Shown: piece after piece, positions 1 through 64,000 of the stretch
Layout of the letters: every line of letters begins with the position of its first letter
How positions within the stretch are numbered: the first letter of the stretch is position 1
Assembly: GCA_963740355.1 (NCBI GenBank)
Contig: CAVUDW010000002.1
Span: 1,664,001-1,728,000 of the forward strand
Direction: 5' to 3'
Source: an uncultured Gemmatimonadaceae bacterium
Lineage (GTDB): Bacteria; Gemmatimonadota; Gemmatimonadetes; Gemmatimonadales; Gemmatimonadaceae
DNA length: 64,000 nt
Program-made: the position numbers and the translations under genes
Notes under the pieces: generated by a model
What the model was told of the DNA's origin: nothing
Database searches by the model: none
Seen by the model: only the letters and a program-made list of their open reading frames with translations

Positions 1-644
1 GGCATGATCACGGCGGCGATGGTGACCGCGATGTACACCAGCAAGGGTACCGCCGACTTCTTCTTCACCAGATCCACGATCAGCCAGATCAACGGCAAGC
101 CAAGGAAGAGCAACCCGATGATCGGGCCGGCCACTGGAGGAGGAAAGTGGCCAAACAGGAAGCGACCCAGACCCGGTCCCAGCATAACGAGACCGATACT
201 GGTGAAGAATCGCAGGTGCCATGCGGGGCGCTTCTTGTAGATGATCCCGAGCGAGTACAGGATCGAGATGAAGACGCATTCCGGGATACCATTGCGGCTC
301 AACGCAGCGAGTGCATCCGTCTCACTGAGATGATTGACGAGGATGTTCTTCTGGTACTGCGCGCGTGCCATGAGGAGAAAGGAAAACAGGAGCAGCGGCA
401 TCACGACGTACGACGCTTTGCCCACCTTGCGATGGATCTCGTAATTCTTCGCCCGGATCAGAAATGCCTGGGCAATCAGCATGCAGATCCACACCAGCGC
501 GATGAGCGCATGGAAGTGGAAGGGCCAGGTGAAACCGTCGAACGCAGGAAAGTGCGAGAAATAGCTCGGGAAGAAGCCGAGCAGCGTGATGATGAGTACC
601 GCGATGAAAAAGAAGCCGACATTCCGCTGCAATCGCTTTTCCAT
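1..644 (-). CDS. Multi-pass membrane protein, runs off the left edge of the window
   Basis: Manual translation from ATG 644: MEKRLQRNVGFFFIAVLIITLLGFFPSYF...FHFHALIALVW...HRKVG...WHLRFF; several hydrophobic helices and no stop before position 1, so it is absent from the ORF track. Confidence 0.8.
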   Translation of the reverse strand, partial: MEKRLQRNVGFFFIAVLIITLLGFFPSYFSHFPAFDGFTWPFHFHALIALVWICMLIAQAFLIRAKNYEIHRKVGKASYVVMPLLLFSFLLMARAQYQKNILVNHLSETDALAALSRNGIPECVFISILYSLGIIYKKRPAWHLRFFTSIGLVMLGPGLGRFLFGHFPPPVAGPIIGLLFLGLPLIWLIVDLVKKKSAVPLLVYIAVTIAAVIM

Positions 645-807
645 GGGCATCCGATGGGGGTTCGCGCCGCTGCTGCCGCTGAACTGCCACACTCGATCGG
701 GAAGCTTACTAGGCGGCCGCTGGCGAGGTCGGACCGTCTCGAGGCGGGGGCGGGTGCCATGCACGGCGGACCATGGCCTTCGGGCAAGGGCTTGCGAACT
801 GAAAAAC

Positions 808-827
808 ACTTAGGTAATTACAGAAGT
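808..827. promoter_or_regulatory. Probable ArsR operator in a divergent promoter region
   Basis: Dyad ACTT-ag-GTAATTAC-ag-AAGT in an AT-rich patch ~60 nt upstream of the ArsR gene. Confidence 0.5.
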
Positions 828-888
828 ATAGAATGGCGGTACGGTTTTCTCGTCGGAGCGATCACCACGCAATCGGATGGTGCGGGAC

Positions 889-1230
889 ATGGTGCACACC
901 GCAGTCACAGACGAAGTATTTCACGCCCTGTCGAACCCGACACGTCGAAAGGTGCTGGAGCGACTCTCGGCCGGACCCGCCACCGTCACTGAACTGGCGG
1001 CGCCGTTCGACATGCAGCTCCCCTCGTTCGTGCAGCATCTCTCCGTGCTCGAGCGGAGTCGGCTGGTGCGTTCGAGAAAGCACGGACGCGTGCGGACATA
1101 CGAGATGACGCCCGAGCGCTTCAGCGTGGTCGAAGACTGGCTCACCGCACGTCGGCGCGAGTGGGAGTCACGGCTCGACCGGTTCGATCAGTACGTCAAA
1201 CAACTCAAGGAGAAGGAAGCCCAATCATGA
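889..1230 (+). CDS. ArsR/SmtB family HTH regulator
   Basis: VFHALSNPTRRKVL...VTELA...QHLSVLERSRLV...GRVRTY; ATGA overlap with the next gene; alternative start 877. Confidence 0.9.
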   Translation: MVHTAVTDEVFHALSNPTRRKVLERLSAGPATVTELAAPFDMQLPSFVQHLSVLERSRLVRSRKHGRVRTYEMTPERFSVVEDWLTARRREWESRLDRFDQYVKQLKEKEAQS

Positions 1231-1715
1231 GCAAGGACTTCGCGTTCAACCCGAAGCTCGATTTCTCGATCGAACGGTTCATCGACGCTCCCACGCGCCT
1301 CGTCTGGGAAGCGTTGACGAAGCCGGAGCATCTGAAGGAGTGGTACATGCCCAAGGCCTGGGGACGCGTCTCGAAGGCCGAGATGGACCTGCGGCCCGGC
1401 GGCATCGTGAGTATCGACATCCTGGTCGGCGACGGTCAGGAGGTTCCCAACGTCGGCTGTGTGCTGGAAGTCGTCCCGTTGGAGCGCCTCGTCTGGACGG
1501 CGATGCTGTTTCCGGGCTATCGGCCGGCAGTGTTCGATGACATTCCGATCACGGCGGTCATGACGATGCAGGCCGAGGGGAGCGGGACGCGGTACGTGTT
1601 CACGGCGCTGCACCGGAGTGAGGCCGATCTCGCCACGAACAAGGAGTCAGGGTTCTATCAGGGGACGGAGATCGCCGTTGATCAGTTGGTGGCGCATGTG
1701 ATGGGGATGAAGTAG
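1227..1715 (+). CDS. SRPBCC/AHSA1 ligand-binding domain protein
   Basis: IERFIDAPTRLVWEALTKPEHLKEW...DLRPGG; common ArsR-SRPBCC pairing. Confidence 0.88.
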   Translation: MSKDFAFNPKLDFSIERFIDAPTRLVWEALTKPEHLKEWYMPKAWGRVSKAEMDLRPGGIVSIDILVGDGQEVPNVGCVLEVVPLERLVWTAMLFPGYRPAVFDDIPITAVMTMQAEGSGTRYVFTALHRSEADLATNKESGFYQGTEIAVDQLVAHVMGMK

Positions 1716-1740
1716 GGCGGGGGACATGCGGTGGAGATCC

Positions 1741-1870
1741 GCGAAATCCGGTGACAGTGCACTCAATTCAAGAATTGAGTGCACTGTCACCGGATTTCGC
1801 TCGCACGTCACCGGATTTCCCGGATTTCACCCATTGAGTGCACTGTCACCGGATTTCTGTCGCCGGATTT
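1741..1870. repeat. Palindrome family A, copy 1, plus partial units
   Basis: Perfect 29-bp arms 1741-1769 / 1772-1800 (gcgaaatccggtgacagtgcactcaattc-aa-gaattgagtgcactgtcaccggatttcgc), then partial right-arm units out to 1870. Confidence 0.95.
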
Positions 1871-2286
1871 CACGGGTATCGCTCGCGCAGGTGCTCGATC
1901 GAGTCCTTCACGAGCGCGTCCAGTGCAGGTAGGTCGATATCCTCGAGCCGCTTGATGTGGATGCATCCCTTGCCCGCCTTGTACTTGCCGAGCTTGGCCA
2001 GCAGGGCGTCGTGGCGCGCAGAGCCCGGGGCGATGTAGAGCGTGATGCGATCCTTCCGCGGCGCAAAGGCGACCAGCATCCACTCCTCGGTGGTGCCATT
2101 GGCATACGTTCGGTTGTAGGTGCCACATCCGACGATCGTCGTGCCCCACATGCGTGCTGGCGCTTTCGTCGCCGCCTCGAAACGCTTCACGATCGCGTAG
2201 CAGTCCTGCCTACGTTGCTCATCCTCGATCGCGTCGAGGAATGTTTTGACGCTGGCGGTCGTCTCTCGGGTCTTGGGTCCGGCCAT
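1870..2286 (-). CDS. DUF1801/YdhG-like protein
   Basis: SVKTFLDAIEDEQRRQD...MWGTTIVG...FAPRKDRITLY...LGKYKAGKGCIHIKRLEDID. Confidence 0.85.
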   Translation of the reverse strand: MAGPKTRETTASVKTFLDAIEDEQRRQDCYAIVKRFEAATKAPARMWGTTIVGCGTYNRTYANGTTEEWMLVAFAPRKDRITLYIAPGSARHDALLAKLGKYKAGKGCIHIKRLEDIDLPALDALVKDSIEHLRERYP

Positions 2287-2365
2287 TCGTTCAACCTCGA
2301 GGGTCAACGGTCATGGATCGCACAGGTGAATGAAGCCGTCGCAACTCTCGCCCACATCAAGCTCA

Positions 2366-5153
2366 TCACCGTTTCACCTTCGCCCGCACTTCGTCGAAGA
2401 AGTTCTGCACCACCACCAGCGTCGGTGTCCCCGCCATCTCCAACCAGCTGTTGTCTCGCACCATCAGAAACCGCTGATCGTCCGGCGAGAGTGCAAAGGT
2501 GCCGCTGGCCAGCGCTCCCGCGCGAACGAACTCTGGTATCGCGAACAAGACGCGCGGCGGTTCCGCCGAGAAGGGCGGTCCCGGATTGATCCTCACGACG
2601 TACATCTTCCCGTTGGCCACGTAGAAGAGCTCGCGCCCGTTGTGCGCCCAGATCGGTGGACTGCCACCGCCGCTCGACAGCTGCCACTTGCCTGCGCTCA
2701 CATCTGGAAACGGACGCACGAATACCTCATGCGCGCCCTGCTCGTTCGACACGTATGCGAGCCAACGCCCATCCGGTGACAGTGCCGCGCCCCTTTCGTC
2801 GTAACCTGTCGCCACGAGGGTGCGCGCGACGCTGTCAACGTTCGGTTGGGCGGCGAGAATCTCGCCGTGTACGGAACCACTGATCGACTTGTTCGCCCCC
2901 AGCAGCACCCAGCGCCCATCCGGACTCACGATCGCGTCCGTCGGACTCCCTCGGCCCCACAGGAGCCTGGCCTCACCGGTTCCGTCGGCCGCCTGCTCCC
3001 ACACGGTGAAGCCTGGAGTGGGCGGTCGAGTCGCTCTGGGCCGACACGAGTCGGTCCGACAGAAACGTGATGGCTTTGCCGTCGGGCGTCCACGCCGGCG
3101 ATCGGTCTTCACCGGGGTTCAGCGTGAGCCTCGACACCGGGCCTTTCGGTAGCTGCTTGATCCAAATGTCTCGGCCAAGCTCGGTGAGCAGCGTGAGCGC
3201 GATGCGCCGTCCGTCCGGCGACAGCGCGATTCCCCAGTCGATCTCGAAATCCCCGCTGTATCCGCCTCCGGTATTCACCTGCCACGAGGAATCCACCGGC
3301 TCGACCTGCCCAGTACGACTCACCCACACGACAGCAGCGTTCGGCGCCGGGCCCGGCACGAATTCCTGGCGTCCCACCAGGTAATACGCGGTGCCGTCAT
3401 TCGAGATCAGGAATCCCGGCGCCTGAATCCCATCCAGCACGGGGACTGGCCGACCAGTAGCAGAAAGAGTCGAATTGTCCCACGGCGCCGCCATGAGCGT
3501 GCCACCGCTGGTGAGGTACAACACATGTCCGGTCGGGATGTACCAGGCTCCGATGGCATCCTCGAATAACGCGCGAACGGTATCCCGACGCGCATCGTAC
3601 ACGTACACTCGACTGGGACGACAGCTGACCGGCCCCACGCACTGGGTGAGATGGGCCGTGAACAGGACACCACGTGAGTCAGGGAGCGGCGTTGGTATCC
3701 ATGGGAAGCGGCCCTCCAGCGCGGTGCGCGAGACGATCACCTTCGATTTCGCCTCTCCGGACCCGAGACGACGCAGCGTGCGAGATGTCGCGTCGTAGTA
3801 GACAATGGAACCGTCCTCCAGCCACGCGCCCCGGTTGTACACCGCGTTGACGGAATCCTCGAGCTTGAGGGACGTTCCGCCCGTGCTCGGAATTCTGCGC
3901 AGTTGGTTATTTGCGACGAATCCGATCGACGCTCCGTCGGGAGAGAAGAAGGGGCCCGATCCACCTTCCGTGCCGGCCAGCGGCCGTGCAACGACTTCAT
4001 CACGTCGCTTGATGTACAGCTGGCCGGGACCGGTCAGCGGACTGCGGAACACCAGTGACATTCCATCGGGTGAGAGCGCGGCTTCGACCCCGAACGTGAG
4101 CCCATCGAGTACGCCTTGCGCGCCAAGCGTCGTGACGTTGCGCGAGACGGACGTCGCTGCCTGACGCGGGCGCATCCACCCCCACGTCGCGAGAGCGATC
4201 GCCAGCAAGGTGACTGCTGTCAGCGCCGGAAGGGCCATGCGACTTGAGGCCATCCCTGTAGCGGCGACGGTCTTGCCAGCGGCGACGCGCCCGGTGAACG
4301 ACGGATTGCGAAGCGCCTCGGCGAACGCCTTTGCGCTGTCGAAACGGTCGGCCTGGAGTTTCTCCAATGAGGTCGCGACCGCCGCCGCGACGTGTGGCGG
4401 CACCGCCTTGCGCAACTCCCTGACTGGTCGCGCGACGTCCACCACGATCTTCATGATGATCATCTGCGCCGACGAGCCGGTGTGTGGCGGTTCTCCTGTC
4501 AGTAGTTCGTACAGGACTGAGCCAAGCGAGTAGATGTCCGAGCGGTTGGTGATGTGCTTCTCAGCCGTCGCCTGCTCGGGGGACATGTAGTGCGGCGTGC
4601 CCACCGACACACCGGTCTCCGTCATTCGACCGCCTGCCGCCGCGCTCACTGCCAGCGCGATGCCGAAGTCCGCGACGATTGCACGACCGTTGCTGAGGAG
4701 GATGTTTTCCGGTTTGATGTCCCGGTGCACGACGCCTTGCTCGTGTGCGTACTGCAACGCGTCCGCGACCTCGGTGGCGATGGTCACCGCCTCGTCGATG
4801 CCGAGCTGTTGCTCGCGATCGAGTTTCTCCCGAAGGTTTTCGCCTTGGATGAACGGCATGACATAGTACAAGAACCCCGGGCTGCCGCCGCCCGGCGAAA
4901 TCGTGCTGCCGCTGTCGTAGAGCGGCAGGATGTGCGGGTGCTGGAGCTGTGCGGTGGTCCTGATCTCCTGCACGAACCGGTCAGCGCCGAGCACGGCGGC
5001 GAGTTCGGGTCGCAGCACCTTCAGCGCGACCTTGCGGCCATGCTTCAGATCCTCGGCCAGGTAGACGGTCGCCATGCCACCCTCGCCGAGTTGACGCTCG
5101 ATGCGGTAGCGGTCGGCGAGGGCAGTGGCGAGGTGCGCGGTGATTTCAGCCAT
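2366..5153 (-). pseudogene. Hanks-type Ser/Thr kinase with TM and TolB/PD40 beta-propeller; frameshifted near 3010-3050
   Basis: GEGGMATVY, VALK, HRDIKPEN, DFG, GTPHYMSPE; SPDG repeats continue from ORF 2973..5153 into the different-frame ORF 2366..3112. Confidence 0.85.
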
Positions 5154-5273
5154 GCGCGTCGCGAGGCAGCGCGAAACGTGGCATTGTGTCGTGGGCCGGT
5201 CCGACCTGTCGATAAACGAGCAATGCCATGCGAAGCGATTGGGGTGGAGGATTCCAGCGTTGCGGCCCGACGC

Positions 5274-5732
5274 TCAGACGGCGGGTCTCGCCTCGCACAA
5301 CAGCTTGAGCCGCTGCAACGCCTTGGGCCAGGCCTGACTGATGTCCGCCTCCCACTCCTCGGTGACATCCTGGTCGACCGTCACGCGCGTGCCTTCGGTC
5401 GAGGCGATGAATGTGTAGTTCTCGTACGCCGGCGCCCAGGCGCGGATTGCATCGCTCTGGGTGTCTTCAACGCCATTGATGATGAATCCAATGTGGCGAA
5501 TCGATGTGAATTCGTTGAGCCGATGTTCCGCGACTTCAGCGACCATGCCATCACCAGACGGTCCCACGAATTTGATCTTCTCACCACGCTGCCACGATCC
5601 ATCGTACCGCGAGCCTTCGGCGAAGGCCGAGGCCCATTCCTGGTAGGACTCCGGATCGAGCATCGTCTGAAATACCACCGAGACGGGGGCCGTGATCTCC
5701 GTGGTGAATCGAACTCGTCTGTTCGTCGACAT
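5274..5732 (-). CDS. SRPBCC domain protein
   Basis: EITAPVSVVFQTMLDPESYQEW...GSWQRGEKIKF...WPKALQRLKLLCE; RBS gaggtg before ATG 5732. Confidence 0.85.
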   Translation of the reverse strand: MSTNRRVRFTTEITAPVSVVFQTMLDPESYQEWASAFAEGSRYDGSWQRGEKIKFVGPSGDGMVAEVAEHRLNEFTSIRHIGFIINGVEDTQSDAIRAWAPAYENYTFIASTEGTRVTVDQDVTEEWEADISQAWPKALQRLKLLCEARPAV

Positions 5733-5889
5733 CTGCACCTCGTCTGGGCTTGATTCGTCGCCTGAAGCGAACCGTTTTCGCTGCGCGGTCACCGCCAATG
5801 TCGGCGATCCTCACGATACGCCGCTGGCAGAGTCAGCGACAGGCCGCGGGCCGCTCCCAACGCGCTGGTGGACGCGCCCTTTGTGGCCG

Positions 5890-7200
5890 TCACCTCGCCG
5901 GCACCGCAGTGCTTGCGGTACCGAAGTGCAGCACGAGGTGCGAATGCTCACCGAGGAAGAGTCGCGAATCCTGTCCTGTCCATGCGCTCGTGCCACGCAT
6001 CGACGGATCCCCGAGCGCTTGCACGTACCACGCAGGCTTCGGTCCGTTCGGGAGCGCGTCGAGCCGGATGGGCGTTGCGGGCGCGGGCTTCGGTGCTGCC
6101 ATCGCCGGCACGAAGGTGAGATAGTTTCCATCCGCGTCGAATGCGCGCGCACCGGACACCTTGTTGAGCAGGAGCATGAAGGCGCCCACGTGCGTGTTCC
6201 ATGAGAGTGATGGCCCCCAGTACCCGCCGCCATCTTCGCGCAGCCACGATTTCGCCGGTGGCAACAGCGGTGTGGCCTGGCCCAGTGGTGTCGTCGCCCA
6301 CATCTGGCCGACGCGCGGGCCAGGCGTGCCCTGAAGTCCGGGGGCCGACCAGGCGCCGTTGTGCCAGCGATGTGCCTTGCTCGTGCCGTCGGGCGCGAGT
6401 GGGTGATCGAGGTCGGCTAGTGCGATGCGCGCCAGCTGGATGCCCTGGGTGCTCGCATCATCGCCGGTGTAGTCGGTGAAGGCGATGTAGGCATAGGTGC
6501 TGTCTGGGCCCACCGCCATGCTCGGGTCACCAACGCCGCCGGTGAAGAAGCGCGCCGGCTGGTCGCAGCTGATTGCAAAGCTGCCGTCACTGACGATGAT
6601 GGCGAGGTTTTCCCAGGTGCGCCCGTTGTCGGTGGAGCGTCCGAGCCCGATGTGCGGCACCGATAGATATGGCCGGTCATTCGGAGGCGGACAGTGCACG
6701 TACGGCCCTTCCTCCAGATGATAGAGCCCGTAGAGAATGCCGGTGCGCGGCGCGCGATAGACCCCTTCCATCCAGCGCATGCGTGTGGTGGTCGGTCCAT
6801 CGGCGCTGTTGATGTCGTGCACATACCACTTCTTCTTCGCATCCCAGGCGAACTTCGGGTCGTCATCGGTGAAGCGCATCGGCTCGAAGGGCTGTGCCGA
6901 ACCGGCATCACGCCCGCCGACGCTGCGCCACGGATGCTGGTTCGAGACCATCTGGAAGAGCGTGTCGCCGACCCACCATGACGGACGGTTGCAGTCGCTG
7001 CCGACGGGGCTCGTCACGCGCACGGTGTCCACGGTGACGAGGGTGACGGTCGGCACGGTGAAGGGTGTGGCGGTGGCGGTCGCGGTGGAATCGGTGACTA
7101 CAGGGCGTGTGTCGCGGGCGCAGGCCGTGAGCAGCGCCAGCGCGAGGGTCAGGCGGCGCGGTGCAATCAGTCGTGGCGTGCGGGGATGCGTCTGGAGCAT
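5890..7200 (-). CDS. Predicted lipoprotein with an Asp-box; possible beta-propeller/glycosidase-like fold
   Basis: Lipobox LTAC; Asp-box RSTDNGRTW; GDPS motif. Confidence 0.7.
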   Translation of the reverse strand: MLQTHPRTPRLIAPRRLTLALALLTACARDTRPVVTDSTATATATPFTVPTVTLVTVDTVRVTSPVGSDCNRPSWWVGDTLFQMVSNQHPWRSVGGRDAGSAQPFEPMRFTDDDPKFAWDAKKKWYVHDINSADGPTTTRMRWMEGVYRAPRTGILYGLYHLEEGPYVHCPPPNDRPYLSVPHIGLGRSTDNGRTWENLAIIVSDGSFAISCDQPARFFTGGVGDPSMAVGPDSTYAYIAFTDYTGDDASTQGIQLARIALADLDHPLAPDGTSKAHRWHNGAWSAPGLQGTPGPRVGQMWATTPLGQATPLLPPAKSWLREDGGGYWGPSLSWNTHVGAFMLLLNKVSGARAFDADGNYLTFVPAMAAPKPAPATPIRLDALPNGPKPAWYVQALGDPSMRGTSAWTGQDSRLFLGEHSHLVLHFGTASTAVPAR

Positions 7201-7274
7201 GATCGGCCCAAAGGGATGCGACGATGGGTGATGGAGCGACAGCCTGACGATATGTGCCGTGCCGCTCGCCGGTC

Positions 7275-7430
7275 AATCCGGTGACAGTGCACACATTCGG
7301 AGAAATCCGGTGACAGCAGGAATCCGGTGACGAGTAATCCGGTGACAGTGCACTCAATTCCAACGAATTGAGTGCACTGTCACCGGATTACTCCGGATTA
7401 CTCAGTCACTGATTTCTCGTCACCGGATTT
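7275..7430. repeat. Palindrome family A, copy 2, with partial units on both sides
   Basis: 29-bp arms 7332-7360 / 7365-7393, loop caac; three extra aatccggtgac units to the left and ccggatt-type units to the right. Confidence 0.95.
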
Positions 7431-7431
7431 C

Positions 7432-8145
7432 TCAGTCGCCACGCGGCCGCTTCGGCGACAGGATTCGCACCTCGGCGCGATGGATCAGGACCTCGGGTGG
7501 CGTGTTCACGACACTCATCACCGCCGCCGCCACGTCGTCGGCGCGCAGCTGCGACGTCGCGCGCGGGCCACCGCCGCCGCCGAACTCCGTGGCCACCGAG
7601 CCCGGGCTCACCACCGACACTTTCACGCCGGCGTCGCGTACCTCGAGCATCAGGTTCTCGGCGAAACCCATCACCGCATGCTTGGTCGTCGCGTAGCCGG
7701 CGCCTCCCACGAACGCGCTCCGCCCCGCGATCGACCCGATGATCACGATGTGGCCCTGGCCACGCGCGACCATGGCAGGCAGCACGGCACGCGTCACGTG
7801 ATAGAGCGCGTTGACGTTGACGTCCATCATCGTGTGCCACTCGTCGGGCGTGAGCTCGAGCAGCGGCTTCATCACGCCGACGCCGGCGTTGTGCACGAGG
7901 ACGTCCACGGTGCGCCCGTGCAAAGCGCTCGCGATTCGGTTCGCGATGCCCGGTGCGTCACTGAGGTCCAGCAGCAGTGACTCCGCTTCGCCGCCAGCTG
8001 CCTGCACCTCGGCGACAACGCTGGCGAGCGCTTCCTCATCACGCGCCGCTGCCAGCACGCGATGGGTCGCGGCGAAGCGGAGTGACAGGGCGCGACCGAT
8101 GCCACGCGAGGCACCGGTGATGAAAACGAGGGGCTTGGACGTCAT
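7432..8145 (-). CDS. Short-chain dehydrogenase/reductase
   Basis: TGASRGIG, HNAG, YATTK. Confidence 0.92.
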   Translation of the reverse strand: MTSKPLVFITGASRGIGRALSLRFAATHRVLAAARDEEALASVVAEVQAAGGEAESLLLDLSDAPGIANRIASALHGRTVDVLVHNAGVGVMKPLLELTPDEWHTMMDVNVNALYHVTRAVLPAMVARGQGHIVIIGSIAGRSAFVGGAGYATTKHAVMGFAENLMLEVRDAGVKVSVVSPGSVATEFGGGGGPRATSQLRADDVAAAVMSVVNTPPEVLIHRAEVRILSPKRPRGD

Positions 8146-8194
8146 GTCACCAGAATGCCGCATTGTGCGCACGCTGGCAACACGGTTGAGGTGC

Positions 8195-8244
8195 GATCAC
8201 GGGGACGGAGATCCTGAACCTTTCTGATCTCCGTCCCCATGATC
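8195..8244. repeat. Intergenic palindrome, family B (REP-like or terminator)
   Basis: gatcacggggacggagatc-12 nt-gatctccgtccccatgatc; 19-bp arms with 1 mismatch. Confidence 0.85.
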
Positions 8245-8256
8245 GGCGCTGACCGT

Positions 8257-9357
8257 TCACGGATACAGCGGCGTCTTCCCGAAGACGTTGAACGGCATCA
8301 GCGTGAAGCCGGTCCACATCACGTGCGTCATCTGCTTGTCCTCGTCACGGATGACGTGATGCAGTCCGCCGTAGTACCAGAGCACCACGTCCTGCTGGCG
8401 CACCGACTCCCCGTTGGTGTATGTCGGCAGTGCTGTCGCCGTGAACTCGTTCCAGCGGTAGCGCGTCACCCAGACGGTGTTCTTCGTGAACGCCTCCTGG
8501 TGCACTGGGATTCCCGTCACCTGCGGCATCAGGTGCCAGGCTGAGGGCTTCCCGTTGGTGTTGCGAAGCGTCGCATCGGTGATGTCCCAGCTTCTGAAGC
8601 CCGTCGCCGACCAGGGCATCCCACCCTCCGTCACGATCGGCGTGTGGCTGTCCACGCCTTGTGCACCAGACTCGGCGTGCGTCATCATCATCACCTGATC
8701 CGAGCCGGCACCGTTGAGATCCAGATCGAGTCGCCACAGCGGTCCATGCATGTGTGTCGTGGTGCCGGCCGGGATGCCTGTCGCGCCGACGCGGGCGGTC
8801 ATGATCCCGTCGTCGCGGAATGTCCACTCGATGATGTAGTTGTAGTTCGCTGCCGCGAGCACGCTGAACAACACCAGTTCCTCACCGCGCCGCTTTTGCC
8901 CGTCGTGCTTCCATGCGAGCCCGCGGTCGTGCACCTGCTTGCAGACTTGGCTAGCGCCGAGCACCACGCCGGTTGGGGCAGGGCAGTCAGTGCCGTCGAG
9001 TGGCACCCAGCCGAAGTTGTAGCCGACGTCCAGATAGCGCGGCGATCCGCCGTGGTACGGCACGAACAGCTCGGCGAGTCGCGCATCGTAGACAAGCTTG
9101 ATCCACGCGGCGTTCGGCGAGGGCCGGAACCACGCGCCGGAGATGATGAGTCCATTCCCGCGCACCACCTGCCAGCACAGCTTCCAGCGCGTCTCCTCAG
9201 TGCCCGAGGTAGGAAAGCGCTGTTCGATGTAGTACGGCTCCGAGCAGCTCTGCGCCTGCGCATGCAGCTCGGGCACAGGCGCCATCGACGCGAGTACGAA
9301 GCCGAGCGTGGTCATGGCGCCGCGCAGCAGTGCACGGGGAAAGAGGCGCTGTGTCAT
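8257..9357 (-). CDS. Secreted copper amine oxidase catalytic-domain protein (minimal)
   Basis: ELFVPY, YLD (catalytic Asp), NYNY (TPQ precursor site, consensus N-Y-D/E), WTFRDDG, HMH and HHVIRDED copper ligands, DVVLWY; signal peptide. Confidence 0.8.
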   Translation of the reverse strand: MTQRLFPRALLRGAMTTLGFVLASMAPVPELHAQAQSCSEPYYIEQRFPTSGTEETRWKLCWQVVRGNGLIISGAWFRPSPNAAWIKLVYDARLAELFVPYHGGSPRYLDVGYNFGWVPLDGTDCPAPTGVVLGASQVCKQVHDRGLAWKHDGQKRRGEELVLFSVLAAANYNYIIEWTFRDDGIMTARVGATGIPAGTTTHMHGPLWRLDLDLNGAGSDQVMMMTHAESGAQGVDSHTPIVTEGGMPWSATGFRSWDITDATLRNTNGKPSAWHLMPQVTGIPVHQEAFTKNTVWVTRYRWNEFTATALPTYTNGESVRQQDVVLWYYGGLHHVIRDEDKQMTHVMWTGFTLMPFNVFGKTPLYP

Positions 9358-10037
9358 CGCGCACCGTCCTTCACCATAACGGAGTCGTTCAGCAGGTCGA
9401 CCACCACTCGGCCGAGATGCACATAGGAGTTGTTGACGCGAAAGAAGAGCGCAACACATCGTCGATTCGCGCACCGATCGCCGGGTGGCCCCAGGAGCCG
9501 GATACCGTCGATGCGGGTGGCGGCGGTATCGGTCGGTTCGCCCGCCGCACGCTGGAGGCGGAACTCCGGCAGACGTCCATCGAACAGCTTGCGCACGCGT
9601 TCATCGGCGATCGCGATGCGCGCTGCACGCGCGACCTCTTCCTCGGACAGCGGCACATCGGCACCGCGGGCGCGAGTCACGTCGAGCACCTTGGCCGTCG
9701 CGAGATCCACCAGTGCCGTGACGCCTGTGTTGCGGGCGCGGACGAAATACTGGACGGCGGCCTGGCGAGAGACCTCGGCGTCGCCGTCGCGATTCTCGCG
9801 GCGTGGCTTGCCGGCGATGAAGCTGACGTCAACGAGCACCGGTGCGTCGCGACCGATCAGTTCGCGGAGCCGCGGGTCGGCGCGTGCGACGCTGTCGGCT
9901 AGAACGCGTTCGCGCGGGGTGAGCGGGTCGAGCGGTCGGGGTCGCTCGATGACAGGCTGCGCGGTGAGTGTCGCGGCGAGCAGCAGGGTCGCGATAGGGC
10001 TGGCGAGCCGAGGCAAGGTGGGGCGGGGAGTGATCAT
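9354..10037 (-). CDS. Secreted protein resembling copper amine oxidase N-terminal domains
   Basis: Signal peptide then PLDPLTPRE; ALVDL, PLSEEE, VVVDL; ATGA-coupled to the catalytic gene. Confidence 0.6.
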   Translation of the reverse strand: MITPRPTLPRLASPIATLLLAATLTAQPVIERPRPLDPLTPRERVLADSVARADPRLRELIGRDAPVLVDVSFIAGKPRRENRDGDAEVSRQAAVQYFVRARNTGVTALVDLATAKVLDVTRARGADVPLSEEEVARAARIAIADERVRKLFDGRLPEFRLQRAAGEPTDTAATRIDGIRLLGPPGDRCANRRCVALFFRVNNSYVHLGRVVVDLLNDSVMVKDGAR

Positions 10038-10137
10038 GCGGTGCCTCCTGGAGGGGGTGGCGTGCATATATCAGGACGCTGGAATCACCGGGGACTCTCA
10101 AGCCTGTTGTGATCGCGTCGTACGGCCGTTCCCGTAA

Positions 10138-10189
10138 TTCCGGTGACAGTGCACTCAATCATTGAAATGAGTGCACTGTCACCGGTTTT
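10138..10189. repeat. Palindrome family A, copy 3
   Basis: 18-bp arms 10140-10157 / 10168-10185, loop atcattgaaa; 51/52 identical to 11343-11394. Confidence 0.95.
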
Positions 10190-10340
10190 CCGCCGTGCCG
10201 CTCGCCAGACGTGGCGTGCGGTAGCACCGGCGCTGTTGCTTCGCACGCAGGCTTCCTCCGTTGCAACCATCCCGTCCCGGCATCGTATTCGGGAAGCATG
10301 CGGCACGCTTGAGAGTCCAACCAATCCCCCAGGCAGATTG

Positions 10341-11270
10341 ATGCGCAAGTTTCAGGTGGTCATGGCCACCGTTGGATTGATGGCCTGCTCGAGCGGTCTG
10401 CGCCCTCGCGCCGACGTCGCGAGTGCCTCTGCAGGTGCGGACGAACAGTCCGTCCCGCTTCTCGAAGTTGACCGCCGTCTCGGTGCTGCCGCCGCGACGA
10501 AACCGATGCTGGAAGGACTGGCCTCGATGCTCGCGCCCGATGCAATGTCGCCAGCTTCAGGCCTCGGACTCCTCGACGGGCGCGACACGATTCTCGCGAC
10601 ATTCGCTCGTGACACCCTCAACGCGACATCGCGGGTGCGATGGGTGCCCGTGCGCGCGGGCGTCTCGGCCGACGGCTCACATGGCGTCACCATCGGTCTG
10701 CTGACTGTCACACGAAGCACCGGGGTGACTCAGGAGTACAAGTATCTGGCGTACTGGGTTCGCGCGGCCGATGGATGGCGGGTACAGGTATGGCGTCGCA
10801 CGCCGCGCGCGGCTGGCGTCACCAGCGCGACCAGCGAAGCGCCGTGGCTTCCGTATTACGGTGGCTCGCCGCCCCGCATGCTCAGCGGTGCGGCACTTGA
10901 TAGCGCGCGCCGTCAGCTCATGGGCATGGAGACCCTCTTTTCCGATTCAGCAAAACGCATCGGCCTCGGGCCAGCCTTCCTTGCATTTGGTGCCGCCGAC
11001 GCGATGCACCTCGGCGGACCGCAGAGCCCGGACCTGATTCGTGGCAACGTGGCGATTGCGCGGTCGGTGCAGGGTGATGGGCCGGCGAGTGCGAGTCCCG
11101 TCACATGGAGCGCCGAGCGTGCGCTGATCGCGCCAAGCGGCGACCTCGGCGTGACACTTGGATACATCGTGCCGAATGGCGCCGGAACGGCAGGCAATCC
11201 ACCGCGACGCATCCCGTTCTTCACCGTATGGCGCCGCGACGCGGCGGGGTGGAAGTACATCGCCGAATGA
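10341..11270 (+). CDS. Lipoprotein with two NTF2/SnoaL-like (DUF4440-type) domains
   Basis: Lipobox LMAC; duplicated motifs VSADGSHGVTIG...YLAYWVR..DGWR and IAPSGDLGVTLG...FFTVWRR...GWK. Confidence 0.8.
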   Translation: MRKFQVVMATVGLMACSSGLRPRADVASASAGADEQSVPLLEVDRRLGAAAATKPMLEGLASMLAPDAMSPASGLGLLDGRDTILATFARDTLNATSRVRWVPVRAGVSADGSHGVTIGLLTVTRSTGVTQEYKYLAYWVRAADGWRVQVWRRTPRAAGVTSATSEAPWLPYYGGSPPRMLSGAALDSARRQLMGMETLFSDSAKRIGLGPAFLAFGAADAMHLGGPQSPDLIRGNVAIARSVQGDGPASASPVTWSAERALIAPSGDLGVTLGYIVPNGAGTAGNPPRRIPFFTVWRRDAAGWKYIAE

Positions 11271-11329
11271 GCGACGCGTGATCCGGGACACCGAATCGGA
11301 TGGCGACAGCGACTGAAAGTCCGCCGAAG

Positions 11330-11394
11330 TCGGTGACATTTTTTCCGGTGACAGTGCACTCAATCATCGAAATGAGTGCACTGTCACCGGTTTT
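11330..11394. repeat. Palindrome family A, copy 4
   Basis: 18-bp arms 11345-11362 / 11373-11390, loop atcatcgaaa; partial tcggtgaca at 11330. Confidence 0.95.
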
Positions 11395-11403
11395 GCCTAC
11401 CGC

Positions 11404-12030
11404 TCACCGCGGCGGGCGTCCCTTGATCGGAATCGACAGGCCCGCCGCCGCTTTCGGCGCGGCACGCAGGGATTCATTTGTCAGCTCAATGCGTGTGCCC
11501 GCCATCGCGCGCGCCGCCCGTCCGGGGAGCTGGCAGCTGATGCCCGTCCCGATGACGTACTGACCAGACAGTTCGGCCGGCAGGTCGACGAACCCGGTCG
11601 ACTTTCCGCTGAGGAAGCCGTTACGCTGCGGCGTCGGCGCAAGCGCGAGCGGAGCGGTCGGCTGAATCGGTGTGACATGCAGACGCCCGGGGCTATCCTC
11701 GACACCGACCTTCGCGATGGTCATCCCAAGCTGCGGGCTGGTACAGGTGGCCGGTACGGTGTAGCTGACGCTGAGCGTGACGCGCGCGGCCTTCGACAGG
11801 CGGAACACCTTGAGGGACGGCGTTTCGCTCACGAGCGTCAGCGCAGATGCATCTGGCGTGGACAGGGAGGCGACACTGGTCACCCCGCCGCACCCATTCG
11901 TCGGGTTCGCACACTCGATGTTGCCCTGCGCGTGCGCGACGGTGACCGTGCCGGCCAGCAAGAGCGTGACGAGTATGCCAATACGCGGCGCGGCGTTACC
12001 GCATGAAATAGTCAGCGCGGTCAGCGCCAT
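11404..12030 (-). CDS. Secreted hypothetical protein, paralog of 12078-12719
   Basis: RBS gaggag, signal peptide ending AHA-Q, paired Cys, C-terminal GLSIPIK. Confidence 0.7.
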   Translation of the reverse strand: MALTALTISCGNAAPRIGILVTLLLAGTVTVAHAQGNIECANPTNGCGGVTSVASLSTPDASALTLVSETPSLKVFRLSKAARVTLSVSYTVPATCTSPQLGMTIAKVGVEDSPGRLHVTPIQPTAPLALAPTPQRNGFLSGKSTGFVDLPAELSGQYVIGTGISCQLPGRAARAMAGTRIELTNESLRAAPKAAAGLSIPIKGRPPR

Positions 12031-12077
12031 GATGCACTCCTCGAGAGATGGGGAAATGGACAACGTGGCGGCAGCGA

Positions 12078-12719
12078 TCAGTCGAGCGGTGGAATCGGCG
12101 CACGTGGCTTGATCGGAATCGCAAGACCGTCGCGCGCCTTCGTCGGAGCGGCGAATGGGATGTCCACCCTGACCAACGTGTACGTGTTGATCTTCAGGCG
12201 CTGCGCCTGCGCGGGCATCTGACAGGAGAACTCGGCGGCATAGGCGTATTCGCCGGTCAGGCCGGCCGCGAACTTCACCGGGAACATCTTCCAGCCGTCC
12301 GCCACCTCGGGACGCGTCGCGTTGGCTGTCAGGGGATACGGCAGGTTCGCCGCGATGGTCTCGATCTTCGGCCGTCCGGCGGCATCGACGACACCAGCCT
12401 TTGAGCTGGTGATCGTGACACGCGGGTCGTAGCAGGCCTTCAGACCGTTGACCAGCATCCTGATTTCGATCGCCGCCGGCTCCGTCAGGCGATAGGTCCG
12501 CGTGGTCTCGACGGGATTCGTCGCCTCCAGGTTCGACTTCGAGACCTGACCCAACGAGAGCGACACACAGATCTGCTGTGAACACGACCTGCCGACAGTC
12601 GACTGGGCACCGGCAGCATTCGCGCCGAGCAGGCTCAGGGCGGCCGTCGTCGCAGCGACGCGTGGCGCGCTCCCTGCACGGTCGCGCACGGAACGGAATA
12701 CGCGAAACGCGATCGCCAT
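12078..12719 (-). CDS. Secreted hypothetical protein, paralog of 11404-12030
   Basis: Signal peptide ending AGA-Q, paired Cys, C-terminal GLAIPIK; start uncertain. Confidence 0.7.
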   Translation of the reverse strand: MAIAFRVFRSVRDRAGSAPRVAATTAALSLLGANAAGAQSTVGRSCSQQICVSLSLGQVSKSNLEATNPVETTRTYRLTEPAAIEIRMLVNGLKACYDPRVTITSSKAGVVDAAGRPKIETIAANLPYPLTANATRPEVADGWKMFPVKFAAGLTGEYAYAAEFSCQMPAQAQRLKINTYTLVRVDIPFAAPTKARDGLAIPIKPRAPIPPLD

Positions 12720-12798
12720 TGGGCACTCGGGGCACGGGAAAGCCGGTCGATGGGCCACGACCGGCTTCGAAAGAGACGCCCAAGCTCGCCGGTTGTTC

Positions 12799-13974
12799 TC
12801 ACTGCGCTGCGGCAGACCGCGGCCCACCGCAGGCGACCGGTGACTCGATTTCGTGCGCGCAGATCACCCGGGCGCGGCCCTCCGCCTTGGCTCGATACAG
12901 TGCCAGGTCGGCCTGCTTGAGCGCGCTGGTCAGATGATCGGGATGTGCGCACTCGGCCACTCCGGCGGAGAAGCTCACCCGGAGCCCCGGGGCAAAATCG
13001 TCGAATGACATGCAGTGCATCCGCGCTTGCAGACGTGCCAAGAGGGACTTTGCGCTCTCGAGGTCACCGGCCGGCAGGGCGATCAGAAACTCTTCGCCGC
13101 CCCACCGCGCAAACAGGTCGCCAGCGCGTGCTTCCAGCTCGGATGCACGCGCGAAACGTTGCAGCACGGCGTCGCCTGCAGCATGGCCGTATCGGTCGTT
13201 GACCTGCTTGAAGTGGTCCAGATCCAGGAGTGCCAGCACCATGGGTGGCGGCTCGGTGCGCTGGCGAAGCGTCAGCGCACCGAGCAGACGGTCGCCAGCA
13301 GCCCGGCGGTTGAGCAAGCCCGTCAGTTCGTCTCGCTCGGCCAGTTCGCGGTTGCGCTCCAGTGCCGCCGACAGCTGTGCGTGCTGTTGATGCAGGCGCT
13401 CGCGCATGTGGGTGATCCGCCGCGCCAGTACCGCTATTGCGGACAGCACGATCACGGCGAACACGAAGTGCATCAGTTCTACGCGTGGGTCGTAACGTGC
13501 GGGATCTGTCCACGCCTTGAACATCATCACGGATGCCAGCATGGCGGCGCATGTGACAGCCATCATACGCGCCTGGCCTGCGCTGAGCGCAATAACGCCA
13601 TAGAGCATCACCGGCACCGTGATGAGTATCACGGCACCGCGCGCCGGTCCGGTGATCGCATAACTCCAGCTGATGGCCTACATCGCCCACACAGACTGGG
13701 GAATCGAGAACGAAGCGTCACCAGATTTGACGAGGCGCCGATTGGCTCCACTGCGAATGAGCGCGTAGAATCCTATGCCCCCCGCGAGGCAGAAGACCGA
13801 CAGGGGCCACGAATCATCGAAGTCGATCAAGCCCACCATCACTTCGATATGCTGTACGACCGCGAACACCGCGTACACGAGCAACACCGTCAGCGTTTGC
13901 ACGACGACAAAGCGTTGGCGTCGCTCGACGCCGAGCACTGCGTCCGCAACGCGGGTGGTCGAGGGCAATCTCAC
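12799..13974 (-). pseudogene. Membrane diguanylate cyclase interrupted by an in-frame TAG at 13678-13680
   Basis: ORFs 13678..13974 and 12799..13632 share a frame (QSVWAM*AISWSYAITGPARG); DELTGLLNRR, DLDHFKQVNDRYGH, RWGGEEF. Confidence 0.85.
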
Positions 13975-14073
13975 CTAGCGTATATCGGCCGCTCGCGGAA
14001 ATTCTTCAGTGAGGGCCGGGCGGTCTCGGGACGTCTGCCGGCATCGCCGCGCGCCACGATGGCGCGCATCCTC

Positions 14074-14117
14074 GACGAATGCGGTGACAGACGAATGCGG
14101 TGACAGTGCACTCATTC
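14074..14117 (+). repeat. Palindrome family A half-site with a 16-bp tandem duplication
   Basis: gacgaatgcggtgaca-gacgaatgcggtgaca-gtgcactcattc; no right arm. Confidence 0.85.
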
Positions 14118-14401
14118 TTCAAGGCGGGGCATCCCTCGACCTCGTCAACCACCGTCGCGGTGAGGTGCGGGGCACAGCGGCACCATACGCAATCGGGCAA
14201 ACCGCGACAGCAGCAGGCCTGCGCAAAGCACGACTCCATGAAATCACCGCTTCTTGGCAAGCTGTGACATCGGATGTATAGATGATCAACGCCAGCGTGC
14301 CAAACTCAGGCTGCCTGGTGTCCTACCCACTCGTGTTCCTGCACGAGGGTACGGATGCGCGTCGAAGCTCCCCATTCGGCCAGGGATCGGGATCAGTCCC
14401 C

Positions 14402-17314
14402 ATGCAAACGTGTCGGGTCTTGCGCTATCGTGTCGTCCGTCTGGCGACACTCCTTGCAATCGTCTTTCTCGGTGCGCCCGCTGGCGCGCAGACGCCGACG
14501 GTGCGCGATACCACCGCGATCCGGAAAGAGCTGGCAGCTGCACGAGATGCCAATCGCATCCCCTTGCTGCTCGAGCTGGGCGAACGGCAGCGGGACCAGC
14601 CCACCGACGCCCTCACGAGCACAGCGGAAGCGCTGGCTTTGCTCGCCGCACATCCCGCGATCAGGGACGAGATCCGTGTGCGAATCGCGAGAAGTTATGC
14701 ATTGCAGGCCCTTGGCAGATATCCGGAGGCGCTCGACGAGGCCGCGCGGGCGGAACGTCTCGGGAATGATGCAACTGATGACCGGCTCCTCGCCGATGCG
14801 TGCTATCAGTTGTCAATCGTCCAGTGGCGCATGTCGAGTTACGATGCTGCACTCGTCAATGCCGAGCGCGCGCGAATGCTCCTGCTGCCCCACGGCGCGT
14901 CGCCTGCCCTCGCTCGGACGCTGTCACACATCGGCGCGATCCACTACAACCAGAGCGAGCTCGCTGAGGCGCTCGAGAGCTATCTGGCGTCGCTCCAGAT
15001 GAGCGAGGGACTCGGCGACGAGATCGCCGTCGCGCGCGTGCACAACAACATCGGCCTCGTCTATCTCGACCTCGGACGTAACCAGGAAGCGTACAATACG
15101 CTCATGCGTGCGCTCGCCATTCATGAGCGACTCGGACCGCGCCACAATCTCACGAACACCCTCAACAACGTCGGGCTGGCCCTGATTCAACTCGGACGTC
15201 CCCGCGAGGCACTCCCGTATCTCGAGCGGGCACTGCGCAACGACCGCGAGTCGGGGGACCTGTATGGTCAGGCGAAGGACCTGAGCAACATCGGAGGAGT
15301 GCACGAAGGATTGAAGGCGTGGTCGAGGGCGATCGAATTTCATCAGCAGGCACTCGCATTGCGCGAGCGCATCGGCGACAAGGACGGACTCACTCGCACA
15401 CTAGGTGCCCTCGCGGAGATCCGGATGCGCCAGGGAGACGCGAAGGGCGCGATTCCGATCTTCGAGCGGTCGATCGCACTCGCCGCCGAGATCAACGCCC
15501 GGCGCGATGAGGCGGAGCAGCTGGCACTGCTCGCCGAGGCGCGCGCAACTGCGGGTGATTCGGCCGGCGCCTATCGCACGTATCGGCGCTTTCATGCACT
15601 TGAGGCGACGTTGGCAGACAGCGCCTCGCGTCGGCAGACCGCCGATCTCGAAGCGCGCTACCAGACGCGCGAGCGTCAACGGGAACTCGACGCGCTCCGG
15701 ACGCTGGCAGAGTCGCGCAAGGCTCGGCTCACCTGGCTCGTGATCGGGAGTGTGTCCCTCGCATTCTGTCTCGCCTTGCTGGGGATCGTGTTCGTGATGC
15801 GCGCACGGGCGCAGCGGGCCATCGCGGAATCGGAGGAGCGTTATCGCGCGTTGTTCCAGACATCCACGGTGCCCCTGATCCTCGTGGACGTGGCAACGCA
15901 GGAACTCATCGATCTCAACGCACCTGCACAGACACTGTGCGGGACCTCTTTCTCTACGAGCGCGCTGAAGATTACTGACGTCGAGCCAGCCTGGCTGGCG
16001 GAGGCGCTCGGCCGATTGTTCGACGGAGGGAGGATCCGCGAAGGGGCGGTCGACACGTCATGGGACGATGTCGAAGGACGTCAGCGCCGCTCTGAGGTCG
16101 GCGGTGCCGCAGTCGCACTCGGTGGCCGGCGTTGTGCGCTCGTGACCGTACGCGATGTGACGGAGGTGCGCCGCGAGGAGGAGACGCGGCAGCGGGAGGA
16201 CAAGCTGCAGTCGCTCGGCGTGCTCGCGGGTGGCATTGCGCACGACTTCAACAATGCCCTCATGGTGATCATGGGGCATGTGACGCTGGCCAGGGAGGCC
16301 ACGCCCAGTGAGCGACTGGAGATGCTGCAGGATGCGCAACAGGCGGTGATGGGGGCCAGCCGCCTCACCGCACAGCTGCTTGCGTTTTCAAGGGGAGGCC
16401 AGCCGAAGAGAGAGACCACGGACATCGGAAGGATGCTGCGCGATACCGTCGCCATGGCCGGTGCCGGCTCGCGGATGCGGGTCGAACTCGACGTGCCGGA
16501 CACGCTCTGGCATGCCAACGTGGACGCGGGGCAGTTCAGCCAGGTCGTGGCCAACATCGTCATCAACGCCAAGCAGGCCACCGGCGACGGCGGGCATCTG
16601 ACAGTGCGTGCGCGGAATCATTCCGGCGAATTGCCGGACGGTGCTGGCATCACGGCCGTTGCGCACGATCAGCGCTATGTGCGCATCGACTTCGCTGACA
16701 ACGGCGGCGGCATTCCGGATGCCATTCGGCATCGTGTGTTCGATCCGTACTTCACGACACGGGCGCGTGGCAGCGGACTCGGACTGGCCACCGCGTTCGC
16801 GATCTGCCGCAATCACGGTGGTGCGCTCACCTTCGACTCGCACGCCGGCGAGGGGACGACGTTCAGCGCATTCTTCCCTGCGTCGCACGACCGCGCCGAG
16901 ACAGTGGTCATCGCACCGTCGGCGGAGCCGGATGGCATCGGGTCCATTCTCGTCCTCGACGACGAGCCACCCGTCCGCCGCATTCTGCAGCGCATGCTCG
17001 AAAAGTGGGGTTACGAAGTGGAGGTGGTCGCCGACGGCAGCACGGCGGTGCAGCGCTACGTGGAGCGGATGCAGGCCGGACGGAAATTCGACCTCCTGAT
17101 CATGGACCTGACGATTCCGGGCGGGATGGGCGGTCGACAGGCGATGGCCGAGATCCTGCGGCACGATCCGAGTGCGCGCGCGATCGTGGCGAGCGGTTAT
17201 TCCGACGATCCGACGATGGCGGATTTTCGCGCGGCGGGGTTCGTCGCAGCGCTCACCAAGCCGTTTCAGAGCGAGGATTTGGGGAGGGCGGTGCAGGCGG
17301 CGATGGCGTCATAA
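14402..17314 (+). CDS. Hybrid sensor histidine kinase: TPR sensor, TM, PAS, HisKA, HATPase, REC
   Basis: NNIGLVY/NNVGLAL TPRs; AGGIAHDFNN; DNGGG, PYFTT, GSGLGL; ILVLDDE, MDLTIPG, KPF. Confidence 0.92.
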   Translation: MQTCRVLRYRVVRLATLLAIVFLGAPAGAQTPTVRDTTAIRKELAAARDANRIPLLLELGERQRDQPTDALTSTAEALALLAAHPAIRDEIRVRIARSYALQALGRYPEALDEAARAERLGNDATDDRLLADACYQLSIVQWRMSSYDAALVNAERARMLLLPHGASPALARTLSHIGAIHYNQSELAEALESYLASLQMSEGLGDEIAVARVHNNIGLVYLDLGRNQEAYNTLMRALAIHERLGPRHNLTNTLNNVGLALIQLGRPREALPYLERALRNDRESGDLYGQAKDLSNIGGVHEGLKAWSRAIEFHQQALALRERIGDKDGLTRTLGALAEIRMRQGDAKGAIPIFERSIALAAEINARRDEAEQLALLAEARATAGDSAGAYRTYRRFHALEATLADSASRRQTADLEARYQTRERQRELDALRTLAESRKARLTWLVIGSVSLAFCLALLGIVFVMRARAQRAIAESEERYRALFQTSTVPLILVDVATQELIDLNAPAQTLCGTSFSTSALKITDVEPAWLAEALGRLFDGGRIREGAVDTSWDDVEGRQRRSEVGGAAVALGGRRCALVTVRDVTEVRREEETRQREDKLQSLGVLAGGIAHDFNNALMVIMGHVTLAREATPSERLEMLQDAQQAVMGASRLTAQLLAFSRGGQPKRETTDIGRMLRDTVAMAGAGSRMRVELDVPDTLWHANVDAGQFSQVVANIVINAKQATGDGGHLTVRARNHSGELPDGAGITAVAHDQRYVRIDFADNGGGIPDAIRHRVFDPYFTTRARGSGLGLATAFAICRNHGGALTFDSHAGEGTTFSAFFPASHDRAETVVIAPSAEPDGIGSILVLDDEPPVRRILQRMLEKWGYEVEVVADGSTAVQRYVERMQAGRKFDLLIMDLTIPGGMGGRQAMAEILRHDPSARAIVASGYSDDPTMADFRAAGFVAALTKPFQSEDLGRAVQAAMAS

Positions 17315-18055
17315 CGTCACGACGACGGGCCCCTGCTTGGTCGCGACGACCGTGTGCTCGTACTGGACGCACCGCGCTGCCGGACGGGCGACCAGCGTCC
17401 AGCCGTCATCGCCGCGGTCCTCAGCGAACCGGCCGCCCAGCGACAGGAACGGCTCGACGGTCAGCACCAGACCGTCGGCGATGGTCCGGCGCTCTGAGCG
17501 GTCGGGCCAGGTGGGGATCTCGGCGGGCTCATCGTGGAGGCTGTCGCCGACCCCGTGGCTCGCAAGATTTTCGATCAGCGTATAGCGATGGCGACGGGCA
17601 AAGGCGCCGATCGCATCGCCGATGTCGGCGAGCTTGCCGCCCGATCGCACGGCACGGATGCCCTCCCACATCGCGCGCTTGCCGTCACGGCAGAGCGCTG
17701 CGAGCTGCGGCGCGGCCTCCGGCACCAGATAGGAGGCTCCGGTATCTGCGAAAATCCCGTCGAGCTCGGCCGAGACATCGATATTCACTAGATCTCCCGC
17801 CGCGATCACGCGCGCTCCTGGGATGCCGTGGGCGATCTCTTCGTTTACCGAAATGCAGGTTGCGCCCGGAAAGCCGTACGTGATCCGGGGCGCCGAACGG
17901 GCGCCATGCGCGTCGAGGAAGGCGTTGCCGATGGCGTCGAGCTCACCGGTGGTGATCCCCGGACGCAGCGCGTAGGCCATGGCATCTCGCGCCAAGGCAC
18001 AGACCCGGCCGACCGCCTTCAGGCGGTCGAGCTGATTTTCGCTGCTGATGGTCAT
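17309..18055 (-). CDS. map: Type I methionine aminopeptidase
   Basis: CISVNEEIAHGIP, DLVNIDVS, DG.FADT, HGVG..LHDEP, TVEP, QYEHT. Confidence 0.95.
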   Translation of the reverse strand: MTISSENQLDRLKAVGRVCALARDAMAYALRPGITTGELDAIGNAFLDAHGARSAPRITYGFPGATCISVNEEIAHGIPGARVIAAGDLVNIDVSAELDGIFADTGASYLVPEAAPQLAALCRDGKRAMWEGIRAVRSGGKLADIGDAIGAFARRHRYTLIENLASHGVGDSLHDEPAEIPTWPDRSERRTIADGLVLTVEPFLSLGGRFAEDRGDDGWTLVARPAARCVQYEHTVVATKQGPVVVTL

Positions 18056-18090
18056 TCGGGCATCCCGAGCACCTTGGATTCATGGCGCGG

Positions 18091-19125
18091 TCAGCGCCTC
18101 GTAGCGTCGGCGGGCTTCCCAGGCGGTGGGAACACAGGGCCTGCCGAGTCCTGCGGCGTAGGAACCGACAGGTCGATGCGATCGTGCAGGAAAACCAACT
18201 GATCGAAGTAATGCGCCGCCGTGAGGCGATGCCCGGACTCGTACCACCGAATCTGTGTGCCGCGCGGCGCGGCGGCGTGGAAGCTCCGCGCGACGTGCGG
18301 GAGGACCGCTTCGTCCTGCGTGTTGTTCTGCAGAAAGATCTTTTGCCCATCGGCGCGAGGGAAGTACGTCGTGCCGGAGACAGGCTCCATCGCCGCGACC
18401 CAGCGGTCGCGCTGAACGGCGGGAATGGAAGTGAGTGGTCCGACCAGCGCGCCCTGCGGATCCCGGAAATGCGCGACGAACCCGAGGTCTCCAACGGCGA
18501 GTACATACGCGGCCAGGCGCGGTTCGACGCCAGCGAGCACCGCACCCATCGCGCCGCCGTAACTGATCCCAACGTACGCCACACGCGCGGAGTCCACGTC
18601 CGGCCGGGCGCTGAGAATGTCCACAAGCCTGCGGAGATCCACGATCGTCTGCACCTGTTCGACGGAATCGCGCACCGTGAAGCTCAGCGGCTCGCGAAAA
18701 TTCCGGCGGGCAAACGCGGCATCGATGCCGATGACGATGGCGCCCTTCTTCGCGAAGAAATTCCCACGCGGTCCCAGATTGTCGCTATTGCCAGGCGCGC
18801 CGTGGCCAAAGAGAATGGCCGCGTATTTGCGCGCGGGGACCGATCCCGCGGGCCTGAACATCTTGCCGGTCACGCGACCACCGAGCGGGCTGGCGAAGCT
18901 GATGACGTACTCGTCAACGCCCTCCGAACTTCGCACGAGCGAATCCCGCCACTCAGCGGGTGTGCGCGCGTCGTAGGCGAACGGGGATGTGCTTGCGGGC
19001 GCTGGCGATACCGACTGCGCGTCGATGGGTGCGGGTAGGCTCAGCCAGAGCGCAGCGTGGAGAACCGATAGCGCTTTCGCGAGGAGGACTACGTTTGTGT
19101 CGCGGTATCCATCCTTGAGTCGCAT
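18091..19125 (-). CDS. Secreted alpha/beta hydrolase (esterase/dienelactone hydrolase-like)
   Basis: RPDVDSARVAYVGISYGG nucleophile elbow; DEAV; WYESGH. Confidence 0.85.
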   Translation of the reverse strand: MRLKDGYRDTNVVLLAKALSVLHAALWLSLPAPIDAQSVSPAPASTSPFAYDARTPAEWRDSLVRSSEGVDEYVISFASPLGGRVTGKMFRPAGSVPARKYAAILFGHGAPGNSDNLGPRGNFFAKKGAIVIGIDAAFARRNFREPLSFTVRDSVEQVQTIVDLRRLVDILSARPDVDSARVAYVGISYGGAMGAVLAGVEPRLAAYVLAVGDLGFVAHFRDPQGALVGPLTSIPAVQRDRWVAAMEPVSGTTYFPRADGQKIFLQNNTQDEAVLPHVARSFHAAAPRGTQIRWYESGHRLTAAHYFDQLVFLHDRIDLSVPTPQDSAGPVFPPPGKPADATRR

Positions 19126-19307
19126 GTCCTAATGCCTCTTTGGGTTGCTCGTGTGATGCGGCGTCCGCCAAAAAGGTTGCTCGACTTGGTGCGCTGGAAG
19201 CGGATCGACGGTCGCGTTGGTCAGGCTCTTCGTTGTAGCCTACGCCAACCTCGCGGGCAGTCCTGCTCCGCGGCACATCAACGCGACTCGCTTCTTCCGG
19301 ACAAAAA

Positions 19308-19724
19308 ATGACTGGTGACCTCCTCAGCAACTCCCTCACCGGGATCGTCGCGCACATGGTCCACCTCGGCATCGCGGCAGCAGCGGTTCTGGTGTTCGCG
19401 GCCATCTACCTCATGATGACACCGCATCGCGAAATCTCCCTGATCCGGCAGGGCAACTCTGCCGCCGCGATCTCACTCAGCGGGGCGATACTCGGCTACA
19501 CCATACCGCTGGCGAAGGCGGTGGCACAGAGTGAGAGTATCCAGGAGATGCTGCTCTGGAGCGGCGTGGCATTGGTGGCGCAACTCATCGCCTATGGCAT
19601 CGGTCGGCTGGTCCTCCCACAGTTGTCAGCGCACGTGAGCGAAGGGAAGACGGCGTCGGCCATTCTCCTCGCTGCCATCGCTGTCGCCGTCGGCCTGCTC
19701 AATTCGGCGGCGATGACCGCATAG
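19308..19724 (+). CDS. DUF350 (YjfL-like) membrane protein
   Basis: IY..MTPHREISLIRQGNSAAAISLSGAILG...GLLNSAAMT. Confidence 0.9.
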   Translation: MTGDLLSNSLTGIVAHMVHLGIAAAAVLVFAAIYLMMTPHREISLIRQGNSAAAISLSGAILGYTIPLAKAVAQSESIQEMLLWSGVALVAQLIAYGIGRLVLPQLSAHVSEGKTASAILLAAIAVAVGLLNSAAMTA

Positions 19725-19782
19725 TCGGACGCGTCGTGTCGTGAGCGCGCCGCTCCGGCACCCGGCCTGACCTGCATTACCA

Positions 19783-19842
19783 ACGTCAGTTACGTCAACA
19801 ACATCAGCTACATCAGTACATCACAGACCAGCTACATCAACA
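19783..19842. repeat. Degenerate ~9-nt tandem repeat (ACRTCA core), 7 units
   Basis: acgtcagtt acgtcaaca acatcagct acatcagt acatcacag accagct acatcaaca. Confidence 0.75.
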
Positions 19843-21743
19843 ATTCGTTCACCGCCCGGCGTGCCTCGTCGATCGCAGCATCGGTGTACGAATACGCCGC
19901 CGCGTCGGCATTCGCGATCGCAATCCGCCCCAGTGGCTGGCGCGCGGCCACACACGGCTGCTCGCCGCCCGCGAGCCAGAACGGGTCGGCGAGGGAGTTG
20001 TACTGGTATGCGTATCCATGCGGCCACCGATTGACGGTGATACCGAGGATGTCCGCCGCTGGATCGAATCCGCCCGCGCCGAACATCCGGCCGAGCTGGT
20101 CGCGAATGCTACGCTCGATCGTCTCGAACGGTGTCGCAAGCAACTCCGCGCGGCCGACTGTGTGTTGCATCGGCCCCGGCAACCCAGGCTTGCATGCCGA
20201 CCGATTCATATGGAGCACCACCGGTTCGGTGGGCGACTTGCTGTGGACGTAGTCACCGATGCTGACTGGGGTATCGAGGCTAGTCGAGGAGTGCCACAGG
20301 CCGGGACTCGAGACACTGCTCACCTTCAGAGCCTGCATCGCGGTCCACTGACGCACGAAGACGTTGGTGTACACCAGCGGAACCTTCTTCGCATACCTGA
20401 GCGCCGCACGTTGCGGCTCGGCGAGATCAGGGCAGATGTGCGGAATGACATGATGCCAGCAGGCCAGCACGACGCGGCTGGCACTCGCGCGTTGCAGTCG
20501 TCCGTCGCGCATGTAGAGCACATCGACCGCGGTGGCGCCGTCGATCGGACCGTCGTGCGCGACCCTGCACGACGGTCGAATCAAGTCGCACCCGGGTGCG
20601 GGACGACGTGACGTCAAGCCTGCCATAGTCGATGCGCGCCGACACGACGTCATCGGCCGTCGATCCCGGAACAGCATCCGGAATCAGTCGCCGCATCAGC
20701 AGCCTCGCGATGGTCGCATTGCCATCGGGGAAGTGAAAGAAGTACGCATCCGCCTCGGCGCTGCGCATCGAGTCGTAGTTCTGGCCAACACCGTCGACAT
20801 CATCGAGCTTCATGCCCTGGAAGCCGGGCAGGCCGAGTCCAAATGCATCCTGCGCGGGTACGGCGTCGACGCCGAAGCCGAACAGCGTATGCGTCCGGGT
20901 CTGGTAGATGCCCAGGACGTGTGGGTCGAGTCCCCAGACCGTCGTGACGAAGTCGGTGTAACTCATTCGCGCGAGGCGACCCTTCTTCTCTGCCGAACTC
21001 AGTTCAGGCCATGGATCGCGCTGCTCGGTGTTGAGCAGCATGATCTGCGCCTGGATCTCCGCCGGCAGGGGAGTTCGGGCGAGGAACTCGGCATTCGCGG
21101 CGCGCGCGGATCCTGTCACGAGGCGATCGTCGCCGAAGGTCTCACGGTCGAAGAACGTCGCAGGTCCGAGTCCGAGCGACGAGTAGCGATCGCGATCGAG
21201 TACCGATGCATATCGTGACACGTCGATGCCCAGCTCTGTGATCAGCGCCTTGGCCTCGGGCGAATACGGTCGGGGGCTTTCGATCGACTGGGTGCCGCCA
21301 TATCCGATCCAGGTGCGATTGTCGTGCGTGAACTCGTTTCGCTTGGCGTGCCCGCCGAAGTCGTCGTGGTTGTCGAGCACCAGGATGCGCGACTCGGCAC
21401 CAGCCTGCTGCCTGAAGTAGTGCGCGGCCGCCAGCCCGCTGATGCCAGCGCCGACCACGATCAGGTCGTAGTGCTCACGGGTGTCGAGGGCTCGGCCGAG
21501 CGATAGGGCGCCATCGCGCAACTGGTGCGCCGCCTCGAACGAACCGGCATGATCACCGCGCAGGCCGGTGAGTGCGGGCGGGTACAGCTCACCCACATAC
21601 GCGGCTGAGTTGAGCCGCTGCGCGCCAGCCTCGCGAGAGTTGAGCAGCGAGCCGACGCCGAGGCCGACCGCGACGGTGCCGACGAAGTCCCGCCGGCTGA
21701 TGTTGCGGAACATGCCAAGCTCGCGATCGCGTGAAGCGGACAT
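19832..21743 (-). pseudogene. Tat-exported FAD oxidoreductase, spermidine dehydrogenase (SpdH)-like; frameshift near 20563-20567
   Basis: SRRDFV Tat motif, VVGAGISG, DNHDDFGGHAKRNEF, FPDGN; continues in another frame with VLACW, ITVNRWPHGYAY. Confidence 0.85.
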
Positions 21744-21800
21744 GGGGCGAAGCGTAGCGGAGCGCGCACGGGGCAGGGAGTGGCATGACCACCGCGGGCC

Positions 21801-21935
21801 AATCCGGTGACAGTGCACTCATTCGCGAGAATTGAGTGCACTGTCACCGGATTTCGCGCGGCGCGATCAGGGGTCTCGAGCCGCAGGCTGAATGCGCGCA
21901 GGCACTGGACCGAGCACCTGCCCGTACGAGCCCGG
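21801..21935. repeat. Palindrome family A, copy 5, plus a degenerate copy of the 3' end of gene 23255-24751
   Basis: 21-bp arms 21801-21821 / 21833-21853; 21805-21874 identical to 23193-23262 (70 bp), similarity continues to 21935 / 23323. Confidence 0.95.
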
Positions 21936-22095
21936 GTGCTCAATCTCAGAAACACGCCACTAGCCATCCGCGTCGACGTCCAACAGCTTCACGGCACTCG
22001 AATCGCACGCGACAGCGGGGCATGTTCGCGGGAATCGATGCCCTGGACTTCACAGTCGGCTCTGGGGCCACTCGATTCGGACTCCCGAGGCTCGC

Positions 22096-22452
22096 GTGAC
22101 GAACACGGACCATGGCGTTGATGCGGCTGTCGTCGACCGGACGAGCAGTCTGCTCACTCGGCTGGGCTTTTTGTACCTGTCGAGTGTCGCCGCACTCGTC
22201 ACCCTCGCCTACGAAGCCTTCGTCACATTGGCGAGCATGATGCCTGGCAGGCCGGCTCCGCTCTGGCAATACCTGCTTGGCTACGGCGTCGGACTGATCG
22301 GCGTGCTGATCTCATGGTTCGCTGGCAAGGCGTATCTCCGATCCTGCCGCGGAGCCAACATGCCACCCGCTCGCTTCGCAGTGCGGTGGCTGGGAGGCCC
22401 GCTCGCGCTGGTGGCATTCACAGGATTGGCGTTCGTCGTCCTGCGCTCCTGA
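22096..22452 (+). CDS. Small membrane protein, ~3 TM, unknown function
   Basis: GTG start, three hydrophobic segments. Confidence 0.65.
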   Translation: MTNTDHGVDAAVVDRTSSLLTRLGFLYLSSVAALVTLAYEAFVTLASMMPGRPAPLWQYLLGYGVGLIGVLISWFAGKAYLRSCRGANMPPARFAVRWLGGPLALVAFTGLAFVVLRS

Positions 22453-22560
22453 TCGCTGCGCCGCTGCAATTCGCAGCCGGCACACCATTGCGCAGCCAAG
22501 TGCTGTGCGCGAGATCACCACACGGTGCCGCAACCATGGCATCGGCAACCCACCCGACCC

Positions 22561-23088
22561 ATGCGTTCTCGCCTGCTCATCCCGTCGTTCGTCATGATCA
22601 TCACCGCGAGTGCTGCGACAGCGGCGGGCGCGCAGACCGTTCCAGCGGGATGGCGTGCAATGCTGCGCTCGAGTCCTGAGGAGGAAAGCGTGTACCTCGA
22701 CGTCCAGAGTCCGCTCTCGGCTCTGCTGACGGTGCGGGAATCGGGCAGGACGACCATCGACGCGCCGACGCTGGGTGAGTGGCTGACGCGAATCACGCAG
22801 GCCGACCCGGCGCCGGGTGGCGGGCGCTGGAGCGAACCGGGGTCGGTCACGTCGAGAGACGCGAACACAGCGATTCTCGTCCGTACCTTCTCCTGGCGCG
22901 CCGGTAACGGCGTGGTGCAGTATGGCGCGACGAGCCGCGACGGCAAGCAGGGCCGCGTGATACGGCTCGTGTTCGGCACACGGGCAGCGGTCGACGGACC
23001 ACGCGGCGTGTTGGCACGCAACCTGTTCGGCGAGTTGATGCAGGCCGAGTTGAACGCCGGGGCTGCTGCGCCGGCTCCCAAGAAGTAG
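22561..23088 (+). CDS. Secreted hypothetical protein
   Basis: Signal peptide ending AGA-QTVPAGW. Confidence 0.65.
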   Translation: MRSRLLIPSFVMIITASAATAAGAQTVPAGWRAMLRSSPEEESVYLDVQSPLSALLTVRESGRTTIDAPTLGEWLTRITQADPAPGGGRWSEPGSVTSRDANTAILVRTFSWRAGNGVVQYGATSRDGKQGRVIRLVFGTRAAVDGPRGVLARNLFGELMQAELNAGAAAPAPKK

Positions 23089-23104
23089 TGCTTCGTCGCG
23101 TCGC

Positions 23105-23240
23105 ATTCCGGTGACAGTGCACTGATTGCGCGCCGCTACGAATACTGTTCGGGGCAAATCGGTGACGGGGCAAATCGGTGACAGGGGCAAATCGGTGACA
23201 GTGCACTCATTCGCGAGAATTGAGTGCACTGTCACCGGAT
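23105..23240. repeat. Family A half-site, triple tandem end duplication and palindrome copy 6
   Basis: attccggtgacagtgcact at 23105; ggggcaaatcggtgac(a) x3 at 23151-23200; arms 23193-23209 / 23221-23237. Confidence 0.95.
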
Positions 23241-23254
23241 TTCGCGCGGCGCGA

Positions 23255-24751
23255 TCAGGGGTTCTCGAGCCGCAGGCTGAACGCGCGAAGGTCTGGACCG
23301 AGCACCTGGCCACACGAGCCCGGATGGTCCGGCTCCCACTCGACTGTCGCCGTCTCGCTCGGCGTGCCGTTCTCCAGCCGAGCGACTCGCAGCGCGGTAC
23401 GCACGCCACCGCGCACACGTGTGGCGCGCGCAGTGTAGACGCCGTGGGGGATGTCGGTGAGCCGACTGTTCCATCCCGCGCTGTTGTAGCGCACGGTGCG
23501 CGTGATCACTTCGCCCGCGCTGCCGTCGACGAGTGGTCCCTGAGGCACGAGCGCGACTTCCACGTCGTCACCGTTCTCCAGCACGGGGTTGTAGAAGTCC
23601 GACGACGCCACCAGCACCAGCGTCGCGCCGAAGTAGTTGTTCCCGGCGTCGGGGATGCGGCCAGTGAGCTTCCAGCGGAAGTCGCGCACCACGCCGGGGC
23701 CGGGCACGAACGCGTCGTAGTCGCCAGTGTTCGGCATGCCAAGTCGCACGCAGTAGGATCGTCCCGCGTATTCGACTTCGTGCCACGCCTGGACCAGGTG
23801 CGACAGCCCGGCGGGCAATCCGCGAACGGCGTAGCGACCATCGGCACCGGTGCGCGTGCGCACCACGTTCGGGTTCCAGACCATCTTGACCTGCACCATC
23901 ACGTTCGCGAGCGGCTGTCCTCGCGAGTCGAGTGCGACGCCGGTGAGGTCGTCTGGCGTGGGCGTGGGCGTGGGTGTTGGCGGCGGCGCAGCGGCGACGC
24001 GGACCACGACGACGGTGCTCACTGGCGCGAGCCCATCGGCGACACCGGTCAGCGTGATCGCGTAGTCGCCTGCGCCGACCGAGGCTGCGGCCTGAACGCC
24101 GATCGTTGCGGCCGGCCCGGCGATCGGCCCGTTCGCCAGCATAATGGTCATTCCCGCCGGCGCGCCCGCTGCACCGAACGTGACGTTGCCGGTGAAGTCG
24201 GTGCGTGCAATGGCGATGGTGGCGAATGTCGTGGCGCCGCCTGCGACAACTGCCAGTGGCGACGGCGTGACTGCGAGTGTGAAGCGCCCGACGGGCGGTG
24301 CGGGTGCGGGCGTGACGCGCAACACGATCGTAGCGTTCGCGTTGGCGCCGCCTCCAGCACCGGTGATGGTCACGGCGTGGTCACCTGTCGGCGTTGTGGG
24401 TGTGGTGACGAGAGTGACGACGCTCGCGCTGAGGTCCGACGGCAGCGTTGCAGGTTCGAGCGTCGTGGCGATACCAGTCGCACCGCCAGCGGCGAGTGAT
24501 ACGGCGGCGTTGTGCCCGCCTCTGGCGACAGTGACGGTCGTGACAGCGGTCTGGCCTTGTTCGACTGTCACGATCGCGGGTGCGGCCGTGATTGCGAGGG
24601 TGGGCGCGGGCGGTGGGGGATTGCTCGGCGCGGCCGGGCTGTCTGCGCCGCCGCCGCAGGCGGAGAGCAATGCGGTGATGGCAGCGGCGAGCAGGGTGTA
24701 CCGTGCGCGCCGGGAGCGAGGCGCGCTTGGGGGGAGACGAGTGGAGGACAT
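23255..24751 (-). CDS. Surface lipoprotein: two Ig-like repeats, PT linker, carboxypeptidase-regulatory-like domain
   Basis: Lipobox LSAC-GGG; repeated GDHAVTITG / GDYAITLTG; LTGVALDSRGQPLANV...TRTGADGRY. Confidence 0.8.
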   Translation of the reverse strand: MSSTRLPPSAPRSRRARYTLLAAAITALLSACGGGADSPAAPSNPPPPAPTLAITAAPAIVTVEQGQTAVTTVTVARGGHNAAVSLAAGGATGIATTLEPATLPSDLSASVVTLVTTPTTPTGDHAVTITGAGGGANANATIVLRVTPAPAPPVGRFTLAVTPSPLAVVAGGATTFATIAIARTDFTGNVTFGAAGAPAGMTIMLANGPIAGPAATIGVQAAASVGAGDYAITLTGVADGLAPVSTVVVVRVAAAPPPTPTPTPTPDDLTGVALDSRGQPLANVMVQVKMVWNPNVVRTRTGADGRYAVRGLPAGLSHLVQAWHEVEYAGRSYCVRLGMPNTGDYDAFVPGPGVVRDFRWKLTGRIPDAGNNYFGATLVLVASSDFYNPVLENGDDVEVALVPQGPLVDGSAGEVITRTVRYNSAGWNSRLTDIPHGVYTARATRVRGGVRTALRVARLENGTPSETATVEWEPDHPGSCGQVLGPDLRAFSLRLENP

Positions 24752-25003
24752 CGTGGTGGGGGCCGAGAGTGATGGCGCGCTGGCATGAGTGCCGGGGGAT
24801 GCGCTATCACTTTCGTGTGATCAGGCCCTGGTGGGCATGAGTCGTTCGACCCCATTTCGCTCAAGTCACTGCCACGACGTTTTCACGGCACCTCGCACCG
24901 GTCGCCAACGCCTGGAAGCACGGCCACAAGTAGAGCGTGTTGCTTCGGCGCAGGCCCCGAAGCGCTGCGCCGATGGTGAGCTGGGAGCGGCCTCGCGCGA
25001 CGA

Positions 25004-25663
25004 CTACTCGAAGAGCGCGGAAGGAAGTTCCAGTTGCCAGTCGACTTGGGCGCGTGCGCCGCCTAGACCCGACCGGACCTTTTCAAGGATAGAATTTCGG
25101 TGAGCGGCACCCACCAGAAACACGCCGGTCGCGAGCTCGCTGTCTGCAGCAAAAGCGGCGATGTTGGCGAGCATCACCCTATCGCGCAGGTCGTTCTTCT
25201 CTATCCATGAGTCGTAGACAGGATGGAGCTCCGTCGCGCGAAGGTACTCGATCGACGCGCGTACTTCGTTGTGCAGGTTCAGGCATGCCTGCACGCATTC
25301 CTCACTGTTCAGATAGCGCAGGCCGCCCGTCCTGACCGCTGCGCTGTGGCTGTCGCAAAGGTTTCGATAATCTCGGCTGACACGCTCGACGCGATCGAAC
25401 ACTACTTTTGTCGACCGAAAGAACTGCTCGTCAGGCTCGTCGTGGTCGACTGCAACCACGACGATTGGGTGCCGCGTCGCAAAATCCGCAACAGCGAGCG
25501 ATTCGAGGTTGCCGTGGGAGCCATCGGTGTACTGCTTGGCCTTCTCCTTCGGAATCTCGGCAAAGACGACTCGGGGCTTCAGCCGTTCAAGAAGCGCTAC
25601 GAGTGCTTCGCTGGTTGCGCGACCGCTGTCGCCGTGCACGGTGCTGATCAGGGTGACGTGCAT
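25004..25663 (-). CDS. Hypothetical protein, possibly TraB/GumN (Tiki) superfamily
   Basis: LISTVH, PRVVFAE, RDRVMLANI, FLVGAAH; looks less GC-rich than the host genes. Confidence 0.6.
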   Translation of the reverse strand: MHVTLISTVHGDSGRATSEALVALLERLKPRVVFAEIPKEKAKQYTDGSHGNLESLAVADFATRHPIVVVAVDHDEPDEQFFRSTKVVFDRVERVSRDYRNLCDSHSAAVRTGGLRYLNSEECVQACLNLHNEVRASIEYLRATELHPVYDSWIEKNDLRDRVMLANIAAFAADSELATGVFLVGAAHRNSILEKVRSGLGGARAQVDWQLELPSALFE

Positions 25664-25772
25664 CTGCGAATTGCGGGAATAGTGTGTCTCTCACCACGAT
25701 GGCGTTGGCCGTTCGTTCTTCGGACTACCTGATGCAGCAGTACAAGAAGCGCGAGCTGTCGCGGCGCGTGCG

Positions 25773-25943
25773 CCCGAGCACGGTGTCCATTTCCCACTGC
25801 CCGATGCGTGAGCGATTCGTCGCCCCCGCTGGCCGCGCCGAGCTGTGACGTTTCCCGGCGAGCCGCTCGCGACTGTCGTACTTCCTGTAGCGTTTGCGAA
25901 TGCGCTTGTTAGCGCGGCGAAGATGCACATGCAACGTCGGCAT
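25773..25943 (-). mobile_element. IS30-family transposase remnant
   Basis: RKRYRKYDSRERLAGKRHSSARP....RSRIGQWEMDTVLG matches the IS30 RP...R...GHWE.DTV motif; both ends missing. Confidence 0.75.
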
Positions 25944-25980
25944 TGACGACCCCGACGTGACACCGTGTCACCGCCGTACC

Positions 25981-27336
25981 TCACCACGATCGCGGCACGC
26001 TCACCGTATCGGCTCGCGTCAGCCTGATCCGCAGCGATTTCCCGCTCCGCACCAGCATCGTGTCAGCGGACCATTCGCCCGCATCGTCGAGGCGAAGCGT
26101 GAGTGGTATCGTCGGCTGACCATCTGCGCGTGTCATCACGAGACGAATACGTGCCATCATGGCGCTGTCCAGCGCGGATCGCGGCGGTATGTAAGCCTCG
26201 AGCGCTGGCCAGATCGAAGCGGGTGCAGATCGCAGCTTGAAGACGAGCTCCGCCTGCAACACGCGCACGACTTCATTGGTGGGCATTCCCGGCCGATCGG
26301 TTGACGCGAGCCAAACGAGCTTCGCCGGATTGTCTCGCGTCGTTGGCGTCGCCGCAGCAGGCAGCGACATGCGATCGTCAGCAGCGTATCCGACGAGGTT
26401 GTAAGCAGCATACGGTGCGCGCACGATCTCCGTGGTGCTGCGCACACTGTCCGGCCCTTCCCACCGGTACGCGGGCTTGTCAACGGTACGAAACCACCAC
26501 GTTGCAGTGGAATCATCGGCGGTCATTGTGACGCGATAGCTGCCCCGCAACCGGCTGGGCCTTGTCGCGATGCGTTCCATGTCATGCTTCAGGATCGCTG
26601 AGCGAAGCAGTCGCCGGATCGGCTCACGCTCGCTCTGCTCAGCGTGGGCGCGAGCCCATGCGAGCATGTTCGCATCCGACACGGAGTCGGCCAGCCCCGG
26701 TCCGAAGTCGTCAGGGCTCGCGCTGGGATTCGACACGGTGAAATCGAACAACGCCTCCGGCGAGGACACCAGTTCTCGTGACGCGGCCGGCGCGAAGCGC
26801 ATCAGCAATCCCTGTTTACGCGGAAATGGATAGTTCCAGGTATCCGGGATCACGAGCACCGGGACATTGTTGAGCCACGCCTCGCGCGGCGCCAGTGTCG
26901 CGACGATGTAGCCGATGTCGCCGCGGCGCACCCAGGCGACGGTGTCGTTCCACACCAGCGCGCGACAGTCGGCGCCGTAGGGCCGCGCCTGGATGTACGC
27001 CGTTGGTTCACTGTCACGGATGCCCGCGGCTGCAAACTCGGCACGCGTGGCGGAATCGAGTCGAGTGAGACGCACGCGGGCCGACGGCATCGGAGTGTCC
27101 GGTCCGGCAACCGGTGGTGCACCGGGACGCGCGGGTGGTGTCGAGAACGACATCGCCTTCAGCCGACTGATCACGAGCGGCAGCGTCGTATCCAGCTCGA
27201 CGCGCACCACGGCCTTCACGCTGCCGGGCGCCAACGTGCAGCGCGCTCGTTCAACACCGTGCGCCGGCGCGTCCATCGCGGCACGCAACGTCAGCGCGAG
27301 CGCCGGAAGAATCGCCAGCGGGATCGGGAGCTTCAT
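25981..27336 (-). CDS. Secreted hypothetical protein
   Basis: 451-aa ORF with N-terminal signal peptide; no family recognised. Confidence 0.7.
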   Translation of the reverse strand: MKLPIPLAILPALALTLRAAMDAPAHGVERARCTLAPGSVKAVVRVELDTTLPLVISRLKAMSFSTPPARPGAPPVAGPDTPMPSARVRLTRLDSATRAEFAAAGIRDSEPTAYIQARPYGADCRALVWNDTVAWVRRGDIGYIVATLAPREAWLNNVPVLVIPDTWNYPFPRKQGLLMRFAPAASRELVSSPEALFDFTVSNPSASPDDFGPGLADSVSDANMLAWARAHAEQSEREPIRRLLRSAILKHDMERIATRPSRLRGSYRVTMTADDSTATWWFRTVDKPAYRWEGPDSVRSTTEIVRAPYAAYNLVGYAADDRMSLPAAATPTTRDNPAKLVWLASTDRPGMPTNEVVRVLQAELVFKLRSAPASIWPALEAYIPPRSALDSAMMARIRLVMTRADGQPTIPLTLRLDDAGEWSADTMLVRSGKSLRIRLTRADTVSVPRSW

Positions 27337-27375
27337 GAGGGTCTCGCCTGATTTCGTTGCGGTTCAAAGTTGACT

Positions 27376-28380
27376 TCAGACGCCCCGCGCCACTTTTGCA
27401 ACCCAGCCGAGCAAGCCATCGTAGTCTTTGCCGTCGACGCGCGCGTTCGCCATCATAAACTCTTTTGCACCTCGCGTGAACGTCGAGGTGGTGACAAGAA
27501 CTCCCTTGTTTGCCTGATGTGAATCACTCGCAACCGTACCAAGCAGCGACCTCATGGTTTCTAGGCCGACTTTATTCTTGTTCGCGTACTGCTTGCACTC
27601 GAAGTAAATGATCAACGGAATACCTGCTACTGTGTGGCTGGCCACAATGTCTTTGCCGCCGTCACGGCTTCTTGGGGTCAGCTGTACGTCTTCAAACCCC
27701 AAACGCGAGAGCAGATCAGCGATGAACTCCTCGAACTGCCGCGGTGAGATACTTCGAACCTCTGAAGGATTGCGAAGAATTCTTGAAAGGACGTCGAGCG
27801 GAAGCCGCGCTGCCGTGACAAAGCTTCTTGGCTCAGTGCGAACTAGGTCAATCGTTTCCAGTTCGATTGCATCGATGTCGTCAGCGGTCGGGTCCGCGAT
27901 CGTGACCGGGCTAATCAGCGCAATTGCTTGCAGCTGGGCGGCAAGTCGCTCCGAAAAACGGTTCGTCGCTGCATTGCTTTCTTGAATCTGACGTAGAAGC
28001 TCTGTGTCGATCACGGCTCGGCTGAGCCGCGCGCTTTCCGCGATATTACGAATCGCAAGCTGTGCGCGTGAGTCTCCAGTCGCGATCAGACCAAGATTCT
28101 GCTGCAATATGGAAATGCCTTGTACTGCGTTCCACAGCGCGCCACGCGGCTGAACGTTTGAGTTGCGAGCCAGAGAGATCTTAAGCTGAAGCGCGGCCAC
28201 GCTGTCGGCGGCAAGTCGTGCTGCGGCTTCAATGCTACGATAACGCGCGGCGTCGTGCATTCGGAGAGATTCCGCGAGCGGTGCCACGGCGTCGTGCTGT
28301 GGTCCCATCAACTTCTTCTGGGACTCCATGCTCGCAAGGAGCGCTGCGGAACGCCTGATCGATTCCTCTATGCTCGACAT
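27376..28380 (-). CDS. Mrr-family (type IV-like) restriction endonuclease with an N-terminal helical extension
   Basis: SPRQFEEFIADLL...GF...LT..SRDGGKDI...ECKQY...VG...GVLVTTSTFTRGA; AT-richer codons; start 28380 chosen because the longer ORF overlaps the attC. Confidence 0.85.
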   Translation of the reverse strand: MSSIEESIRRSAALLASMESQKKLMGPQHDAVAPLAESLRMHDAARYRSIEAAARLAADSVAALQLKISLARNSNVQPRGALWNAVQGISILQQNLGLIATGDSRAQLAIRNIAESARLSRAVIDTELLRQIQESNAATNRFSERLAAQLQAIALISPVTIADPTADDIDAIELETIDLVRTEPRSFVTAARLPLDVLSRILRNPSEVRSISPRQFEEFIADLLSRLGFEDVQLTPRSRDGGKDIVASHTVAGIPLIIYFECKQYANKNKVGLETMRSLLGTVASDSHQANKGVLVTTSTFTRGAKEFMMANARVDGKDYDGLLGWVAKVARGV

Positions 28381-28389
28381 GCCATGTGT

Positions 28390-28494
28390 GGCGAACGAAC
28401 GAACATGGTTCTGCTGCGAAGCGGCCAACCGACCGCTCTCCTGTTCACAATTCTCTGGCCGCTTCGTCAGCAGCAACCGGCGTTAGAGTGCCAC
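28390..28494 (-). other. Integron attC-like recombination site
   Basis: Minus strand: CTCTAAC-gccg-GTTGCTGC-tgacgaagcggcca...tggccgcttc-gca-GCAGAAC-cat-GTTC-GTTC-GTTCGCC; imperfect hairpin with two unpaired bases. Confidence 0.75.
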
Positions 28495-28515
28495 TCCGGT
28501 TCGGCGCGACGTAAC

Positions 28516-28950
28516 TCAGATGGTGAGCGGACTTGACAGCGATGTGTTCTCGCTGGCTTCCGCTTGCCGAATCCCTCGAAGCGTCAAAGTGCCTCGCCAA
28601 GCGTTGTAGAATGCGAGACACAGCAGACTGCCGAAGATGAGAATCACGAACGAACCCATTGTCAACACGCGAAAGACCACATTTCCGGCCGTGAGCACGC
28701 CGAGGATCTGTGCGGCAATGGGGCTCTGGTGTCGATACATCCACCAGCCGAGCGCGCAGTTGAAAGCCGCGCTCGCCTCAGCACGCCAGAACAGTCCCCA
28801 CTGGTCGGAGCTTACGGCAATGACTCCGAAGACCGCACCGGAGAACGACGCGCTTACCCACGCCGCGACTACTGCGATCTTGATTTGGCGCAGGGCGTGC
28901 TCGCGCAAAGCTCGGCGCGCACGGAGGTCCACAGGGACTGCTTCCTGCAT
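28516..28950 (-). CDS. 4-TM membrane protein; integron cassette gene
   Basis: Four hydrophobic helices; bounded by GTTAGAGAGCCAC upstream and GTGGCACTCTAAC downstream. Confidence 0.75.
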   Translation of the reverse strand: MQEAVPVDLRARRALREHALRQIKIAVVAAWVSASFSGAVFGVIAVSSDQWGLFWRAEASAAFNCALGWWMYRHQSPIAAQILGVLTAGNVVFRVLTMGSFVILIFGSLLCLAFYNAWRGTLTLRGIRQAEASENTSLSSPLTI

Positions 28951-28967
28951 GCGAAACCAAAGTTAGT

Positions 28968-29045
28968 GTGGCTCTCTAACGAGGATTATACCGCCAGCCT
29001 CCCGATATCCCGAGGCTGTAGAACCGTTCTTCGCAGTATAGCACC
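28968..29045 (-). promoter_or_regulatory. attI-like core site with candidate cassette promoter elements
   Basis: Minus strand TGcTATACT (29035-29043), TATAAT (28985-28990), then core GTTAGAG (28974-28980) with no attC hairpin before it. Confidence 0.55.
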
Positions 29046-29136
29046 AAGAAATCCCCAACGCACCACCCGCCATTCTCGGTTTCTGCGCCGGCTTCTCCCG
29101 CAACCGCTCTGCAGAACCACACCCGAACGCGCCCCC

Positions 29137-29174
29137 AAACAAAAAGCCAGCCCCCGCGATTTGCGGAGACTGGC
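29137..29174 (-). terminator. Intrinsic terminator after lolA; marks the island boundary
   Basis: gccagtctccgc-aaatc-gcgggggctggc-tttttgttt. Confidence 0.85.
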
Positions 29175-29224
29175 CCGAACCCTCATCTGGCCCCAACGAA
29201 CCGGCAGCAGGGACCTCGACTCCC

Positions 29225-29914
29225 TCACATCCCCCGCGTCAACGCCGCCTGATCCACCACCGTGATCCCACGCGGCACCGCGAAGCTGAACGCGCCTGCC
29301 GCCATCGCCACACCACGAGTGATCGTGGTAAATGACAACGTCCGCACGAGCCCGGAATGCTCCGTCACCTCGAGCTGCTTCAACACGCCAGTCCCCGGCA
29401 CCACGGTCAGAACGGCCCGCGAAAACCCAACCTCGCTCTTCGGCACCAACACCAGCTTCCGCAGGGCAACACCACCCACGGTCACGGCCCCACCGTCCGT
29501 CACGACAAACTTCCGCGAAGGCGAAGTAAAGAACTGCCCCACAAGGTCAACACCCCCCGGAGCTCCGGCACCAACCGGCATCTTCAATACCTGCCCCGGC
29601 GTCGCACTCGGCACGAACACCCACAGCGTCTTCCCATCGGAAACGATCCGATCCCCCGCCGGCTGCGAAAAGTTCACCGAAAACACCCCAGGCCCGCGCT
29701 GTAAATAGCTGCCTGCCGAGGGTGTTTCAGTAGACGTTATCGGATTCTTCACCCGCTGCGTGAACTCCGCCCGCAAGCCGCGCGACCCGGTATACAACGC
29801 CGCCGTGCGTTCCAGCAAAGCCGAAGCAGACGGCGCGCGCGTCGCAGGCCGAGCCTGCGCCGTCAGCAGCGCAGGGACCAGCAGGGCAGCAGCAGCCAAT
29901 CGATGATATTTCAC
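29225..29914 (-). CDS. lolA: Outer-membrane lipoprotein carrier protein
   Basis: LRAEFTQ...QRGPG.F...IVSDGKTLWVF...F.FAVPRG; RBS aaggagg before GTG 29914. Confidence 0.85.
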   Translation of the reverse strand: MKYHRLAAAALLVPALLTAQARPATRAPSASALLERTAALYTGSRGLRAEFTQRVKNPITSTETPSAGSYLQRGPGVFSVNFSQPAGDRIVSDGKTLWVFVPSATPGQVLKMPVGAGAPGGVDLVGQFFTSPSRKFVVTDGGAVTVGGVALRKLVLVPKSEVGFSRAVLTVVPGTGVLKQLEVTEHSGLVRTLSFTTITRGVAMAAGAFSFAVPRGITVVDQAALTRGM

Positions 29915-29969
29915 GCTTACCTCCTTACGCAGAATTACAGCAGAGCTTCCTCGAGATGTGGTACCCCCC

Positions 29970-31010
29970 TCAAGCAACTGCCGTTCCTGCGCCCATGATC
30001 GAGCGACCCACCGCCTCAGCAATTGGGATCAGGCTCCGCACCATCTCCTCGAACTGCGGCGGATGCAGGCTCTGCGCACCATCGCTCCACGCCTTGTCCG
30101 GCTGCTGGTGCACTTCGACGATCACACCATCAGCGCCCACGGCCACCGTCGCACGCGCCAGCGGCGGCACGGCATCACGAATGCCGACGCCATGGCTCGG
30201 GTCACCGATGATCGGCAGGTGCGACAACTTCTGGATCACGGGAATGGCCGCGAGATCGTACACGTTGCGTGTGGCAGTGTCGTAGCTGCGAATGCCGCGC
30301 TCGCACAAGATCACCTTGCGGTTGCCTTCCGACATGATGTACTCGGCCGCCAGCAACCACTCGGTGATCGTGGCAGACATGCCGCGCTTGAGCAGGATCG
30401 GCACGTTCAACTTTCCGAGATGCTTGAGCAGCGAGAAGTTCATCATGTTGCGCGCGCCAAGCTGGATGCAGTCGGCGTACTTGGCCACGAGATCAGCCTG
30501 GCGCTCGTCCATCGCCTCGGTGATGATGGGCATGCCGGTCTCGTTGCGCGCGAGTGCGAGCTGACGCAGGCCCTCCTCACCCAGTCCCTGGAATGCATAC
30601 GGCGATGTGCGCGGCTTGTAGGCGCCGCCGCGCAATGCGACAGCACCGGCGGCCTTCACGAGGTGCGCGATGTGGAGGATTTCCTTCTCGCCTTCGACGC
30701 TGCACGGGCCGGCGATGACGGGAACTTCCGTGCCACCGAACACGACACCGTTGCCGATCGATACCAATGACTTGTCGGGTTGCCACTCGCGCGAGACCTG
30801 CTTGTACGGCTTCGAGTCGTAGAGCACACTGGCCACGCCAGCCATGCCCTCGAAGTGCGACGTGTCCACCTGACCGTCGTCACCAGCCACGCCGATCGCG
30901 GTGCGCATCGCGCCCGGCATCGGCAGGGGATTGAAGCCCAGCAGCTTGATCGCATCACACACCGCTTCGATCTCTTGCGGCGTGGCATTCCGTTGCATCA
31001 TCACCAGCAT
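29970..31010 (-). CDS. aroF: DAHP synthase type I-beta with N-terminal regulatory domain
   Basis: IAGPCSVE, RGGAYKPRTSPY.FQG, GARNM, LLKRG, CERGIR, DPSH. Confidence 0.95.
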   Translation of the reverse strand: MLVMMQRNATPQEIEAVCDAIKLLGFNPLPMPGAMRTAIGVAGDDGQVDTSHFEGMAGVASVLYDSKPYKQVSREWQPDKSLVSIGNGVVFGGTEVPVIAGPCSVEGEKEILHIAHLVKAAGAVALRGGAYKPRTSPYAFQGLGEEGLRQLALARNETGMPIITEAMDERQADLVAKYADCIQLGARNMMNFSLLKHLGKLNVPILLKRGMSATITEWLLAAEYIMSEGNRKVILCERGIRSYDTATRNVYDLAAIPVIQKLSHLPIIGDPSHGVGIRDAVPPLARATVAVGADGVIVEVHQQPDKAWSDGAQSLHPPQFEEMVRSLIPIAEAVGRSIMGAGTAVA

Positions 31011-31021
31011 CGCGTACGTCC

Positions 31022-31780
31022 TCAGCAGTCGAGCACGAGGCCGTCCGTGGCAATCACGGTCGGCCCGGCCCAGCGCGCGCCAAGCTCGGCGCGCAGATCG
31101 ATCCCCTCAAGCGGGGGATACATATGGGTCACCACCAGCAGCCCAGGTGTCGCCGCCTCGGCCAGCGCCGCGGTCTGCGACGGGGTGAGATGGATCGACA
31201 CGGGCATCGAGTCGGGCAGGGAACACTCCGCCAGCAACAGGTCGCACCCCGCCGCCCACGGGCCGAGTGACGGGTCGTCACCGGTGTCCCCGGTATAGAC
31301 CAGCCGCTTGCCGCCGTGCGTGAGGGAATATGCCACGCTTTCGGGCGTATGTGGCACCGAACGGCTGCTGAGCGTCACGGACTCCGACAGGGCCACCGGA
31401 GTCTCGAGCATCGGCTCGATGACCTCCACGGGGAAGCCAGGGGCCTGCAACCAGTCTCCGAGTGCGGCGGCCCACCGCACGATCAGCTCCTTCGTCCCCG
31501 CCGGGCCGACAATCGTCAACGGCGCCGTCCTCGGCTCCAGCCGCGCATGACGCCAGGCGAAAATCAGCGTCGGCAGGTCACCTATGTGGTCGAGGTGGAA
31601 ATGGGTCAGCACGATGTGCGTCACCCCCCACCAATCCATCCCGTGCCGCGCCATCGTATGCGCCGCCCCGGGCCCACAGTCGAAGAGCACCTTCAGCTCC
31701 CCCACATCCACCAGATACGCCGCACACCCGCGCGTCGGCGACAGCGAAATCGTGCCGGAGCCAATCACCGAAAGTCGCAT
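31022..31780 (-). CDS. Ribonuclease Z-like metallo-beta-lactamase-fold hydrolase
   Basis: LFDCGPG, THFHLDH, YTGDTG, LLAEC, HLT, LVVTH. Confidence 0.85.
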   Translation of the reverse strand: MRLSVIGSGTISLSPTRGCAAYLVDVGELKVLFDCGPGAAHTMARHGMDWWGVTHIVLTHFHLDHIGDLPTLIFAWRHARLEPRTAPLTIVGPAGTKELIVRWAAALGDWLQAPGFPVEVIEPMLETPVALSESVTLSSRSVPHTPESVAYSLTHGGKRLVYTGDTGDDPSLGPWAAGCDLLLAECSLPDSMPVSIHLTPSQTAALAEAATPGLLVVTHMYPPLEGIDLRAELGARWAGPTVIATDGLVLDC

Positions 31781-31805
31781 TTGCGGGATGCTCGTTAAAA
31801 GGAGA

Positions 31806-31884
31806 GGAGTCCGAGCCGTTCAGCGAGTCTGTCCCCTTGAACATTCAAGGACTCTGACCCCATGACCCCCCATGAACCGGTCCC
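31806..31884. repeat. Degenerate REP-like cluster, family C (GGGGWCAG-ended)
   Basis: gagtctgtcccc, aaggactctgacccc, atgacccc, ccggtcccc in one orientation; degenerate opposite arm ggagtccgagccgtt at 31806. Confidence 0.55.
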
Positions 31885-31926
31885 CAAGAAACAAACGCTC
31901 GCGTCACGACCAACGCTGCTGCGGTC

Positions 31927-32051
31927 GCACTCCGTGAGCTCCGTGCGCTCCCCCTCATTGCAGTTCCTTCACGCGCGATCGCGAAAGACAGCTGCATCGC
32001 GCACCATCGCAAACGGCAAATGGGTGGGAGGCCACGGAGCTCACGGAGTGC
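31927..32051. repeat. REPIN/MITE-like element, family D, copy 1
   Basis: Perfect 19-bp inverted repeats gcactccgtgagctccgtg at 31927-31945 and 32033-32051. Confidence 0.9.
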
Positions 32052-32122
32052 TCCAATAGCAAGCTTGGCCTCTTCCCCAGCGACAGTGCTGGAAGAAGGG
32101 AACTGCAACTGCTGGAGACGAG

Positions 32123-35100
32123 CTACGCTGCCGCTTCCACGGTCTCCGAGGCGGCGTCGGACGGGATGGAGAGGAGGTTGCCGTCGGAGGGGCCCGGCGT
32201 GACTGGATCAGGATCGACGCCGCCATTCGGGCCGCCACTATCGCCGCCATTCCGGTTGCGCAGGCGCACGCTCACCAGAGAGCTCACGCCGGGCTCCTGC
32301 ATCGTCACACCGTACACGGCATCGGCCGCTTCGGTGGTGGTGCGGGGGTTGTGCGTGATCACGATGAACTGGGTCCGCTCCTTGAACTCGTTCAGCATCT
32401 TCACGTAACGACCCACGTTCTGGTCGTCGAGTGGTGCGTCGACTTCGTCGAGGAGACAGAACGGGCTCGGACGGGTGAGGAAGATGCCGAACAGCAGCGA
32501 CAACGCCACCAGCGCCCGTTCACCGCTCGAGAGCAGGTGGATGCGCTGCGTCTTCTTGCCGCGCGGGCTGGCGTGGATCTCGATGTCGCAATCGAGCGGC
32601 TGGTCGGGATTCTCCAGGCGCAGGTCGCACTCGCCACCACCGAACAACGTCTGGAAGATCTGCTTGAAGTTGTCGCGCACCTTGGCGAACGTCGCAAGGA
32701 ACAACTCGCGCGCCGTAGCATCGATCTCCTTGATCGCCTGCAACAGCGACAGCTTCGCTTCCGCAAGGTCATTGCGCTGCGCTGCCAGGAAGTCGAGCCG
32801 CTTCACCTCTTCCTCGTGTTCTTCCACCGCCAGCGGGTTCACTGGCCCAAGCTGATCCAACTGCTGACGCAACAATTCGTTCTCACTGCGCAACGCGTCG
32901 GCATCCAGGTCGAGCGGCTCGAAGCCTTCCAGCAACTCGGCGATCGGCTTCCGCCACTCGGTCTCGAGGCGCTCGCGAATATTCTGGCGACGCGCTTCCA
33001 GCTGCGTGTGACGCAACTCAGTCTGGTGCAGCTCTTCCGCCATCTGCACCGCCTGGCGACGCACCAGTTCCAGTGCTTCGTCCCCAGTGCGCAACGACAT
33101 GTCGGCGGCACGCAGTCCTTCCTCGGCTTCCATCAGGCGCGTGTCGAGTTCCGACAACGCCAACTGACGTTCCTCGAGCTGCACCGTCAACGTCGCGATC
33201 TGCTCAGCCAAGGCAGAATCTGCATTCGCCAGCTGCATCAACTCGTTGCGCAGCGTCTCGAGACGAGCCGTCGCCGTGGCCTGTTCCTGCAGCAGGCGTG
33301 ACGCACGATCCTGTGCGACCTGCACGCGGGCCTGTGCCTGCGCCTGCGACACCTGCGCGATGGTGCGGCCTTCGCGCGCTTCTTCCAGCATCTCGTCGGC
33401 ACCAACGAGGCGCTGACGGGTGCTGGTGATCACCGCTTCGTAGCCAGCCAACCCCGCGCGCAGCTCTTCCGCCTTGGCATCATCGTCCGCCGCACGCGCC
33501 TGCAGCGATGCCTTCCGCTCACCGAGCTTCTCGGCCAGCTGCTGGGCATCGGCCTGCTCACGACGAGCGCGGGCACTGCGACGCTCGACTTCAGCGCGCG
33601 CCTCTTCGGCACGACGCACTTCACCCTGCGCCTGCGTCGCGGCATCGGCCGCAGCCATCACCGCCTGCTCGGCCGCGGCCAGCGTGGCACTGACCGTGGT
33701 CGCCTCGAGCGCGATGCGTTCTCGCTCTGCCACCAGCCCTTCGAGATCGTCGCGGAGCATCGCCAGTTCAGCACGACGCTGGATCGGGCCCTGCGCCGAC
33801 TCACCACCCGGCAGGTAGATCGCACCACGTGAATCAATGAAGCCGCTGCCACCATCGAGCTGCGTCACCTGGCCGAGCAGTGCCTTCACCCAGCGCTGTG
33901 CCGGCTCGGTGGAGCGCACACGTGATGCAAGTGCTTCGTCCGAGACTGCCGCGTCGTTCACCGCATCGAGCGGGAGCAGCAACACGGGGCCTGGCTTCGC
34001 GTTGGCATGCCATGCTGCCACTGCGCTGGCTGCTTCACGGTCGCGCACCACGACGGCATGCACGGTCGCGCCGAGATACCGCTCGACGAGAATCGCCGCA
34101 TCGCTGTCCGCCGAGAGGAAGTCGGAGAGCGGGCCGAGCACGGCGCCTGCGCCGAACTTCTCGCGCTCGCGCAGTACCGATGCCGCACCCGGTGCAAGAC
34201 CGACACGATCGCGATCGAGTGCCTCGAGACCGTGGATGCGACCCTGCAGCGACGTGCGCTGACGATCGTTGTCACCCAGGCGCGTGCGAACGTCCGCTTC
34301 CGCGGTGCGGGCTGTCTGCGCGGCGAGGCGTGCGCCTTCGAGTGCAGTCTGTGCACGCGAGACCTCCACGCGCCCGATCTCGACTGCTTCTTCGGCAGCT
34401 GCGCTGTCGCGTGCCACTGAGGCCAGTGCATCAGCCAGCGTCTCGATCTCGGCGCCGAGTGCCGATTCACGAGCCAGCACTTCGGCCAGTTCACGCTCGG
34501 TCCCTTCGCGATCGAGTTCCAGTCGGCGCACCTGGTCGCGCGCATCACGCAGCGTCTTCTCGGCGGCTTCCACCTGCTGGCGCGCCATCGACACACTGCG
34601 ACGTGCTTCTTCTTCCGCGCCGGCACGCTCGGTCAACAGCTCGACCGCTGCAGCCAGTTCGGTCTGGAGGCGGAGACGCTCGGTCTCCGCATCCTCACGT
34701 TCGGCCACCACGCGCTGCCCGAGGGCCTCGCCATCCTGCAGTTCCGTGTCAGCGCGTTCACGACGCGACATTGCATTACGCTGGCGCTCTTCAGCCACGC
34801 GCAACTCACGCTCCACCTGGTTCGCCTGCTCGCGCTGCGCCTGTGCCATGCGTGCCAACTCGGCCCGCATCGCTTCGGCAGCGGCGCGTGCACGCTGTGC
34901 GGCTTCGCGATCACGCGCTGCGGTTTCAGCCTGCTCGGCAGCGGCGGGAACGGCGTCACGCAGTTCCTCGAGTCGCGCCTGCAACTGCGTCAGTTCATCG
35001 GCCCAGCTTTCCAGTTCGCGCGCGGCCAGCGTCACATCAACGGAGAACCGGCGCGACGTCAGTTCGACGTTGCGCTCCGCCTTCTTGCGCTGACGTGAAA

Positions 35101-35713
35101 GGGAACGCACCTGGCTCTGGACTTCCTCGATCAGGTCATCGAGGCGCGAGAGATCGACCGTCGTTTCTTCGAGGCGACGCTCCGTGCTGCGACGACGATC
35201 ACGATAGAGGCCGACACCTGCGGCTTCCTCGAACAGTTCGCGACGATCATCGGGACGATCGCTGAGCAACGCGTCGATCATCTTCGCTTCGATCACGACA
35301 CCGGTATCGGCGCCGAGACCGGTGCCACGCACCAGGTCGTGAATGTCGCGCAGACGGCAGGGGGTGCGATTGAGGAAGTAGTCGCTTTCACCCGAGCGCG
35401 AGAGGCGACGGGTGATCACCACTTCCTTGAACGCCACCGGCAACACGCCGTCGGTGTTATCGAAATGCAGCGACACTTCTGCCACGTTCACGGCACGGCG
35501 CGCCGACGAACCCTGGAAGATGACCTCTTCCATCTTTGCGCCACGCAGCATGCGCGCGCGCTGTTCGCCCAGCACCCAGCGCACGGCGTCCGAGACGTTC
35601 GATTTGCCGCAGCCGTTGGGACCGACAATCATCGTCGCCCCCGGCTCGAACAGCATCTCTGTATGGTCCGCGAACGACTTGAAGCCGTGCAGCGTCAACT
35701 TCGTGAGTCTCAC
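32123..35713 (-). CDS. smc: Chromosome segregation protein SMC
   Basis: GFKSF, GPNGCGKSN, coiled coils, hinge, LSSGE, LLDEVDAPLD, ITH. Confidence 0.97.
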   Translation of the reverse strand: MRLTKLTLHGFKSFADHTEMLFEPGATMIVGPNGCGKSNVSDAVRWVLGEQRARMLRGAKMEEVIFQGSSARRAVNVAEVSLHFDNTDGVLPVAFKEVVITRRLSRSGESDYFLNRTPCRLRDIHDLVRGTGLGADTGVVIEAKMIDALLSDRPDDRRELFEEAAGVGLYRDRRRSTERRLEETTVDLSRLDDLIEEVQSQVRSLSRQRKKAERNVELTSRRFSVDVTLAARELESWADELTQLQARLEELRDAVPAAAEQAETAARDREAAQRARAAAEAMRAELARMAQAQREQANQVERELRVAEERQRNAMSRRERADTELQDGEALGQRVVAEREDAETERLRLQTELAAAVELLTERAGAEEEARRSVSMARQQVEAAEKTLRDARDQVRRLELDREGTERELAEVLARESALGAEIETLADALASVARDSAAAEEAVEIGRVEVSRAQTALEGARLAAQTARTAEADVRTRLGDNDRQRTSLQGRIHGLEALDRDRVGLAPGAASVLREREKFGAGAVLGPLSDFLSADSDAAILVERYLGATVHAVVVRDREAASAVAAWHANAKPGPVLLLPLDAVNDAAVSDEALASRVRSTEPAQRWVKALLGQVTQLDGGSGFIDSRGAIYLPGGESAQGPIQRRAELAMLRDDLEGLVAERERIALEATTVSATLAAAEQAVMAAADAATQAQGEVRRAEEARAEVERRSARARREQADAQQLAEKLGERKASLQARAADDDAKAEELRAGLAGYEAVITSTRQRLVGADEMLEEAREGRTIAQVSQAQAQARVQVAQDRASRLLQEQATATARLETLRNELMQLANADSALAEQIATLTVQLEERQLALSELDTRLMEAEEGLRAADMSLRTGDEALELVRRQAVQMAEELHQTELRHTQLEARRQNIRERLETEWRKPIAELLEGFEPLDLDADALRSENELLRQQLDQLGPVNPLAVEEHEEEVKRLDFLAAQRNDLAEAKLSLLQAIKEIDATARELFLATFAKVRDNFKQIFQTLFGGGECDLRLENPDQPLDCDIEIHASPRGKKTQRIHLLSSGERALVALSLLFGIFLTRPSPFCLLDEVDAPLDDQNVGRYVKMLNEFKERTQFIVITHNPRTTTEAADAVYGVTMQEPGVSSLVSVRLRNRNGGDSGGPNGGVDPDPVTPGPSDGNLLSIPSDAASETVEAAA

Positions 35714-37126
35714 CTAGAAACTTCTCCCCGTCCGGTAGTAGAGCGTCGATGGGACGCCCTTTGACTTCAGCTCATTCATCAGCGGGATCGCCTGTTCAGG
35801 CGACTCGAACGCGCCGACGAAGATCGTCGCGCTGCCATCGGGCTGCAGCAGCGGATAGGCGGCGATCTGGCGCTGTCCGTAGCCGTCGGCCACGTTCTGC
35901 GCCGCGCGTCGCGAGACCTTGCTTTCCAGCACCAGCGCAAACGGCGTGGCGACCACGCGCCCTGCATCGGCCTTCAGCTTGCCGGTGCTCCGCAATGCTG
36001 CGAGGAGCGAATCGGCCTGACGGGCCTTCGCGAACGCGCCGGCCTGCATCTGGAAGAAACGGCCACGTTCACCGCGAATGCGTACCATCGTGACCGTGCC
36101 CGCAGGCAGCTTCAGGCCGAGATCTGCCCAACGTGCCAGCGCCTGCGCTTCGTCATTGGTCGCCACGATCACGACGCCGAATGCAGCCGCCTTGAGCGAG
36201 TCCTGCGGATTGGCGATTCGTGTCGCCGTCAGTGAATCGACCGCCCGCGCGTTGGGCGACGACGTGTCGCCACCACCAACCGCGCTCGTGTCTTCAACGT
36301 TCACGGCCGACGTCGTCGTCGGCTTGGTGACCGACGAATTCGACGAGGACATGCCGGGACGACCGAGCACGAACCAGAGCGCCACCAGCGCCAGCACCAC
36401 ACCGCCGGCAATGAGCGCCTTCTTCTGCACCGTGCTTTCCGGGAACGGCGTCATCACGCGCTTCTCGACCACGTCCTGCGCCGGCAGCATGACCGGTGAT
36501 GGCTTCTGCGTGACCTGTGGAGCGCGTTCGGTGAGCACATCCGGCACGCCAACGCCGGATGGTGTCGTCAAGACAGGGGCCGGCGCGTCGACATGGGCGA
36601 GCACGGAATTGCGCGGCACGGATAGCACCGATGCAGCGTCGCCAACCACCACCACGCCGTCGAGCATCGAGGCGAGTTCGTGCACCCCTTCGGTGTCGCT
36701 GGTGGCGACGAGGATCAGCAGGGCACCAACTTCGCGGAAACCAGCACCGAGGCGGCGCCAGCGTTCGTTGCGCATGATGTCGGGCGTCACCACCGGCTCG
36801 GTGCCACTTGGCATCACGAACAGCATGCCCGACTCGTCGACCTGGCGCGCGATCTTGTTCAGCGAGACGCCGTAGAGGAAGCTGTCGACGATACCGTGCG
36901 GATCATCGCCGGTGACCAGGCGCTGCAAGGGCTCGACTTCGCCGATCAGGTCACCGATGGCCACACGACGCACACGCGACTGCGCGCGGCCGATACCGAT
37001 CGCGGCGCGAGCTGCGGCGATCGGATCCTTGCCCGTGACGAGGATGGCATGCGCACCTTCCACGGCGGCGGATGATTCCGCACCGAGTGCCTCCCAGTCG
37101 AGCCCAAGCGTGGCGCCTGCTGCCAT
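35714..37126 (-). CDS. Membrane protein: degenerate MinD/BY-kinase-like N domain, TM, SPOR-like C domains
   Basis: One TM; MQAGAF..ARQA and IFVGAFESPEQA SPOR-like motifs. Confidence 0.7.
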   Translation of the reverse strand: MAAGATLGLDWEALGAESSAAVEGAHAILVTGKDPIAAARAAIGIGRAQSRVRRVAIGDLIGEVEPLQRLVTGDDPHGIVDSFLYGVSLNKIARQVDESGMLFVMPSGTEPVVTPDIMRNERWRRLGAGFREVGALLILVATSDTEGVHELASMLDGVVVVGDAASVLSVPRNSVLAHVDAPAPVLTTPSGVGVPDVLTERAPQVTQKPSPVMLPAQDVVEKRVMTPFPESTVQKKALIAGGVVLALVALWFVLGRPGMSSSNSSVTKPTTTSAVNVEDTSAVGGGDTSSPNARAVDSLTATRIANPQDSLKAAAFGVVIVATNDEAQALARWADLGLKLPAGTVTMVRIRGERGRFFQMQAGAFAKARQADSLLAALRSTGKLKADAGRVVATPFALVLESKVSRRAAQNVADGYGQRQIAAYPLLQPDGSATIFVGAFESPEQAIPLMNELKSKGVPSTLYYRTGRSF

Positions 37127-38727
37127 CAGTTCGATCCCCCTTCAAAAACCCAGTAGTCACGGCCCGCGGCCTGCCCAGCACGTTCGGCATCCGAACGCGA
37201 CCGGAAAGGACCAAGAATAACCCGATAGAGGGCGATCCCGTTCGTCGTCGTCGTTACCACCCGCGCCTTTTCGCCATTCGCCTTGATGGCCGAGGCCAAC
37301 TGGCGAGCTGGACCTTCCGCCTTCAGGGCCGCGAACTGGACCACGAAGGTGCCACGTTCACCGAGGGGCGTCGTCGGCTCAGGGGCGGGGCGCTGGCGCG
37401 GCTGGGTGTCGGGCTTGGCCAGTGGTGCCTTGCGGGCGGTGTCCGCCTTGGCTCGGGCGCTGTCGGCAGTACGTACCAGGCGTCGCGCCGCAGTGTCGCG
37501 GCTGAGCCGACCGGAATCACGTCGCGCCACGGCCGAATCGCCGACCATTGCCGTGTCGCGCAGGCGACGCTGCGTGGTGTCGGCGGCGGCCGCCGTGGCC
37601 CGGATCGGATTGTCGCCCGCGCGGCGCCGGAAGCCATTCCACTGCACCACGGTCCAGATGTCCTTGGCGCCCCCCGGCACCACCGAGAGCGGACTGAACG
37701 CATCGGCCGAGAGCACCACCACATCGCCGCCACGCAACGTTCCCACTCGGCCGTCGGGGAAGACGAGAGGCAAGTCAGCGCGCCAGGGGGAGACGAAACG
37801 GCCCAGCACCTTGTCGGTGGCGATGCCGATGACCAGTACCGAGTCCGCCGTTCCACCATGCCGCACCAGCAGGTAACGGCCCAGCGGGTCCATGCGAAGG
37901 GCGCTGGCGTCGGTCGGGACCGGAATCTTGGCCACCACTTCATCGCCGTACTTGTTGATCACCTGCACGCGAGCTTCATCGTCGTCGCGGCCGAGCACGT
38001 ACACTCGGTCGCCGCTCGGCGACGAGGCGGTGGCGATGAGCGAGTCACCGAGACTGATCTTGCCGAGGATCTCCAAGTCGCGGGCCCGGACGCTGACCAA
38101 GCCACGCGGGCCGTCGCTCAGGTAATACCGGTCGCCGCCGGCGGCTGAGATCAGGCGTGCCTCGCCGTCCAGCACTGCGCTGTCCACCGCGGTCGTGGCT
38201 GGGGGCCGGAATCGGGTGAGGACGGTTTCCTTGCCGCGGCGCCCGATGAGAAGCACGCCGCCATCACGCAGCGGCTGCAACTGGCTGGGAGCGGGCTCGG
38301 TGCGAACCTGCCATGGCTTGGCTTCGTTGGCCGTGAGGCGCACCACTGCGCCGGCACTGGTGCCGAAGATTCCGGTGCCATCGAGGCTCACGCTCTCGCC
38401 GAGGGCGCTGGGAAGCACGCGCTCCACGAGGCCACTGCCGAGGGTCAATCGCCATGGCAGGCCGCCCGCATCGCTCAGCACCAGCGTGCCGTTGTCGATG
38501 CTGAAGGCGAGCGGGTGAATTTCCGCCGGCAGCGACGCCTTGCTGCTCCAGAGGAGCGTGTCGAGTGCCGGGTACCGATAGGCGCGCGCCGTGCCTCCCT
38601 GTGCGGGGACACGGAGCACGATGGCATCGGGGCCGAGGGGGGCGACAGAAGCGGCCGTCGCCCCGCGGTCATCGGCGGTGCTGCAGGCGGCCAGCACCAG
38701 GACGAGGGCGAGCAGGGGGGATCGCAC
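37126..38727 (-). CDS. Lipoprotein with beta-propeller and C-terminal SPOR domain
   Basis: Lipobox LAAC; FVVQFAAL...YRVILGPFRSRSDA. Confidence 0.85.
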   Translation of the reverse strand: MRSPLLALVLVLAACSTADDRGATAASVAPLGPDAIVLRVPAQGGTARAYRYPALDTLLWSSKASLPAEIHPLAFSIDNGTLVLSDAGGLPWRLTLGSGLVERVLPSALGESVSLDGTGIFGTSAGAVVRLTANEAKPWQVRTEPAPSQLQPLRDGGVLLIGRRGKETVLTRFRPPATTAVDSAVLDGEARLISAAGGDRYYLSDGPRGLVSVRARDLEILGKISLGDSLIATASSPSGDRVYVLGRDDDEARVQVINKYGDEVVAKIPVPTDASALRMDPLGRYLLVRHGGTADSVLVIGIATDKVLGRFVSPWRADLPLVFPDGRVGTLRGGDVVVLSADAFSPLSVVPGGAKDIWTVVQWNGFRRRAGDNPIRATAAAADTTQRRLRDTAMVGDSAVARRDSGRLSRDTAARRLVRTADSARAKADTARKAPLAKPDTQPRQRPAPEPTTPLGERGTFVVQFAALKAEGPARQLASAIKANGEKARVVTTTTNGIALYRVILGPFRSRSDAERAGQAAGRDYWVFEGGSN

Positions 38728-38776
38728 CCGGACAAGCTAGCCGTGACAGCGCGGGTACAAAACGCCTTGAAATAGC

Positions 38777-38805
38777 ACGGGCGCCCGCTTTTCGCGGGCG
38801 CCCGT
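38777..38805 (-). terminator. Hairpin, likely terminator after the Omp85 gene
   Basis: acgggcgcccgc-5 nt-gcgggcgcccgt; weak U-tract. Confidence 0.65.
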
Positions 38806-38839
38806 CGGATCGGTCAGGAACTGCTGACGCGGCTGGTGA

Positions 38840-41800
38840 TCAGTACGACGTACCCAGCGACCACTGCCAGAAGCCCTTCCGCTCCGGACGATCGAGCGGG
38901 ATCGCGTAGTCCCAGCGCAGCAGCGCGAAGTTGAAGAGGTTCACGCGAATGGAATAGCCGTAGCTCCGCAGCACGTAGCGCTGATTGGCGTTGTCGTAGT
39001 TGGCCGGCTTCGACAGCGAGGCCTTCTGGCCGGCGCTGTACGCAATGCCCGCATCGTAGAACACCGCACCATCGACCGGCGGCAGCTGCACCGGCAGCAC
39101 GCCGAGCTCGAAGCGACGCACCAGCGGGAAGCGAACTTCGGCCGAGGCGACCGCAGCGCGCGAGCCAAGCAGCTCGGCGTTGCTGCAACCGCCCGACGCG
39201 CCGATGGTCGGCTGGCAGCCGTAGTCGAGGGCATTCACACGATCGTAGCCACGCAACCACATCAAGCCGTTCGGGTTGCCGATGTAATTCGGGAAGAACG
39301 TCTCGTCCTTGCCCGCGCGAATCATGCTCGTGAAGCGCGTGGCGATCGTGATGTAGTTGAACAGCAACGGGTCATAGCGGCGATAGTCAACCGTGAACTC
39401 GTGCCACTGCTTGCTGCCGAACGTCGGCTCGTAGGCGAAGCGCATACGACGGCCCATGATCGGCGCCGTGTAGCCGTTGAGGGTGTTGTCGGAGACGAAC
39501 GCCGCCTTCGGTTGCAGGAACGTCAAGGCGCCGAAGTTCTGGTCCTCGATGATCTGGAACTGCGTGCTCTCGCCGAAGCTGTTGAACTGACGCGCCACCA
39601 GCAGCTGCGAGCGCCCGATGTTCTGCAACCCGAGCCCAAGCTCGAAACGCTTGAAGCGATTGCGCGGCAGCAACGAGGTGAACCCGACATCGCGCAGCAC
39701 ATACCGCGCGAGGCTCTGCGTTTCCTGGTAGACACCGGCCGAGACCTGTGTGATCTCCTGGCCATTGAAGAAGAAGTACGGGTACTGCGAGACTGCGGTG
39801 TTGTACTGCAGCTTGCCACCGAGATTCGTGTAGCCAGCGTAGATGATGGCATCCTGCAGGCGGCCGTTCACCTGTGCCGTGAAGGCGAGGCGATTGTTGC
39901 CAAGCAGGTCGCTGAGCACGACGGTGGTGCCACCGAACAGGCCGCGCCCGAAGTTGTCCTGTGCGTAGCCGATGCTTGGGCGAGCGACATAGTCGGCTTC
40001 GTAGCTCACCTTGTACGGGCCGTCGCGGAACCGCGTCGGATCAGGCAAGGCGAGATCGGCGCTGTCGAGCATCTCGTTCACCGTTACTGCATTCGAATCA
40101 CGCTCACCGCGGTTCGGCAGCGAGTCGGCTGCGCGCGTGCCTTCATTGCCACGATAGACCGAGCGCGTGCCATACATCGGAGTCTGAACCACCGGCGTAG
40201 TGACGGCCGGATCGGATGCACTGCGCGGCGTCGACGGCACCACCGGGACTGGCGATGTCGGTGGCTTGGCGGTCGGTTGCCCGGGCCGCTGCACCGGCAA
40301 TCCTGGTGTCGGATTCTGCACCGCGGGAATACTCGGCGTCGTCGTCACCGGCGGCTGCGTCACGATGGTCGGCGTCGGCGCACTCGGCACCGCGGTCACG
40401 CTGATCCCGTTCGCCGACGCGATCAGTGCCGGCTGCGCGGCGGCTGGTGCGCGATACGGTTCCTTCTTCAGCGCACGCGGATTCTCCACCGTCCACACGG
40501 TGTACTCACCCTTCTTCTCGAAGTGCACGAAGGCCAGGCGATCGGCCGTGCGCGCCCAGGAGAGGGCAGGGGAGAACTCGGTGATGCCCGAGACGCCACC
40601 AGCCACGTTCGTCAGCTGATAGTGCTCACGATTGCCGAAATCGTAGAGGAAGACGTTCGGCACCCCGTTGCGATCGGTGATGTAGGCCAGGCTCTTGCCA
40701 TCGGGCGCCCATTGCGGATTGATGCTCAGGCCTGGCTGGTTCGGCAGCACAGTGACATTGCCGGTGGCCATGTCATAGAGGCTGATCTTCCACCGGCTGA
40801 ATCGCAGCAACTCGAAGTCGGTCTCGGCGCCGCGGTCGCTGGCGAAGGCGATCGTCTTGCCGTCCGGCGACACACTCGGCATGAAGTCGCCATAGCGGTC
40901 GTTGGTCAGCATGCGGAAGCCAGTGCCGTCTACTGCCACGATCGCGAGATCGGTGATGCCACCCTTGTTCGAACTGAAGACGATGTGCGAACCATCCGGC
41001 GTGAACACCGGGCTCAACACGCCATCGACCGGCAGGTCGATGCGACGGGTATTGCCACCCTTCGTGCGCGTCAGGTACAGCACGTCCTTGCCGTTGCGCT
41101 GGCCGACGTATGCCACCTGCTGGCCGTCGGGCGAGAAGGAACTCTGGCTGTAGAGCAGGCGGAGTTCTTCGGCGTTCGGATTGGTGGTGCTCTTCACGAG
41201 GCGGCGAATGCGCTTGCCCGTGCGGGCATCCGCCAGCCAGAGATCGATGAAGACTTCGCCGCGCAGGAAGTTGCCGTCCGACAGGAACACCATGTTCTTG
41301 CCGTCATCCGACAACGTCGGCGCGAGGAAGATGTTGCCGCCGCTTTTCTTGGGGCTGAGGATGTTGTCGGCGAAGCGGCGCGGGCGGTCGAGGTTCACCA
41401 CCTGCGGCAGGAACTGCTTCTGCAGCGCATCCTTCCAGTCGTCGCTCAGTTCTTCCAGCGACAGGCCGAGCTCGCGCTTGAAGGAGCGTTCGACACCAAC
41501 GTTCGGCAGCGCCTCGAGAATCTGGCCGATCACCTGGTCGCCCCACCGCTCGCCGATGTAACGCATCAGCGACTCGCCGAAGCGATATGGGAAGAAGCGA
41601 TCCGGATAGAGCGTCATCTGCTCGATCGACGGGATGTCTCCGTTCAGCGCCGCATCGCGCAGCCACATGTCGGTGAAGCGATGGTCGGTGCCCAGCGACA
41701 GGTATTCGGCCATGCCTTCCATCAGCCAGAGCGGCGGATTGACCGCCTGCAGCGACTGCAGGTTGGCGCCGGCGCGACCGCGCGAGAAGACGTCGTACTG

Positions 41801-42289
41801 GAACTGGTGCGCCATTTCGTGCGTGAGCACATGCTCGAACGTGCGGAAGTCGCCCGTGAGCGGGAGCACGTTGCGCTGGCGTTGTGCGTCGGTGACGCCG
41901 CCGGTGCCTTCGCCGAGGTCGCCGAAGATGTTGTTCTGGGCGAAGTCGGTGCGGCTGGCGAAGATCACGATCGGCTTGCGCTCGCGGAATTCGTGGCCCA
42001 GCACGCGCGAGAGCCGCGCATACGACCGTTCGGCCATACGCGCCGCGTCTTCGACGGCCGCTTTTTCTTCCTTGTAGTAATGCACGCGGAAGTGCTCGGT
42101 CTCGAGCACCCGCCAATCGAACCGATTGTACTGCACCTGGTTCTTGCCGAAGTACCCCTGGGCTCCCGCTGTCGTGGCGACCGCCATCGACGAGGTGAGA
42201 GCCATCACCAGTGTGGGCAGAGCCATCACCAGGTTTCGCCGCATCCGCATTCCCAGTCCTCCCGGACCCGTTGCCGCCAGTTGCGTCAT
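38840..42289 (-). CDS. Omp85 (BamA/TamA) family protein with zincin peptidase and PD40 propeller
   Basis: HEMAH...WLMEGMAE; SPDG repeats; Pro-rich linker; LRGY, AEVRFP, FYDAG, terminal SLGTSY; start uncertain. Confidence 0.85.
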   Translation of the reverse strand: MTQLAATGPGGLGMRMRRNLVMALPTLVMALTSSMAVATTAGAQGYFGKNQVQYNRFDWRVLETEHFRVHYYKEEKAAVEDAARMAERSYARLSRVLGHEFRERKPIVIFASRTDFAQNNIFGDLGEGTGGVTDAQRQRNVLPLTGDFRTFEHVLTHEMAHQFQYDVFSRGRAGANLQSLQAVNPPLWLMEGMAEYLSLGTDHRFTDMWLRDAALNGDIPSIEQMTLYPDRFFPYRFGESLMRYIGERWGDQVIGQILEALPNVGVERSFKRELGLSLEELSDDWKDALQKQFLPQVVNLDRPRRFADNILSPKKSGGNIFLAPTLSDDGKNMVFLSDGNFLRGEVFIDLWLADARTGKRIRRLVKSTTNPNAEELRLLYSQSSFSPDGQQVAYVGQRNGKDVLYLTRTKGGNTRRIDLPVDGVLSPVFTPDGSHIVFSSNKGGITDLAIVAVDGTGFRMLTNDRYGDFMPSVSPDGKTIAFASDRGAETDFELLRFSRWKISLYDMATGNVTVLPNQPGLSINPQWAPDGKSLAYITDRNGVPNVFLYDFGNREHYQLTNVAGGVSGITEFSPALSWARTADRLAFVHFEKKGEYTVWTVENPRALKKEPYRAPAAAQPALIASANGISVTAVPSAPTPTIVTQPPVTTTPSIPAVQNPTPGLPVQRPGQPTAKPPTSPVPVVPSTPRSASDPAVTTPVVQTPMYGTRSVYRGNEGTRAADSLPNRGERDSNAVTVNEMLDSADLALPDPTRFRDGPYKVSYEADYVARPSIGYAQDNFGRGLFGGTTVVLSDLLGNNRLAFTAQVNGRLQDAIIYAGYTNLGGKLQYNTAVSQYPYFFFNGQEITQVSAGVYQETQSLARYVLRDVGFTSLLPRNRFKRFELGLGLQNIGRSQLLVARQFNSFGESTQFQIIEDQNFGALTFLQPKAAFVSDNTLNGYTAPIMGRRMRFAYEPTFGSKQWHEFTVDYRRYDPLLFNYITIATRFTSMIRAGKDETFFPNYIGNPNGLMWLRGYDRVNALDYGCQPTIGASGGCSNAELLGSRAAVASAEVRFPLVRRFELGVLPVQLPPVDGAVFYDAGIAYSAGQKASLSKPANYDNANQRYVLRSYGYSIRVNLFNFALLRWDYAIPLDRPERKGFWQWSLGTSY

Positions 42290-42307
42290 CCGCGCGTCAA
42301 TCCAACG

Positions 42308-42685
42308 TCACTCGAACGCGATCTGCTCCGCATCACTCCACAACCGCTCGAGCTGGTAGAAGTTCCGCAGCGTCGGGTGAAAGACGTGGATCACGACATC
42401 GGTGTAGTCGAGCAGCGCCCAACGGCCCTGTTCGACACCTTCCGCGTGGGTGACCCGCTCCCCTTCGTCCCGCAGCGTGCGCATCACGTGATCCGCCATG
42501 CTTCGTACGTGTGTATCCGACGTGCCGGATGCAATCACGAAGTAATCCGTCATGTCGGTCAAGCCGGCGAGCGACAACACCTGTATGTCCGTGCCCTTGA
42601 ATTCGCTCATCAGGTGCGCCGCACGCTTGGCGAGGGCTTCCGAGGCGGCTTTCGTGGCACGGGTCGTACTCTTCAATGCGGTCAT
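42308..42685 (-). CDS. rsfS: Ribosome silencing factor
   Basis: DYFVIASGTS..HV...EG...WALLDY.DVVIHVF....R.FYQLERLW. Confidence 0.95.
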   Translation of the reverse strand: MTALKSTTRATKAASEALAKRAAHLMSEFKGTDIQVLSLAGLTDMTDYFVIASGTSDTHVRSMADHVMRTLRDEGERVTHAEGVEQGRWALLDYTDVVIHVFHPTLRNFYQLERLWSDAEQIAFE

Positions 42686-42894
42686 CGATATATGGAACGG
42701 CGGGCGAACCCACCACATGGCACAGAGGCCCGTCAGTGCAGGAACGACGGGAGCGACCAGCCGTAGGTTAATCCGTCGCGCCCAGAACCACACACTGTGC
42801 CATTCGTTTCCCGACGGGATCCCTGTATGGAAACTCCGCCAACGTGCAGCGGGTCACAGTGGGGCGGCCAGCAGGAACACTGGGCAAGACACGC

Positions 42895-42930
42895 GAAACG
42901 GGGCGTCCCCCCATGGAGGACGCCCCGTTC
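42895..42930 (-). terminator. Hairpin, likely terminator after rplI
   Basis: acggggcgtcc / ggacgccccgt stem followed by T residues on the minus strand. Confidence 0.65.
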
Positions 42931-43014
42931 GTGGTACCCGTTCCCGCGGCACCGATGCCCAGCCTGCCCGATCCCTGCCCATCACATGGTGCTGATGTGG
43001 CCGGGCGGTGATGC

Positions 43015-43458
43015 TCAGCCCTTGATGACCCAGACCTTGATTTCCGGCTTCACGTCTGCGTGGAGCTTGATCGCGACCTTGTAGACACCCAGGGCCTTGA
43101 TCGGCTCGTGCAGGTCGATCTGCCGCTTCTCGACGTGCAGCCCCTGCGCCTTCAGCTGCTCGGCGATGTCGCCCGAGGTCACTGAGCCGAAGAGCTTGCC
43201 TTCTTCGCCCACACGGGCGGCGAAGGTGATCGAGAGGTCGTTGTACTTCTTGGCCTCTTCTTCTGCCGCACCCACGCGCGCCTGTTCGGCGGCGACGAGC
43301 TTGGCCTTCTCCATCGTAATGCGCTTCTTGTTGCCGTCGGTGGCCGGAAGGGCCATGCCGCGCGGCAGCAGGAAGTTACGGGCATATCCTGACGAGACCT
43401 TCACCAGGTCGCCAGCATGTCCGAGGCTATCCACCGCTTGCCGAAGAATCACTTCCAT
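43015..43458 (-). CDS. rplI: 50S ribosomal protein L9
   Basis: LG..GDLVKV..GYARNFLLP; GKLFGSVT; PIKALG. Confidence 0.97.
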   Translation of the reverse strand: MEVILRQAVDSLGHAGDLVKVSSGYARNFLLPRGMALPATDGNKKRITMEKAKLVAAEQARVGAAEEEAKKYNDLSITFAARVGEEGKLFGSVTSGDIAEQLKAQGLHVEKRQIDLHEPIKALGVYKVAIKLHADVKPEIKVWVIKG

Positions 43459-43476
43459 CCTGTCACCCTCCTCGAA

Positions 43477-44499
43477 TCAGGAAACCGCTGGCCGGATCCG
43501 GCGTCGCCAGTCGGCCCAAGTATCACCCAGTCCCACCAAACCGAGCGCGATCGCCGCGCCATCTCGCAGCAGCAGCAACAACGCCACACCAACGATCAGT
43601 CCCAGCAGCGAACGGCCGGGACGTAAGAACCACGCCAGCACTCCAGCACCACGCAGGGCATAGAGCGCCCCGAAAAACACCAGCAGGTTGATGCCGAGCG
43701 GTTCCAGCGCCTCGAGCGCCGGCAACAATGCCAGCACCAGTCCGACGATCACCGACCAGATCCAGTGATCGTTGAAACGGAAGTCGCGCAAGCGCGACAG
43801 CTCATCTCCCAACCGCGTCCGACTGAAGCGATGGAAGAGCGCCCAGGCAATCGCCATCGCCGCCAGCGTCTGCAACGCCAGCATGGATGGCAACACGGCA
43901 CGTGCCATCTGCGGCAGTCCGGCCACGTTCTGTTCGAACCGATCGAGCACGGAGGTCGTGGCACTGTCGACACGGGTGGTGCTCCCTCGCGTCATCTGCG
44001 AGCGAGCCACGCGCCAGTTCGTGAGATCCGCGTTGCCGCGGATCGACAGCACCGAGTCCACCGTGCGTGCGAACGTGTTCGGACCTGATGGCGTCACCAC
44101 CACCAGCAGCGCTGCAACGATCAGCGCCGACAACGTTGCCACGACACCCCTGCCAAGAAACCGCGTCGAACGAGCCGCCAGCAGCGACAGGCCAAGACAG
44201 GCCGCTGCCACCACCGACCATCCCGCCGTCAGCATCTCACTGCTCACACCACTGGTGGCCGCCGTCCAGACCGGCCACACCGCCAGCCCAAGGGTCATGA
44301 TGGCCATCGTCAAACTGCCGCCGCGCCACCACCCCACCAACGCGCAGGCTGCCAGTGATGGCAACAGCAGCGTGAGAGGGTGATGCACGGGCAACAACGT
44401 TTGTGCGACGGGCAGGTCGGCGGCGATCGAGAACGTCACCAACGCCAGCCCAAGCCACCACCAGCCGCGCCGCGGCGCGGGCGTAGTGGCATCCGTCAT
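43477..44499 (-). CDS. DUF2232/YybS-like membrane protein
   Basis: Multi-TM; FRFNDHWIW, LGLGDTWADWRRR; located between rpsR and rplI. Confidence 0.8.
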   Translation of the reverse strand: MTDATTPAPRRGWWWLGLALVTFSIAADLPVAQTLLPVHHPLTLLLPSLAACALVGWWRGGSLTMAIMTLGLAVWPVWTAATSGVSSEMLTAGWSVVAAACLGLSLLAARSTRFLGRGVVATLSALIVAALLVVVTPSGPNTFARTVDSVLSIRGNADLTNWRVARSQMTRGSTTRVDSATTSVLDRFEQNVAGLPQMARAVLPSMLALQTLAAMAIAWALFHRFSRTRLGDELSRLRDFRFNDHWIWSVIVGLVLALLPALEALEPLGINLLVFFGALYALRGAGVLAWFLRPGRSLLGLIVGVALLLLLRDGAAIALGLVGLGDTWADWRRRIRPAVS

Positions 44500-44506
44500 G
44501 AAACGA

Positions 44507-44731
44507 TTAGGCCTTGCTCGAACGCGTGTACGGCAGGAGCGCCAGATAGCGCGCCTTCTTGATCGCGCATGCCAGCTGACGCTGGTGACGGGCGTCCACT
44601 CCGCTCAACCGGCTCGGCAGGATCTTGCCGTTCTCGGTGATGAAACGGCTGAGGAAACGCTCGTCCTTGTAATCCACGAAACGAATGCCTGCCTCGTTGA
44701 CCGGGCTAGGCTTCTTGTTGCGGCGGGCCAT
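44507..44731 (-). CDS. rpsR: 30S ribosomal protein S18
   Basis: DYKD...[15 protein letters not shown]...[17 protein letters not shown]. Confidence 0.97.
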
Positions 44732-44734
44732 GGG

Positions 44735-45115
44735 TTAATCCTCGTCGTCGTCGTCATCGCCGGCTTCTTCAGCGCGGCGCTTGGCTTCCAGCTGCTCTTC
44801 GGTGAGCGGCGGGGCTCCCAGCTCGTGCTCATGCAGCGAGATGAGATAACGGAGCACACCGTCGTCGAGCTTGAGCGAGCGCTCGAACTCGGGCAGCTTG
44901 CCCGTCTCGGTGGTGAAGCGGGCCACGACGTAATAGCCGGTGTCCTTCTTCTTGATCTGGTAGGCCAGCTGACGACGGCCCCAGTTGTCGATCGTGGCCT
45001 CTTCGGCCAGCGACAGCAGGCCATGATGCTTGGCCAGCTTTTCGGCGATCACGCCATCTTCGAGCGCGCTGTCGAAGATGTAGACGGCCTCGTACGGACG
45101 CAGAATAGCGCTCAC
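44735..45115 (-). CDS. rpsF: 30S ribosomal protein S6
   Basis: RPYEAVYI, WGRRQLAYQIKK...GYY, VLRYL; GTG 45115 fits SD spacing better than TTG 45124. Confidence 0.95.
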   Translation of the reverse strand: MSAILRPYEAVYIFDSALEDGVIAEKLAKHHGLLSLAEEATIDNWGRRQLAYQIKKKDTGYYVVARFTTETGKLPEFERSLKLDDGVLRYLISLHEHELGAPPLTEEQLEAKRRAEEAGDDDDDED

Positions 45116-45123
45116 GAGTGGCA

Positions 45124-45180
45124 ATCCTCCCTGTGGTCAAAACCGCCCCCCGCGGGTTGCCGACGCAGGAGGAGGGGAAT
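45124..45180 (-). ncRNA. Probable S6:S18 ribosomal-protein leader RNA
   Basis: Minus strand cctcctcctg can pair with cagggagg (SD), which is preceded by an unpaired gaCCA; position directly upstream of rpsF. Confidence 0.6.
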
Positions 45181-45306
45181 GAAGGTCGCCCCACGAAGGG
45201 GCGACCGTTGTCCCGCGCAGACGACGCCTGTCGCGGACTAGCCACTAAGGATAGCCAGTACCGGCCCCGGTGGGAACTGCCGCCGCCTCAACCGGCGAGG
45301 GATGGC

Positions 45307-46311
45307 TCAGTCGATCGACAGCGCCACCTTGCCGATCGTCCCGTTGCCCTCGACCAGCGCATGCGCCTCACCGATCTGCGCCAGCTCGAAGGTGGCGTCG
45401 ATACGCGGCACCAGCCGGCCGGACGCAAGAAACGGCAACACGTGAGCCTCGAACGCCTGCGTCACCGCCACCCGCTCCTCGAGGCTCCGGCTGCGGAGCA
45501 CGGTGCCGCGGAGCGTCAGCCGCTTCGACAGGATCGCGCGCAGGTCAACGGTGGCCTTCGAGCCGGCCAGCGCCCCGATCAACATCAGCCGCCCCTTGAG
45601 CGCCATCGCCGGCAGGCTCTCGGCGGTGTAGTCGCCGCCCACCAGGTCCACCACCACGTCGACGCCGCGCCCACCGGTCCAGCCGAGTACGGCCTTGGCG
45701 ACCCAGCCCGGCTCCCCCGGTTGGCACCCGTCGCGCATACCCAGATCACGGGCCGCATCGAGCTTGGCGGCACCACGCGCCGTGCCGAAGACCGTCGCGC
45801 CGAATTCCGTCGCCAACTGCACCGCCGCCAGCCCGACGCCGCTGCCGACTGCGTGCACCAGTACCGACTCACCCGCCAGGAGGCCGGCCTGCGAGACCAT
45901 GGCGTCGTAGGCCGTGATGTAGACCTCGGGCGAGGCCCCCGCGATTTCCCATGAGATGCCGTCCGGCACCCGCGCCACGGTGGTCGCATGCGTAACGAGG
46001 TACTCCGCATGTGCGCCGCCCCCGATCAAGCCGCATACCCGGTCACCGATCGCCCACTGGGACACATCGTCACCCAGCGCCGCCACCTCGCCGGCGAACT
46101 CCATGCCGGGAATGTCCGCCGGAACACCGGGCGGGGCGGGGTAGCGACCGATGCGTTGCAGCAGGTCGGCGCGGTTGATGGCCGACGCGCGAACGCGCAC
46201 CAGCATCTCGCCGGCGCCAGGCTGCGGCACTGGACGGCTTTCAATCGTCAGGACGTCAGGGCCGCCGGGCTTCGTGATGACCGCGGCGCGCATGCTGGAG
46301 GGAATGGACAT
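45307..46311 (-). CDS. NAD(P)H:quinone oxidoreductase (PIG3/zeta-crystallin family)
   Basis: GGPDVL, INRADLLQR.G.Y, PGMEFAGEV, VLVHAVGSGVG. Confidence 0.93.
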   Translation of the reverse strand: MSIPSSMRAAVITKPGGPDVLTIESRPVPQPGAGEMLVRVRASAINRADLLQRIGRYPAPPGVPADIPGMEFAGEVAALGDDVSQWAIGDRVCGLIGGGAHAEYLVTHATTVARVPDGISWEIAGASPEVYITAYDAMVSQAGLLAGESVLVHAVGSGVGLAAVQLATEFGATVFGTARGAAKLDAARDLGMRDGCQPGEPGWVAKAVLGWTGGRGVDVVVDLVGGDYTAESLPAMALKGRLMLIGALAGSKATVDLRAILSKRLTLRGTVLRSRSLEERVAVTQAFEAHVLPFLASGRLVPRIDATFELAQIGEAHALVEGNGTIGKVALSID

Positions 46312-46394
46312 GTGCGGAGTTTCGCGTGCGAACGGCGCAGACACCACCCCGCACGCATCGCTCAACTCTCAGCGAATGCTGCGACCCGGAGGGA

Positions 46395-47639
46395 TCAGGG
46401 CGTACCCATCAGGATCGCGCGCACGGAATCGAGCGATCCATCGGTGCGCGCCGGCCGCAGATGGAGCAGCTGCGCCAGCAGGGAATACACATGCACGTTC
46501 GCAAACGGCGGCACCGTCACGCCGCGACGAATGTCCGGACCGGCCGCGATGAAGGTGGCGCCCATCGACAGCAGCTGGTTGTCGTATCCGTGCGCCCCAT
46601 ATGTCCGGTCTCGCGGCGTCTTGGCCGCAGCCGCTCGCGTCGCGATCGACCAGCCTTCATCCGCCAGCACGACGATCGGCGTCACGTGCGCACCGGTGTT
46701 GTAGTGCAGTCGCGCCGGCAGGTCGCCCTTGCGGTACACCTTCATGTGCGGATTGGCGTGCACCAGCGCGTTGTACACGTATTCCATGCGGCCCGGCTTC
46801 GGGATGATCGTCGCCACCGGACTCCAGTCGCCCACGTCGAGGCTGTCCATCGACACGTAGTCGTCGAGTGCGATGGTGCGTTCGGCGTTGATCTCCGTCA
46901 TGCCATGATCGGAGACGACGACCACATCCACGCGATCGGCCGCACCGAGTGTCGCAATACCATCGACGATCGCGCCGACGGCACTATCCACCTTCGCGAT
47001 CGCCGAATCGGTCTGCGCGGACATCGGGCCAAAATTGTGGCTATCGGTGTCCACATCGCTGAAGTACACACCGACGAAGCGCGGGGCCGAGTCTTCGGGC
47101 ATGCCCAGCCACTCGAGCACGCGGGTGACGCGAGTGGCGCGTGAGGTGGTGACGTCGAACGGGTAGTACCAGTGCGGTCTCACGCCACCAATCGCCGCCT
47201 CTGAGCCGGGCCAGAAATAGGCCGCGCTTCGCACGCCCTGTTTTTCCGCCGTCGCCCAGATCGGTTCGCCGGTGAACCAGCGCGCATCGCGCACTGCCGG
47301 ATCGTTACCTGTCGCGAACCGGCCAAGGATGGAGTCGCGCATGATGTTGGCCGCGATGCCATGGTTCTCGGGATACAAGCCCGTCACCAGCGTGATGTGA
47401 TTCGGAAAGGTCTTGGACGGGAACGACGGTACCAGCCGTTCCGCTCGCACCCCACGGGCCGCCAGTTCGCGCAGCCGGGTCGCCTGGGGGCGCTGGATGT
47501 AATCCCAGCGGAACCCATCCAGTGAGATGAGCACGACGGAATGCGCACGCGCTGCGCGCTGCGGTCGGGCCATGGCAAAGCCCGACAGCACCACGATCGC
47601 GACGAGGAGCGCACCGATGCCGCGCTGGACGCGCTTCAA
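46395..47639 (-). CDS. Nucleotide pyrophosphatase/phosphodiesterase (alkaline phosphatase superfamily)
   Basis: LISLDGFR, FPSKTFPNH, TGLYPENHGI, SDHGM, HGYDN. Confidence 0.93.
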   Translation of the reverse strand: MKRVQRGIGALLVAIVVLSGFAMARPQRAARAHSVVLISLDGFRWDYIQRPQATRLRELAARGVRAERLVPSFPSKTFPNHITLVTGLYPENHGIAANIMRDSILGRFATGNDPAVRDARWFTGEPIWATAEKQGVRSAAYFWPGSEAAIGGVRPHWYYPFDVTTSRATRVTRVLEWLGMPEDSAPRFVGVYFSDVDTDSHNFGPMSAQTDSAIAKVDSAVGAIVDGIATLGAADRVDVVVVSDHGMTEINAERTIALDDYVSMDSLDVGDWSPVATIIPKPGRMEYVYNALVHANPHMKVYRKGDLPARLHYNTGAHVTPIVVLADEGWSIATRAAAAKTPRDRTYGAHGYDNQLLSMGATFIAAGPDIRRGVTVPPFANVHVYSLLAQLLHLRPARTDGSLDSVRAILMGTP

Positions 47640-47782
47640 CGGTCTCGCTCGTTCGTAACCAGTTGTTTCCTATCCGTCACGTCGCACAGGTCGTCGAAGG
47701 CAGGGAAAGTTCACAGGCCTGCAACTTAAGCACGACCTCGCTGCGGCACGACGTCCGGCCGTGCCTGGCACGGCCGACTGCT

Positions 47783-48958
47783 TCACGCGCTGCGCAGCTG
47801 GCTCCCCGGGGCGACACTGCCAACCGCATCGGCCAGCATCACGCCGCCCATCGCCTGACGTTTGGCCTGATACATCGCCTTGTCGGCGCGGGCCACCCAC
47901 CCTGCGACATCTTCACCGGGCGCCAGTTGCGCCACGCCAATCGAGGCGCCAAGGGCGAATTCCATCGCGGAATGGGGTTTCGGCAGGGTGCGCACCTGCT
48001 CGACGAGGCGCTTCGCCAGGGTCTGCGCCACGAGGATGTCGCAGCCGTTGAGGATCACGGCGAATTCGTCGCCGCCATACCGGCAGATCACGTCGGATTG
48101 ACGCAGGAACACCTTCCACAGTGCATTGGCCAGGCTGACGATCGCCGCGTCGCCGGCTGGATGCCCGTACGAATCGTTGATGATCTTGAGCTTGTTGAGA
48201 TCGATCATCAGCAACGTGACCGGTGCTCGTCCCAGCGAATACAGCTGCACCGCACGATTCGACATGAGGTCGAAATGCTTGCGATTGCCCACGCCGGTGA
48301 GCGGGTCGGTGGCGCTTTCCTTCTTCGCTTCCTCGAGCTGCCGACCAAGGGAATCGAGCGACGTGGCGAGGCTCTTGTACTGACGCTGCTGTTCCTCGCG
48401 ACGCTCCTTCAATGCGCGGTCGATCTCGCTCACCGCATTCAGCACTTCATCCTTGATGCTGCTCATCTGCCCGCCACTGACCGCCTTCCGCACCAGCGAG
48501 AGATGCGTGCCCGTCGTGGCGTCGGTGTTGTCCTCGATGCGCACCGCCTCATGCACGGCCGCGACGCAGCTCCAGAGCGCGGCGCGCAACTCGGACACCA
48601 GTGCCTCCACGGAGGACTGTTCGTCGCGACGCAGCGCAGCGACGGCGCGCACGAGTCCGCGCCAGTCGCGATCCTGGATGCCGACCGATGTCGTTTCGTT
48701 TTCGGCGTCGAGCGGAAGGCCAATCGTCGCGTGACGCTGCCACGCCGTCATCTCCTTGGCCGTTGCGCTGGCCGGCCGGTGCGGCAGGTCGACGGGGAAC
48801 CGCGCCAAGGCGGCGATCACGCCACCAAGTGCGTCGAGAACGAGGGTGCTGTGTCCATCACCGCCGTGCGACGGTTCCGCCGCCGGCTGCGGCACCGAGG
48901 CGGAGGGCGTCTGCTGTGACGCAATGCGCGCGGCGGTTTCCTTTTTTCGAAAGAACAT
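47783..48958 (-). CDS. Cytoplasmic diguanylate cyclase
   Basis: DPLTGVGNR, NDSYGH..GD, RQSD I-site, RYGGDEF. Confidence 0.93.
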   Translation of the reverse strand: MFFRKKETAARIASQQTPSASVPQPAAEPSHGGDGHSTLVLDALGGVIAALARFPVDLPHRPASATAKEMTAWQRHATIGLPLDAENETTSVGIQDRDWRGLVRAVAALRRDEQSSVEALVSELRAALWSCVAAVHEAVRIEDNTDATTGTHLSLVRKAVSGGQMSSIKDEVLNAVSEIDRALKERREEQQRQYKSLATSLDSLGRQLEEAKKESATDPLTGVGNRKHFDLMSNRAVQLYSLGRAPVTLLMIDLNKLKIINDSYGHPAGDAAIVSLANALWKVFLRQSDVICRYGGDEFAVILNGCDILVAQTLAKRLVEQVRTLPKPHSAMEFALGASIGVAQLAPGEDVAGWVARADKAMYQAKRQAMGGVMLADAVGSVAPGSQLRSA

Positions 48959-49062
48959 GTGGCCGACCTTGGATTCGCCCGAGTAACATGAGTTTCCTCA
49001 AAGGATCGGAAGGTGGGGTGAGTTGCTTGAGCTGACATTTCAGCGCGCGCTCACCGACCGGC

Positions 49063-50295
49063 TCATTGTATAGCTGAGCTTGCCACCCGCGCACACTCGG
49101 CGAGAACGCCTGCGCCGACGAGAATCGCCCCTTCCGCAACGTCGAAACGAGGGGAATGGGCGGCGGTCGCCGCCTCGCCCGGCCCGCGGGAACCGATTCG
49201 CAAGAAACAGCCTGGGATGCGCTCCAGGTAGAACGCGAAATCCTCGCCGCCCATGTTGGTGATGCCGAACGGCACGATCGCGTCCGGCCCCAGCACGTTG
49301 GCGACCGCCGCCCGCGCCCACTCCGACTCGCGGACGGGATTCACGATCGGCGGCGTGCCATGCTCCACCTCGACCACCGCGGTCACGCCGTAGCCGGAGG
49401 CGACGTCAGTGGCGATGCGGGTGACCTCGCTCACCAGGCGAGCGCGGGTCGGCGCGTCCATCGCACGCAGGGTGCCGGTGAGGATCGCGGTCTCTGGAAT
49501 CACGTTCGAGGCGACGCCGGCGTGCACACTCCCGACGGTGCAGACGGCGGGCTTCGCCGGATCGATCCGGCGCGCCACGACGGTCTGCAACGCCGTGATC
49601 ACGGCGGCCGCAGCCACGATCGGATCGGCCGCCTCATGCGGACGCGCGCCGTGTGCGCCATGTCCGCGCAACTCGATGGTGAAGCTGTCGGCCGATGCCG
49701 CCAAAGGGCCCGCTTCCGCAATCACCTGGCCCACCTCGAACCGGCGATCGACATGCGCACCGAAAATCGCCGCTACACCATCCAACGCACCACTCGCGAG
49801 GATTGCGGTCGCGCCCGCACCAATCTCCTCGGCCGGTTGCAACACCAGCAGCACGTCTCCGGCGGCCGGTTCACGCAGCAGGTCCATTGCCGCACCGATG
49901 GCCCACGTAGCATGCACGTCATGCCCACACGCATGCATCACGCCCGGCACGATGGAGGCGAACGGGAGGCCGGTCTGTTCCTCGATCGGCAGCGCGTCGA
50001 TGTCACCGCGCAACGCGACCGGTGGACGTGTCCGATCACGGCCAGGAATGCGCGCGACGATGCCGGTGCCTGCGACGCGTTTCACGTCACTGATGCCAAG
50101 CGACTCGAGTGTCGCAACCAATTGCGCTGACGTCTGATGCTCCTCGTTCGAGAGCTCCGGATTCTGGTGTAGCGTGCGGCGCAGTTGGATCAGGGCGCGA
50201 ATCTGGTCATCGGTGAACCGTCGCGATGCCGCCTGGGGCACGTAGATCGTGTCGCGGGTCGGGAGGTCGATGTCGCTGATGGCCGACGCAGGCAT
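49063..50295 (-). CDS. M20D family amidohydrolase
   Basis: RRTLHQNPELS, LRGDIDALP, MHACGHD, QPAEE, GGEDF, HSP.F. Confidence 0.93.
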   Translation of the reverse strand: MPASAISDIDLPTRDTIYVPQAASRRFTDDQIRALIQLRRTLHQNPELSNEEHQTSAQLVATLESLGISDVKRVAGTGIVARIPGRDRTRPPVALRGDIDALPIEEQTGLPFASIVPGVMHACGHDVHATWAIGAAMDLLREPAAGDVLLVLQPAEEIGAGATAILASGALDGVAAIFGAHVDRRFEVGQVIAEAGPLAASADSFTIELRGHGAHGARPHEAADPIVAAAAVITALQTVVARRIDPAKPAVCTVGSVHAGVASNVIPETAILTGTLRAMDAPTRARLVSEVTRIATDVASGYGVTAVVEVEHGTPPIVNPVRESEWARAAVANVLGPDAIVPFGITNMGGEDFAFYLERIPGCFLRIGSRGPGEAATAAHSPRFDVAEGAILVGAGVLAECARVASSAIQ

Positions 50296-50492
50296 GTCCG
50301 GACGGGTGGAGGAAGACAGGTGATGGACTGCGGCGCGCGGCCGGGTCTTGACCCGGCTGCGGGAAGATAGAACATCGTCATGCACGGCGGCCTGGATTGG
50401 TTGGCAGCCGCGGTGGCCGTGGCGCAGGGCGTGGCAGCGGATCATATATCGCCGACCGGTCGGGCCGTTCTCCCGGAGTGGAGGTCACCTCG

Positions 50493-52418
50493 ATGCACCC
50501 GTTCGTCAACCTGCTCGCGGCAGGCGTGTTCGCCGCGCCATTCGCCGTTGCCGTCACGGCATCGCGCGCGCCTGCGCCTGCGACTGCACCTCCGCCGGCG
50601 CCATCCACCGCGGCGCTCGCTCGTGCGTCGGTGGAGCGTGCGCTTCCGCTGCTGCAGTCCTCGGGCGACGCGTGGTTCGAGAAGCGTGCATGTTCATCCT
50701 GCCACCACCAGGCACTCGGCATGATGGCGGTGGCCCTCGCCAAGGAGCGAGGCATCGCAGTGGACACTGCGCGACTGCGCAACCAGGTGCGTCGGACGTC
50801 GCGCACCAACCCAGGGTGGTTGGAGCGATACGTCGCTGGCGATCCGAGCATCAACGAGGCGATCGGGCAGAGTTATCGCGCCGTCGGACTCGGTGCGGCC
50901 GGTTATGCGCCGACGGAATTGACGGATGCGATGGTGCAGATGTTGACCGGAAAACAGCACGCCTCTGGTCGGTGGTCATCGTACTCTCGTCGCCCTCCGC
51001 TGGAAGATTCGGAGTTCACGGCGACCGCCATCACGATTCGTGCGCTGTCACTGTATGCGCGGTCGCCGGCAGACGCCGCCATCACCACGCGCATCGCACG
51101 CGCGCGCACCTGGCTTAAGCAGGCCCGCGCGGAATCGACCGAAGATGCCGCGATGCAACTGTTCGGTCTGGGATGGGCTGGTGCGTCGGCGGCGGAGATC
51201 GCACCATTCGCAAAGCAATTGATCTCGGAGCAGCGCAGCGATGGCGGCTGGGCACAGATCACCACGCGGGGTTCTGACGCGTACGCCACGGGTCAGGTCG
51301 TGGTGGCCCTGAACCAGGTGGCGGGACTTCCGATCAGCGATGCGCAGATGCAGCGCGCCGTTCGCTACCTCGCAGAAGCACAGCTGCCGGATGGTTCGTG
51401 GCACGTCGTGACGCGCCGTGGGCGAGCCGAAGGACTTCCGTACTTCGAGTCGGGTTATCCGCACGATCGGGATCAATTCATTTCGTACGCCGGCGCCGCG
51501 TGGGCGACGATGGCGCTGACGTTGGCACAGTCCGAAGGGCGGTCCACTGTGTTGATGGGCAAGCCGGCTGCGACGATCGTCCTCCCGACCGACGAGTCGT
51601 CCTTCGATGATGTGACGCCGCTGATGTGGGCGGCATGGCGCGGAACGCCGGCCGAGATGGCACGGTTGATCGCGGCGGGTGCATCCGTGAACGACACGAC
51701 ACGTTCGGGGTTCACGGCGCTGATCTTCGCGGCGAGGGATGCCGCGAAAGTGAAACTGTTGCTGGACGCAGGTGCGGATGCGAACACCCTCACCAGAGGC
51801 GGCTACACTCCGTTGGTGCTCGCGGCCGCAAGCGACGGCTCCGACGATGCGGCGCGCCTGCTCCTGCAACGAGGCGCGTTGCCTGACGTTGCGGGCCGCA
51901 CGGGATCGTTCACGAAGGCGACGCCGATGACGTTGGCCCTGACACGAGGCGACACGGCGCTGGCGTCGCTCCTGAAAGCACGTGGAGCCGATGTCCGAGG
52001 CGTGACAGGCAGCAGCGAGACGCCGCTGCTGGCCGCCACGTGGTACGGTGATGCCGACATGATGCGCTGGCTGCTCGCGCGTGGCGCCACTGCCAAGACT
52101 CCTCCACCGGCGAGTGGCAAACTCGAGCAGCCATCATTGCTGATGATCGCCGCCGAGGACGGTGAGGTCGATCTGTTGCGCGAGTTGCTGGCCGACGATG
52201 CGGCGCTCGATGTCGTGGGGCCCGACGGCTACACCGCGCTTCAGATGGCGGTGTCGACGTCTGATCGCGGCAGCACCGAGGTGGTGGAGTTACTGCTGAA
52301 AGCCGGGGCCGACCCGAAATTCGTCGCCGCAGATGGAGAGACGTCGCTGTCCCTCGCACGGAAGTGGGCAACCCCGAAGGTCGTCGCGCTGATCGAGGCG
52401 GCCGTGGCTGGGCGCTGA
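50493..52418 (+). CDS. Secreted protein: CxxCH motif, prenyltransferase/squalene-cyclase-type repeats, ankyrin repeats
   Basis: CSSCHH; QRSDGGW, QLPDGSW; TPLMWAA, GFTALIFA, GYTPL ankyrin repeats. Confidence 0.85.
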   Translation: MHPFVNLLAAGVFAAPFAVAVTASRAPAPATAPPPAPSTAALARASVERALPLLQSSGDAWFEKRACSSCHHQALGMMAVALAKERGIAVDTARLRNQVRRTSRTNPGWLERYVAGDPSINEAIGQSYRAVGLGAAGYAPTELTDAMVQMLTGKQHASGRWSSYSRRPPLEDSEFTATAITIRALSLYARSPADAAITTRIARARTWLKQARAESTEDAAMQLFGLGWAGASAAEIAPFAKQLISEQRSDGGWAQITTRGSDAYATGQVVVALNQVAGLPISDAQMQRAVRYLAEAQLPDGSWHVVTRRGRAEGLPYFESGYPHDRDQFISYAGAAWATMALTLAQSEGRSTVLMGKPAATIVLPTDESSFDDVTPLMWAAWRGTPAEMARLIAAGASVNDTTRSGFTALIFAARDAAKVKLLLDAGADANTLTRGGYTPLVLAAASDGSDDAARLLLQRGALPDVAGRTGSFTKATPMTLALTRGDTALASLLKARGADVRGVTGSSETPLLAATWYGDADMMRWLLARGATAKTPPPASGKLEQPSLLMIAAEDGEVDLLRELLADDAALDVVGPDGYTALQMAVSTSDRGSTEVVELLLKAGADPKFVAADGETSLSLARKWATPKVVALIEAAVAGR

Positions 52419-52453
52419 CGCCAAGCCACGGCCATCAGGCGACTTCCGCATCC

Positions 52454-53575
52454 TCAGCGGCTCAGCGTCACCGACCGTACCGTCAGGTCATCGATGCGGC
52501 CGACGTTCACCGTGACACCAATGCCTGGCTCGCTACGCGGCACGGTCACCATGCCGTCGGCGCTCATCGTCCATTCCGGCGTCACGACGTCCTGCGCCCA
52601 GTAGCGCGCGCTGGGACTGAGGTCGCCAGGCTTCTGGAAGTTGCTCAGTGACGCCAGTGCCACGTTGTAGGCGCGACCGATCCCGCTTTCCAGCATGCCA
52701 CCGCACCACACCGGCACCCCGTTCACTTCGCAGTAGTCGTGAATCGCCAGCGACTCCGCGAACCCGCCGACGCGACCGGGCTTGATGTTGATCAGGCGAC
52801 CGGCGCCGAGCGTCACCATGTCCTGCGCGCGATCGAGTGATGTGATCGACTCGTCGAGACAGATCGGCGTCTTGAGCAGCTTCTGCAACGACGCGTGCCG
52901 CACGATGTCTTCCCACGCCAGCGGCTGCTCGAACATCATCAGGTTCATGCTGTCCATCGCGATCAATGCATCGGGATCGTCGATGGTGTAGGCATTGTTC
53001 GCGTCGGCCATCAGTGGTGCATCGGGGAAGGCTTCGCGCACGGCGCGCACGTACTCCACATCCTTGCCGGGCATGATCTTGAGCTTGATCTTCCGATACC
53101 CCTCGGCCAGCGCCAGGCGGACCTTCTCGACCAGTTTGTCAGGTGTCGCCTGGATGCCGAGCGAAATGCCGACCGGGATGGTCTCGCGAGTGCCGCCGAT
53201 GAGCTTCGCCAGCGGCAGGCCGACGCGCACCGACTCGACGCCCCACATCCCCATCTCCACCGCCGCCTTCGCCATCAGGTGGCCGCGAAAGTCTTCCTCC
53301 AGCACCGCGAAGACATCGCTGGGTGCCTCGAATTTCCGGCCCAGCACCCGCGGGGCGATCCAGCGTTCGATGGCCAGCCAGGCGGTGTCGATCGTCTCTG
53401 CCGTGTAGTTCGGCAGGTCGTCGGCAACGCACTCGCTCCAGCAGGTGGCGCCGCTGGCGTCGTGCAACTCGAGCAGCGCAATGCGGCGATCGGTCATCGT
53501 ACCGGACGAGATACGGAACGGCTCGCGAAGCGGCAGCCGAATCTCGCGCATGGTGATGCTGGTCAGTTCGAGCAT
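52454..53575 (-). CDS. menC: o-succinylbenzoate synthase / N-succinylamino acid racemase (enolase superfamily)
   Basis: KIKLKI, DAN, EQP, DES, NIKPGRVGG, WCGGMLESG. Confidence 0.9.
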   Translation of the reverse strand: MLELTSITMREIRLPLREPFRISSGTMTDRRIALLELHDASGATCWSECVADDLPNYTAETIDTAWLAIERWIAPRVLGRKFEAPSDVFAVLEEDFRGHLMAKAAVEMGMWGVESVRVGLPLAKLIGGTRETIPVGISLGIQATPDKLVEKVRLALAEGYRKIKLKIMPGKDVEYVRAVREAFPDAPLMADANNAYTIDDPDALIAMDSMNLMMFEQPLAWEDIVRHASLQKLLKTPICLDESITSLDRAQDMVTLGAGRLINIKPGRVGGFAESLAIHDYCEVNGVPVWCGGMLESGIGRAYNVALASLSNFQKPGDLSPSARYWAQDVVTPEWTMSADGMVTVPRSEPGIGVTVNVGRIDDLTVRSVTLSR

Positions 53576-53606
53576 GTGAGGCGAGGCAGAGGTGAAGAGG
53601 CGTCGA

Positions 53607-54428
53607 TCAACGCGCGAGCGTGAGCACGTAGTACGGCAACTGATCGTCCTGGCCGCGCACGAAGCGCGAGACCGTGAACCCAAGCGCGAGCCGCGATGTG
53701 AAGGCGGCGCGGACAGCGATGCGCCAGGCGAGCGCGCGGTTTGCGCTGCTGGCCTGCACGACCTCGAGGTCGTGCGGCACGGTGATGCGCACTGCGGTGG
53801 CGTCGACGCTGGGAATCGCCATCGGTGTGCCATCCGGTTCGAAGGCAATGGCCAGCGGGATGCTCCCGTCGCCAGCGTCCGGCTGTCCGCTCCGCATGCT
53901 GCCGTCATGCGCGGTGTCGAGCGCCCAGCGATAGACGAAGCGATCGGTTGGCATCGCGCCATGCAACACGCTGCCGGTGTTCTCGCCGTACATGTTCTCG
54001 ACGTAGCTGGAAGGAAAGGCGCCGAGGTGATTGATGTTGAAGTGTGCGTTGCGGGCGACGAGCGGGTCGGCGGTCCAGAGCATGACATCGACGCCGAGGG
54101 CGTGGACATGCTGGCGCTGGTAGTGCTTGAGCTTCTCACCCAACCCGAGGCCGCGCGCCTCGGGACGCACGGCCAGCATGTCGGACCAGTGCACGAGTTT
54201 CCCATGCTGCACACCCGTCATGCCGAATACGAAGCCGAGCAGGCGGCCGTTGTCGTCATAGGCGCCAGCAGCCACGCCACCGATTTTTTGTGCGACGCGC
54301 AGGATGGCGCCGGGGACGCGCTCCGAAAAGCCGTGTCCCCAGGTGTCTTCCTGGAGCGCGACGCAGGCGTCGTAGTCGGCGATGGACGCGAATTCGCGGA
54401 TGGTGAGTGACGAGGCCGTCGCGGTCAT
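53607..54428 (-). CDS. GNAT acyltransferase (N-succinyltransferase-like)
   Basis: HWSDMLAV...RGLGLG..LK..QR, WTADPL..RNA.FN...LGA, PTDRF; adjacent to NSAR. Confidence 0.85.
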   Translation of the reverse strand: MTATASSLTIREFASIADYDACVALQEDTWGHGFSERVPGAILRVAQKIGGVAAGAYDDNGRLLGFVFGMTGVQHGKLVHWSDMLAVRPEARGLGLGEKLKHYQRQHVHALGVDVMLWTADPLVARNAHFNINHLGAFPSSYVENMYGENTGSVLHGAMPTDRFVYRWALDTAHDGSMRSGQPDAGDGSIPLAIAFEPDGTPMAIPSVDATAVRITVPHDLEVVQASSANRALAWRIAVRAAFTSRLALGFTVSRFVRGQDDQLPYYVLTLAR

Positions 54429-54498
54429 GTCGGGCGGGGCAGGGTTGGGCGTGCTCTTGCGTGTCGGGCACCCGGGTGGTAGCCATAGATGCGCACAG

Positions 54499-54512
54499 AA
54501 CTGTATACAATT
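54499..54512. promoter_or_regulatory. Probable GntR-family operator
   Basis: aacTGTATACAatt dyad in the 98-nt divergent gap; a GntR gene lies in the rightward operon. Confidence 0.6.
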
Positions 54513-54526
54513 TACCCGGTGCAAGC

Positions 54527-56356
54527 ATGCCTCTCCGTGATTCGCGGCGCAAGGCCGAAAGCCGTCGACTCCCCGCCACTGGTGGCCTGGTCCCGCTGTA
54601 CGCGACGGCGCTTGCGACCGCCGTGCTGCTGGCCGCCTGCGGCCGCAAGGATGCCACTGCCCGAGACGGCACGACGAGCGGCAGGGCGGCACCCGCCACC
54701 GGTGGCGCTTACGACGTCGTGATCAGCAACGGGCACCTGATCGACGGCACCGGCAACGCCTGGTATGCCGCAGACGTCGGGATACGTGGCGATCGCATCG
54801 CCATCATCGTGCCTGCGGGGCAGCTGGCGAAGGCAACCGCCACCACTCGCATCGACGCCACGGGGAAGGTGATCGCGCCCGGCTTCATCGACATTCAGGG
54901 GCAGTCATATACGCCATTCACCGTCGGTGACGGCCGCGTGGTCGGCAAGGTATCGCAGGGTGTGACGACGGAGATCATGGGCGAAGGCAGCACGCCGGCG
55001 CCAGTCAATGACGCAATCGCGAAGACGATTACGTCCGGCATTCGCACGCACGATGACTCAGCGCAGGCGAAGGTCTTTCTCTCCTTCACCGGCGAGCACG
55101 GTTTCGGGCGCTGGCTGGAGGCGATGGGGAAACACGGCACGTCCGTCAACGTTGGCTCCTTCCTCGGCGCCGCCACCGTGCGGGTGTACGCGAAGGGTTT
55201 TGCGCAGGGCGCACCGACCGCGGCCGAACTGGATACGATGCGGGCAGTGACACGCAATGCGATGCGTGACGGGTCGTTCGGCATTGCCAGTGCGCTCATC
55301 TATCCGCCAGGCAACTTCGCCACCACGGAAGAACTGGTCGAGATGGCGAAGGCGATGGCCCCGATGGGCGGTGTCTACATCACGCATATGCGCTCCGAGG
55401 CGGATGGTTATCTCGAGGCCATCGATGAAGTGCTGCGCATCGGTCGGGAAGGTGGCGTGCCGACCGAGATCTATCACCTGAAGGCCGGCGGCGTGCGCAA
55501 CTGGCCGAAGGCGACGGTGGCCGTGGCGAAGATCGATTCGGCGCGTGCGGCCGGTCAGGACATCGGCGCTGACATGTATCCCTACGTTGCCGGCGGCACG
55601 TCGCTGTCAGCCTGTACGCCGCCCTGGGCCACGGAAGGGGACAAGCTGCTGGAGCGGCTGCGCGACCCCGCCACCCGTGCGAAGATCATCGCGGAGATGA
55701 AGGCACCGAAGAACACGTGGGAGAATCTCTGTCAGCTGGCGACGCCCGCCGGCATCATGACCGCGGGATACGAAAAGCCGGAGTTGAAGAAGTACGAAGG
55801 CAAGCGCATCTCGGAGATCGCGACCGAGATGGGCAAGGACTGGGCGAATACCATCGTCGACCTGCTGCTTGCCACCGATGCGCGCGTCGGCATGTTGGTG
55901 TTCATGATGTCCGAGCCGAACGTCGAGATGCAGATGCGCCAGCCGTGGATGAAGTTCGGCACCGACGCAGACGGGATGGACCCGGACTCGGCGAAAGGCC
56001 TCGCGCACCCGCGCTCCTACGGCACGTTCACGCGCGTGCTGGGTCACTACGTCCGCGATCGGAAAGTGATGACGCTGGAAGAGGCGATCCGGAAGATGAC
56101 CTCCGCGGTCGCCAACCGGCTTTCGATCCGGGATCGCGGCCAGCTGCGTGAAGGCTTCTTCGCCGATGTGGTGGTGTTCGATCCGGCCACGGTGAGCGAC
56201 AAGGGCACGTTCACCGAACCGCATCAACTCTCGGTCGGGATCCAGACCGTGTTGGTGAACGGCGTGCGAGTCTGGGACAACGGGAAACACACCGGTGCGA
56301 AGCCTGGCCGCGTGGTGCGTGGGCCGGGCTACAGTGGAGCGGCGCCATCCCGATGA
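54527..56356 (+). CDS. N-acyl-D-amino acid deacylase (D-aminoacylase), lipoprotein
   Basis: Lipobox LAAC; IDGTG, APGFID, QGVTT, YITHMRSE, YHLK, HPRSYGTF. Confidence 0.9.
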   Translation: MPLRDSRRKAESRRLPATGGLVPLYATALATAVLLAACGRKDATARDGTTSGRAAPATGGAYDVVISNGHLIDGTGNAWYAADVGIRGDRIAIIVPAGQLAKATATTRIDATGKVIAPGFIDIQGQSYTPFTVGDGRVVGKVSQGVTTEIMGEGSTPAPVNDAIAKTITSGIRTHDDSAQAKVFLSFTGEHGFGRWLEAMGKHGTSVNVGSFLGAATVRVYAKGFAQGAPTAAELDTMRAVTRNAMRDGSFGIASALIYPPGNFATTEELVEMAKAMAPMGGVYITHMRSEADGYLEAIDEVLRIGREGGVPTEIYHLKAGGVRNWPKATVAVAKIDSARAAGQDIGADMYPYVAGGTSLSACTPPWATEGDKLLERLRDPATRAKIIAEMKAPKNTWENLCQLATPAGIMTAGYEKPELKKYEGKRISEIATEMGKDWANTIVDLLLATDARVGMLVFMMSEPNVEMQMRQPWMKFGTDADGMDPDSAKGLAHPRSYGTFTRVLGHYVRDRKVMTLEEAIRKMTSAVANRLSIRDRGQLREGFFADVVVFDPATVSDKGTFTEPHQLSVGIQTVLVNGVRVWDNGKHTGAKPGRVVRGPGYSGAAPSR

Positions 56357-57066
56357 AACAGTCGGCTGAGGCGGTGGCGGTGCGCGGCGCGCGACCGATG
56401 GTGGTCTACCACGCGCTGCGCGAGCTGATCGTGCGTGGTCAGCTGGCGCCGGGGTCGCGCATCGTGGAGACGGATGTCGCGAGCAAGCTTCGGGTCAGCC
56501 GCACGCCGGTACGTGGTGCACTGCAGCGCCTGCAGCAGGAAGGCTACATCGTCGATTCGCCGTCGCTGCAGCAGTCGCGTCCGACCGTGGCGCCACTGAC
56601 GCGTGAGGATGCGATGGAGCTGTTCTCGATCGTGGCCGAGATCGAAGGACTGGCCGCGCGCTGTGCGGCTGCCCTCCCAGACGTGGCGCGTGCGAAGCTG
56701 GTGCGCGAACTCGAATCCATCAACACCAGGCTCGAACGCGCGTCCCGCGCGAAGGCGCCACAGCACGACCTGCTGTACGAACTGGATGAGCAGTTCCACC
56801 GTCGGTACGTGGAGGCCGCGGCTGGGCCTCGCCTGCGTGCGTTGCACGATGCGGTGAAGCCGCAGGCGGAGCGGTACGAACGGTTGTATGTGAGCCTGCT
56901 GTCACGCGGGCTGGCGCCATCGATCCAGGAGCATGGCGCGATCGTGCGCGCGATCCGGGGAGGGGACGCGGACGTGGCGCAGGCCGCAGTGCAGAAGAAC
57001 TGGCGGAACGCCGCCGAGCGCCTTGGGAAGGTGATTGCCACCGTCGGGGAGCGTGGATCATGGTAA
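56353..57066 (+). CDS. GntR family regulator (FCD domain)
   Basis: GQLAPGSRI.E...VSRTPVR.AL..L..EG; DEQFH, EH.AI. Confidence 0.92.
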   Translation: MKQSAEAVAVRGARPMVVYHALRELIVRGQLAPGSRIVETDVASKLRVSRTPVRGALQRLQQEGYIVDSPSLQQSRPTVAPLTREDAMELFSIVAEIEGLAARCAAALPDVARAKLVRELESINTRLERASRAKAPQHDLLYELDEQFHRRYVEAAAGPRLRALHDAVKPQAERYERLYVSLLSRGLAPSIQEHGAIVRAIRGGDADVAQAAVQKNWRNAAERLGKVIATVGERGSW

Positions 57067-57077
57067 GGGATTTCGGT

Positions 57078-59432
57078 ATGCGGCGCCTCGCCGTGTTGGC
57101 TGTGCTGCTCGGCGGCGCAACAGCTGCCCGCGCGCAATCGCCGGCGGTGATTGGCCCCGTGTCGCGATACGCCGCGGTGTCACAGGCACTGACGGCCTTC
57201 ATCGAGCAGGAGATGAAGGACAAGCGAATCCCCGCCTTGTCGATCGCGCTGGTGGATGGCAACGAGGTGGTGTGGTCCCGAGGCTTCGGCGAGGAGAATT
57301 CCACGACACATGCGCCGGCGACCGCCAATACGGTGTACCGCGTGGGCTCGGTGTCGAAGCTGTTCACCGATATCGGCGTCATGCAGCTGGTCGAGCGGGG
57401 CCAGGTTGACCTGGATCGGCCGGTGCAGCGATACCTGCCGGCCTTTCGTCCACGAAACACTTACGGCACACCGATCACGCTGCGCCAGTTGATGTCGCAC
57501 CATTCGGGCCTGGTGCGTGAGCCGCCGGTAGGGCACTACTTCGACGACACCTCGCCCTCGCTGGCGGCCACGGTCGCGAGCCTGAATGCGACGGCGCTGG
57601 TATACGCACCAGGGACGACGGCGAAATATTCGAATGCTGCCATCGCTACCGTGGGCTACCTGCTGGAAAAGCGGAGCGGCGTGCCGTTCGCCCGTTACCT
57701 CCAGCGTGCGGTGCTCGCGCCGATGGGGCTGACGTCGAGTGCGTTCGAACTGACCCCGACGCTGGCAGCGCGTGTCCCTCAAGCGGTGATGTGGAACTAC
57801 CAGCAGCATGACTTCCCGGCACCGACGTTCGCGTTGGGCATGGCGCCGGCGGGCAGCATGTACAGCACCATGCCAGACCTGGCGAAATTCATGAGTGTGC
57901 TGTTCGCCGGAGGCGTGGGATCGAAGGGGCGTGTGCTGAGCGAAAAGACCCTGCACTCGATGTGGATTCCGCAATTCGCGCCCGCTGGTGCGACGCGCGG
58001 CTCCGGCATCGGGTTTGCCATCAGCACGCTCGATGGCCAGCGCATGATCGGGCATGGTGGTGCGATCTACGGATTCGCCACGCAGCTCTCGGCGTTGCCG
58101 GATGAAAAACTGGGTGTGGCCGTGAGCGCAGCGAAGGACGGCGTGAACGCACTCACGGCCAGGATCGCGCGTGAGGCGCTGCGCCTGATGCGCGCCGCAC
58201 GCACTGCGCAGCCATTGCCCACCGTGGCATCGCTGGCGCCGGTGTCCCGCGCCGTCGCCGCACCGATGGCCGGCAGCTACGGCGCTGGTGATTCGACGGT
58301 CGACGTGGTGGTTCGCGACTCCACGGTGTGGGTCACGGCGCCGTTCCTCGAGATCCGTCTCGAGATGCGTGCGCTCGGCGGCGATACGGTCACGGCGGAC
58401 GACGGCCTGTCATACGGGCACAAGATGTGGATGCAGAATGGCGTGCTGATGCTCGATGGTCACGCCTACTCGCGCGCGCCCGTGACAGCGGCGCTACCGC
58501 CGCAGGTGCCGGTGCGTTGGCAGGGCCTGATCGGTGAGTATGGATGGGACTACGACGTCCTCTACATCCTCGAGCGGCACGGGCGCCTGAGCGCGTTGAT
58601 CGAATGGTTCACGGAGTATCCGCTCACCGAAGTGTCCGACGGTGTATTCGCGTTTCCCGCGTATGGTCTCTACGCCGGCGAGCGGATCGTGTTTACGCGT
58701 GATGGCAAGGGACGTGCGACACTGGCCACGGCCGCAGGCGTGGCTTTCAAGCGCCGAAACATCGTGGGCGAAGATGGAGGCATCTTCCGCATCACACCGG
58801 TGAAGCCGGTGGCTGCCCTTCGCGCGGCAGCACTTGTGGCACAACCGCCCAGTGAATCAGGCACGTTCCGCAACGCCGAATTGACGGAATTGGTGACGCT
58901 CGACTCCACCATTCATCTCGACATCCGCTACGCATCGGACCGGAATTTCCTCAGCGAACCGATGTACACCCAGGCGCGCGCCTTCCTGCAGCGACCGGCC
59001 GCCGAGGCACTCGTCCGCGCCAACAAGCGACTCGCGGCGCAGGGCTACGGCCTGCTGATCCACGACGGCTATCGACCCTGGTATGTGACGAAGATGTTCT
59101 GGGACGGCACGCCGCCCGACAAGCACCAATTCGTGGCCGATCCCGCATCGGGTTCGCGACACAACCGCGGCGGCGCCGTGGATCTCACCATGTACGACCT
59201 GCGTACCGGCGAACCGGTCGTCACGACGGGTGGGTACGACGAGATGTCCGATCGTTCGTACCCGGAGTACCCGGGTGGCACCTCACGCCAGCGCGCCCTC
59301 CGCGAAATCCTGCGCGCGGCCATGACCGCAGAAGGCTTCACCGTCTACGACGCCGAGTGGTGGCACTTCGACTACAAGGACTGGCGCCTCTACCGCATCG
59401 GCAACCAGCGCTTCGAGGAGCTGGGGAAGTAG
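57078..59432 (+). CDS. Serine hydrolase (beta-lactamase fold) fused to an M15 D-Ala-D-Ala dipeptidase
   Basis: SVSK, YSN, HGG; C-terminal DGYRP, SRHNRGGAVD, EWWHF. Confidence 0.9.
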   Translation: MRRLAVLAVLLGGATAARAQSPAVIGPVSRYAAVSQALTAFIEQEMKDKRIPALSIALVDGNEVVWSRGFGEENSTTHAPATANTVYRVGSVSKLFTDIGVMQLVERGQVDLDRPVQRYLPAFRPRNTYGTPITLRQLMSHHSGLVREPPVGHYFDDTSPSLAATVASLNATALVYAPGTTAKYSNAAIATVGYLLEKRSGVPFARYLQRAVLAPMGLTSSAFELTPTLAARVPQAVMWNYQQHDFPAPTFALGMAPAGSMYSTMPDLAKFMSVLFAGGVGSKGRVLSEKTLHSMWIPQFAPAGATRGSGIGFAISTLDGQRMIGHGGAIYGFATQLSALPDEKLGVAVSAAKDGVNALTARIAREALRLMRAARTAQPLPTVASLAPVSRAVAAPMAGSYGAGDSTVDVVVRDSTVWVTAPFLEIRLEMRALGGDTVTADDGLSYGHKMWMQNGVLMLDGHAYSRAPVTAALPPQVPVRWQGLIGEYGWDYDVLYILERHGRLSALIEWFTEYPLTEVSDGVFAFPAYGLYAGERIVFTRDGKGRATLATAAGVAFKRRNIVGEDGGIFRITPVKPVAALRAAALVAQPPSESGTFRNAELTELVTLDSTIHLDIRYASDRNFLSEPMYTQARAFLQRPAAEALVRANKRLAAQGYGLLIHDGYRPWYVTKMFWDGTPPDKHQFVADPASGSRHNRGGAVDLTMYDLRTGEPVVTTGGYDEMSDRSYPEYPGGTSRQRALREILRAAMTAEGFTVYDAEWWHFDYKDWRLYRIGNQRFEELGK

Positions 59433-59493
59433 CGCAACGCAAGGCAGTTCCCCGTCAAACAGTGGTTGCGCTGCACTAATCGTGGCTCACGTC

Positions 59494-59595
59494 GCACTCC
59501 GTGAGCTCCGTGGCCTCCCCCCCATTGCTGTTGCGATGGTCGTTCGCGAGCGACGAAACTGCATTGGAGCGGAGCACACGGAGCTCACGGAGTGC
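59494..59595. repeat. REPIN/MITE-like element, family D, copy 2
   Basis: Same 19-bp inverted repeats at 59494-59512 and 59577-59595. Confidence 0.9.
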
Positions 59596-59644
59596 TCGGC
59601 TGGCAAACTTCAATGCAGCGCGCACCCTCGTCGCAGGTAACAGC

Positions 59645-60904
59645 TCAGCGCAGTCCAGCGAGCGTTGCGAGTACGAGCGCCACATACTGCGGCCCGAGGA
59701 AACCGTTGGGGCCGTCTTCGTAGGACTCGTTCAGTGAGTGCGCCGTGGCGCTGCGGCCGCCGGCGTCGAGCGTGATGGCGGGAATGCCAAGGCCGATCGG
59801 CACATTCGAGTCGGTGCTGGAGGCCTGCGGCGTGACGGGGAAGCCAAGTGCCTTGCCGGCTTCGACGGCGATGCGCACGATGCGGGCGCTATCGGGCTGC
59901 GAGCCCGCGGGGCGGATGCCGATGGTGTCGATGGTCATCGTGAGCGGCACCTTGCTGTTCGGCCAGCGTGCCAGTTCCTCACGCAGCGCCGCGCGAATCG
60001 CGACCTGGAACTTGGCATCGAGCGTTGCGAGTGACGCCGCGCTTTCGGAGCGCATGTCGACTTCGACGATGCCCTCGTAGGGAATCGAGTTCACTGAGGT
60101 ACCGCCGCGGACCACGCTGGCGCTGAAGGTCGTCTTCGGATTGTCAGGAACCGTGAAGTCGGACATCTTCGCGATCGCACGACCCATCGCATGGATGGGG
60201 TTCGGCATGCCGAACGCGCCGTAGCTGTGACCGCCCGGGCCCTTGTACGACACGCGATACCGATTGCTGCCTACCGCGCCGCTGGTGGCACCGAATCCGG
60301 TGCCGTCGACCGAGATGAAATAGTCGATCTTGCCCTTCAACTCGCCGTTGAAGAGTGCACGCACGCCGCGAAGGTTGCCGGGGCCTTCCTCTCCAACCGT
60401 TCCGACGACGTACACCATGCCCGCCGTGTGCACGTTCGCCGCACGCATCGCACGCACCACGCTCAACACCGTCGCCAGGCCGCGACAATCGTCGCCGATG
60501 CCAGGTGCCGTCAGGCGCGTGCCACCCTGCGGCGTGCTGTCGCGCTTGACCTTCACATCCGTGCCCTCGGGAAACACCGTGTCGAGGTGCGCCGAAAGAA
60601 CCACCGTTGGGCCGTTGCCCACACCGGCCCGTTCGCCGATCACGTTGCCCGTGGCATCGATGCGCACGTTGGTGATGCCGAGCGACTCCAGGCGTCGCTT
60701 GAACTCAGCGGCGCGCATCGCCTCCTTGAACGGCGGCGACGGGATCTCGCAGATCGACGCCTGCTGCTCGAGCGTCCAGGCGTTGTCGGTGCGGAGGGTG
60801 GCGAGCACGTTCCGCATGCCAGCGTTGGTCATCGGCACCGCGATCGGCTGGGCGTGCAGCGTCGCTGAGGTCAGCAGGAGCAGTGCGGAGGCTTTCTTGA
60901 GCAT
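59645..60904 (-). CDS. Secreted M20/M25/M40 metallopeptidase
   Basis: SAHLDTVF, GIGDD, GEEG.GNLRG, STD, AHSLNE. Confidence 0.9.
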   Translation of the reverse strand: MLKKASALLLLTSATLHAQPIAVPMTNAGMRNVLATLRTDNAWTLEQQASICEIPSPPFKEAMRAAEFKRRLESLGITNVRIDATGNVIGERAGVGNGPTVVLSAHLDTVFPEGTDVKVKRDSTPQGGTRLTAPGIGDDCRGLATVLSVVRAMRAANVHTAGMVYVVGTVGEEGPGNLRGVRALFNGELKGKIDYFISVDGTGFGATSGAVGSNRYRVSYKGPGGHSYGAFGMPNPIHAMGRAIAKMSDFTVPDNPKTTFSASVVRGGTSVNSIPYEGIVEVDMRSESAASLATLDAKFQVAIRAALREELARWPNSKVPLTMTIDTIGIRPAGSQPDSARIVRIAVEAGKALGFPVTPQASSTDSNVPIGLGIPAITLDAGGRSATAHSLNESYEDGPNGFLGPQYVALVLATLAGLR

Positions 60905-60984
60905 GGATTTGGCGCAGACCGGTCAAGGGGAAACCGCGAACGACAGTTGCCAACGGTGTGCCGGCTCGCCGCCGGCACGCGCGA

Positions 60985-61422
60985 TCAGATCCCGTGAAAA
61001 ATCGCGAGGTATCCAGCGAGGCCTGCGATGATCGGCACCACGATGTAGATCGGCTTCGCCAACGCCGGAATGCGATACGGCAGGATCGAGAGCACCGCCA
61101 CGATCACCCAGATCGCAACCTTCGCCCACAACCAGCCGGGGAAGAGCGCGGTCTTGGTGAGACCAAGGCGAGCCGCCTGGCCGAATCCACCGGCCAGCGC
61201 CAGCAGCATGCCGAGACCAAACACACTCGCCGTCAGCCCGCGTGTGCGGCTGGTCGCCTTGGTGCCGCCATTCGCTGCGTGGATCGCGATACCGCCAAGC
61301 GACGTCATCGCGAGGAAGAGCCCGAAGATGTGCAGGCTCTTGTAGAACAGCTGCGTACGGAAGAAGGGCAGCGGAGCGGGCGCCGATGCGGCGACATCCT
61401 GCAGCAGGGCAAACAAGGTCAT
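60985..61422 (-). CDS. Small 4-TM membrane protein (SirB2-like)
   Basis: YKSLH, L.LAGG, GWLWAK. Confidence 0.65.
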   Translation of the reverse strand: MTLFALLQDVAASAPAPLPFFRTQLFYKSLHIFGLFLAMTSLGGIAIHAANGGTKATSRTRGLTASVFGLGMLLALAGGFGQAARLGLTKTALFPGWLWAKVAIWVIVAVLSILPYRIPALAKPIYIVVPIIAGLAGYLAIFHGI

Positions 61423-61490
61423 GACGCTTCCGAATTGATGACGAGGTGGGCCGACGAATCGATCGCGATCAGGCTGCGATCAGGACGCGA

Positions 61491-62591
<1,101 letters not shown>

Positions 62592-62655
62592 AGAGAAAAT
62601 CCGAGAAGGTTTGAAGCAACAGGAGGAGCGGGAGCAACGCGTGCAGCAGGAGCGA

Positions 62656-63246
62656 TCACGGCGTGGGGCTGGCCGGTGGATTGAACTTATTCATCATGGC
62701 CGTGATTCCCTCACGGACCCAGCATTCGCAGGCGTCGCCGATGCGAGGCAGGGCGGCTTCCATGAACTCCGTCTCCTCGCGGCCGAACTGGCCGAGCACG
62801 AAGTCGGAGAGATTGCCGACGCTGGCGCGCGGATGAAATGGCGCGACGCCGATGCGGAGGCGGGGGTAGCCGGTGGACCCGACGTGCGCCTGAACCGACT
62901 TCAGGCCGTTATGCCCGCCAGCGCTGCCGCTGGGACGGGTGCGCATTGAGGCGAACGGCAGCGCGACCTCGTCGACGATCACGAGCAGGTCCTGCGCCGG
63001 GTCCCAACCAGGCCGGTTGAGAAATGGCTTCAGCACTTCGCCGCTGAGATTCATGTACGTCTGCGGCTTCACCAGCTTCACGACGTCGGTGCCGACCCGC
63101 GCAGTGGCCACCATCGCCTTGCCATCCTTCTTCCAGCCGTCGGTGTCCCAGCGGCGTGCGAGATGGTCGAGCACCCACCAGCCGATGTTGTGCCTGGTGC
63201 GCTCGTATTCCTTGCCGGGGTTGCCGAGGCCGAGAAAGACTTTCAT
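62656..63246 (-). CDS. pth: Peptidyl-tRNA hydrolase
   Basis: GLGNPG.EY..TRHNIG, KPQTYMNLSG, GGHNGLKS, RLRIGV. Confidence 0.97.
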   Translation of the reverse strand: MKVFLGLGNPGKEYERTRHNIGWWVLDHLARRWDTDGWKKDGKAMVATARVGTDVVKLVKPQTYMNLSGEVLKPFLNRPGWDPAQDLLVIVDEVALPFASMRTRPSGSAGGHNGLKSVQAHVGSTGYPRLRIGVAPFHPRASVGNLSDFVLGQFGREETEFMEAALPRIGDACECWVREGITAMMNKFNPPASPTP

Positions 63247-63257
63247 GAGAAGAAACG

Positions 63258-63297
63258 GAAGCGGGGCGCCATGCGAATCCGCAGAGCGCCCCGCTTC
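63258..63297 (-). terminator. Hairpin between rplY and pth
   Basis: gaagcggggcgc ... gcgccccgcttc followed by cgtttcttct on the minus strand. Confidence 0.6.
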
Positions 63298-63310
63298 ACA
63301 ACAGATGGAA

Positions 63311-63958
63311 TTACTTCGCGTCGTCGGCGAGCTTCTTGGCGCGGAGCACTTCCGGCTCGGCTGCCGCAGCAGCGGCATCTGCAGCGGCGTCGGTCGCGTT
63401 GACCTTCGGTGCGGCGACCACGACCACTGAGGCATCCGGGTCGGTGAGGACCGTGACGCCGGCCGGCAACTGGATGTCGCGGACGTGGATCGAGTCACCG
63501 ATGTTGAGCGCCGAGACATCGATGTCGATGTGGTTCGGGATCGACGACGGATCGACGCTGATTTCCAGTTCGCGCATCGTCTGGTCGAGGATGCCGGCGA
63601 ACGAGCGAACGCCGACCGAGACACCGACGACGACGAGCGGGATGCTGACGGTGATCATCTCACCGGCCACCAGTTCCTGGAAGTCCACGTGCACGAGCTG
63701 CTTCTTGAACGGGTGCTTCTGGATCTCGCGGATCAGCGTGCGGGACACCTTGCCGTCGATGCTCAGTTCCACGACGGTCGAGCCAGCTGAGACGCGCTCG
63801 AGGAGGCGCTCCAGTTCGCGCGTCGGGACGGAGAGGGACATCGGCTCGCGCTTGTGGCCGTAGATGACGGCCGGCACGGAGCCAGCGCGGCGCAGCGAGC
63901 GGGCAGCGCCCTTTCCGGATTCGGAGCGAACAGTTGCAGAGAGCGTGGCAGTAGACAT
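63311..63958 (-). CDS. rplY: 50S ribosomal protein L25/Ctc
   Basis: GKGAARSLRR.G.VPAVIYG, EIQKHP....HVDF, IP..I.IDVS.L.IGDSIHV.D. Confidence 0.95.
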   Translation of the reverse strand: MSTATLSATVRSESGKGAARSLRRAGSVPAVIYGHKREPMSLSVPTRELERLLERVSAGSTVVELSIDGKVSRTLIREIQKHPFKKQLVHVDFQELVAGEMITVSIPLVVVGVSVGVRSFAGILDQTMRELEISVDPSSIPNHIDIDVSALNIGDSIHVRDIQLPAGVTVLTDPDASVVVVAAPKVNATDAAADAAAAAAEPEVLRAKKLADDAK

Positions 63959-63988
63959 CGTGGAAACTCCTCGGGGACGCGCGCGGCG

Positions 63989-64000
63989 TCAGTCAAACAA
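63989..64000 (-). CDS. Last codons (LFD*) of an upstream gene, probably ribose-phosphate pyrophosphokinase
   Basis: Only 4 codons visible; inferred from the common prs-rplY-pth order. Confidence 0.35.
   Translation of the reverse strand: MFD

Follow-up and report, generated by a model that had tools for sequence, protein, structure and literature searches.

Hairpins and lone arms in the left part of the window

The window, a stretch of 64,000 nucleotides from an uncultured Gemmatimonadaceae bacterium, contains six hairpins, all perfect or nearly so, as well as four lone arms at positions 1741-23245, and none in its other 40 kb. In each element, an arm of about 25-29 nt with the core GGTGACAGTGCACT is present twice, in inverted orientation, on the two sides of a short loop. 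A search with the 15-mer CGGTGACAGTGCACT, allowing up to two mismatches, gave 16 matches in the window, all within 1749-23237 and spread over seven intergenic sites; shuffled sequence gave a mean of 0.32 and a maximum of 2. Six pairs of left (L) and right (R) arms were recovered at the places where a preliminary description of this DNA had put six hairpins. When folded as single-stranded DNA, the six hairpins had stems of 18-29 bp, energies of -23.5 to -35.8 kcal/mol, and z scores of -9.3 to -16.8, and 0 of 200 shuffles folded as well.

Hairpin A1 (1741..1800; arms at 1749 and 1778; 28-bp stem and 4-nt loop; -35.7 kcal/mol, z -15.5) is placed 26 nt past the stop of an SRPBCC (AHSA1) gene at 1161-1715 (+). 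The neighbours of hairpin A2 (7332..7393; arms at 7340 and 7371; 29-bp stem and 4-nt loop; -35.8 kcal/mol, z -16.8) are the stop of an SDR gene at 7432-8172 (-) and the start of an ORF at 5890-7200 (-). Hairpin B1 (10140..10185; arms at 10141 and 10170; 18-bp stem; -23.5 kcal/mol, z -9.8) has the 10-nt loop ATCATTGAAA, one base apart from the loop ATCATCGAAA of hairpin B2 (11345..11390; arms at 11346 and 11375; 18-bp stem), and the likeness of the two is limited to about 55 nt. Hairpin C1 (21801..21853; arms at 21805 and 21835; -27.7 kcal/mol, z -11.1) has one bulged base. In loop and inner arm it does not differ from hairpin C2 (23187..23245; arms at 23193 and 23223; -25.3 kcal/mol, z -9.9), which lies about 18 nt past the stop of a gene at 23255-24751 (-). 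A lone left arm at 14098 (14078..14116, +), with one tandem partial copy upstream and without a right arm, is found between divergent genes for a GGDEF protein (-) and a TPR hybrid kinase (+).

All seven sites fall between predicted genes in our gene model. They occupy 7 of the 15 gaps between genes to the left of 24 kb, compared with 0 of the 14 to the right (Fisher p 0.006). Together with the excess of arm matches over shuffled sequence, this confirmed the earlier statement that the hairpins are intergenic and restricted to the left part. Such clustering is not expected of an evenly spread REP family, and it counts against the explanation that we favor below.

The placement bears on the idea that the palindromes are immobile host regulatory sites maintained by selection, namely bidirectional terminators, stabilisers of mRNA ends, or binding sites of a host protein. 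For four of the six hairpins, a stop codon is at most about 40 nt away, the stems are highly stable, and side roles of this kind are reported for REPs (PMC3733652 and PMC3479197). However, no hairpin was called in the intrinsic terminator scan (the T runs are just 3-4 long), hairpin B1 and the arm at 14098 are both between divergent gene starts, and no Rfam family matched the window. The link to a transposase in 16 loci among the matches listed and the gain of a hairpin in another genome (see below) show mobility. We regard a purely regulatory role as extremely improbable. A tRNA search of the window found nothing.

Sister pairs and partial-copy ladders

The six hairpins had been described as three adjacent sister pairs, and these pairs are real: the identity of inner arm and loop is 0.88, 0.93, and 1.0 in the sister pairs, whereas the two pairs of non-sister neighbours reach 0.75 and 0.73. 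By hand arithmetic, the chance that three types form three adjacent pairs is 6 in 90 (0.067). Pairs A, B, and C enclose 5.5, 1.15, and 1.3 kb of genes, respectively. The preliminary description had explained this arrangement by gene capture, in which cargo enters at a palindrome, the event duplicates the palindrome, and an enzyme acting in trans thereby builds an integron-like cassette array. The three bracketing pairs, and the restriction of all sites to the left part of the window, which is not syntenic, are in line with that proposal. On the other hand, the one to six genes between hairpins are on both strands and encode proteins of up to 1010 aa, and the GC content between hairpins equals that of the flanks, within +/-0.016 in all five intervals. 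Integrase and attC-type features are absent from the window, where none of the 58 ORFs scanned matched a recombinase or integrase family.

Pair C also speaks against capture. As described earlier, the palindrome is common to C1 and C2, but the likeness is not of the palindrome alone: the two share 148 nt, consisting of the hairpin and 95 nt of the 3' end of the neighbouring gene. The original of this flank (23246..23333, +) is the 3' end of the gene at 23255-24751 (-). Its copy after C1 (21854..21945, +), which includes that 3' end and the downstream spacer, appears to be a gene fragment. An event specific to the palindrome would leave the 95 nt of flank unduplicated. The direct repeat surrounds 1.24 kb with two ORFs, neither of which has a family match.

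Many copies have adjoining ladders of truncated duplicates of the outer arm. Beside A1, a ladder of partial right-arm copies (1801..1870) includes a long rung at 1829-1857. Upstream of A2, a left-arm ladder (7275..7331) has three partial copies that are 14, 9, and 7 nt deep from CGGTG, and downstream of A2 a ladder of partial right-arm copies (7394..7440) was recognised in the sequence by eye. Upstream of C2 (23105..23192, +), a lone left arm at 23109-23123 is followed by two exact tandem rungs with a unit of 16-17 nt. Several half-sites had been listed earlier as separate features. The one at 14098 is indeed a lone arm, but the others are not independent: those given as 1834 and 7275 correspond to the lone arms at 1837 (-; the longest rung of the A1 ladder) and 7279 (+, one mismatch; the outermost rung of the A2 ladder), and these, like that at 23109, are the longest ladder rungs beside full hairpins. 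Singlet arms resemble decayed remnants.

The ladders may have arisen by replication slippage at the foot of the hairpin or, alternatively, from a nick that an HUH enzyme makes, extends a short way, and reseals. If the ladders are scars of this second kind, they would mark the cleavage site. We rejected a nested 'excision footprint' as their origin, since the rungs at A1 and C2 are one-sided. We likewise rejected the entry of cargo in the middle of a hairpin, as the lone arms face the wrong way (R ... L around 1837-7279).

The repeat and its transposase in other genomes

The exact 17-mer occurs in at least 125 stretches of public genomes. Among the matches listed, 17 of 123 loci have a Gemmatimonad* label, and the rest are mostly from Alphaproteobacteria. 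The arms in the window and those from other genomes start with (A)ATCC, ATTC, or TTAC followed by GGTGAC. In 16 of 116 non-redundant loci among the matches listed, a gene for a Y1 transposase has an L arm on one side and an R arm on the other. Two of these loci (L046 and L094) are from Gemmatimonadaceae. The plain order of L arm, gene, and R arm was observed in L006, L071, L023, L025, and L026, and the remaining loci contain clusters. The distance from the L arm to the ATG is 35-36 nt in the alphaproteobacteria and about 105 nt in L046 and L094, and the R arm is at the stop codon or within about 31 nt past it.

The linked transposase has 218-233 aa, compared with 165 aa in the E. coli chain. 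It matched Pfam Y1_Tnp with E values of 1e-8 to 2e-9, and its scores of 72.8-78.1 bits for NCBIfam NF047646 (REP-associated tyrosine transposase) are near misses under the cut-off of 80. The HUH motif (H60-V-H62) and Tyr119 are invariant in an alignment of seven transposase sequences. In both sequence and fold, the best PDB match is the E. coli TnpA-REP (4ER8; E 4.6e-8, TM 0.73), and the structure also matches the TnpA proteins of ISDra2 and IS608. Residues 141-204 are conserved and predicted to be helical, with five putative C-terminal helices in the structure model. The enzyme is a relative of RAYT, probably of the TIRYT or TnpA-REP subclass 2.1 type.

The window itself encodes no Y1 transposase gene, and the ORF scan thus bore out the statement that no candidate enzyme, whether transposase or integrase, lies there. 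As the same 17-mer ends flank a TnpA-REP-like Y1 gene elsewhere, in an arrangement like that of TIRtrons and TIRYTs, the hairpins in the window would be non-autonomous and served in trans. The earlier suggestions that the enzyme acts in trans and that REP/REPIN palindromes with a Y1 HUH enzyme are the right comparator agree with the 16 loci among the matches listed. Most descriptions of RAYT systems present them as inherited vertically. Here, the 17-nt core is common to Gemmatimonadota and many Alphaproteobacteria letter for letter, and the transposases beside it are 63-69% identical, which points to horizontal spread of the enzyme together with its repeat.

In a relative, the locus L031, which is syntenic with positions 29222-41989 of the window, gained a single hairpin between two conserved genes, for an MBL-fold protein and an SMC protein, without cargo. 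The preliminary description had itself counted palindromes gained singly against capture. For the left 29 kb, comparison by blastn and by tblastn (32 window ORFs against all fetched loci) gave only scattered paralogues, namely kinase domains and one DUF350 gene. In the genome designated VAR_17, the elements are found between ordinary large genes in both orientations, which again does not suit capture. Duplication of the target is also not known for Y1 'peel and paste' enzymes (IS200/IS605), a further point against capture.

Local families of the element were observed in other genomes. In one Gemmatimonadaceae genome, the similarity among four elements of the same contig is 77-83%, compared with 59-65% between these and the elements of another contig. 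Sister status was found in 8 of 23 neighbour pairs, and such common look-alike neighbours fit local copying. The arms of one element co-vary, with position -2 paired in 56 of 81 cases compared with 25.7 with shuffled partners, a contrast that is overstated because the shuffled control mixes genomes. The shortest spacer is 2 nt, and the longest comprises about 270 nt and an entire gene. In one genome (L043, L047, and L053), the spacers have the same length and unrelated sequences, which simple copying of whole elements does not explain.

In some other genomes, the DNA between sister elements is poor in GC. At L022, an alphaproteobacterial locus, an islet of 1,107 nt is bordered exactly on both sides by sister elements, with GC 0.559 compared with 0.72-0.74 in the flanks directly outside. 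The GC difference of sister-bounded DNA is -0.074 in L007 and -0.069 in L048, and the mean is -0.062 for sisters (n=5) and -0.003 for non-sisters (n=14), a difference that is not significant (Mann-Whitney p 0.11). The GC dips in L022, L007, and L048 fit better with cargo carried or admitted by the elements than with plain hopping. The pairs in the window show no such dip. The islet and the trend in GC are the points from other genomes that favor capture. Nevertheless, with no integrase, no attC features, flank-like GC, and a copied flank at pair C in the window, the proposal of an integron-like array did not hold up, and we consider it very unlikely.

Another possibility is that two hairpins in direct order are the left and right ends of a composite IS200/IS605-like unit, or that they provide the homology with which a circle integrates in the Campbell manner, and that DNA lying between them or next to them is moved or admitted at times. 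The transposase gene itself lies between an L and an R arm, which argues that the DNA between arms is the unit moved. The exact bounds of the islet in L022 and the range of spacers, which can include a whole gene, are in keeping with this, and the 148-nt direct repeat around 1.24 kb at pair C has the shape left by a single crossover with a circle. Against this, no interval is present as a second copy inside the window, the window has no composition signal, among the five sister pairs that have gaps of more than 500 nt a single one, that of L022, is a clear case, and its elements may have inserted at the edges of an older islet. We consider this possibility, in which some sister pairs in the window would mark such events, quite unlikely. 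We give a slightly better, still small, chance to the version in which hairpin pairs serve as the ends of a Y1-moved unit or as landing pads for circles, with the islet in L022 as one event and pairs B and C as older ones.

Interpretation and comparison with known systems

We consider it likely that the palindromes are non-autonomous elements of the REP/TIR type, which depend on a Y1 HUH enzyme encoded elsewhere and are copied locally, with resident genes between them. The most likely mechanism is that an enzyme, presumably encoded elsewhere in the source genome, binds to the hairpin or to the pair of arms as its recognition site and nicks single-stranded DNA at the foot of the hairpin, and that it then copies or moves the element into nearby intergenic DNA. 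Short-range copying, or repair between adjacent copies, may have produced the clusters and the look-alike neighbours, and at pair C this process would have taken 95 nt of flank along. The genes between the hairpins would be residents and not cargo.

Gemmatimonadota thus gain a defined family of REP-like repeats and the name of its likely enzyme. In genome annotation, the hairpin sites should be masked as repeats and not taken as cassette boundaries. If hairpin pairs act as unit ends or landing pads, the family occasionally carries or admits genes. The ladders and the exactly bounded GC-poor islet may reveal the cleavage site of the enzyme and whether genes are ever moved by the family.

Integron attC arrays resemble the present elements in having imperfectly to perfectly palindromic intergenic sites that an enzyme encoded outside the cassettes processes as folded single strands. 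However, IntI, attI, and Pc are all absent here, the genes are not co-oriented single ORFs, and the linked enzyme is an HUH transposase and not a tyrosine recombinase. The stems are perfect or nearly so, without the extrahelical bases of attC sites, and GTT/AAC core boxes are lacking at every hairpin, as noted earlier. IS200/IS605 elements and their non-autonomous derivatives (PATEs) share with our elements the probable Y1 HUH chemistry, hairpins as the ends that would be recognised, and the structure of TnpA (ISDra2 and IS608). The alphaproteobacterial arms start with TTAC, which we take to be the target and cleavage tetranucleotide of IS608. Unlike in IS200/IS605, the ends here are inverted repeats of each other, tnpB is absent, and the elements are mostly 50-90 nt and non-coding.

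REP/REPIN palindromes, which Nunvar reportedly connected with RAYTs in 2010, are likewise short and extragenic, and a Y1 HUH transposase acts on them in trans from a gene that has them on its flanks. In both cases the functional unit is a hairpin-forming doublet, with singlets as its apparent remnants. The present family differs in that the GTAG or CGTC tag of classical REPs is absent from either repeat end in the window hairpins and in the arms from other genomes, a single arm is not itself a hairpin, the spacer length ranges between 2 nt and over 200 nt, and the enzyme scores just under the NCBIfam cut-off for RAYT. Clusters may duplicate flanking sequence here, as REPIN clusters also do according to the account of them by Bertels and Rainey (2011, PMC3116915).

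The TIRtron/TIRYT arrangement (Di Nocera et al. 2013, PMC3733652) and the TnpA-REP subclass 2.1 (Quentin et al. 2018, PMC6006769) have been treated as equivalent. Our family differs from this type in several respects: the dispersed copies are tight, near-perfect hairpins, many of them have ladders of truncated arms, and the same 17-mer core recurs without change in Alphaproteobacteria and Gemmatimonadota. A C-terminal HTH (Bac_DnaA_C, HTH_23, or HTH_28) was not detected in the full-length transposase sequence with Pfam at E values up to 5. TIRYT genes are described in PMC3733652 as flanked by terminal inverted repeats (TIRs), copies of which are single, dimeric, or clustered, and here also terminal inverted repeats, and not GTAG REPs, lie on either side of a RAYT-like Y1 gene, with scattered copies as singles, self-complementary dimers, and clusters. 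The TIR consensus GGGGWSAS, as quoted there, agrees with GGTGACAG at 7 of 8 positions, with T for G at position 3. Subclass 2.1 is characterised in the text of PMC6006769 by a long protein with a C-terminal extension, and the present transposase likewise exceeds the E. coli TnpA-REP in length and has such an extension. Judged from its description in the text of these papers, the TIRtron/TIRYT arrangement (RAYT subclass 2.1) is the closest published counterpart of the family reported here.

Hairpins in the window

A search with the 15-mer CGGTGACAGTGCACT, allowing up to two mismatches, gave 16 matches in the window, all within 1749-23237 (shuffle mean, 0.32). Twelve of the 16 form six inverted pairs, and the remaining four are lone arms. 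The six hairpins, which make up sister pairs A (A1 at 1741 and A2 at 7332), B (B1 at 10140 and B2 at 11345), and C (C1 at 21801 and C2 at 23187), have stems of 18-29 bp and loops of 4-10 nt according to direct reading and single-stranded DNA folding, with folding energies of -23.5 to -35.8 kcal/mol and z-scores of -9.3 to -16.8. The paired matches and the folding bear out the six hairpins of the preliminary description, and that observation is confirmed. In our own model of genes and gaps, repeat sites occupy 7 of the 15 intergenic gaps to the left of 24 kb and none of the 14 to the right (Fisher p 0.006); therefore, the clustering within the window is real, and lies outside the core part, as had been described.

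The GC of the window is about 65%; a tRNA search of it found none, and an Rfam search found no match. The left part contains mutually unrelated genes on both strands (for SRPBCC and DUF1801 proteins, a Ser/Thr kinase with PD40 repeats, an SDR, a copper amine oxidase-like protein, DUF4440 and GGDEF proteins, a TPR hybrid histidine kinase, and an M24 peptidase), and the right part includes genes for SMC, ribosomal proteins L9, S18, S6, and L25, RsfS, and YchF. At 19832-21490 on the minus strand, an amine oxidase-like gene is apparently split over two overlapping frames (C-terminal Amino_oxidase part in 19835-20677, NAD_binding_8 part in 20430-21818), possibly representing a frameshift or a pseudogene. 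At 25000-29200, the GC is reduced to 0.59-0.63; this stretch, which contains an Mrr_cat restriction endonuclease gene (27376-28476) and none of the window's hairpins, looks like an acquired islet, and synteny with L031, a Gemmatimonadales contig, begins immediately to its right, at 29222. A second inverted-repeat element, unrelated to the hairpins, is found at 31927-32051 and 59494-59595. Its 19-mer, CACGGAGCTCACGGAGTGC, has four copies in the window (expected, 0.06), which form two inverted pairs, 106 and 83 nt apart, both intergenic and within the 'core' part. One of these pairs fills the gap that holds a GGTGACAG hairpin in L031. The 16-nt pattern CACGGAGNNCACGGAG, taken from this repeat, had no match among the 123 loci fetched from public genomes.

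A Y1 transposase linked to the motif

Scanning of public genomes for the 17-mer of the arm, with 10-kb flanks, gave at least 125 stretches, stored as 123 loci. Of the 123 listed loci, 17 bear the label Gemmatimonad*, most of the remainder are from Alphaproteobacteria, and about a dozen appear to be chance matches within unrelated sequence. A reading frame that begins with MARLARVV.PG.PHHVTQRGN comes directly after the motif at several loci. By tblastn, a transposase gene of this type was detected in 16 of 116 non-redundant loci among those listed, and none was detected in the window. In the simple arrangement, the gene stands between the L arm and the R arm. The linked proteins (218-233 aa) match Pfam Y1_Tnp, keep the HUH motif and the tyrosine, and score 73-78 bits with the NCBIfam model of the REP-associated tyrosine transposase, below its cut-off of 80. 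Their best PDB match, by both sequence and fold, is 4ER8, the E. coli TnpA-REP bound to a REP hairpin (fold match E 4.6e-8, TM 0.73), followed by the ISDra2 and IS608 transposases. Two of the transposase loci, L046 and L094, are from Gemmatimonadaceae, and their enzyme is 63-69% identical to the alphaproteobacterial enzymes. The clade is very large, with no fewer than 7852 cluster representatives at E 1e-20 or better, annotated as 'transposase' and nothing further. As the arms bracket a Y1 gene in other loci and the window has no such gene, the earlier proposal of an enzyme acting in trans is supported.

In the alphaproteobacterial loci L006, L071, L023, L025, L115, and L121, the distance from the end of the L arm to the start codon of the transposase is a constant 35-36 nt; in the two Gemmatimonadaceae loci it is about 105 nt. 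This arm may double as part of the promoter or operator of the gene.

Sister pairs and the cassette interpretation

The similarity of pair B is confined to the element of about 55 nt, with one loop base different. In pair A, the inner arm is common, and the loops and the outer ends differ, each outer end being self-complementary. Pair C has 148 nt in common, namely the hairpin and about 95 nt to its right, with no similarity between the copies on the left side. The common flank is the 3' end of a resident gene (23255-24751) at C2 and a fragment at C1. An event specific to the palindrome site would leave the end of a neighbouring gene uncopied; pair C would be explained by duplication, repair from a nearby copy, or read-through copying, and REPIN clusters that also repeat flanking sequence (Bertels and Rainey 2011, PMC3116915) are a precedent. 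Inside each pair, the GC differs from that of the flanks by no more than 0.016.

The preliminary description inferred that the palindromes delimit integron-like gene cassettes, an interpretation that is not established and is contradicted on several points. L031, a relative that is 74-84% identical to 29222-41989 of the window, carries a single hairpin between the MBL-fold gene and SMC, in a gap that the window fills with another inverted repeat; here one hairpin was gained between conserved genes, and no cargo with it. Another Gemmatimonadaceae genome has longer elements, of 226-300 nt, whose ends are those of the hairpins; each stands alone in its gap, among large genes of ordinary kinds that lie on both strands. 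The four elements of one contig are 77-83% similar to one another, but only 59-65% similar to those of another contig. Adjacent sisters are also common in other genomes, where 8 of 23 neighbouring pairs lie above the 95th percentile (0.72) of 400 controls drawn between loci, with gaps of 60 nt to 5.5 kb and usually unrelated flanks. Local copying explains all of these observations. However, in locus L022, two sister elements exactly bound a GC-poor islet of 1,107 nt (10021-11127; GC 0.559 versus 0.72-0.74 directly outside), which is flanked by a radical SAM gene and an Hsp20 gene and contains a perhaps broken ORF with a weak match to HNH_5 (E 1e-4, below cut-off). Lesser GC drops in L007 (with SUKH-1 genes) and L048 also favour cassettes, as does the GC offset in gaps of more than 500 nt (mean -0.062 for sisters, n=5; -0.003 for non-sisters, n=14; p 0.11). 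The islet and this trend keep a composite-unit or landing-pad reading alive for the repeat family, without demonstrating it for the window. Together with the ladders described below, the L022 islet is one of two loose ends that deserve a look.

Ladders, probable transposition, and known systems

Several hairpins are adjoined by ladders in which the outer part of the arm recurs in truncated form, every copy carrying along a few bases of the local flank; the clearest consists of exact tandem 16-17-nt units at 23151-23192. Matches do exist at 1837, 7279, and 23109, formerly described as half-sites, but on direct reading they are the longest rungs of ladders. Of the 171 distinct instances of the motif that the window and the fetched loci contain, 65 have one or more partial prefix copies of at least 5 nt within 90 nt outside the arm. 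The rungs number 90 versus about 14 by chance, with control counts of 32 (inner side) and 27 (reverse strand), and ladders are a character of the entire repeat family. In 49 of the 90 rungs, 4 nt or more of the left flank also agree with the main copy, which makes them tandem duplications. They might arise by slippage after a polymerase stalls at the foot of the hairpin, or by an enzyme nick, short extension from the 3' OH, and resealing, in which case the rung start would be the cleavage site. Within an element, variable positions immediately outside and inside the core co-vary between the two arms: position -2 is complementary in 56 of 81 elements (25.7 with shuffled partners) and position +3 in 62 (40.5), an effect overstated by the shuffling, which mixes genomes.

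The elements of the window are most likely worked by a TIRYT-type Y1 HUH transposase (RAYT-like, its gene flanked by terminal inverted repeats, TIRs), which we infer to be encoded elsewhere in the source genome. This enzyme would act on the folded element in single-stranded DNA and would copy it into intergenic DNA over short distances. In one genome (contigs CAZABH01; loci L043, L047, and L053, and also L090), ten elements keep a constant distance of 61-65 nt between the starts of their arms, around a central region of about 35 nt that is unrelated in sequence and has a perfectly complementary inner stem peculiar to each; constant length with variable content is not predicted by whole-element copying. 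In Bradyrhizobium sp. LjRoot220 (L036, 8832-10017), four motif copies on one strand, spaced by about 375-396 nt, form a tandem array of element and flank.

RAYTs have been sorted into groups (Bertels et al. 2017, PMC5581495). RAYT-like genes with TIRs instead of GTAG REPs were described as TIRtrons/TIRYTs, with the TIR consensus GGGGWSAS and TIR copies that occur singly, as dimers, or in clusters (Di Nocera et al. 2013, PMC3733652); the arm studied here, GGTGACAG, fits 7 of the 8 positions. TIRYTs were equated with TnpA-REP subclass 2.1, whose members are long and carry an HTH-like C-terminal extension (Quentin et al. 2018, PMC6006769). In the literature, we found the name 'TIRYT' only in these last two papers. 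The linked transposases have the C-terminal extension, in which a Pfam search found no HTH. The hairpins of the window belong to a kind already known, the REP/TIR repeats of RAYT-family transposases, of which they are a new member.
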